From the IMG/VR virus record IMGVR_UViG_3300020416_000059, positions 1 to 26,620 of that record: a stretch of DNA of 26,620 nt; one strand, given 5' to 3'. The DNA is from a virus (Duplodnaviria; Caudoviricetes). The notes beneath the pieces are model-generated. The model did no database searches. It was not told the origin of the DNA and was given only the letters and a program-made list of their open reading frames with translations. Position numbers and translations under genes: made by a program. This document shows, piece after piece, positions 1 to 26,620 of this stretch (its first letter is position 1; every line of letters starts with the position of its first letter).

Positions 1-13
1 ATGGGACATATCT

Positions 14-232
14 CTATAGGCGGTTAATGACTTGCGGATTGTCAGTGGGATTATCTTTCTTCCACTCTATCCATAGTGTATATAGATCATCTAATACTTG
101 AGAAGCGTATGATGAGGCATAATAATCAGCACAGGCATACATCCTAGGGTCTAAGAATGACTCGTGCCTTATCAATTGCTCAATTGCCCATGTACGTGTG
201 TCTTGCCTCTGTGTGCGAACCTTAGAGTCCAT
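14..232 (-). CDS. hypothetical phage protein (72 aa)
   Basis: ORF track; AGGAGA Shine-Dalgarno just upstream of ATG. Confidence 0.75.
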   Translation of the reverse strand: MDSKVRTQRQDTRTWAIEQLIRHESFLDPRMYACADYYASSYASQVLDDLYTLWIEWKKDNPTDNPQVINRL

Positions 233-460
233 TTTTCTCCTGTGGAAAATTTTTTAATACCTGTGGAAAACTTTATTCGAATAATATAGCAATCGCTCTG
301 GGGAACCTTTGTAGGTTAGGGTAGTGGCCGTTTTTATATATTAAGGGGCGTAAATTAACTGCCCTGAGTAACATTTAGCACTGTTCACAGTTGTTATAAC
401 TTAGTGCATGTAATCTGTAGCGAATTGTTGTTACATAGTGGAACCCCCTTTCATGTCTCT

Positions 461-490
461 ATTATACCTCGGATGCTGCTAGGTTGTCAA
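461..490 (-). promoter_or_regulatory. sigma70-type promoter
   Basis: minus strand TTGACA (485-490), 18 bp, TATAAT (461-466). Confidence 0.7.
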
Positions 491-680
491 CCCCTAGATT
501 ATCAGCAATTTCCCAATACCATCCGATGCTCTTCACATATTCAAACGGTGTTGTCCTCGGAGTGTTGGGAAACTGTTCACCCCTCTCAATGCGGATGCCA
601 TCAATATACCTCTCAAGATCGTAGATAGATTTAAACTGACCTCGGAGAATCTCGTTGTTATCGTAGATAGTGTAAAGCAT
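462..680 (-). CDS. hypothetical phage protein (72 aa)
   Basis: ORF track; directly downstream of the promoter at 729-757. Confidence 0.7.
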   Translation of the reverse strand: MLYTIYDNNEILRGQFKSIYDLERYIDGIRIERGEQFPNTPRTTPFEYVKSIGWYWEIADNLGVDNLAASEV

Positions 681-728
681 AGGATTGAGTTAGATTAGAG
701 TTTGTTTTTCTGAACCCTTACAAGGTTC

Positions 729-757
729 ATTGTACCAAATTTCGGAGTGTTTGTCAA
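729..757 (-). promoter_or_regulatory. sigma70-type promoter
   Basis: minus strand TTGACA (752-757), 17 bp, TACAAT (729-734). Confidence 0.75.
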
Positions 758-859
758 GTGTCTCGGAGATTGTTAAGAGGTGCTTGACAGTTCATAGGAA
801 ACGTGCTAAGGGTGCATCACCTGAACACATTTACCGAGAGATAAAACACACACCTAGAT

Positions 860-1120
860 TTATTTAATGTTTTCCACAATTTCCGCATACTCTGTGGAAA
901 ACCTATTATAGGGTTTTGTGGGGTCTGGAATTATGGTCTTCCAATAGTCAGGATTAACTACTACGTTAACTTGCCTGTATGGGTTGATTGAATGCTCCGC
1001 CTCTTCGGGTGGTTTGAGTGACTCAGCAATGCATACGGTCACATACTGGTCAGAAACAAAATTGATATAGGAAGATCTACCCTCGTAGATTACAAATTGA
1101 CCTCTTTCAAATCTGCTCAT
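860..1120 (-). CDS. hypothetical phage protein (86 aa, MSRFERGQ...)
   Basis: ORF track, start moved to ATG 1120 to avoid overlap with the upstream gene. Confidence 0.7.
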   Translation of the reverse strand: MSRFERGQFVIYEGRSSYINFVSDQYVTVCIAESLKPPEEAEHSINPYRQVNVVVNPDYWKTIIPDPTKPYNRFSTEYAEIVENIK

Positions 1121-1130
1121 GGGTAAAACT

Positions 1131-1277
1131 CTATTTAGAATTTGGTTGGCAGTAACTAGGATCAATTTTACAAATCTGATCTAGTTTTTCGTTTTGTATC
1201 TCTTTAAGTGAGTTGATGGCGTTTAGTCCTATCTGGGCACCTATAAAGATAACAAAGATCATTAAAATATATCTCAT
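1131..1277 (-). CDS. small single-TM membrane protein (48 aa, MRYILMIF...)
   Basis: hydrophobic N-terminus; TAATG stop/start coupling with the upstream gene at 1277. Confidence 0.65.
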   Translation of the reverse strand: MRYILMIFVIFIGAQIGLNAINSLKEIQNEKLDQICKIDPSYCQPNSK

Positions 1278-1609
1278 TACGCCCCCACTGTAACGCCGTT
1301 GAAAAATGGTTTTGCTGTACCTGTTCCGAACTGTGAAAGGAACCAAACCCAGTTTTTTTGAAATACTTTTGAACCGTAAGAGAACTCACTTAGTAAAGCA
1401 TTCAAACGTGATTTAGTTGTATTTGATTCCCAACCGCCGTTGAAAAGTTGTAACTGTCTTTCAGCATGGAAATATGTAGCAATGTGATTTCCATGTAGGT
1501 AGACGGTAGACTCAAGACCGTTATCAGAAGTGAATACAGTTGTATTAGAACCAGACCAGTTTGACTGAGTTCTGATTGCTTTGTTCATTTGAGTTTCAAT
1601 TTTACGCAT
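1277..1609 (-). CDS. hypothetical phage protein (110 aa; YLHGNHIA...GGWESNTTKSRLNALL)
   Basis: ORF track; first gene after a promoter cassette and ACTTCTCAC leader. Confidence 0.85.
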   Translation of the reverse strand: MRKIETQMNKAIRTQSNWSGSNTTVFTSDNGLESTVYLHGNHIATYFHAERQLQLFNGGWESNTTKSRLNALLSEFSYGSKVFQKNWVWFLSQFGTGTAKPFFNGVTVGA

Positions 1610-1612
1610 GAT

Positions 1613-1699
1613 GTGAGAAGTGTTTGTTTGTTATGTACTTATTATAATGGAAAATAGGGGCATGTATACCCCTTGTGTGACACTTAATCGAGTGGCACA
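1613..1699 (-). promoter_or_regulatory. early promoter cassette copy 1
   Basis: palindrome TGTGACAC-N8-GTGGCACA 1676-1699; GGGG/CCCC hairpin 1657-1672; TATAAT 1641-1646; leader ACTTCTCAC. Confidence 0.8.
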
Positions 1700-1911
1700 T
1701 CTGGAAGCACGAACTGTGCTGCATCGTGGTAAGCATCGTAAAATAGATCCCACGCCTCGGAGTCATCCACAAATGAATCAAGACCGATCTGATCCGCTAC
1801 CCAGTCATAAGACTCGTCTAGATCTGCATTTGTATCAGCAACAAATGATGGAAGTTGATTAATCGCTGAAATGAAATTTTGATGTGTAGCAAGTGAAGTT
1901 TTTTTAGTCAT
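1684..1911 (-). CDS. acidic hypothetical protein (75 aa)
   Basis: ORF track; ACTTCTCAC leader at 1915-1923. Confidence 0.8.
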   Translation of the reverse strand: MTKKTSLATHQNFISAINQLPSFVADTNADLDESYDWVADQIGLDSFVDDSEAWDLFYDAYHDAAQFVLPDVPLD

Positions 1912-1947
1912 TTTGTGAGAAGTGTTTGTTTGCTGTATAATGATAAT

Positions 1948-2130
1948 TTAGAGGCACAGATCTTCAAAGCGTCTCTGTGCTTCCTCTGCAATAATAGGAA
2001 GATAACCCAACTCAGAATTTTGATCTAATGCGTCAAGTTGATCTGAAGTTAGATTGTGCTCTTTTCTGTAGTCCTCCCATGCCTCATCGTAGCATGTTTC
2101 TAAGAGTGTTTCGTGATGTAGTGATGACAT
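1948..2130 (-). CDS. acidic hypothetical protein (60 aa, MSSLHHETLL...)
   Basis: start reassigned to ATG 2130 (AAGGAA upstream, downstream of TATAAT 2155-2160). Confidence 0.75.
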   Translation of the reverse strand: MSSLHHETLLETCYDEAWEDYRKEHNLTSDQLDALDQNSELGYLPIIAEEAQRRFEDLCL

Positions 2131-2154
2131 AATAATTTCCTTTCGTATATTAAT

Positions 2155-2213
2155 ATTATAGGGGCACAGAGCACCTAATGGGGATTTGATGTGACACTTA
2201 GTAAGGTGTCCCA
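2155..2213 (-). promoter_or_regulatory. early promoter cassette copy 2
   Basis: TGTGACAC-N8-GTGTCCCA 2190-2213; TATAAT 2155-2160. Confidence 0.75.
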
Positions 2214-2392
2214 TTACTGTGGACTCTCCAGTCATTTTTGTTTATCATCTTTCTGCAAGACTGACAACTCAAAGCAGACCATGAAAAATGCCTGACTCTC
2301 TCAACTGAATAACAAGAGGGGCACATTATAAACTTTCCCCAGTGTCCCGATCTTGTATATCTGTCAACTGGTTTTAAATCTGCAAATTTCAT
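2198..2392 (-). CDS. small putative zinc-ribbon protein (64 aa)
   Basis: CPSC and CQSC motifs; ATGA coupling to the upstream gene. Confidence 0.75.
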   Translation of the reverse strand: MKFADLKPVDRYTRSGHWGKFIMCPSCYSVERVRHFSWSALSCQSCRKMINKNDWRVHSNGTPY

Positions 2393-2637
2393 GCTCTTGC
2401 CTCCTCTAGTGTTTTTTGCTGAACTAGTGTTCTATGAACGTCAAACAACTTTGTGAGATCAACGCCCTCTAGATCCTCCCACTCGCTGACATAATCCCAC
2501 ATTTCCCAGTCAGTGCTTCCATCTTTGAAAGTGGGTGCAGAGCAAAACTCGTTTTCTTCATCTAACCAAAATGTGCGTCCAAAATGTAGAGATAGGACAG
2601 TTTCAAACATTTGGGTGAATAAGTTGGGTGTTGTCAT
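2389..2637 (-). CDS. hypothetical protein (82 aa, MTTPNLFTQ...)
   Basis: start set at 2637 because the ACTTCTCAC leader lies at 2647-2655; alternative start 2709. Confidence 0.75.
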   Translation of the reverse strand: MTTPNLFTQMFETVLSLHFGRTFWLDEENEFCSAPTFKDGSTDWEMWDYVSEWEDLEGVDLTKLFDVHRTLVQQKTLEEARA

Positions 2638-2725
2638 TTTTGTCTCGTGAGAAGTGAAAATTTTGTATAAGCAAGAAAGGTATCCCTCAGCGTTTGGTAA
2701 TGTGAGCATCCTTGCTTATGTTCTT

Positions 2726-2784
2726 ATTATAGGGCATATATGTGACCCTACAACTTCGAATGTGACAGTTTGTCTACTGTCCAT
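2726..2784 (-). promoter_or_regulatory. early promoter cassette copy 3
   Basis: TGTGACAG-N8-CTGTCCAT 2761-2784; TAGGG/CCCTA hairpin 2730-2750; TATAAT 2726-2731. Confidence 0.75.
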
Positions 2785-2935
2785 TAGTGTAGGATCCCAT
2801 GATGCAAGCACCATAGCGAACCTCGGCATATCCATACTCTTCGGATAAGTCAAGGCATAGACCCCAACAATCATCTAAATTAACAAAAGATGAATTTTCG
2901 TAGGGTGCGGATGGGCAGTGAACTGAATAACGCAT
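2774..2935 (-). CDS. small hypothetical protein (53 aa, MRYSVHCPSAPYENSSFVNLDDCWGLCLDLSEEYGYAEVRYG...)
   Basis: translated by hand (below ORF-track cutoff); fills the space between cassettes 4 and 3. Confidence 0.75.
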   Translation of the reverse strand: MRYSVHCPSAPYENSSFVNLDDCWGLCLDLSEEYGYAEVRYGACIMGSYTNGQ

Positions 2936-2970
2936 AATATAAAAATTGAGTAATGTTTGATTATGACTTT

Positions 2971-3030
2971 ATTATGGCATAGAATACGGCAAAAATCAAG
3001 CGACCCTGTACCACTTCTCACACTGGCACA
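2971..3030 (-). promoter_or_regulatory. early promoter cassette copy 4
   Basis: TGTACCAC-N8-CTGGCACA 3007-3030; TTGATT 2994-2999, 17 bp, CATAAT 2971-2976. Confidence 0.75.
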
Positions 3031-3059
3031 AGATCGCTTGACTTCTGTTTCAATTCAAC

Positions 3060-3173
3060 TTATAAATCAGTTCCTCCTGTTTCTACTACTTCCACGATGT
3101 CATCAAGCACTGATAACAATTCATTGCCATTGTTTGTAGAGTCTAGCAGGAACTCGGCAAAATTAGGTGACAT
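3060..3173 (-). CDS. acidic microprotein (37 aa, MSPNFAEFLLDSTNNGNELLSVLDDIVEVVETGGTDL)
   Basis: translated by hand; same strand as neighbours, fills gap. Confidence 0.6.
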   Translation of the reverse strand: MSPNFAEFLLDSTNNGNELLSVLDDIVEVVETGGTDL

Positions 3174-3199
3174 AATAATAAGAATAGAATTGAACGAAA

Positions 3200-3287
3200 A
3201 CTGGACTTACAAAAGTGCTTGTATGTTTCTCGGATTAACTTAGTAGGATAACCCCACAAATCCGCATAACCTACACTTAACGCCAGT
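3200..3287 (-). other. extended intergenic RNA hairpin
   Basis: nested stems 3200-3204/3283-3287, 3213-3217/3274-3278, 3231-3236/3259-3264, 3243-3247/3253-3257. Confidence 0.5.
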
Positions 3288-3302
3288 ATTTAAAACGCGG
3301 AG

Positions 3303-3536
3303 TTATTCCGCATCGGTGAGATCGGGCAAGAATGTAAATACATAATTTCCGTCCTCTGGGTCTGCACCATCAACACACCACTCAGAATAGACGCTAACCG
3401 CATCATCTGGTCTTCCATCGTTTACACAAGTATGCATAGCATCGTAAAGAGCATCACGCATTGTGTCAATCATATGCTGTTGATCGTCAAGCACATCATC
3501 GTGCTCAGTGAAAAGATCTAGAGTTGAATCGTGCAT
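3303..3536 (-). CDS. acidic hypothetical protein (77 aa, MHDSTLDLF...)
   Basis: ORF track with start moved to 3536 to avoid overlap. Confidence 0.7.
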   Translation of the reverse strand: MHDSTLDLFTEHDDVLDDQQHMIDTMRDALYDAMHTCVNDGRPDDAVSVYSEWCVDGADPEDGNYVFTFLPDLTDAE

Positions 3537-3565
3537 TGTAAAAAGTGCGGTTTGATAAAAAGGAT

Positions 3566-3724
3566 TTAAGACTGTGCGTAGTCCCACAATTCTATGAACT
3601 GATTGAACCACTTAGCATGATCGGGGTGATAGTCTTGCTCATCAGCACTAACAAAGGGAAGTTCATGCTTAGTGCAATAATCTTTGTATACTTCTTGTAA
3701 AAAGTCAATGTTGTCATAAGTCAT
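3566..3724 (-). CDS. hypothetical protein (52 aa, MTYDNIDFLQ...)
   Basis: ATG just downstream of the ACTTCTCAC leader 3731-3739. Confidence 0.75.
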   Translation of the reverse strand: MTYDNIDFLQEVYKDYCTKHELPFVSADEQDYHPDHAKWFNQFIELWDYAQS

Positions 3725-3730
3725 GGGATT

Positions 3731-3814
3731 GTGAGAAGTTCGTTTGTATGTACCTATTATAAGAGGTGTGAGATGTGTTTGGGGCATCTATGTGACAGTT
3801 TCTAAACTGTCCTC
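3731..3814 (-). promoter_or_regulatory. early promoter cassette copy 5
   Basis: TGTGACAG-N8-CTGTCCTC 3791-3814; TATAAT 3756-3761; leader ACTTCTCAC. Confidence 0.75.
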
Positions 3815-4036
3815 TAAAATGATGTCCCTTACTCGCTCTCTGTCTAGACTGTCACCATAACCCCATGTATAATTGTTGTCAGGATTGTTTGATGCTTTTA
3901 ACAGTCTATGTTTGTAGATGTAAAAAGCATCATAAATTTTCTGTTCTGTCAATCCCTCTATAGGATATAAAACATCGGGGTGACTAGGTAGGTAAAAAGA
4001 TGCAACATAGTCAACGAATTCTTTAAGACTGTTCAT
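3788..4036 (-). CDS. hypothetical protein (82 aa)
   Basis: ORF track; GGAGG SD; TAATG coupling. Confidence 0.8.
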   Translation of the reverse strand: MNSLKEFVDYVASFYLPSHPDVLYPIEGLTEQKIYDAFYIYKHRLLKASNNPDNNYTWGYGDSLDRERVRDIILEDSLETVT

Positions 4037-4167
4037 TACTTACCTCCATTGAATTGTTTGATTAAGTGATCTGTATGACGATCTTGTTTAGCGATGAGAT
4101 CATCACATTTTTTGATGAGATCTCTTAGATGTGCCACATCTTTGTTAAAGTCTTTAGTAGTATACAT
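4036..4167 (-). CDS. small helical protein (43 aa, MYTTKDFNKDVAHLRDLIKKCDDLIAKQ...)
   Basis: translated by hand; abuts both neighbours; GGAGG SD upstream. Confidence 0.7.
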   Translation of the reverse strand: MYTTKDFNKDVAHLRDLIKKCDDLIAKQDRHTDHLIKQFNGGK

Positions 4168-4386
4168 TTAAGCAACCTCCCTGATATATCCATTTTCAGA
4201 TACCATGAACTTATCAAGTGTTGGGATGTCTAATTCAGGATCATCAAAATCGATTTTAGCACATCCATCAACACCCCACTCTGCTAACTCTTGAACGAAT
4301 TCTGCCCAGTTAGCACATACACAAGCAACATTTTGAAAGTTTTCAACTTGTAGTATTCTGTTAATAATGATTTGAGTTTTGTCCAT
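4168..4386 (-). CDS. hypothetical protein (72 aa)
   Basis: ORF track; ATG immediately after ACTTCTCAC leader. Confidence 0.8.
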   Translation of the reverse strand: MDKTQIIINRILQVENFQNVACVCANWAEFVQELAEWGVDGCAKIDFDDPELDIPTLDKFMVSENGYIREVA

Positions 4387-4472
4387 GTGAGAAGTTTGTT
4401 TGTTATGTACTTATTATAACCACACATACACCCCAATGGTGCAATGAGTGGACACTTTGTCAAACTGGCACA
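4387..4472 (-). promoter_or_regulatory. early promoter cassette copy 6
   Basis: GTGGACAC-N9-CTGGCACA 4448-4472; TATAAT 4413-4418; leader nearly identical to copy 1. Confidence 0.75.
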
Positions 4473-4700
4473 TCAAAACGTGATAACTAGGTGATCTGAG
4501 TCAAGATGTTCAAGAGTGCTTTCATCTGTATAATCTGTCATAATGGCAGGTACAAAATCATCATCCTGAAGTGAATATAACGTGACTGTCTGGTCTAGAT
4601 GATCCTCGTCTAGTCTATTCAATGTGTCCCTTAAGTCACGATAACTCATAGTTAAATCTTTGAGTATTGACCATGGGATAACTGTCCAAGTTGCACTCAT
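4473..4700 (-). CDS. acidic hypothetical protein (75 aa)
   Basis: ORF track; GGAGGA SD upstream of 4700. Confidence 0.75.
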   Translation of the reverse strand: MSATWTVIPWSILKDLTMSYRDLRDTLNRLDEDHLDQTVTLYSLQDDDFVPAIMTDYTDESTLEHLDSDHLVITF

Positions 4701-4714
4701 TTTAAAATCCTCCG

Positions 4715-5959
4715 CTAAACGTATGCTAGAGGTGGGACACCCTCTATAAAGATGTATGACACAACAGACTGAAGTCTGTCTGCGATTCTCTTACCATACT
4801 TACCAGTCATAGGCACCACGATCTGACCATGCTTTTTACGATACAAGTTGAACTGACCAACAGGAATCTTGCCTGATTTCATGTCACTTGCATCTTGCTG
4901 ATGAATCCTGATAACTCTACCAATTGTTTGTGCCATTTCAATTGTAGGCAAGTTTCTAAGCATAATTGAATGAGTCAAACCAGGAACATTGATACCCTCT
5001 GATAGTATAGAATAGTGGAATATTACAAACTTCTTAGCATCATCTTTACCCCACTCTGTGAGAGTATTGAAGAACTCTTCTCTACCAACTTTTGTACCAT
5101 TGATAATAGCACCATGCTTAGATGTGATGTGCATGATGTTATAATCACGCTCAAATAACCATGACTGAATATCAGTTTGTGAGAGCATATTCCAGAGTAT
5201 TCTTGTTGTTGGAGCACTCACAATTACCTTTGGATTGTTGTCAGTAATGTTTGTAAGTATGTCCTTTAAGTTGTCAGAATCAACTTCATGTGCATTCTGT
5301 CTGGTACGCTCTCTGTCTGTCTCAAATGGTATAACTTTGGGATACAAGATAGAACCGCTATCAATCAACTCTTTAGCGTCAGTTTGCTCTAGTATGTTAC
5401 CATATACCTGAGCATTATTCATGCCTCTCTCTGCACTTACATTGTGCTTAGAACGTGAAATGCGTGGTGTAGCAGTAAAGAAAAATCTCTCAATACCACT
5501 GGCAGCAACTCTTTTGATCTGCTCAAAGAATGACTTACCAGTGCTATTGTGTGCTTCATCAAAATATATTCTGTCAATATTTACCATGCTATCTAATACT
5601 CTGTTGAGTGAATGATAGGTAGTAAAGATTAACTTATCATACTGTGGATTGATGCTGTTCCAGTGTGTCAACTCAATGCTTTTAGTTGTGCTGAAGTGAT
5701 GAGTTTCACCACTGTGAACGTGGGCAATCTTGCAATTTTTGATCTCTGATTCAAACTCGTTAGATAACTGATTAGCAAGCAATATGCGTGGTGCAACTAC
5801 AACAATAGTCTGAGGACTGCGTGGAGTTGTTGTTACCAACCTCTTGCAATCTGCAATCATAATATAAGTTTTACCACCACCAGTAGGCACGATGATTTGA
5901 CCTGACTTTTCTGTGGTCATCTTGTCGTATGCTCTTTGCTGATGTGGTCTCAAGTTCAT
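4715..5959 (-). CDS. superfamily 2 DExH helicase/ATPase (Res-subunit-like)
   Basis: Q motif LRPHQ, Walker A PTGGGKT, DEAH box, motif III TAT, motif V EGINVP, motif VI QTIGRVIR. Confidence 0.92.
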   Translation of the reverse strand: MNLRPHQQRAYDKMTTEKSGQIIVPTGGGKTYIMIADCKRLVTTTPRSPQTIVVVAPRILLANQLSNEFESEIKNCKIAHVHSGETHHFSTTKSIELTHWNSINPQYDKLIFTTYHSLNRVLDSMVNIDRIYFDEAHNSTGKSFFEQIKRVAASGIERFFFTATPRISRSKHNVSAERGMNNAQVYGNILEQTDAKELIDSGSILYPKVIPFETDRERTRQNAHEVDSDNLKDILTNITDNNPKVIVSAPTTRILWNMLSQTDIQSWLFERDYNIMHITSKHGAIINGTKVGREEFFNTLTEWGKDDAKKFVIFHYSILSEGINVPGLTHSIMLRNLPTIEMAQTIGRVIRIHQQDASDMKSGKIPVGQFNLYRKKHGQIVVPMTGKYGKRIADRLQSVVSYIFIEGVPPLAYV

Positions 5960-5981
5960 AAATCAATCTTTCAATACTATA

Positions 5982-6039
5982 AGTTTACATGAAAAAACCC
6001 CTAGTGTCAAGGGGTTTGGACAGTTCGATGACTGTCACA
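5982..6039 (-). promoter_or_regulatory. early promoter cassette copy 7 (terminator-like hairpin carrying the -35)
   Basis: TTGGACAG-N8-CTGTCACA 6016-6039; minus strand AAACCCCT-tgacact-AGGGGTTTTTT; TTGACA 6005-6010, 17 bp, TAAACT 5982-5987. Confidence 0.8.
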
Positions 6040-6229
6040 CAGTCACACCTGTCTCCTTTAGAAGTAGTTTAACAAATCCCTCCAGATATACTAGAGGTAA
6101 GATCACTAACTCAAGTCCATTCAACTCAGTTAGATTTCTTTTCTTTGTTTCCACCTTAATAACATCTTGCTTAGGTTTCGCAGTTGTTGTTTTGCGTGTC
6201 CTACGTTTGCGAGGTGTTGTTGTTGTCAA
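6035..6229 (-). CDS. small protein, basic N-terminus and hydrophobic C-terminus (64 aa, TTG start)
   Basis: ORF track; lies directly downstream of the structured RNA. Confidence 0.6.
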   Translation of the reverse strand: MTTTTPRKRRTRKTTTAKPKQDVIKVETKKRNLTELNGLELVILPLVYLEGFVKLLLKETGVTV

Positions 6230-6253
6230 TGTAGTAAATCAAAGTGAAAAGAA

Positions 6254-6502
6254 TGTTAGAGGGAAAGGGGCATCAACATAGGTTTCACCTATATGCCCAA
6301 ATTTACCTACTGGGAATCGCTTACACCTGAACCCCTACTAAACAGCAAGTAATCATATAAGGAGTGTACATTGGCAGATGTCTGACTTATGCTAACTTGT
6401 TTACCAAGTCTAATTAAAGTCTCAGGGATGCCAATGTATGCCGTATCCAAAATGATTGAACCCTTGCTGAGTTCGGGCAGTAGAACCTTTATCCCTCCAA
6501 CA
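6254..6502 (-). ncRNA. candidate ~250-nt structured non-coding RNA or long 5' leader
   Basis: at least 8 mutually compatible stems; 5' end coincides with the predicted start site of promoter 6508-6535. Confidence 0.7.
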
Positions 6503-6507
6503 ATATT

Positions 6508-6566
6508 ATTATACATCATTCAAAAGGTGTGTCAGTCCATTGTGTGCCACTTCTTCAACTGGTACA
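6508..6566 (-). promoter_or_regulatory. early promoter cassette copy 8 (within the MTase 3' end)
   Basis: TGTGCCAC-N8-CTGGTACA 6543-6566; CTGACA 6530-6535, 16 bp, TATAAT 6508-6513. Confidence 0.75.
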
Positions 6567-7468
6567 TGATACTCACTTACTCTCTTCTTAATCAGGTCAC
6601 CATAATTTTCATGCAACTCGCATCCAATATAGTCTCTACCTAGTGATTTTGCTACTGCAGCAGTTGTTCCCGATCCCATGAATGGATCTAGTATGATGTC
6701 ACCCTTCTCGCTTCCTGAGAGGATACAAGGTTCAATTAGTTCAGGTGGATATGTAGCGAAGTGGGCACCCTTATACGGTTTCTTGTTTACTGTCCATACT
6801 GATCTTTTATTCTTCTTTTCGTAAGACTTAGTTAACCCAGTATGAGGGGATAAACCAGTGCCAGGATTATGATACTTCCCTTTACTACGATCTCTAGTGC
6901 CCCAGTCTTTTGCTTGTTCTTTAATTGCTTCATTGTCATAATAATAGTTCTTATTCTTACTCAATAGGAAGATATATTCATGGGATTTAGTACATCTATC
7001 TCTCACACTTTCAGGCATTGGATTAGGTTTATGCCAGATAATATCTTGTCTTAAATACCATCCATCTTTCCTTAATGCAAATGCCAACATCCAAGGTATA
7101 CCAATTAAATCTTTACTCTTTAATCCTTTTAATTTATTCCCTCTAACAGGTGTTTTAGTAGGTAAATCTTGTCTAGTTTTACTTACTGTTTGTTTTGGGT
7201 AATTACCATCACTTCTATAATTATAATAAGAGTCTCCTATATTGACCCATAAAGTTCCATCATCAGTAAGTATATTTCTTACTTCTCGAAATACTTTAAC
7301 TAACTCATCAATAAACTCTTCAGGACTTTGCTCTTGTCCTATTTGTGAGTCTTCCCCACCATAGTCTCTTAGACCATAGTAAGGTGGTGATGTTACACAC
7401 ATTCTTGCCTGTTCATCAAATTGTTTTAAGGTGTCTCTGCAGTCACCGAATAGAATTGTGTCTCTCAT
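6509..7468 (-). CDS. beta-class amino-DNA methyltransferase, likely N4-cytosine
   Basis: N-terminal catalytic motif TSPPY; C-terminal SAM motif DPFMGSGTT; HFATYP. Confidence 0.93.
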   Translation of the reverse strand: MRDTILFGDCRDTLKQFDEQARMCVTSPPYYGLRDYGGEDSQIGQEQSPEEFIDELVKVFREVRNILTDDGTLWVNIGDSYYNYRSDGNYPKQTVSKTRQDLPTKTPVRGNKLKGLKSKDLIGIPWMLAFALRKDGWYLRQDIIWHKPNPMPESVRDRCTKSHEYIFLLSKNKNYYYDNEAIKEQAKDWGTRDRSKGKYHNPGTGLSPHTGLTKSYEKKNKRSVWTVNKKPYKGAHFATYPPELIEPCILSGSEKGDIILDPFMGSGTTAAVAKSLGRDYIGCELHENYGDLIKKRVSEYHVPVEEVAHNGLTHLLNDV

Positions 7469-8202
7469 TAAAATAATTCTGTAAGAGGGTTACTTAAAGA
7501 TCCTATGCGATCTTTTGCTATGTTGTAATACTTTTCATCGTTTTCTATCCCTATAAAGTTTCTATCTGTATTAACACATGCAACTCCAGTTGTACCACTT
7601 CCCATAGTATTATCAAGGACTGTTTCACCTTTATTGGTGTATGTCTTGATTAAATATTCCATCAACCCTACTGGTTTTTGTGTAGGATGTAATCCCTTTT
7701 CTTGCTTATACTTTAATACAGTTTTAGGATAGCGTGATCCTTCAGGATTGTCTCTGTGTCTAGATTGTGCTTCACCATAAACTTCACCAATCTTTGCAGT
7801 ATCAGATTTAAATCCACTGTAAGGAGTTGAATACCACATTTGAGGGTTATATGTTGGTTTCTTTCTATAGAATACCAATATATTCTCATGTGATTTTAAT
7901 GGCATAACTTTGGCATTCATGGGATTAGTTCCTTGAGGTTTTTCCCATATCCATTCGTATTTAAAATTAGAAATATTAGATGATGCTAGGACAGTAGTAA
8001 ATGGTTGAGCAGCAGTAAACACCATTGCAGCATCCTCTTTACATACTCTATTATATTCTTTCCATAGTTTATCTAATGGGATAATACTATCCCACTTACA
8101 TGCAGTTGTACCATAAGGTAAATCTACCAACACCATATCAACTGAATCATCTGCAATTGTAGGTAACAAATCCAAACAATCACCGAGCAATAAACTAGTC
8201 AT
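7468..8202 (-). CDS. beta-class amino-DNA methyltransferase, likely N6-adenine
   Basis: catalytic DLPY, HPTQKP, LDNTMGSGTTG; TAATG coupling to the next MTase. Confidence 0.92.
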   Translation of the reverse strand: MTSLLLGDCLDLLPTIADDSVDMVLVDLPYGTTACKWDSIIPLDKLWKEYNRVCKEDAAMVFTAAQPFTTVLASSNISNFKYEWIWEKPQGTNPMNAKVMPLKSHENILVFYRKKPTYNPQMWYSTPYSGFKSDTAKIGEVYGEAQSRHRDNPEGSRYPKTVLKYKQEKGLHPTQKPVGLMEYLIKTYTNKGETVLDNTMGSGTTGVACVNTDRNFIGIENDEKYYNIAKDRIGSLSNPLTELF

Positions 8203-8206
8203 AAAT

Positions 8207-8743
8207 TTACCATTCAGAAATATCCTTCACGAAATCACATTCTAGCAGAAGATTGACTTTTGTGCAAATGTAGTCATCATTACCAATAGATTTACCACCT
8301 TGTTGAACATTGAATAAACAATCATCACTCTTGAGGTGTGCTTCAAAATCTTCTTTAGTAATAAACACAATGCGAGCATCTTTTTCATTAGGATTGATAC
8401 CACAGAAAATGAGTCTCTCCCAGTCTTTACCTACAGAAACATGATTGATAATAAATTTATCTTTATTCACCCCACCCTTCTTGTTACGAGTGGCAAGTGA
8501 GAATTTAATCTCTGTTTTTATACCATCAATTATTCTATCGTGACCTGCAGTTGATGTCTCTGCACGTTTTACAGCATGGTCAGCAATTAGCATATAGTAT
8601 GATACAAATCTCTCTCCAAATTCACCTTTTTGTTTTGGTGACATAAAAACATAACCCTTGAACGGAGTATCTTCCCAAGGATCTTGTACGTTAGAGTCAA
8701 TGTAGTTGCGTAACGTGCCAGTAGAGAAGATTGATTCAAACAT
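8207..8743 (-). CDS. putative PD-(D/E)xK endonuclease
   Basis: KGEFGE helix followed by HD...EIK; 4 bp from the MTase gene. Confidence 0.6.
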   Translation of the reverse strand: MFESIFSTGTLRNYIDSNVQDPWEDTPFKGYVFMSPKQKGEFGERFVSYYMLIADHAVKRAETSTAGHDRIIDGIKTEIKFSLATRNKKGGVNKDKFIINHVSVGKDWERLIFCGINPNEKDARIVFITKEDFEAHLKSDDCLFNVQQGGKSIGNDDYICTKVNLLLECDFVKDISEW

Positions 8744-8765
8744 TGTGCTTTGTTTAGATGTTAAT

Positions 8766-8824
8766 AATATAAACTAAAACAGCACCCTTGTGTAGAGTGC
8801 TGTGTAGGTTGTTCGATTGTCACA
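8766..8824 (-). promoter_or_regulatory. early promoter cassette copy 9
   Basis: TGTGTAGG-N8-TTGTCACA 8801-8824; CAGCAC/GTGCTG hairpin 8780-8802 with T run on minus strand; TATATT 8766-8771. Confidence 0.65.
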
Positions 8825-10019
8825 CTATGGTGATTAGACCATCATCAAATTCATCAGCAAGTTCAGGGAAACAAACCCAACTAGGATTTATAAATGTCCC
8901 ATCCTCGTACCTTAGTTTTCCTGCTTTATAAATTTCCTTAATAGTTTCATTTACTCTGTTTATAAATTGTCGCCTTTCTGCCTCTGCATTTTCTTTGGTT
9001 AATTTTCGTGCTTTATCAACTGTGAACGCAACAGTGATAGGTTTATTACTGCTCTGCAACTTACATATATGATGTGCAACAGTTATGTGACTCTCACCTT
9101 GTCCTTGTTTAACAATAATCCTTACACCTTTATCACTAACATAATCATGGTAATCCTCACTAGTTTTACTCCAGTTGATTACATGTTCTGCAATATAGTT
9201 CTTCATTTGATCTGAACCATACTGTTTACGATCAACAACTACGTTAGGATTATGTTGAATCTTACGAAGAATAGCATCAATCTCTTTGTGATGACTATAA
9301 TGATAAGTCCTTATCTCATCACGCAAAATCTTATCTTTTTCTCCATCCTCTGCATTTTCAAGTTTTGTATAGATATCGGATTCTTCATCCAAAATATCGT
9401 TACAAATTGCTGCAGCAACATCTTCAGGACTTCTTCCTAATTGGGGACAGTCAACTCTGTTTAGTTCAGCATTAGCAAACTTACGAATTTTACTAATTTC
9501 CATGTCAATCAACCAAGTGATAACACTTTCTTGGTTAGCATCACCCGCAGCAGCAAAACGATGTGACCCATCAACAATACCCCAGACTACTCGGTTACCA
9601 TCTTTATCAGTATATTGATACTCTTTAGGTAAACGAAACAGTATCATTGCAGGTCTACTAGGATTCCAATATCCATCCCAAATATCGTTAAGAATATTAT
9701 TCTTTTGTTTTTCATTGATATTAACATCTACACGAATTTGAAATCCTTTAGGTAAAACTTCATTAGTCACATTGTTCTTTATCTCTTTACCTGCTGGATG
9801 TACTGTATTAATATCAATTAACTCCAATACATTCGTAACCATCTTGCCACCATAGGCAACAACCAATTTATCAATCGGTTGACATTCTTTACGGCAACGA
9901 TTCAATAACTCACTATTGAATAGAAGATTTTCATTGATTTCGTGTGCAGTAAAATCTACACCAAAAAGTAAATTAAGATTTTCGTAGTCTTCTACTACGT
10001 TAGGTTCTTTTGTTGTCAT
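8820..10019 (-). CDS. ParB/Sulfiredoxin-like N-terminal domain protein (399 aa)
   Basis: FQIR...PAMIL...WGIVDGSHRFAA, the DGxHR motif of the ParB/Srx fold; C-terminal half unrecognised. Confidence 0.7.
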   Translation of the reverse strand: MTTKEPNVVEDYENLNLLFGVDFTAHEINENLLFNSELLNRCRKECQPIDKLVVAYGGKMVTNVLELIDINTVHPAGKEIKNNVTNEVLPKGFQIRVDVNINEKQKNNILNDIWDGYWNPSRPAMILFRLPKEYQYTDKDGNRVVWGIVDGSHRFAAAGDANQESVITWLIDMEISKIRKFANAELNRVDCPQLGRSPEDVAAAICNDILDEESDIYTKLENAEDGEKDKILRDEIRTYHYSHHKEIDAILRKIQHNPNVVVDRKQYGSDQMKNYIAEHVINWSKTSEDYHDYVSDKGVRIIVKQGQGESHITVAHHICKLQSSNKPITVAFTVDKARKLTKENAEAERRQFINRVNETIKEIYKAGKLRYEDGTFINPSWVCFPELADEFDDGLITIV

Positions 10020-10023
10020 TGTA

Positions 10024-10185
10024 TTACATTGGTATTACGTCCCACCCTTGATCCTTAGGTACAACATTTTCAATGATATGTTGTACAGAATCAAGACCAA
10101 AGACGACTGCTTCATGTTGTGAATAGAAACCATTTACTATAGGTTCACTGATCCAACAAACCTTATAACGGTTGTTGTCTTTCAT
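10024..10185 (-). CDS. small hypothetical protein (53 aa, MKDNNRYKVCW...)
   Basis: translated by hand; ATGA coupling to the upstream ORF. Confidence 0.65.
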   Translation of the reverse strand: MKDNNRYKVCWISEPIVNGFYSQHEAVVFGLDSVQHIIENVVPKDQGWDVIPM

Positions 10186-10313
10186 TTATTAAGAGGCGAA
10201 TTGAAATATGCTTTGTTTACTGTGTATACAGTAAAAAGTGCTACTGCAATGCCAAGAAAACCCAACCAAAGAATAGGTGAGTGTGGAAAATCGTAAGTTG
10301 GAATAGTGGTCAT
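10182..10313 (-). CDS. single-TM microprotein (43 aa, MTTIPTYDFPHSPILWLGFLGIAVALFTVYTVNKAYFNSPLNK)
   Basis: translated by hand; ATGA coupling at both ends. Confidence 0.7.
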   Translation of the reverse strand: MTTIPTYDFPHSPILWLGFLGIAVALFTVYTVNKAYFNSPLNK

Positions 10314-10441
10314 TTGATTTCTGAAAGTACGTCATAAATTGCATCGGCATCAGATCCGATAACTGAGGAAACCCAATCGTCCTCTTGCTCTTGGCAGTTG
10401 TCAAACTGCTCATCATATTCGACTTTTAGTGATTTAGTCAT
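10310..10441 (-). CDS. acidic microprotein (43 aa, MTKSLKVEY...)
   Basis: ORF track with start moved to 10441. Confidence 0.65.
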   Translation of the reverse strand: MTKSLKVEYDEQFDNCQEQEDDWVSSVIGSDADAIYDVLSEIK

Positions 10442-10610
10442 TGTTGTGTCCGAAACCGTTGGATTGTGAAATTTTAGCAGATTGTTTCCAATCACGCAAC
10501 TGATTACGTTTTTTCTTTAACTTAATCAGTTCTTCGTCCGTATACTGGACTTTACCGCTTTCTCCCAAGCGGATGACTTTATTCAATAGGCGAATGTCTT
10601 TGTTGAACAT
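10434..10610 (-). CDS. small basic protein (58 aa, MFNKDIRLLNKVIRLGE...)
   Basis: translated by hand; first ORF after cassette copy 10. Confidence 0.7.
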   Translation of the reverse strand: MFNKDIRLLNKVIRLGESGKVQYTDEELIKLKKKRNQLRDWKQSAKISQSNGFGHNND

Positions 10611-10649
10611 GATTAATATAACGTAAATTTAGAGTGATGTGTGAAGATG

Positions 10650-10673
10650 TGTGCAGGTTCTTCAACCGTCACT
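10650..10673 (-). promoter_or_regulatory. cassette copy 10 (degenerate palindrome)
   Basis: TGTGCAGG-TTCTTCAA-CCGTCACT; spacer identical to copy 8; promoter hexamers unclear. Confidence 0.55.
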
Positions 10674-10876
10674 CACCTATACTTGTAAAGATCGTCAAGT
10701 CTTAGCGTCTTAACAATTTCCTCTACCTCTTTCATCTTAGAGAGGTATACATCTTCGTCAATCACTTTAGCACCAAAATGTTTCTTTTGCAAGTCGGAAA
10801 CATACAAAAGTAATGCGTCTTTTAATATCATTTTTTGATCCTTGATAAGGATTGCTGAGTGAATGCCAATGGTCAT
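10673..10876 (-). CDS. hypothetical protein (67 aa)
   Basis: ORF track; TAATG coupling. Confidence 0.75.
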   Translation of the reverse strand: MTIGIHSAILIKDQKMILKDALLLYVSDLQKKHFGAKVIDEDVYLSKMKEVEEIVKTLRLDDLYKYR

Positions 10877-11079
10877 TAATGTCTCAATGAATTGATATGT
10901 TCAAGTATGTATTCACGAATGTACATTAATTCGTGATAACAATTTTGATTATGGGCACAGTTCCTAAGTTTAGGATCTGGTTTATGGACGGATTCAGCAA
11001 ATAGTGTTAAAGCACTATTAAACTTATCTTCATCAAAAACAAACCGCAGTTCAGTTTCAGAACCATCGGGGGATGTCAT
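10876..11079 (-). CDS. hypothetical protein (ESVHKPD..LRNCAHNQNCYHELM)
   Basis: ORF track; start uncertain (11079 or 11160). Confidence 0.7.
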   Translation of the reverse strand: MTSPDGSETELRFVFDEDKFNSALTLFAESVHKPDPKLRNCAHNQNCYHELMYIREYILEHINSLRH

Positions 11080-11089
11080 GGAAACTTCA

Positions 11090-11278
11090 CTACCATCCAC
11101 CACTGTCTTTGGATCGGTTAAATTTTCGTTTCCTATTAGTTTGGGGTTGATTGTTGTCATTGTTTTCTTGTGCCCAAGTTTGTCGGTTGGTTCCTCCCTT
11201 TTGTCGTTTATCCCTGATAGATTTACCAGGAGAATAATACCCCTGTTCACTACCACCACGCCTGAAAGTTTTACCCAT
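11090..11278 (-). CDS. small basic protein (62 aa, MGKTFRRGG...)
   Basis: ORF track; fills the gap without overlap if the next gene starts at 11079. Confidence 0.65.
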   Translation of the reverse strand: MGKTFRRGGSEQGYYSPGKSIRDKRQKGGTNRQTWAQENNDNNQPQTNRKRKFNRSKDSGGW

Positions 11279-11319
11279 TGTGTGTAGGTTAAGGTTACGC
11301 TAAACTACTGTAATATGTA

Positions 11320-11553
11320 TCAGTCTACATTTCTGTAAACAGACATATATTCATCGTGAATACCGCTTGTTTTTTTCTCTGGTTTTACTTTTGGTCTGTG
11401 AGTTACTTCGGTGTTTAGTTCTTCAAAAACATAACCAACACCTCTGAGAAAGTCTTCAGTTTTACCTACAACATCTTCAAGAATGGTTGCTTCGAATTCT
11501 TTAGTTGTAACAGTTTGATCCTCATCGGTACAGATGAGAGTAAATTGAGGCAT
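11320..11553 (-). CDS. hypothetical protein (77 aa; FEA..L..V....EDFLRGVGYVF)
   Basis: ORF track; GAGGA SD; first gene after cassette copy 11. Confidence 0.8.
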   Translation of the reverse strand: MPQFTLICTDEDQTVTTKEFEATILEDVVGKTEDFLRGVGYVFEELNTEVTHRPKVKPEKKTSGIHDEYMSVYRNVD

Positions 11554-11575
11554 GATTATAAATCAGTTCCTCAAT

Positions 11576-11635
11576 ATTATGCCACAAAAAAGGGGGTATG
11601 TAAACCCCCTTGTGCCACTTATTTTGATTGTCACA
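11576..11635 (-). promoter_or_regulatory. cassette copy 11: probable terminator of the late operon plus early promoter
   Basis: TGTGCCAC-N9-TTGTCACA 11611-11635; AGGGGG/CCCCCT hairpin 11591-11610 with T run on minus strand; TTTACA 11599-11604, 17 bp, CATAAT 11576-11581. Confidence 0.8.
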
Positions 11636-11636
11636 C

Positions 11637-12833
11637 TTAAACTTGCTGTACTGTGATAGATGAACCTGAACTGGTGTTTGTGCTAGGGAATTGTCTATTA
11701 ACACTGTCATCACCCCAAATAACTCTAACAGCACCATTAGCACCACGACCACCTTGGTTGTTGCCATAGTAGGTTCCACCACCAGCACCACCGTAGATAC
11801 CACCATTACCACGAGTATTACCTCTAGGAGCAGGTTGGTTATATCCAGGTTGTCCACCAGATCCACCTTGTCCAGGTCTTGCGGGGTTAGCACCGAAAGG
11901 TCCACCAGATCCATTTGGACCTTGACCATAGATGCCTGTTCCTCCTCCACCTCCCATGAAGTAGTTGTTTCCACCAGCACCAGCACCGCCGCCACCGCCA
12001 GATCCAGGTTGACCAGGGTTGTTGTAAGGAATTGCTGCTTCACCACCACGTCCAGTGTACCCACCAGCACCAGTTCCACCGTTTCTCCATGTTCCACCGT
12101 AGTTATTATCTCCACCTCTTCCACCACCTTGACCAGAATAATCTCCACCAGGTAGATTAGATCCATCATAGTTACCACGACCACCTCTACCGCCACCACC
12201 TCGTACTTGACCAGTGCTCTGGAACCATGACTCACCACCATTCTGTCCATTGCTGTTTTCGTTATCTCCACCAGGACCAGCAGCACCCACACGAACAGTT
12301 ATACTACTACCTGGCGTGACTGTGATATTATTACGCCATCCTAATCCTCCACCTGTTCCACCGCCACCATCATGGTCTCCAGCACCACCGCCGCCACCAC
12401 CGATAGCAACAACAGATACCGCTTCAACACCATCAGGTACTTGCCAACTATGTTGTCCAACACTAACGAATAGAACTTCACCAGGATCTGCTTTACCACC
12501 TGATCCAACTGGCACCCACTCTGCATCGTTAGCAATATAAATTTCAGCAACTTCTTCTTCAGTATTCCATCCAACGTCACCATTAACAGGAGAACTAGGT
12601 CTGGTAGAGTTTGTCCAGTTTCTTAATCCTTGACCTAAAAATGGTTTCCAAGCACTGCCTGTCCACACTTCAACATCTTGCTCTGTTGAGTTGTATATCA
12701 TCTGACCTGCTGTAGGAGAACCAGGTCTACCAGCAGTAGTAAATGACGGCAATACCATGCCGTTTGTCATTTGAATGTTTCCACTCACATTCACAGTGGT
12801 TGAAGTAAGAGTTCCTACTGTAATCGATGACAT
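11637..12833 (-). CDS. glycine-rich virion/tail-fibre-associated protein
   Basis: two RPxSPxxG..YN/WN modules, then VVAIGGGGGG...GANGAVRVIW glycine-rich domain; late promoter upstream. Confidence 0.8.
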   Translation of the reverse strand: MSSITVGTLTSTTVNVSGNIQMTNGMVLPSFTTAGRPGSPTAGQMIYNSTEQDVEVWTGSAWKPFLGQGLRNWTNSTRPSSPVNGDVGWNTEEEVAEIYIANDAEWVPVGSGGKADPGEVLFVSVGQHSWQVPDGVEAVSVVAIGGGGGGAGDHDGGGGTGGGLGWRNNITVTPGSSITVRVGAAGPGGDNENSNGQNGGESWFQSTGQVRGGGGRGGRGNYDGSNLPGGDYSGQGGGRGGDNNYGGTWRNGGTGAGGYTGRGGEAAIPYNNPGQPGSGGGGGAGAGGNNYFMGGGGGTGIYGQGPNGSGGPFGANPARPGQGGSGGQPGYNQPAPRGNTRGNGGIYGGAGGGTYYGNNQGGRGANGAVRVIWGDDSVNRQFPSTNTSSGSSITVQQV

Positions 12834-12858
12834 AACTATTCTTCGTTGTTCTTGTTTT

Positions 12859-12866
12859 TATTTATA
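12859..12866 (-). promoter_or_regulatory. T4-type late promoter TATAAATA
   Basis: exact match about 25 bp upstream of the ATG at 12833. Confidence 0.75.
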
Positions 12867-12875
12867 AAATTGGGG

Positions 12876-13211
12876 TTACTCAGGTTGCCACTTGTTTGTG
12901 GACTGATTCCAGACCTGTAAAGTTTCCTGATCTGTATTCCATCCAGCATACCCATTAGGAAGACCAGATGTACTAGGTTTAGTTGAATCAGTCCAGACAG
13001 GGAAGGTAAGTCTCAACCCTAAAATCTTCCATTCACTTCCAGTCCAAACCTCTGCTCTCTCTTGAGATGAATTATATATCATCTGTCCAGTAACAGGACT
13101 ACTAGGTCTAGTTGAGTTGTCTTTCATATCCATGATTAACTTACCCATGGACATGGTAGTTGGAACCATGTTGGTTACGTTAACGGTTTCGCATTCAAAT
13201 GTACCTGCCAT
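12876..13211 (-). CDS. small virion protein, paralogous to the N-terminus of 11637-12833
   Basis: TRPSSPVTGQMIYN..AEVWTGSEWK; GGAGG SD. Confidence 0.8.
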   Translation of the reverse strand: MAGTFECETVNVTNMVPTTMSMGKLIMDMKDNSTRPSSPVTGQMIYNSSQERAEVWTGSEWKILGLRLTFPVWTDSTKPSTSGLPNGYAGWNTDQETLQVWNQSTNKWQPE

Positions 13212-13220
13212 AATTCCTCC

Positions 13221-13640
13221 TTAAATGACTTTCCAAACTGCACCAGTCTCAACTGTAACTGATACACCATTTGCTACAGTTACAGGTCCAACAGTAAATG
13301 CTCTCATAAACTCAGCACCAGAAGAGGCACCGATAACAGAGTCTTCTACGATTGTATCAGGATGAGTTCTAATTACACTATCTCCACCTAAACTTGGACC
13401 TCCTCCACCACCAACAGGAATCCAACCATTGACACCATCACCATTATCATTTACATAAATTTCAGCAGTGTCTTGCTCTGAGTTGTACCTTATAGTACCA
13501 AGAGCAGGTGTGCCAGGTCTCTGTGCATTAGTACCCGAAGGAAGTCTAAACACACTTTCACCATCTAAGAATGAGAGTGTATCAACAATTGCTTGGGTAG
13601 TAGTTGCGATTTGATTATCGCTAATTCTTGTTGTTGACAT
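13221..13640 (-). CDS. small virion/tail-associated protein
   Basis: LPSGTNAQRP..GTIRYN module; C-terminal GPVTVANGVSVTVETGAVWKVI; CTAAATA late-like promoter at 13666-13672. Confidence 0.8.
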   Translation of the reverse strand: MSTTRISDNQIATTTQAIVDTLSFLDGESVFRLPSGTNAQRPGTPALGTIRYNSEQDTAEIYVNDNGDGVNGWIPVGGGGGPSLGGDSVIRTHPDTIVEDSVIGASSGAEFMRAFTVGPVTVANGVSVTVETGAVWKVI

Positions 13641-13668
13641 ATGTTTTTACCTAATCCCCCTCTTCTAT

Positions 13669-16600
13669 TTAGATAGGAAATTCTACAATATGAATTACGT
13701 CTGTTGACTGTGGTGCATTTCCACTTGCAAATACAATATTTGCACCTTGAGTATCTACACTAAAGTTTACCCCAGAAGCACCAGAAGCACCACCAACTTG
13801 AGCAACACCATTTAAGAATACAAGAACAGAACTTGCAGAGTGTAGGATACCACCATTAGGACCAGGATTATATGTGGTAATTGCAAATGTAAGTGTTGAT
13901 CCATCACCTTGATATGTCCTTGTAATGTACTTATCGGATGCAACTGTACCTCTTCCAGTAACAACAAGGTCACCATCAACTTTAACATCACCAGTTACTG
14001 CAACTTTGTAACTAGCATGAGGAGCAACACCGATACCTATCCGTGCCCCAGTATCTTCAGATGAAATATTAATATCACCAGTATTAGTTAAACCAAACTC
14101 ATGCCAATAATTATCGCTGTATATCCAACCAAGAGATTTACCTGGCGACCAATTTTGGTTATAAACAAGGTCACCATCGCCTGGTGTATCATATCCTGTA
14201 ATGTTAGCAAAGTTTGGTTGACCGTTTGCAAGTTCAGGAGCAAGTAAAGTTTGTTTTAGAACCGTACCATCTTGGTTGAAGTAAGTGAACTTTTTAGTTT
14301 GAAGATTATTAGTAAAGGTTGATAATCCTTGGAATGTAACAGGACCAGCAAAGATAGATTCTAACTGGTTAGATGCACCACCAATAACTGTAAGTTTATC
14401 AGTAAGAACTAACTCAGAGAATGTTTCGATGGTTGTGTTCTCTTCACCAACAACATTTAACTGTGCAATATCTTCATTAGTGATCTGACCTGTAACTGGG
14501 TTGATAACTTGGTTACCAATGAATAGGTCACCATTTGAGTTAAGACCAGAGTAGAAAGCAACACCCGCTTCTTCTTTAATAGACTGAGAGAATCTGATCT
14601 GATCTTTAGAAAGTGTTTCTACCTGAGTTTGAGGGAATGCAGTTGAGTAGTTACCTGGACCAAAACCAAGATATTCAAATGTATGGTTACCTGATCTTAA
14701 AATTGAGTGCCGTCTAAACTCAATGGGGATAGGAGCAACAGTTCCGTCATTGTTCTCACGAATGTTGATCTTTCTCTCTTCTTCATCACCAGCACGAGCA
14801 GTTAATTCTATATCAGATAATTCAGCATTAACAGAATCCCATGCAGGTGTTGTGCCTGGTTGTGTCCAACCATTATCTGCTAAAAGAAACTCAATACATT
14901 CTTTAGTAATAGAACGCTTAGGATCTTTATTAGGAGTTGGTGTTGCACCATCTGTTGCATTTACAAGTCCGATAGTTTCATTGTCAGCGACGGATACAGC
15001 AGCAACAGGGTCAGCAACAGGGTTGTCTCTGTCAAACGTAGGATAGACTTCGTTGACATTTTGACTGAATTTTCTGTCGTTAAAATTAGAAGTTGAAGGG
15101 CTAATAGATCCACAAAGCAAGGTAAGATAGTAGATTCCATCAGAAGTACCTCTTTCGAATTCTTGAACTACCTCAATATCATAGATGTAATAACACTTAG
15201 ATAGTTTATAGTTAGTTGTATCGCTATTCAATGGTTGCATTACATAACCAGACAACGGATCACGAGGAAGAGGATTAGTTTTATCCTTATCAATCTTCAT
15301 ACGAACACGGAATGTTCTATCCTGAAGGTCTCTACCATCAGCAATCCTCTTAAGGAATGTTGTAGGAGTGAAGTTTACATTGTCGTATTGACTGTTAGAT
15401 GTGATATCTGTGTAAATTCCATTGTTAGCAGAATCTACAGAAAGATACCAACCACCAATAGTATTTGGAACACCACCAACAGTATATGTGTTTGCATCAT
15501 ATTGTAGAGGCGAACCAACTACACCTGCTTTTAGACCAGAAACAGAAGGACCATATGGAGATATGAATGCACTCTTTACACTTGCCTCGGATTCTCCACT
15601 AGAAACTAGTAAGCAATTTAATTTATCAGGAATTGCATTTGCACCTGTGCCGTCTTGTCTTGCACCAACTGTAAAACCCTGTACCCTTGTTGTTGGTGGA
15701 GATGCCTCAACAGTATAACCATATAAGTATAGTCTTGTGCCTGGTGTTTGACCTTGACCAGCGAGTGCAGCATTTACAACTCTAGTTCTTTGAATGTCAA
15801 TGTTTACCCAGTTAACACCTGTCTCTTCACCAAAAATAACATTACCATTAACAAGAGCACTGTTGTTAACAGATAAGGTAATAACTCTAGTGTTTGTGTT
15901 AAAAGATACAACAGTGGCATTATCACCAATACCATCACCAGAAACAGTTAAACCTTGAATAATACCATTAACAGATCCATCATCAGCAAGAGTAATGAGA
16001 TTTGACCCCGAAGCACCTGTGGCAGTTGTAGATATAGCAGCAAGTGATTTAGGTGGGATGATATGAGTCAGTTCACCCGCTTTATCTTTAGAAAATGCTT
16101 TTGCTTTGAAACCTGCTGATCTTAGAGCAGTGTTACCAAAGTTACTATTGCTGTTGGTGATTGACATATCAGCACCGCTTAGTGCAGTGAAGTGTCCTTG
16201 ATATCCCACAGCGAATACAGAAACTGCCTGAATGAATGAGTCATTAGAACACTTAATGTGCTCATGTCCCCATCCCTTGCGATATTCAGCAAATCCATCC
16301 AAGTGGGCACCATCACCAGACACTGCCACATCATAGTTACCAGTTGAACTATTAAATCTTACAAATGCTCTGTCATCTTTCTGTAGTGATAGTCCAGTGA
16401 ACTGTGCCACAACCATTGATTTGAAACCAGTTGCCTTAGAACCATCAGCATGCATACCATTCATACCCCACACTGATCTTAGTGATAGGTTGAAAGCGTA
16501 AGGTGATGCAGAGTCGACTGTATCAATCTCAGTCTTAACAGTTATGTTTGAACCAACAGCGTTACCTGAGGGTTCTGCTGTCATCTGATATGTAAATACG

Positions 16601-17658
16601 TTATTAGATGCAGATGTAACTGTAAAAGAACCATTATAAAGTCCTGTGTCTGCTTCAGATGAAGGACCAGTAGATCCACTAACACCAGATATATTAATGT
16701 TCACGCCAACAGAGAATCCATGATCTCTTGGGTTATCAAATTCATCAACAGTAACTGCTGTAGCAGTATTACCATTACGAGTTATCTGAAGAACTCTATA
16801 TTCATCACTAATAGGACCAACAATTCTGTTTTCTTCAACTCTTGCCTGAATTTGGTCAGCAGTAGGATCACCAGATGTATCGGGAATAGTTGCGAATGCT
16901 TTAGATATTTTCTGATAATATATTTCTAAGTCAGTTCTTTCTTGAATATTTGGAATTGCTGTGTAATCTTCATTTGGAACAGTTCCATTTGAAATAAGAG
17001 TTGATAATGGATTTAGACCATCAGCAAACTCAAAACAAGTTAGTCTATGATGAGAAAACTTAGGAGCAAGAGTATTGGTGCTACCAGGTCTATAATATAC
17101 ACCCTCCTCTGCACCATCGAAGAATGAAAATTGCCAGAAGTATGTACCACCAGTTACTTTGAAGATTGCAGTTCTACCTGGTACATCAGATTCACTTAAA
17201 ATTTCATTACCAAGAGTTGTTGGGTAAGGAACATACTTAGGAATAATTTTCGTACGTCTCAGGTCAGTACCAACGAGGGAACAACCTCTGGGAACGATGA
17301 TGCCACCTTCAACAGAGTTATACTTGTACAGAACATTATTTGATGATGTAATGTCTAAGTTTGAGTTTGAATCAATAGGGGGAACATTGGTATATAAAAC
17401 TTCGCCAGGTCTATTATCTACAATATACTCTGCGGGATAGAGCATGATACTAAAAGCATCAAACTCGTCATTACTAAGACCAACTCTGTATGAAAATCTA
17501 GCAACCTCAAGAAATGCTCTTTGAATAGTCTTGAAAGGTCGCAGTGCAGAGTTCCCTCTGTTGTCAATAGCATCTGAGGCATCAAAGTCATCAGGGTTGA
17601 CGTAGATAATACGTCCAGTTCTGGACGTAATAATATTCTTTAGCCTGGTAAGTGCCAT
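13669..17658 (-). CDS. large cyanomyovirus virion structural / tail-fibre-like protein (1329 aa)
   Basis: N-terminus IYVNPDDFDASD...RPFKTIQRA and ELRR-like FRRHSILRSGNHTFEYLGFGPGNYST motif that I recognise from cyanophage structural proteins; late promoter upstream. Confidence 0.85.
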   Translation of the reverse strand: MALTRLKNIITSRTGRIIYVNPDDFDASDAIDNRGNSALRPFKTIQRAFLEVARFSYRVGLSNDEFDAFSIMLYPAEYIVDNRPGEVLYTNVPPIDSNSNLDITSSNNVLYKYNSVEGGIIVPRGCSLVGTDLRRTKIIPKYVPYPTTLGNEILSESDVPGRTAIFKVTGGTYFWQFSFFDGAEEGVYYRPGSTNTLAPKFSHHRLTCFEFADGLNPLSTLISNGTVPNEDYTAIPNIQERTDLEIYYQKISKAFATIPDTSGDPTADQIQARVEENRIVGPISDEYRVLQITRNGNTATAVTVDEFDNPRDHGFSVGVNINISGVSGSTGPSSEADTGLYNGSFTVTSASNNVFTYQMTAEPSGNAVGSNITVKTEIDTVDSASPYAFNLSLRSVWGMNGMHADGSKATGFKSMVVAQFTGLSLQKDDRAFVRFNSSTGNYDVAVSGDGAHLDGFAEYRKGWGHEHIKCSNDSFIQAVSVFAVGYQGHFTALSGADMSITNSNSNFGNTALRSAGFKAKAFSKDKAGELTHIIPPKSLAAISTTATGASGSNLITLADDGSVNGIIQGLTVSGDGIGDNATVVSFNTNTRVITLSVNNSALVNGNVIFGEETGVNWVNIDIQRTRVVNAALAGQGQTPGTRLYLYGYTVEASPPTTRVQGFTVGARQDGTGANAIPDKLNCLLVSSGESEASVKSAFISPYGPSVSGLKAGVVGSPLQYDANTYTVGGVPNTIGGWYLSVDSANNGIYTDITSNSQYDNVNFTPTTFLKRIADGRDLQDRTFRVRMKIDKDKTNPLPRDPLSGYVMQPLNSDTTNYKLSKCYYIYDIEVVQEFERGTSDGIYYLTLLCGSISPSTSNFNDRKFSQNVNEVYPTFDRDNPVADPVAAVSVADNETIGLVNATDGATPTPNKDPKRSITKECIEFLLADNGWTQPGTTPAWDSVNAELSDIELTARAGDEEERKINIRENNDGTVAPIPIEFRRHSILRSGNHTFEYLGFGPGNYSTAFPQTQVETLSKDQIRFSQSIKEEAGVAFYSGLNSNGDLFIGNQVINPVTGQITNEDIAQLNVVGEENTTIETFSELVLTDKLTVIGGASNQLESIFAGPVTFQGLSTFTNNLQTKKFTYFNQDGTVLKQTLLAPELANGQPNFANITGYDTPGDGDLVYNQNWSPGKSLGWIYSDNYWHEFGLTNTGDINISSEDTGARIGIGVAPHASYKVAVTGDVKVDGDLVVTGRGTVASDKYITRTYQGDGSTLTFAITTYNPGPNGGILHSASSVLVFLNGVAQVGGASGASGVNFSVDTQGANIVFASGNAPQSTDVIHIVEFPI

Positions 17659-17678
17659 TTCTTATACTGCCTTTTGAT

Positions 17679-17686
17679 TATTTATG
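17679..17686 (-). promoter_or_regulatory. late promoter CATAAATA
   Basis: ATAAATA core about 20 bp upstream of the ATG at 17658. Confidence 0.65.
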
Positions 17687-19145
17687 ATTGACCGAATACT
17701 CTAGTCGTAATTGAAGTTGAACCATCTTCAAATCCAATGAGACTGAAAACATTATCTGCAGTTGTTGACTTCACAACAAGAACTTCACCAGGTCCAACAA
17801 CTAATGAAGTGATTTTATCAACTTCATTATTACCATTGCTAACACCTTGAGTAATGTAGTTAGATGCTTCTACTGCTGCAGATGCAACATCAACACTGTT
17901 GATAGTTGCTGTTGTTCTAATTGCTGTATTTAATTTAGGAACGTCCCTAAATGTATCAGATCCAGACCAGTCAGAAGAATTAATTCCTTTGATGAACTTT
18001 AACACCGAACCAGTGTAGTCTTTAACGTATCCATAAGCACCAGCAACCTGTCCTGTAATTGTATAGGTTGTACCATCAATCAAGAAAGTATCTGTGTTGT
18101 TGACAAGAGTTCCAACTTTGTCATAGATATACATTCCAGTGTATGAATATTCATCTGCCATTTCAATAGAACGATCAGCACCACCATAATTAGCATTAGA
18201 TGCTGTGCCAGTACCACCATCGTAGAAATACAGAGGATCTGGAGTTACACTACCAGAAAAATCATACTGCACATATGCACCACTAGATCCAGCAGTGCCA
18301 TTGGTAGTTTTTCCAGTTGTGTATTCTGTACCATTGTCTGCTGTCTGAGAGAAATCACCATCAGGACCATACTCACCATTAATAGTTTCAGATACTTTAA
18401 AATCTCTACCAGTCATCGATGAGTCAGAAACATCAAATCTAAAAGTACGATCATCTTGTAATTCAAGTTGATCAACACCAACGTGCATATTGTATGTGCC
18501 ACCAGCAGTATCAGAGAAACAGAATTCTTCTTGAGCAGTGGTGATAGCAGGCGAAGCAGAAATAGTTCCAGCACCACCGCCTGTTCCAGTTACACTATCA
18601 CCTGCAGCAAATTCAGTACCAGTTCCAGCAAGAGTTGTAGGTCCAACATAAATTGTATCTGTTGTTGTTCCTTCATCAATTCCAAATACTGTTGCTGTAG
18701 CAGTGTTTGGAGCAGTTCCTTTGGTGATTGTATCTCCTACAACCCATGTTCCACTTACAGATTCTAATGGTATTTCTCTAATAGAAATTGCTTTTACAAA
18801 CTTTGTAGTAAGAGGGGGAATATAAAATGATTCAAACTTAAAAGTTTTTTCTGCATCTGTAGTCGTAATTGATTCACCAACAGTAACAGCAGTGTTGTTA
18901 GTTAAGTTTGTATTTAATGTAATATAATATGAAGTAAGAACATCTCCCTTGTGCAATTTGTAGGTTGATGCATCAAGAGTTAGTTTTTGATCGTAATCTT
19001 TAACTGCAACATCATAAGCGGAACCTGTTCCGTCGTTTGCGATAGTCAACACCGTACTAGCAGATGCGTCAATGGGTGCTCTGTATAACACCGTATCGGT
19101 GTTTGCAGTTGGTTTAAGTTGTGCGAGAAGTCCTTGATTTGCCAT
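17682..19145 (-). CDS. virion structural protein (487 aa)
   Basis: T/G/S-rich composition, within the late structural cluster. Confidence 0.8.
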   Translation of the reverse strand: MANQGLLAQLKPTANTDTVLYRAPIDASASTVLTIANDGTGSAYDVAVKDYDQKLTLDASTYKLHKGDVLTSYYITLNTNLTNNTAVTVGESITTTDAEKTFKFESFYIPPLTTKFVKAISIREIPLESVSGTWVVGDTITKGTAPNTATATVFGIDEGTTTDTIYVGPTTLAGTGTEFAAGDSVTGTGGGAGTISASPAITTAQEEFCFSDTAGGTYNMHVGVDQLELQDDRTFRFDVSDSSMTGRDFKVSETINGEYGPDGDFSQTADNGTEYTTGKTTNGTAGSSGAYVQYDFSGSVTPDPLYFYDGGTGTASNANYGGADRSIEMADEYSYTGMYIYDKVGTLVNNTDTFLIDGTTYTITGQVAGAYGYVKDYTGSVLKFIKGINSSDWSGSDTFRDVPKLNTAIRTTATINSVDVASAAVEASNYITQGVSNGNNEVDKITSLVVGPGEVLVVKSTTADNVFSLIGFEDGSTSITTRVFGQS

Positions 19146-19154
19146 TGTTAATAA

Positions 19155-20477
19155 TTAGAATCCTGCGTAGAAAAACTGTTGTTGTCTGGTTCTGCCAATT
19201 AGAGTAGCAGCACCAATACCAGAACCAAATGTGATGTCATCGACATTTACGTTTGTCGTAGAAAGTAAAGTCGCATCAGCGTCTGGGAATCTGATGGTTC
19301 TATTCGCAGTAATGTTGTCTGCGTTAATTGTGAGAATATTAGTACTTGAAGTAGTGTTCTTAATACTAGGGTTAACTAAAGTTTTACCCGATAAAGTTTG
19401 AGTTGCCGCTTCAGATACAAAAATATTGTTGCTTCCACCATTATTTAGAACCCCAGTTTGAGGGAACTCAAAGGTTTGGTTTGATGATGAGTTTTGATTG
19501 TCAATAGAAAAAGTAATCTTTTTACTATTGTCTCCAGAATCCTGAAGAATCAAGTTTTCAATAGATTTGTTTTCAAGAATTTGTGTTGAATCTGTACCAA
19601 CCAATGTGAGGTTAGTATCAGGTACACTGATTATTCTGTTTGCTGTAAGTGCATCCGTGTTAAAGGTTGCAGTAGAAGTGTTAAGTTCAGAGTCAGCAAC
19701 AAGTGACAGGTCTACAAAAGTTTTGTTGAGGACAGTTTGCTCTGCCTTTGTATCAAGTAAAGTTGATGAAGTTGCAGTTGGTTCAAGAGTCGTTGTTACT
19801 GTACCTGCATCAGGTAAGAAATACGATCTTCTAGTACCAGAAGTTTCTGCCCAGTTAATTTGAAAGACTGCTTCTTCAGCACCATCAGTGATAACAAGAC
19901 TATCTTCATCAATGAGAATGGTCTTGTTTCTTAATGTTTGTGATGTATCATCACCAACTAAAGTTGTACCATTACCAGAAGTGATAGCAGGCAATGTCAT
20001 AATTCTGGTATTAGTACCAGTACCAACATTACTTACCTCAAATCTTGCTTTCGGACCTTGAGCATCCTCAAGAGTAAAAGTTTGATCTGAGATGATGAAG
20101 TTACCTGTAATTTTTACAGCACCAGTTCCTTTTGGTGAAAGGACAATATCCGCATTAGTTGCGGTATCATGTACTGCAGTAATGTACAGAGATTTATAAC
20201 TCTCTGAATTTGAAATAGTAGTCATATATAAACCACTATTACCAAAACCAAGACCTATTTCATCATAAGCACTTTGATATAGACCAGTATCTCGGTCTAA
20301 ATCGAAACATAAACCAGGTGCTGCCTTTGTACCTTGGGCAACCCCTTTATGAAGTTGGTTGATTTTAACTTTTCTGTTGGGAATCAAAGGATCAGACACC
20401 ACAACGGGTAGGATACCTTCTCCTGAGAGATTAGCATCTGAAATAACATCCAACTGAGATATTTTTCTTGTTCCCAC
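19155..20477 (-). CDS. virion structural protein with internal repeats (440 aa, GTG start)
   Basis: KISQL N-terminus; about five R..TLP....TLVG....QTL.NK repeats. Confidence 0.8.
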   Translation of the reverse strand: MGTRKISQLDVISDANLSGEGILPVVVSDPLIPNRKVKINQLHKGVAQGTKAAPGLCFDLDRDTGLYQSAYDEIGLGFGNSGLYMTTISNSESYKSLYITAVHDTATNADIVLSPKGTGAVKITGNFIISDQTFTLEDAQGPKARFEVSNVGTGTNTRIMTLPAITSGNGTTLVGDDTSQTLRNKTILIDEDSLVITDGAEEAVFQINWAETSGTRRSYFLPDAGTVTTTLEPTATSSTLLDTKAEQTVLNKTFVDLSLVADSELNTSTATFNTDALTANRIISVPDTNLTLVGTDSTQILENKSIENLILQDSGDNSKKITFSIDNQNSSSNQTFEFPQTGVLNNGGSNNIFVSEAATQTLSGKTLVNPSIKNTTSSTNILTINADNITANRTIRFPDADATLLSTTNVNVDDITFGSGIGAATLIGRTRQQQFFYAGF

Positions 20478-20501
20478 GAAATCACACTATTTGCTACAAG
20501 T

Positions 20502-20663
20502 TTATTTATACGGATACAATTCATTGTATCTGAGAAACCTCCGCACTGAAGGTTCTACTTCAAGAGATTCACACACAGATAGATATGATTCCCACTCACT
20601 CTTTAATGATGGTGGGATCTTGTAAGATTTTGACGAGTCGTTCTGCTTTTTTTCCTGCTTCAT
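20502..20663 (-). CDS. small hypothetical protein (53 aa, ...EWESYLSVCESLEVEPSVRRFLRYNELYPYK)
   Basis: translated by hand; fills the gap, overlaps upstream gene by 68 bp. Confidence 0.55.
   Translation of the reverse strand: MKQEKKQNDSSKSYKIPPSLKSEWESYLSVCESLEVEPSVRRFLRYNELYPYK
20503..20510 (-). promoter_or_regulatory. T4-type late promoter TATAAATA
   Basis: exact match about 25 bp upstream of the GTG at 20477. Confidence 0.75.
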
Positions 20664-20988
20664 TGTGATATGTTGCTACGTTCTGAGCAATTTCTATAAG
20701 AGTGTTGTAAGCATACTCCGCATCTTCATCATCTTCTTGGTGATCAAGAATCCATGCTAAGTTATCTTGAAGTCTATTTTTTGCTCTCCATCTACTATCC
20801 TCTTTCCAAAGTCTTTCTTCTTCAAGAATTGCTTTAAGTTCTCTACCTTTAGGACTCAATGGTTCACCATCATATCCTTGAGGGACATTCCAATTTTGTT
20901 CTACTGCACCAGGTTGATTAAAATAATCATCTGCAACCTTTTTAAAATCACGATGTGCCTGAGAAGAATTTCTTTTATTTTCTGCCAT
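20596..20988 (-). CDS. hypothetical protein (130 aa)
   Basis: ORF track; charged, helical composition. Confidence 0.75.
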   Translation of the reverse strand: MAENKRNSSQAHRDFKKVADDYFNQPGAVEQNWNVPQGYDGEPLSPKGRELKAILEEERLWKEDSRWRAKNRLQDNLAWILDHQEDDEDAEYAYNTLIEIAQNVATYHNEAGKKAERLVKILQDPTIIKE

Positions 20989-21014
20989 TATGTTATCAAA
21001 AACTATATTATATA

Positions 21015-21614
21015 TTATTTAAAACAAGGACCATCCATCCAAGCAACCAGAGATCTTCTTACACCAGACTTAACAGGATGAACTCTATGAGGTAACCAAG
21101 ATGGAAAGATTACCCCAGTTCCCGCATCGGGTTTAACAAAAGAATAATTATCACCATAATATCTAAATTCCAATTCACCACCGTCATATTCATCAGGATC
21201 GCTAAGAAGTAATGAAATGGATAACTTTCTTTCCATTTCTACTCCTTCAATAATATGTGTTCTCCCACCATCTACATGCCAACCATAAAAATCTTTATGC
21301 TCTCCTCCACCATTATAAACAGTCGATTGTATTTTATCTTTAAAATGTCTTAGATCATATTTAAAATAACATTCGTTTGCAGAAATCATCATACTGTGCA
21401 TGATACCAGGAATCCATTCATCCCAGTTGATCCAAGCAACCTTAGATCTCCTAGTATCCAATCGTACAAACGCCTCATCATTTTCTTTTAGACCAAAAAC
21501 TTCTCCATCTTGATATTCTAATTGGTCACAATATTCTTTCATTGACTCTATAAGAGTCTCTGGCAATTTTGTAGGAGTGTAATAAACTCTCTTGTCGGGA
21601 AATCCTTCATCCAT
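21015..21614 (-). CDS. 2OG-Fe(II) oxygenase (prolyl-hydroxylase-like)
   Basis: YGWHVD, RKLSISLLLS, YDGGELEF, FPSWLPHRV, RRSLVAW. Confidence 0.92.
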   Translation of the reverse strand: MDEGFPDKRVYYTPTKLPETLIESMKEYCDQLEYQDGEVFGLKENDEAFVRLDTRRSKVAWINWDEWIPGIMHSMMISANECYFKYDLRHFKDKIQSTVYNGGGEHKDFYGWHVDGGRTHIIEGVEMERKLSISLLLSDPDEYDGGELEFRYYGDNYSFVKPDAGTGVIFPSWLPHRVHPVKSGVRRSLVAWMDGPCFK

Positions 21615-22020
21615 TATATTTTGTTAGAGTGTATTGTTCAGGTCTTAATTTTAATCTTGTAATTTGTTTACATGCATCATCATAATCTCTAAACCATGAC
21701 CTATTAAATGTATCTTTATCAACTGGATGAAGATACCAAGGCATTGTATTCTTTATATTGCCGTTACCATTACCCAATTCCCATAGATCACCAGACTTAA
21801 CTTTAGTAAATACTGGTTTCTTATCAATTCTAGTCTTTCTAACTTTCTTCGTTGTTAAGTTTTTGAGATTCTTCTCCAAGTTCTTTTGCGTTTTCACGCT
21901 CTGCACAGAGACGGAAGAACCTCGTGAAGTCTTCTTTTGTCCAGTCGTTGAAGAAACTTTCGTTTTCGTCGTTTTCGTCCCACTCGACCGTGAACGAACC
22001 GTCTTCGTTGTCTTTGACAT
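21607..22020 (-). CDS. basic hypothetical protein (137 aa; start uncertain)
   Basis: ORF track; only ORF covering 21615-21838. Confidence 0.6.
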   Translation of the reverse strand: MSKTTKTVRSRSSGTKTTKTKVSSTTGQKKTSRGSSVSVQSVKTQKNLEKNLKNLTTKKVRKTRIDKKPVFTKVKSGDLWELGNGNGNIKNTMPWYLHPVDKDTFNRSWFRDYDDACKQITRLKLRPEQYTLTKYNG

Positions 22021-22126
22021 TGATCATTTTGAAAAGGGATTTAAATGTACTGTACCATGGTTTTTTGAAAAGGTCAACCTTCCAATATGGTGCATATAAA
22101 GGATAGTTATAATTCACTTGATCCAT
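21839..22126 (-). CDS. acidic hypothetical protein (95 aa; alternative start 22027)
   Basis: ORF track; NEDGSFTVEWDEND..FNDWT..DF core. Confidence 0.7.
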   Translation of the reverse strand: MDQVNYNYPLYAPYWKVDLFKKPWYSTFKSLFKMINVKDNEDGSFTVEWDENDENESFFNDWTKEDFTRFFRLCAERENAKELGEESQKLNNEES

Positions 22127-22392
22127 CTAGGTAAATAGAATATTAAAAATGATGCAAACCAAAAAATTGATAATGCTGCAATATGTAGTATCCTATTAGG
22201 ATTGACTATCAATCCAATAGTCACAAGTCCTATCCAAGTATAATCTAAGGTGCCATGAAATCTGTACCATACGTTTGCACCATACTTATCAATAAATTTT
22301 TGTCTTTGTTTTCCGAACCACGGTGCAACGTGTCTCATCATAACAAAACCCTCATTGAGAACCATGAGGGTGAAACCGATCCAAAATATCAT
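22114..22392 (-). CDS. small multi-TM membrane protein (92 aa)
   Basis: three hydrophobic segments; ATGA coupling. Confidence 0.8.
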   Translation of the reverse strand: MIFWIGFTLMVLNEGFVMMRHVAPWFGKQRQKFIDKYGANVWYRFHGTLDYTWIGLVTIGLIVNPNRILHIAALSIFWFASFLIFYLPRWIK

Positions 22393-23012
22393 TTTAGCAT
22401 ATCAAAGTTAACACTAATTCTATGGGTAGATTCAACAGGACAAGATGGACTGTGATAAATTCTACCATCAAAAATTAAAATATCTCCCCTCTCTGGCGAT
22501 TCCCTTCGCCACTCTTTCATTTCACCAAGTTCTTCATTAGAATTGTGTTCAGATTTGTCATAAAAAATTGTATCTCCATCAGCATCATTCACATAGTAAA
22601 GCATACTGAAATGAGGAACTTTTCTAACGTCAATATGAGGACATGGATTTACAATTTTATCACGTTTAATGAATAGGTTGACCTGAGCACGAAGAATTTC
22701 TCCAGACAAATGGTGTCTGTTAATAAGATCTTCTATCTCAATATTTTCAATCAACCCACCAAAATAATCAGAAGTAACTTTGTTATCTACAATTAAAGGA
22801 TGTGCAAGAATAGATATGTCATCAAATTTTTCAAATTCTTTTGGATTAGTTCCTTCAACAATAGTTGACTTGGTAAATCCCCACTTAAAGTTTTGATGAG
22901 ATAAATGATGTTCAATGATATCTTGCTTATGTGAAGATACATGACCACGCCACCTGTGAAAGATAATTTCACCTAACGTGGGATGATTTAATTTTGTAAG
23001 ACCAATGCTCAT
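22389..23012 (-). CDS. 2OG-Fe(II) oxygenase
   Basis: PHID, LYYVNDADGDTIF, FDGRIYH, RISVNF. Confidence 0.88.
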   Translation of the reverse strand: MSIGLTKLNHPTLGEIIFHRWRGHVSSHKQDIIEHHLSHQNFKWGFTKSTIVEGTNPKEFEKFDDISILAHPLIVDNKVTSDYFGGLIENIEIEDLINRHHLSGEILRAQVNLFIKRDKIVNPCPHIDVRKVPHFSMLYYVNDADGDTIFYDKSEHNSNEELGEMKEWRRESPERGDILIFDGRIYHSPSCPVESTHRISVNFDMLK

Positions 23013-23021
23013 AATAAATTA

Positions 23022-23077
23022 AAATTAGTAAGGGGGCACTCTTTCTACTTAGAGATCTTTTGTACTCCCCCTAATTT
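23022..23077 (-). other. intergenic stem-loop (terminator or processing element)
   Basis: minus strand AAATTAGGGGGAGTAC...GTGCCCCCTTACTAATTT. Confidence 0.5.
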
Positions 23078-23082
23078 GTACA

Positions 23083-23730
23083 TTATATAGCAGTTACACT
23101 GTCTGTGTCAAGCATCAAAAATTGTGTCATAACAAATCTTCCAAGTTTTTTACCCATATCATTTTTATCCATACTAACTTTAGTTACCCCATGAGGAATC
23201 ATCGATGGAAAACATATGACTCTGTTATTTTTACATTCAATTTCAGTGCCCCACAAAGGAAAGTATAAAGTGCCACCAGTAAATTTTTTTGGTTCTCTGT
23301 AAAACCATGTAAGGCAAGTTAACCTTGCAGAATCTCTATGCTCTAGATATTCATCACTATCCTCATAGTATGCAATTTGCGTAAAATCTTGCTTGTATGC
23401 ATTAACATCATTAATTGCCCAATGAGGATGGTTTTCAAATATATGTGAGTTTTTAAGTAACTTCCTGTTTACCTCAAGAATACTAGATGCAAATCTATTA
23501 GGACCAAAGAAATGATCTAACCACATAGTCCAGTTAGTCTTCAGTTTTCTTTTATTACCATGTTCATCAAACCCATCCCATGCTGCACCATTTTCAACTG
23601 ATGCTCTCTGCATCCTTCTAGGATTGCACATGTAATCCAACTCATCCCAAATTTCTCCTAACTCTGATTGATTGTAGAAATTATCAATCAAAATATAAGG
23701 AAACTCTTCATTTTTGCTAGTGATATCCAT
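23083..23730 (-). CDS. 2OG-Fe(II) oxygenase
   Basis: YLEHRD, FTGGTLYF, FPSMIPHGV, GRFVMTQF. Confidence 0.9.
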   Translation of the reverse strand: MDITSKNEEFPYILIDNFYNQSELGEIWDELDYMCNPRRMQRASVENGAAWDGFDEHGNKRKLKTNWTMWLDHFFGPNRFASSILEVNRKLLKNSHIFENHPHWAINDVNAYKQDFTQIAYYEDSDEYLEHRDSARLTCLTWFYREPKKFTGGTLYFPLWGTEIECKNNRVICFPSMIPHGVTKVSMDKNDMGKKLGRFVMTQFLMLDTDSVTAI

Positions 23731-23747
23731 TGATGTAATAATAATGA

Positions 23748-23831
23748 TAGGAGTAGGGGGACTTGAACCCCCACGAGGTTGCCCTCAACAGATTTTAAGT
23801 CTGGTGCGTCTACCAATTCCGCCACACTCCC
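23748..23831 (-). tRNA. trnL: tRNA-Leu, anticodon UAA
   Basis: GGGAGTG/TACTCCT acceptor stem, GGAATTGGTAGAC D-arm, CAGA-CTTAAAA-TCTG anticodon arm, long variable arm, GTTCAAG T-loop; CCA not encoded. Confidence 0.96.
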
Positions 23832-23834
23832 GAC

Positions 23835-23999
23835 TTAATCCCAATGTCTAATCACTCCCGCAACAATAAAACAATTAGTGACGAGATAAGTAAGAAAGAT
23901 AAGAGATCGTACAAGGACAATAAGATTGTCATACCTCTGGGTCTTTTCATCAGAGAAACTACCCAACGCATACTTCCAGACCCTCCATAATTTTGTCAT
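23835..23999 (-). CDS. small membrane protein (54 aa, MTKLWRVWKYALGSFSD...IVAGVIRHWD)
   Basis: translated by hand; ATGA coupling. Confidence 0.75.
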   Translation of the reverse strand: MTKLWRVWKYALGSFSDEKTQRYDNLIVLVRSLIFLTYLVTNCFIVAGVIRHWD

Positions 24000-24175
24000 C
24001 TCTTGGTAGTGTTACTACGAGTCCTATTAATGATTGAAATAAACTTGTCACCAGCGAAATGTCCAGCAAGACATACATCTATTTCATCACCATCTTTCCA
24101 ATTAACATCACCGTTCATTTTGGTATGTTGCATTGCTAATTGAATTTTGTCAATTACTTCTTGTGTTAATCTCAT
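23996..24175 (-). CDS. small hypothetical protein (59 aa, MRLTQEVIDKIQLAM...)
   Basis: translated by hand; AGGAG SD; ATGA coupling at both ends. Confidence 0.75.
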   Translation of the reverse strand: MRLTQEVIDKIQLAMQHTKMNGDVNWKDGDEIDVCLAGHFAGDKFISIINRTRSNTTKR

Positions 24176-24246
24176 TTTTTAAAAACTCCTAATTTAGATA
24201 GGAACCACATAGTAACTATTGTCCATCCTATAACATACCAAATCAT
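24172..24246 (-). CDS. 24-aa hydrophobic microprotein MIWYVIGWTIVTMWFLSKLGVFKK
   Basis: translated by hand; ATGA overlap at both ends; GGAG upstream. Confidence 0.55.
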   Translation of the reverse strand: MIWYVIGWTIVTMWFLSKLGVFKK

Positions 24247-24422
24247 TTAATATACTCCACTTGATAAGGGGGCATTTTTTTAATCTCAACCTCAACAGGA
24301 GATTGAAGAATTCTAATGAGTTTGTGATATGCTACTGCTGTGAATACTTGGGGCACTATGAATGCGATCATTGCGACCACCCAAAACATGTAGTAATAGT
24401 TTTCTTTGTTTTGTGTTCTCAT
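24243..24422 (-). CDS. single-TM protein (59 aa, MRTQNKENYYYMFW...)
   Basis: translated by hand; TAATG coupling. Confidence 0.7.
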   Translation of the reverse strand: MRTQNKENYYYMFWVVAMIAFIVPQVFTAVAYHKLIRILQSPVEVEIKKMPPYQVEYIK

Positions 24423-24616
24423 TAATAATATCTAGGTTGGTCTTGGATTACCTCTACTTCAATAGCATCGAAGATTCTATGTAGTGAACGAGCAAAAATT
24501 CTGTATCCTGCACCAACATATAATTGACCAAGAACTACAGATGTTGTTGCAACACCCCAGAAGATGTAATAAAATTTAGATTTCACTTGGTTACGTTGTT
24601 TCTCTTTAGTAATCAT
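24422..24616 (-). CDS. single-TM protein (64 aa)
   Basis: ORF track; ATGA coupling. Confidence 0.75.
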   Translation of the reverse strand: MITKEKQRNQVKSKFYYIFWGVATTSVVLGQLYVGAGYRIFARSLHRIFDAIEVEVIQDQPRYY

Positions 24617-24933
24617 TTGTCTTCATGTTTATGTTCAAGTTTACCAGCAATTTTATATGCGTCTGATTTACCACCATGACCATGTGCAATTCCTAGTTCA
24701 TGCATTTTAGCATGCTCGTCAATTTGATCTCTGAGTTCTTCTTTACCAGGACCAAATGTAAGATAGATTCCATATACTACTAGTGCTAGAACGAATAAAC
24801 CAAGAAACACCGCAAACGCAGCACCACCTGATAAATTGGCATGTGGAATGACGTATGCTTTACAAGTTTCTGGATCAAACTTTTGCCAAGTGCCAGGCAA
24901 AGTGTAGATTGGTGGGCAAGATAAGAAAATCAT
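24613..24933 (-). CDS. psbN: PsbN-like membrane protein with His-rich tail
   Basis: TM helix followed by YGIYLTFGPGKEELRDQIDEH, resembling the PsbN signature Y.IY.AFG.PS..LRDPFEEH. Confidence 0.7.
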   Translation of the reverse strand: MIFLSCPPIYTLPGTWQKFDPETCKAYVIPHANLSGGAAFAVFLGLFVLALVVYGIYLTFGPGKEELRDQIDEHAKMHELGIAHGHGGKSDAYKIAGKLEHKHEDK

Positions 24934-25484
24934 AAAAAATTAAAGTTTATGTTAAATCTACCAAAATCGGTAGTAGTTGTTGTTGATCTATGTGAATTTT
25001 GAGCATCAAAGACGACTAACCTATTTGCAACAGATTTTATACGTTTTTGTTTGAGATATGGCATATCATACTCAAATTCTGTGTAACCGTCACAAGTATT
25101 CATTGATAAAACTGCACCAACATTTTGCCAATCAAAATCGGTATGATAACTATGGTGCTTGATTTCTTGAGTCCACGGATAAAAATTTGCCTTGATTCTA
25201 ATTATTGATTTGTAATTGTATACTTTTTCTTTAATTAGAGGCAAAACCTTGTCTCGTATTTCATCATAAAATGGATGTCTTACTTCATCTTCTGAGTAAA
25301 TCATTGATATACCCATCCAATTCCATAGTGGCATCTCTTCTCCTTCTTCAGCGACGTTTGATTGTAGTTGATACAGAATTTGTCTATCATGCCAAGTTCC
25401 CATTACAACTTTAGAGATGTAATCGAAAGTTTCGTCATCAAGAAAGTTATCAAATACTTGGCGGTGAACTAGATGTTGTTCCAT
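24930..25484 (-). CDS. 2OG-Fe(II) oxygenase
   Basis: YHTD, NTCDGYTEF, SVANRLVVFD...H, RFNINF. Confidence 0.87.
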   Translation of the reverse strand: MEQHLVHRQVFDNFLDDETFDYISKVVMGTWHDRQILYQLQSNVAEEGEEMPLWNWMGISMIYSEDEVRHPFYDEIRDKVLPLIKEKVYNYKSIIRIKANFYPWTQEIKHHSYHTDFDWQNVGAVLSMNTCDGYTEFEYDMPYLKQKRIKSVANRLVVFDAQNSHRSTTTTTDFGRFNINFNFL

Positions 25485-25689
25485 CAGACAAAAATTGTTT
25501 TTGAAATTCTTCTACCTGAGTTTGTATTTCCTCTGATACATGAGGAATTTCATTTACAGGAACAAGCATAGCAGATTTGCCATCGTTACGAGTAATTTTC
25601 CAACAGACACGTTGTGATTCTGTTAGATCCATAATAAAATCAAAGTGATCTTCTGCCTGACGCAGTGTAACTCCAATAGGTCCAATCAT
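25450..25689 (-). CDS. Phd/YefM antitoxin-like protein
   Basis: VTLRQAEDHFDFIMD...WKITRNDGKSAMLVP fits the Phd N-terminal DNA-binding pattern. Confidence 0.6.
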   Translation of the reverse strand: MIGPIGVTLRQAEDHFDFIMDLTESQRVCWKITRNDGKSAMLVPVNEIPHVSEEIQTQVEEFQKQFLSDGTTSSSPPSI

Positions 25690-25886
25690 TCTTGTAACTC
25701 AGCAAAACAATACGTAATCATATCAGGATCAAGGATATCTTCAATGTCTCTGACAGTTTCAGAAAAACCATCAGAACCTTCTTTATCCCATTTCCAGTTT
25801 ACAGTCTTGTCATACCCCTCATCATCCACAATATTAATTGAGCGTTTTGAGAAGTTGACAAAAACGTGTGCTAGTTTAGATTCCAC
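25686..25886 (-). CDS. acidic hypothetical protein (66 aa, GTG start)
   Basis: ORF track; AAGGAG SD; promoter upstream. Confidence 0.8.
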   Translation of the reverse strand: MESKLAHVFVNFSKRSINIVDDEGYDKTVNWKWDKEGSDGFSETVRDIEDILDPDMITYCFAELQE

Positions 25887-25910
25887 GTGTGACTCCTTAC
25901 TACAATATCT

Positions 25911-25939
25911 AGTATAGCAGTCAGAGGGTGCTCTGTCAA
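25911..25939 (-). promoter_or_regulatory. sigma70-type promoter with extended -10
   Basis: TTGACA 25934-25939, 17 bp, TGc-TATACT 25911-25916; CAGAG/CTCTG hairpin in the spacer. Confidence 0.8.
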
Positions 25940-25942
25940 GAC

Positions 25943-26620
25943 TTAGTTGATGAAGACTGTCTTACCAAGGATCAAGACTGCCGCTTTTGCTTCGAGAAGC
26001 ATACCAGTACCACAGGTTATTGTACACGCAAGACTAGCGTTCATTATCAACGCACCTGCTACAGCATTAACATTGTACATTCCAGTAAGAACATTACAGT
26101 TATATCCTGTTGTACCACATGTTAGTGAGTATGGTCCAAGTGGGTTAGCAATAATATATCTAGGAACAGCATCAGCAGAAAGACCAGGTACCATAACTGT
26201 TTCAACAGAACCACCAACCATTCTACGAATACCTGTAATTGCTTTGGGAAGAGGTGAAGGTGGTGTATTGATCATCTCAATTAATGAAGGTGTAATAAGA
26301 TCAATAGAATTATCTCCACTAATAATAACTTCTCCTGCAGATAGTGCCATCTGACCACCGCTAGATTCAAACACACTGCTTGTAAATTTACTAGAAACCG
26401 ATCCTACATTAAACTCTGCACCTTGAACTTCAAACTTAGCACCAACAGTATTGATGTCAACATCAGATCCAAATTTGATTGTATGTTTTTGAACTTTTTC
26501 GTTTTTCTTCTCACCTTTTTTATTTACAACTTTAGGAGCACCCTCAGCATCAAAGAAGAAACCACCACCAACTTCAATATGACAATCACCTGTAATCTTT
26601 AAGAAATAATCACCATCGAC
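25943..26620 (-). CDS. C-terminal part of a gp5-like baseplate hub/spike protein (runs off the window)
   Basis: frame open from 26620 (VDGDYFLKITGDCHIEVGG...); 8-residue VxG repeats; ends ILGKTVFIN. Confidence 0.65.
   Translation of the reverse strand, partial: VDGDYFLKITGDCHIEVGGGFFFDAEGAPKVVNKKGEKKNEKVQKHTIKFGSDVDINTVGAKFEVQGAEFNVGSVSSKFTSSVFESSGGQMALSAGEVIISGDNSIDLITPSLIEMINTPPSPLPKAITGIRRMVGGSVETVMVPGLSADAVPRYIIANPLGPYSLTCGTTGYNCNVLTGMYNVNAVAGALIMNASLACTITCGTGMLLEAKAAVLILGKTVFIN

Follow-up and report, generated by a model that had tools for sequence, protein, structure and literature searches.

Loss of RGCY sites across T4-like cyanophages is most complete in a block beside a conserved non-coding element

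The chlorovirus IL-3A reportedly makes its own RG^CY endonuclease, CviJI, together with a C5 methylase. Phages T5 and T7 have site-free regions in the DNA that enters the cell first, and Dam sites act as signals at the E. coli oriC. The alpha-class methylases M.CbeI, M.Ssp6803II and DmtB produce GGm4CC (PMC3425538, PMC6105098, PMC8616854); M.CbeI, which targets GGCC (PMC3425538), is an N4-cytosine enzyme with the structure 7M6B (PMC8616854). In SMRT data RGCY was the commonest methylated motif of marine viral genomes, occurring in nine that were Myoviridae-like, with 17-69% of sites methylated and two genomes called m5C; five of the seven RGCY-methylated genomes with gene rows examined had a GGCC-m4C-like methylase (PMC8919816). 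These genomes are not established as cyanophages. Cyanomyoviruses lack denA, ndd and denB, yet they degrade host DNA (PMC2984593, PMC6708340), and how T4-like cyanophages do so without denA and denB is treated as an open question in a review (PMC2984593).

The window (the whole 26,620-nucleotide stretch analysed here) comes from a P-SSM7-like T4-type cyanophage, with marine cyanobacteria as hosts. Near-identical pieces of positions 1-9000 were present in contigs from four public marine runs and, therefore, the window is not an assembly artefact. The preliminary description had reported just three RGCY sites (at 326, 15099 and 17642) and no AGCT, and exact tetramer counting agreed fully (AGCT 0, GGCC 1, GGCT 1, AGCC 1); positions 17646-26620 held no further site. 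The words it had called abundant were counted at 178 and 141 (AGCA, TGCT), 61 and 85 (GGCA, TGCC) and 110 (GATC), with AGCA and GGCA being enriched. Its estimates of about 36% GC and about 200 expected sites became 37.8% and 105-236 sites, depending on the model: 236 by base composition, 194 by a first-order model and about 105 by a maximal-order Markov model. The Markov and codon-shuffle nulls it had proposed put RGCY far under every expectation. Synonymous shuffling of the codons of 44 minus-strand ORFs gave 119.7 ± 8.0 sites against the 2 observed, the lowest count in 100 shuffles being 103. Exact counts and codon shuffling thus ruled out base composition or codon usage as the cause of the loss.

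Table 1. Positions of the features discussed, in window coordinates
Feature	Position	Strand	Remarks
Pair of perfect DnaA boxes, cyanobacterial type	241-249, 262-270	-	directly downstream of the element
Conserved 20-base non-coding element	305..324	-	core of a longer motif; origin-like by its surroundings
GGCC	326..329	.	non-coding; separated by one base from the conserved element; borders the RGCY-free block
RGCY-free stretch, 14.8 kb	330..15098	.	small-ORF cluster, helicase, restriction-modification slot, first tail genes
Two perfect DnaA boxes in inverted orientation	870-878, 893-901	.	roughly 550 bases upstream of the element
Kyanoviridae Gp96 family protein	1277..1609	-	PF23790; marker gene adjoining the element; confident predicted model, no fold match
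ResIII/DEAD-type helicase	4715..5959	-	within the RGCY-free block in most relatives
319-aa N6/N4 methyltransferase (SPPY)	6509..7468	-	PF01555
244-aa N6/N4 methyltransferase	7468..8202	-	PF01555; predicted TCGA-specific partner of the nuclease
178-aa PD-(D/E)XK-type endonuclease	8207..8743	-	phrog_6927; predicted TCGA cutter
GGCT	15099..15102	.	residual RGCY within the 1329-aa tail fibre gene
AGCC	17642..17645	.	residual RGCY close to the tail fibre gene start

The depletion was limited to RGCY, with AGCG/CGCT (52) and GGCG/CGCC (36) at undepleted levels. We also observed losses that the preliminary description had not picked up: CCGG and GCGC were absent from the window, CGCG occurred once and TCGA was reduced to about half. 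The data supported selection on the RGCY word itself. For alanine, GCY codons made up 0 of 110 after a purine-ending codon, compared to 176 of 301 after a pyrimidine, and synonymous escape from RGCY was seen in all three frames.

Among the relatives, all but one of the 12 complete cyanomyophage genomes had RGCY at 0.13-0.25 of expectation, and the observed-to-expected ratio (O/E) did not exceed 0.42 in any of the 160 loci counted. The loss of RGCY is therefore a family-wide trait of T4-like cyanophages; searches of the openly accessible literature gave no description of it. In ACG-2014f, which keeps a diverged core methylase, RGCY reached 0.56 of expectation and the depletion fell mainly on GGCC (0.12).

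The near-total absence claimed earlier held for the window, but in whole genomes it is regional and most complete in a block beside the conserved element. Syntenic RGCY-free gaps of 9.7-21.9 kb were found in 8 of the 12 complete genomes, ending in six at the conserved non-coding element near DnaA boxes; S-PM2 and G005 had no long gap, while the gaps of P-HM2 and ACG-2014f lay elsewhere. What is new here is this 10-22 kb RGCY-free block, mostly ending at a conserved element, in a region that presumably carries early genes. For eight genomes (in two of which the edge was placed by the gap itself and not by the element), ORFs in the 10 kb upstream of the edge contained 1 RGCY against 317 expected from codon shuffling, compared to 1,909 against 8,125 in ORFs elsewhere. 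Across 105 non-redundant loci we counted 0.196 RGCY per kb upstream of the element and 1.31 downstream. A low upstream level of CCWGG disappeared after codon shuffling (0.86 vs 0.90), and an apparently low level of GGWCC rested on 12 against 24 after the shuffle.

The 20-base element had at least 120 exact matches in viral contigs (about 250 by estimate) and was present in 7 of 13 genomes; Rfam gave no match to it, the sole Rfam match found being a tRNA. RGCC abutted the element, in the position of the window's GGCC, in 59 of 99 related loci (GGCC 38, AGCC 21). Perfect DnaA boxes, by the cyanobacterial consensus of PMC4674748, numbered 112 in the bin from -1000 to -500 upstream of the element and occurred there in 44 of 64 loci, compared to 0.02 per kb downstream. 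In the window they clustered at a conserved place (241-901), as would be expected of a DnaA-dependent origin. GC skew was close to zero in the 2 kb upstream, with no lasting change of sign. We tentatively regard the element as a candidate replication origin; origin function and a lag of methylation behind copying go together in this reading, to which we would give somewhat less than an even chance.

A gene with a PF02086 domain passed the threshold in 12 of the 13 records; the remaining record is 58% complete. The P-SSM7 copy, PSSM7_162, which served for the fold and motif comparisons since the record of the window stops short of the gene, matched 421 phage records, of which 413 carry the name Synechococcus, Prochlorococcus or Cyanophage. 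This core gene lies between gp44 and gp62, with 2OG oxygenases and small ORFs as further neighbours; none of these was a cognate restriction enzyme of the kind found beside CbeI. Its product has the PF02086 fold and a DPPY motif, and was nearer to M.CbeI (best PDB match 7M6B, E 2e-47) than to GATC methylases (8e-11 to 1e-5). By these comparisons the Dam annotation is likely a mis-annotation of an RGCY m4C methylase, and we hold its predicted specificity for RGCY with good confidence.

The preliminary description had pointed to the nuclease and methylase genes at 6509-8743 as a candidate. In the family of the 178-aa protein, E41/E44, D69 and E78-I-K80 were invariant; its fold assignment came from Foldseek, with I-Ssp6803I, NhoI, Eco15I and PvuII as neighbours (best E 1.3e-3), and a search of 1.84 billion representatives returned 255 unnamed homologs that revealed no specificity. 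In loci without the 244-aa methylase TCGA was observed 25 times against 768 expected (0.03) and was absent from 25 of 30 loci, compared to 467 against 1,412 (0.33) and absence from 2 of 40 loci with it. ACG-2014f was an exception to this pattern. Such distributions make TCGA the likely target of the nuclease and the 244-aa methylase its likely TCGA-specific partner, and very probably the module is an exchangeable TCGA system in its own right. The 319-aa methyltransferase had a close homolog in 5 of 11 RGCY-poor genomes and its presence tracked the loss of CCCWGG and GGACCC; it is not the cause of the RGCY loss.

More generally, the words followed a two-level pattern: those of unpartnered nucleases fell to zero, as TCGA did in S-SSM4 (0 observed of 501 expected), while those with a partner methylase fell partly. 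RGCY belongs to this second, partly reduced type. Many CG-centred 6-base palindromes were absent too, suggesting that more enzymes than one phage carries have exerted pressure.

No restriction-enzyme family was found among the 112 proteins of P-SSM7, no RGCY nuclease among the core unknown proteins, and the 28 window ORFs contained PF01555 methylases with no restriction-enzyme family. Presence and absence across 6 and then 13 genomes gave nothing convincing for RGCY or CCGG. Neither did scans with Pfam and PHROGs, filtering by motif or a profile built on the 178-aa family; these covered ORFs of 75-420 aa and part of those that were shorter, longer or spanned 20-kb cuts. Gp96 was considered as a nuclease and dropped, its good predicted model having no fold match. 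On balance we still think that a phage-made RGCY nuclease probably exists.

The explanation we prefer, at just under an even chance, is a phage methylase with a putative phage nuclease, sites being purged where copying likely precedes methylation. It starts from what was counted or located directly: the site counts, the family range, the block with its edge, and the core methylase with its nearest solved relative. The core methylase would mark RGCY on phage DNA, and the putative nuclease, likely phage-made, would cleave RGCY that lacks the mark, whether on the host chromosome or on the DNA of rival phages. Phage sites would be a risk whenever methylation lags, and thus would be down four- to eightfold genome-wide and not to zero. 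DNA of the block, on one side of the origin-like element, may go through the first round of copying, or through several, while the methylase, itself encoded among the replication genes, is still building up; sites there would then be purged almost fully. Several observations count against this explanation: the searches gave no RGCY nuclease and no partner adjoining the methylase, HTVC008M is depleted with neither PF02086 nor PF01555, ACG-2014f depletes mainly GGCC despite its diverged core methylase, four genomes have no long gap or have it elsewhere, GC skew keeps its sign at the element, published RGCY methylation is partial (17-69%; PMC8919816), and many CG-centred 6-base palindromes are missing.

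Of the strong nuclease selection proposed in the preliminary description, selection on the word stood and a phage nuclease remains the preferred source of it, though none was identified; host defence and the module it had named fared worse. As an RGCY system, the 8207-8743 nuclease with its two methylases gets next to no weight from us. Loci bearing the module did have some of the lowest RGCY levels, but these loci fall within the block; Syn9, S-SZBM1, S-SM1 and S-PM2, which lack close homologs of all three genes, had O/E of 0.15-0.24, and seven complete relatives without the nuclease or a close homolog of the 244-aa methylase were still at 0.13-0.25. The nuclease co-varied with TCGA instead: S-SSM4 and G005, where it is unpartnered, had 284 and 336 RGCY sites and 0 and 3 TCGA. 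Restriction by Prochlorococcus and Synechococcus, with the phage methylase and site loss as counter-defence, would fit the general precedent for site avoidance (PMC6286503), the many missing palindromes and the avoidance of GGCC by P-SSP7 (6 sites, O/E 0.09). However, RGCY was undepleted in host DNA (O/E 0.97-1.24; 11 per kb in Prochlorococcus and 24-36 in picocyanobacteria of higher GC, compared to 0.11 in the window) and in four same-host phages without a PF02086 gene (P-SSP7, Syn5, S-TIM5 and P-SS2; 0.90-1.24). A host methylase search confined to PF02086-type enzymes found PF02086 in one of five host genomes and a single match (26%) across 30 genomes that belong to one Prochlorococcus genus, and restriction systems are called uncommon in these picocyanobacterial hosts (PMC6708340). 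Neither mark of host-driven avoidance, a site shunned by unrelated same-host phages or a host methylase (PF02086-type), was borne out. Since hosts and these four phages keep RGCY, host defence is weakened to a very unlikely reading, and the phage family itself looks like the source of the pressure. Mutation of the marked cytosine by the phage's own methylation, with no selection involved, is largely refuted and hardly credible to us. These phages do have a core methylase of suitable type, and hypermutation at m4C has been reported. In the alanine frame, however, both marked positions are non-synonymous and sites are removed by third-position swaps; moreover, AGCA and GGCA are enriched, and the sharp block would be left without a reason.

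The element also admits a reading in which no nuclease is necessary: methylated RGCY would be a signal read there by a phage or host protein, the block being kept free of decoys. In 83 of 99 loci an RGCY was found no more than 45 bases upstream of the element, the abutting sites alternating between GGCC and AGCC; the failed nuclease searches agree with this reading, and methylation control of P1 pac is cited in PMC8919816. RGCY further upstream was higher in loci without a near site (0.52 vs 0.07 per kb), but this contrast depends on three related loci. The near site was missing in 16 of 99, of which three of the six with long flanks were still clean upstream; a four- to eightfold loss over 180 kb is not easily covered, and conservation of the GCC could have a different cause, with these bases belonging to the element. 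We consider the signal unlikely. Quite unlikely, in our view, is that the block enters the cell first or forms a long terminal repeat, and is exposed to an RGCY nuclease of a co-infecting phage or host before it is protected. Of 74 loci, 49 had a contig end in the 3 kb upstream of the element and 3 had one downstream, the S-SZBM1 record begins at its block edge, and an outside nuclease would cover both the GGCC loss of P-SSP7 and the Pelagibacter phage HTVC008M (RGCY 0.25). On the other hand, the break points spread over distances between 11 and several thousand bases, which would be expected of a variable repeat-rich region, and T4-like phages have circularly permuted genomes. The literature and the contigs of the matching public runs, with no RNA run among those listed, gave no terminus data.

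T4-like cyanophages are major killers of ocean cyanobacteria. A broader picture, which we consider doubtful, is that restriction-type enzymes made by these phages break down the host chromosome, self and host being told apart by sequence. It would combine a family-wide RGm4CY mark set by a methylase linked to the replisome, an RGCY-free zone of 10-22 kb anchored at a DnaA-box origin and bearing one conserved RGCY switch at its edge, and swappable unpartnered four-base cutters of TCGA, TTAA or GTAC, with targets fully erased from the genome. The core "dam" gene is the likely source of RGCY as the most frequent motif of viruses in the marine SMRT data. For the 178-aa protein family TCGA is the predicted target, with TTAA predicted for a distant form; the sharp block points to a conserved, unannotated origin-like element, and missing words could be used to predict the nuclease content of uncultured phages.

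Compared with CviJI, whose specificity the preliminary description had invoked, the phages share the motif and the scheme of a lytic virus that would cleave the DNA of its host while marking its own. Nothing else resembled that system: in the window we detected neither a C5 methylase nor a CviJI-like protein, and the candidate here is an alpha-class N4 methylase located well away from any nuclease. A regional stretch without sites, over presumed early genes, is reminiscent of T5 and T7, but the block ends at an internal origin-like element and not at a known genome end. The core methylase shares PF02086, DPPY, the Dam annotation and close similarity with the M.CbeI type; unlike it, this is a phage core gene between gp44 and gp62, with a wider predicted target, RGCY, and no adjacent restriction enzyme. 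The 300-644 instances per genome of the m4C motif RGCY reported by Hiraoka et al. (2022) are in keeping with the 187-417 double-stranded sites of our own counts, while the parts of that paper on the motif matched no methylase to it and described no depletion, site-free block or nuclease (PMC8919816). As in lytic phages that avoid restriction sites, short words were lost through synonymous change (PMC6286503), but here the hosts and other same-host phages keep RGCY. The task is likely that of DenA and DenB in T4, turning the host chromosome into nucleotides while the phage is spared (PMC2984593). T4 is shielded by modified cytosine, whereas the cyanophages would rely on absent TCGA, TTAA, GTAC and CCGG or on sparse, methylated RGCY.

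An exact count agreed with the tally in the preliminary description: AGCT is absent, and the remaining RGCY words (GGCC, GGCT and AGCC) occur once each, at 326, 15099 and 17642. Expected numbers of RGCY sites in the window were 236 from base composition, 194 under a first-order model and ≈105 under a maximal-order Markov model, while the 44 minus-strand ORFs had 2 sites compared to 119.7 ± 8.0 under synonymous codon shuffle. Alanine codons of the GCY type were avoided only after a purine (0 of 110, compared to 176 of 301 after a pyrimidine). Therefore, the avoidance is selection on the DNA word itself via silent change, not the loss of a mutable methylated base, and the earlier claim of selection is borne out by the alanine codons. 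The window also had no CCGG, no GCGC and a single CGCG.

By Pfam and PHROGs the window encodes tail fibres, a baseplate hub, 2OG-Fe(II) oxygenases, a Kyanoviridae Gp96 protein, a helicase and two PF01555 methylases. The tail fibre matched 461 phage records, almost all cyanophages, and P-SSM7 is collinear with the window from ~16 to 47 kb. The source record consists of the window alone.

RGCY depletion is a trait of the whole cyanomyophage family. The observed/expected ratio (O/E) was at most 0.42 in all 160 loci counted (counting the window itself and two identical loci) and 0.13–0.25 in 11 of 12 complete genomes, the exception being ACG-2014f (0.56, with chiefly GGCC low). The near-total absence noted earlier holds throughout the window, the most extreme RGCY-poor part of the genome, but not genome-wide: P-SSM7 keeps 246 sites, all of them outside the stretch between 24,662 and 46,543. 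In 8 of 12 genomes a syntenic gap spans 9.7–21.9 kb (rough chance values 5e-3 to 3e-11); a long gap is missing in S-PM2 and G005 and lies elsewhere in P-HM2 and ACG-2014f. This RGCY-free block is probably the early-gene region.

In the window and six genomes the gap ends at, or within ~420 bases of, a conserved 20-base non-coding element, which GGCC 326-329 adjoins in the window. Of 99 loci, 59 have RGCC directly next to the element, 24 have another RGCY no more than 45 bases away, and 16 have no such site. Across 105 non-redundant viral loci RGCY density was 0.196 per kb upstream of the element compared to 1.31 downstream, and RGCR and YGCY were flat. The 10 kb upstream of the edge had 1 site versus 317 expected, and the remainder 1909 versus 8125 (codon-shuffled; edges of P-RSM6 and S-SZBM1 defined by the gap itself). 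The window has five perfect DnaA boxes (consensus taken from PMC4674748), four of them no more than 600 bases from the element; the -1000 to -500 bin of related loci contains 112 such boxes (44 of 64 loci). GC skew showed no clear switch at the element.

Coordinates of features in the window and in related phages
Feature	Location	Strand	Remark
399-aa ORF, no family	window 8820-10019		beside nuclease; P-SSM7 is the only one of six genomes compared to share it
tRNA gene	window 23748-23831	minus	Rfam RF00005
Fifth perfect DnaA-type box	window 10282-10290		far from element
Second RGCY-poor stretch	P-SSM7 123.3-131.8 kb; P-HM2 123.1-132.8 kb; S-SSM4 101.9-111.9 kb		shorter; directly upstream of core methylase, among replication/recombination genes
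Distant homolog (35%) of 178-aa nuclease	S-ShM2, L212:7030-7536		no methylase beside it
173-aa ORF, no family	S-SM1, L221:3513-4034		directly after helicase, the nuclease position in other phages
ORF-plus-methylase pair	Syn9 gp61-gp62, L607:4805-6305		same slot
ORF-plus-methylase pair	G004, L478:1663-2801		same slot
Weak S-adenosylmethionine lyase family match	P-SSM7, L184:1059-1745		E 3e-6; phage with three methylases

A ‘dam’-annotated PF02086 gene between gp44 and gp62, the core methylase, exceeded the Pfam threshold in 12 of 13 records and matched 421 phage records; comparison with P-SSM7 suggests that the window's own phage carries it outside the window. Its best PDB match by far was 7M6B, which is M.CbeI (PMC8616854), a PF02086 enzyme producing GGm4CC (PMC3425538); M.Ssp6803II likewise yields GGm4CC (PMC6105098). 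Hiraoka et al. 2022 (PMC8919816) report RGCY methylation in 9 marine viral genomes, more than for any other motif, with 17–69% of sites called modified. The portions of that paper used here assign RGCY to no methylase, give a GGCC-m4C-type best hit in 5 of the 7 RGCY-methylated genomes with gene rows examined, and describe these genomes as Myoviridae-like, not as cyanophages. The core methylase is a fitting candidate for RGCY methylation. HTVC008M is a counter-example, being RGCY-poor (O/E 0.25, 120 of 147 kb counted) with no PF02086 or PF01555 gene in its record. This phage (L423-L428) has two TCGA, one CGCG and about a quarter of the expected GATC.

The preliminary description offered a nuclease and methylase module as a candidate cause and named equal depletion in relatives lacking it as evidence against that link. 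Such depletion was observed: seven complete relatives that lack both the 178-aa nuclease and any near relative of the 244-aa methylase are still RGCY-poor, and four of these, Syn9, S-SZBM1, S-SM1 and S-PM2, with no close homolog of any module gene, have O/E of 0.15–0.24. The link fails, and the module is hardly credible as the RGCY cause.

The core of the 178-aa protein, E..D..E-I-K, is invariant, and the nearest folds to its confident model were PD-(D/E)XK endonucleases (best E 1.3e-3). We counted TCGA in 70 of 84 loci homologous to this nuclease, omitting the distant S-ShM2 form, two with a non-adjacent methylase and 11 with <900 bases downstream. Loci without the 244-aa methylase had 25 TCGA where 768 were expected (no site at all in 25 of 30), and the TCGA-poor ones fall on at least four separate branches; loci with it had 467 versus 1412 (zero in 2 of 40), and 78 comparison loci picked by a structural gene had 1670 versus 2058. 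Whole-genome counts were 0 versus 501 in S-SSM4, three sites in G005, and 259 versus 346 in P-SSM7, which carries the 244-aa methylase. Against the link, ACG-2014f has an unpartnered nuclease gene yet retains 335 TCGA sites, depletion is incomplete in three metagenomic loci, and TCGA is also scarce in many partnered ones. The S-ShM2 genome, 59% AT, has no TTAA where 963 are expected. Presence of the 319-aa methylase goes with loss of CCCWGG and GGACCC (5 genomes versus 6). Since TCGA is lost where the nuclease lacks the 244-aa methylase and module-free relatives are RGCY-poor, the module is very probably a swappable, predicted TCGA system that happens to sit inside the RGCY-free block.

Several other words are scarce. 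GTAC was zero versus 462 expected in S-SM1, whose 173-aa ORF is a candidate unpartnered GTAC cutter, and reached 0.33 of the expected count in Syn9 and 0.38 in G004. CCGG does not occur, or occurs just once, in 10 of the 12 complete cyanomyophage genomes (W01-W03, W05, W07, W13-W16, G004) and present in ACG-2014f and G005; a gene responsible for its loss was sought and none was found. P-SSM7 and P-RSM6 lack both GCGC and CGCG. In complete genomes of different genera, many 6-base palindromes are missing or almost missing: GACGTC in all six compared, and CACGTG, AGCGCT, TGCGCA, GTGCAC, GCATGC and CTCGAG in most.

Restriction by the host, the other source proposed earlier, is weakened because hosts and unrelated same-host phages keep RGCY. 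Host DNA around psbA had 11.2 RGCY per kb (O/E 0.97, 31 Prochlorococcus loci), and Synechococcus and Cyanobium psbA-region loci had 24–36 per kb compared to 0.11 in the window. The ratio was 0.97 and 1.24 in the whole genomes of podoviruses P-SSP7 and Syn5, 0.90 in S-TIM5 (100 of 172 kb counted) and 1.16 in P-SS2 (60 of 108 kb). In favour of host restriction, P-SSP7 (L409-L411) avoids GGCC (6 sites). This podovirus also avoids CGWCG (0/18) and CCSGG (1/8); AGCT and AGCC are not avoided. A PF02086-type search found the gene in one of five host genomes, and the phage core methylase, used as a query, hit a single genome among 30 from one Prochlorococcus genus, with a 26% match. PMC6708340 calls restriction systems uncommon in Prochlorococcus/Synechococcus hosts and reports host genome degradation; PMC2984593 gives denA, ndd and denB as missing from cyanomyoviruses. 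Host restriction is thus very unlikely, and mutational erosion of the methylated base, at odds with the silent-change avoidance after purines, is more unlikely still.

We tentatively favor a phage-made RGCY nuclease, because RGCY falls partly genome-wide, the core methylase fits, hosts are rich in the word, and unrelated phages that infect them retain it. The phage's own DNA would be protected by methylation, and every site would be lost where replication would run ahead of methylase accumulation. Across the family, a word associated with an unpartnered nuclease disappears completely, and one that has a partner methylase is only reduced. The earlier proposal of an RGCY-directed nuclease survives as a phage enzyme, but the flagged gene is not linked to RGCY, and a search by presence/absence across genomes, Pfam, PHROGs, a motif filter and the 178-aa profile found no RGCY nuclease. 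Methylation acting as a signal at the putative origin, whose flank would be kept free of decoys, is unlikely, and an explanation by first-entry DNA or a terminal repeat is quite unlikely.

There is precedent for site avoidance, for restriction enzymes made by viruses and for RGCY as a methylated motif. The depletion of RGCY throughout the family, the proposed match of the core methylase to this word, the block anchored at a putative origin and the tie between the nuclease and TCGA appear to be new, as our literature search found no description of them. The proposed cyanophage system would work like the CviJI-type virus system, yet by the features tested it is not a member of it.

Follow-up and report, generated by a model that had tools for sequence, protein, structure and literature searches.

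An uncatalogued cyanophage RNA family built on a conserved three-way junction with nested, exchangeable modules

What lies between the methyltransferases and the helicase of a marine cyanophage, where no gene is annotated? The DNA analysed here, referred to as the window, is a 26,620-nt fragment of a T4-like marine cyanophage with minus-strand genes (IMG/VR record IMGVR_UViG_3300020416_000059). The gap at 6254-6502 is flanked upstream by two N6/N4 DNA methyltransferase genes and downstream by a 64-aa gene followed by a helicase gene, and its closest DNA matches are in Prochlorococcus phages P-SSM2, P-SSM5, P-RSM6 and P-TIM68 and in single-cell marine viruses. The original prediction, made from the sequence alone, was of a structured RNA with its own promoter that fills the gap. 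The methyltransferases form a tandem pair behind a 178-aa unknown gene (phrog_6927) in a segment (6509-8743, minus strand) that resembles a restriction-modification-type cluster. The elements bordering the gap are:

6508..6535, minus strand: sigma70-type promoter (-35 box 6530-6535, -10 box 6508-6513), overlapping the methyltransferase stop codon
6035..6229, minus strand: 64-aa gene downstream of the RNA, with no assigned function, likely co-transcribed; relatives at 16 loci
5995..6017, minus strand: terminator-like hairpin after the 64-aa gene, overlapping the next promoter

The -10 box is TATAAT at 6508-6513 with CTGACA 16 nt upstream, and 11 of 12 consensus positions are matched. No family in Pfam or PHROG was found for the 64-aa gene.

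The gap encodes a real, minus-strand folded RNA consisting of a three-way-junction core and a P3 arm with nested modules. The core comprises P1, P2, P4 and a near-invariant 20-nt bulge, and the P3 arm carries a 146-nt insert. Along the transcript, P1 is followed by a 3-nt linker, the 6-bp P2, P3, the 20-nt bulge, an 8-nt linker and P4, which joins P1 through a 0-nt linker. Counts below refer to 163 unique full instances pooled from viral and metagenome loci, with incomplete loci and genome_contigs loci set aside.

6487..6502, minus strand: closing helix P1, 5′ strand, at the predicted transcription start
6478..6483, minus strand: P2, 5′ strand, 6 bp; fully paired in 162 of 163 instances
6463..6477, minus strand: P3, 5′ strand, with the GAA of a loop-E-like internal loop (6472-6474) and then a 7-bp stem
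6333..6349, minus strand: P3, 3′ strand, with AGUA (6336-6339)
6313..6332, minus strand: near-invariant 20-nt bulge with a UG(U/C)AA pentamer at 6321-6325; at most two mismatches in 109 of 109 true matches of an independent anchor
6307..6312, minus strand: P2, 3′ strand
6299..6306, minus strand: 8-nt junction strand between P2 and P4, which lay within the search anchor
6268..6298, minus strand: P4 arm with apical loop G-UGAAA-C (6283-6287)
6254..6267, minus strand: P1, 3′ strand

P2 occurs in nine sequence types, and its one exception to full pairing is by appearance a chimera. P4 occurs with 30 stem sequences; its 5′ arm measures 9-10 nt in 158 instances and its loop is present in all 163. 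The GAA/AGUA internal loop of P3, which we take to be a loop-E motif, is found in 70 of the 163.

Every stem listed in the original prediction is present at its coordinates, and the three-way junction with its nested P3 insert replaces the simple rod that had been drawn across the whole gap. The proposed stem 6326-6332/6471-6477 forms no more than six of its seven pairs in the transcript, a level attained by only 33 of 163 instances; in the conserved fold 6475-6477 pairs with 6333-6335, the GAA/AGUA internal loop follows, and 6313-6332 is unpaired. The same stem was also considered as the alternative state of a switch, a candidate rejected as incidental on account of its lack of conservation among the 163 instances. 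The original prediction had further remarked on stem positions that pair as G-T on the plus strand and as A-C in the transcript. For 6328/6475 this oddity vanishes because 6475 is paired elsewhere in the conserved fold. The pair 6365-6366/6439-6440 belongs to an asymmetric internal loop of conserved sequence, and its A-C is replaced by A-U in one relative, a change that on its own is compatible with either strand.

As the original prediction required of a structured RNA, the feature folds better than shuffled sequences whichever strand is read (z -4.8 for plus, -3.4 for minus), and none of 200 shuffles equalled it. A coarse scan of 106 tiles placed it second, behind a coding tile at 20004-20253 (plus strand) that contains many small hairpins and also gave z -4.3 on refolding; folding energy alone is therefore not proof. 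Covariation among gathered homologues was decisive for the RNA fold. From 31 members with a short P3, RNAalifold recovered the three-way junction unaided; 17 of 29 pairs showed changes on both sides and 96.9% of cells paired, values matched by 0 of 500 shuffles and falling to 34-58% in slid controls, although the members are related by descent and the counts are therefore not independent events. The open reading frame at 6307-6519 is not a gene: its frame is open in 14 of 163 instances, P3 insert lengths fall in all three frames, and searches of Pfam and PHROG gave no match.

Folded as RNA or as DNA, the plus strand equals or surpasses the minus strand. Because G-U outnumbers A-C by 41 to 10 in variable stems read on the minus strand, we assign the RNA to the promoter-driven minus strand even though the plus strand folds to lower energy. 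The plus-strand folding, together with the movement of modules described below, would suit a selfish or otherwise DNA-level inverted-repeat element with no RNA role. We give that reading very little credence in view of the G-U bias on the transcribed strand, the fixed promoter spacing, the conserved non-paired loops and the presence of mostly one copy per genome.

A query pattern of 20 bases from 6312-6331 matches about 200 IMG/VR stretches, and an independent anchor made of the neighbouring junction and the P4 loop matches about 250. Among 120 anchor matches that were read, 109 carried the bulge (two changes or fewer) and 11 had arisen by chance. The cultured phage P-SSM2 contains a minimal core at record positions 56699-56819. 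One copy of the core is present in each of P-SSM2 and five other records, and two copies in one contig; the core is missing from four of the five full-length phage records searched and is thus dispensable. The GTDB cellular genomes gave about 170 anchor matches, which we estimate to be near chance level, and the bulge was found in 0 of the 120 examined. Matches with at most one mismatch occurred in 18 of 401 cyanobacterial genomes, and model scoring of 11 such places gave a best E of 0.17; model R1 found no match in three cyanobacterial genomes. Many metagenome contigs (L482-L600) stop no more than about 40 bases from the core, which is what assemblies breaking at variable inserts would produce.

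The fixed placement of the core behind a promoter is a family property. A -10 box precedes the core in 79 of 163 instances and lies exactly 6 nt before P1 in 75 of them, against a background of 97/1529 (6%). This bears out the prediction that the fold has its own promoter and begins about 6 nt after TATAAT. In the remaining instances the core stands behind another AT-rich signal (29), behind another module (28), or is unplaced or otherwise situated (27). Contigs from seven of eight marine RNA runs (six studies) align to 6260-6470 and cover parts of the element; they derive from related phages in runs chosen for containing the stretch, carry no strand, end or level information, and demonstrate that the sequence occurs in RNA libraries without defining a discrete transcript. 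Some extend past the 3′ end of the core into the downstream module of relatives. One run (X1) covered the downstream gene only and none of the RNA element; gaps in the coverage of flanking DNA carry no weight either way.

No match to the feature was found with the Rfam 15 covariance models at E<=1, manA, wcaG, abiF, PhotoRC-II, glnA and the ribozymes included; elsewhere in the window the scan returned only tRNA-Leu and a chance snoRNA. The tRNA-Leu (TAA) gene is at 23748-23831 (minus strand). Twenty related loci, short-P3 members among them, likewise gave no match at E<=0.5, in agreement with the claim of an unannotated RNA that cannot be assigned to a family. The antitoxin mimic that had also been suggested left no sign that we could find. 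A search for trans-antisense targets in five small cyanobacterial genomes found no extended complement (best E 0.2), a result that does not bear on short seeds, and 16 tests for rRNA mimicry gave no rRNA-operon match beyond shuffles (lowest p about 0.05, in one operon).

Small ribozymes typically combine an invariant core, covarying stems and a freely variable arm. The present RNA has the same make-up, an invariant core held by covarying stems plus a freely variable arm, and might on that ground represent a new self-cleaving or processing class that trims early transcripts. This seems very unlikely to us: no Rfam ribozyme matches even the short-P3 members, and RNA contigs cross the 3′ end of the core into the next module, a weak sign against cleavage. 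Resemblances to pistol, twister and HDV-like ribozymes were dropped on account of their differing helix order.

Several cyanophage RNAs are known, namely manA, wcaG, PhotoRC-II, glnA, abiF and CfrI (accessible portions of PMC2864571 and PMC9964418). Of these, manA (RF01745), wcaG (RF01761) and PhotoRC-II (RF01717) are likewise orphan, covarying and probably 5′ leaders in marine cyanophages; as described in the available part of Weinberg 2010 (PMC2864571) they are tied to gene classes, whereas the present RNA is gene-independent, nests and swaps its modules, and lacks an Rfam match. The same source data yielded candidate RNAs from IMG/VR in Fremin 2023, of which 13 of 35-87 nt have a Prochlorococcus host; the accessible text of that paper (PMC10690425) describes no nested system, a distinction by description only, and some of its candidates may be fragments of the present modules. 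GOLLD and ROOL, large phage-associated RNAs, are also motif-rich with function unassigned, but the present RNA is smaller, freely recombined, a 5′ leader and without an Rfam match. Accessible portions of PMC2518516 and PMC5082946 do not describe the family, nor did a literature search, whose coverage stopped short of subscription papers such as Doron 2016. Taken together, these results make the feature a genuine member of an RNA family absent from the catalogues, one whose nested and recombining architecture is unusual.

That architecture resides in the P3 arm, which accepts 101 different inserts of 14-231 nt among the 163 instances. Twelve recurring patterns, defined by eye, appear in 24 combinations, and 35 inserts fit none. 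In the window the loop-E-like internal loop encloses module C/C2, which encloses module K, which encloses hairpin D:

6436..6463, minus strand: module C/C2, 5′ half, with conserved internal loops; 17 context variants
6349..6369, minus strand: module C/C2, 3′ half
6420..6435, minus strand: module K, 5′ half; five context variants with differing inner cargo
6370..6385, minus strand: module K, 3′ half
6386..6419, minus strand: module D, apical hairpin with a conserved internal loop and a G(U/C)AAA loop; 40 variants

Module D has 12 stem types with compensatory changes and occurs in three cultured phages, P-SSM2, P-RSM6 and P-TIM68. Modules C and D are also found without the core, C/C2 for example in L015. 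The same insert is combined with differing P4 arms in nine of ten cases, which points to recombination.

Is the RNA bound to the gene it precedes? The methyltransferase is visible upstream in 11 of the 16 loci with relatives of the 64-aa gene. Among these 11 the start codon lies 49 to 319 nt from the -10 box, the core is present only in the near-identical L007, and the slot between the same gene pair holds other cargo or an almost empty stem in ten. In L017 the slot is reduced to a bare P1 hairpin closed by a 5-nt loop, L015 carries just modules C and D, and L019-L021 lack the slot altogether. At L009-L012, L014 and L018, the slot that the core occupies before the 64-aa gene was seen to be filled by other junction-type outer modules. 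First ORFs behind the core fall into about 26 clusters among 92, at distances of 17-491 nt, as judged by crude ATG-only calling in which some ORFs are false. A dedicated leader of the TTG-start ORF 6035-6229 and a partner of the neighbouring enzymes, both put forward originally, are accordingly not supported: the same slot holds other modules or is nearly empty, which argues against dedicated regulation of the TTG gene and against a tie to the methyltransferases or helicase.

The multiplicity of unrelated downstream genes, at such variable distances and of no common class, also makes an orphan riboswitch-type aptamer unlikely. Such an aptamer would sense a metabolite and control downstream genes, as proposed for manA and wcaG, and a cyanophage precedent thus exists (PMC2864571, as far as its accessible text goes). 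The compact junction, the invariant unpaired bases and the 5′-leader position do have the look of an aptamer-like fold, but no conserved terminator or alternative stem accompanies it, the sole alternative stem being unconserved.

The RNA at 6254-6502 has no terminator of its own, and action in cis on its own message is therefore equally possible. In its gene-agnostic form such a leader would lengthen the life of early phage mRNA or raise its translation, with RNase E/J blockage and ribosome recruitment as two conceivable routes. Besides the missing terminator, the start 6 nt after the -10 box and a start codon within 40 nt of P1 in 35 of 92 cases agree with this, and a different Prochlorococcus phage increases the RNase E of its host in the course of infection (available portion of PMC9692554). 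We hold the cis leader to be possible yet doubtful: at the same gene a bare P1 hairpin suffices in L017 and the slot is dispensed with in L019-L021, and simple shielding needs no dozen modules with nested invariant loops.

The reading that we prefer, with a probability of roughly 0.45, is a conserved 5′-clamped leader, placed immediately downstream of a promoter of the early phage type, that would deliver gene-independent, ligand-binding RNA cargo to host factors early in infection. The decoy of the original prediction falls under this reading. Host polymerase would begin a message of about 510 nt with this RNA and finish it at the hairpin 5995-6017, and P1 would shield the 5′ end. Each module would present a fixed binding surface in its invariant loops, and co-infecting phages would recombine through shared stems, so reshuffling modules much like small early genes. 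Plant RNA viruses offer an analogy in their 3′ cap-independent translation enhancers, whose exchangeable modules bind host factors whatever the gene; these enhancers differ in host kingdom, in location and in sequence, and the likeness is one of analogy only.

The T-loop consensus is U-N-N-R-A. Two such pentamers, UG(U/C)AA and UGAAA, are present in 163 of 163 instances, the conservation of the bulge having been confirmed with the independent anchor. Both fit the T-loop description in the accessible part of PMC4810234. With linkers of 0, 3 and 8 nt, the junction is consistent with family C, whose third helix tilts against the first (PMC3575829 and the RNAbridge preprint, as far as available). 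Family C geometry would shift the bulge in the direction of the P4 loop, which sits on an arm of fixed length. In the predicted core, P1 and P4 would stack, the P2 arm would lean on P4, and the UGUAA and UGAAA pentamers could meet as a T-loop platform for a protein or for RNA of the host, the elbow of a tRNA for example. The pentamers on the arms of a family-C-type junction thus suggest a double T-loop platform, and the predicted geometry would be compatible with interdigitation and tRNA binding; covariation has no purchase on the contact, because T-loop pentamers are short, invariant and common. Interdigitated double T-loops in T-box stem I, RNase P and the L1 stalk (PMC4810234, accessible portion) likewise use two U...A pentamers, whose contact in the present RNA is predicted; specifier, antiterminator and catalytic domains are lacking here.

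The module loops, which we presume to be GNRA-like and receptor-like, are of the docking type and would also suit building blocks of RNA-only assemblies in the manner of GOLLD and ROOL, and such assemblies exist (bioRxiv 2024.12.08.627333, accessible text). Free shuffling and loss of modules sit badly with one fixed architecture, and this possibility is slight.

The most far-reaching form of the preferred leader-cargo reading is that marine cyanomyoviruses keep a combinatorial repertoire of a dozen or more aptamer-like RNA modules, which fold independently, nest in each other's stems downstream of early promoters, are reshuffled by recombination and each disarm or hijack a host factor, and that the core grips tRNA elbows as a fourth natural double T-loop RNA; this we consider unlikely. 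Prochlorococcus myoviruses are among the most abundant marine viruses, and their early regions have been treated as lists of small unknown proteins. If the proposal is true, leaders that carry a mixed-and-matched, RNA-level arsenal would add a so far overlooked level to host takeover and supply a natural library of compact RNA folds.

Related cassettes lie outside the gap as well. The window contains a second, smaller one in another gene gap:

3200..3285, minus strand: module cassette with a 23-nt module (3239-3261) common to family inserts

Its 23-nt module is one that we presume to be receptor-like, and its folding is no better than that of shuffles. An unlisted short ORF, of a kind often found after cassettes like this one, apparently follows at about 3060-3172. 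P-SSM2 (L480:25815-26117) also has a second unannotated module cassette, directly after an N6A methyltransferase and about 600 nt upstream of the core cassette. In relatives (L023, L030, L042, L064 and others) the core is directly followed by a recurring module with a loop complementary to the stretch behind it, likely forming a pseudoknot, and another module in the same position begins with a purine-rich segment.
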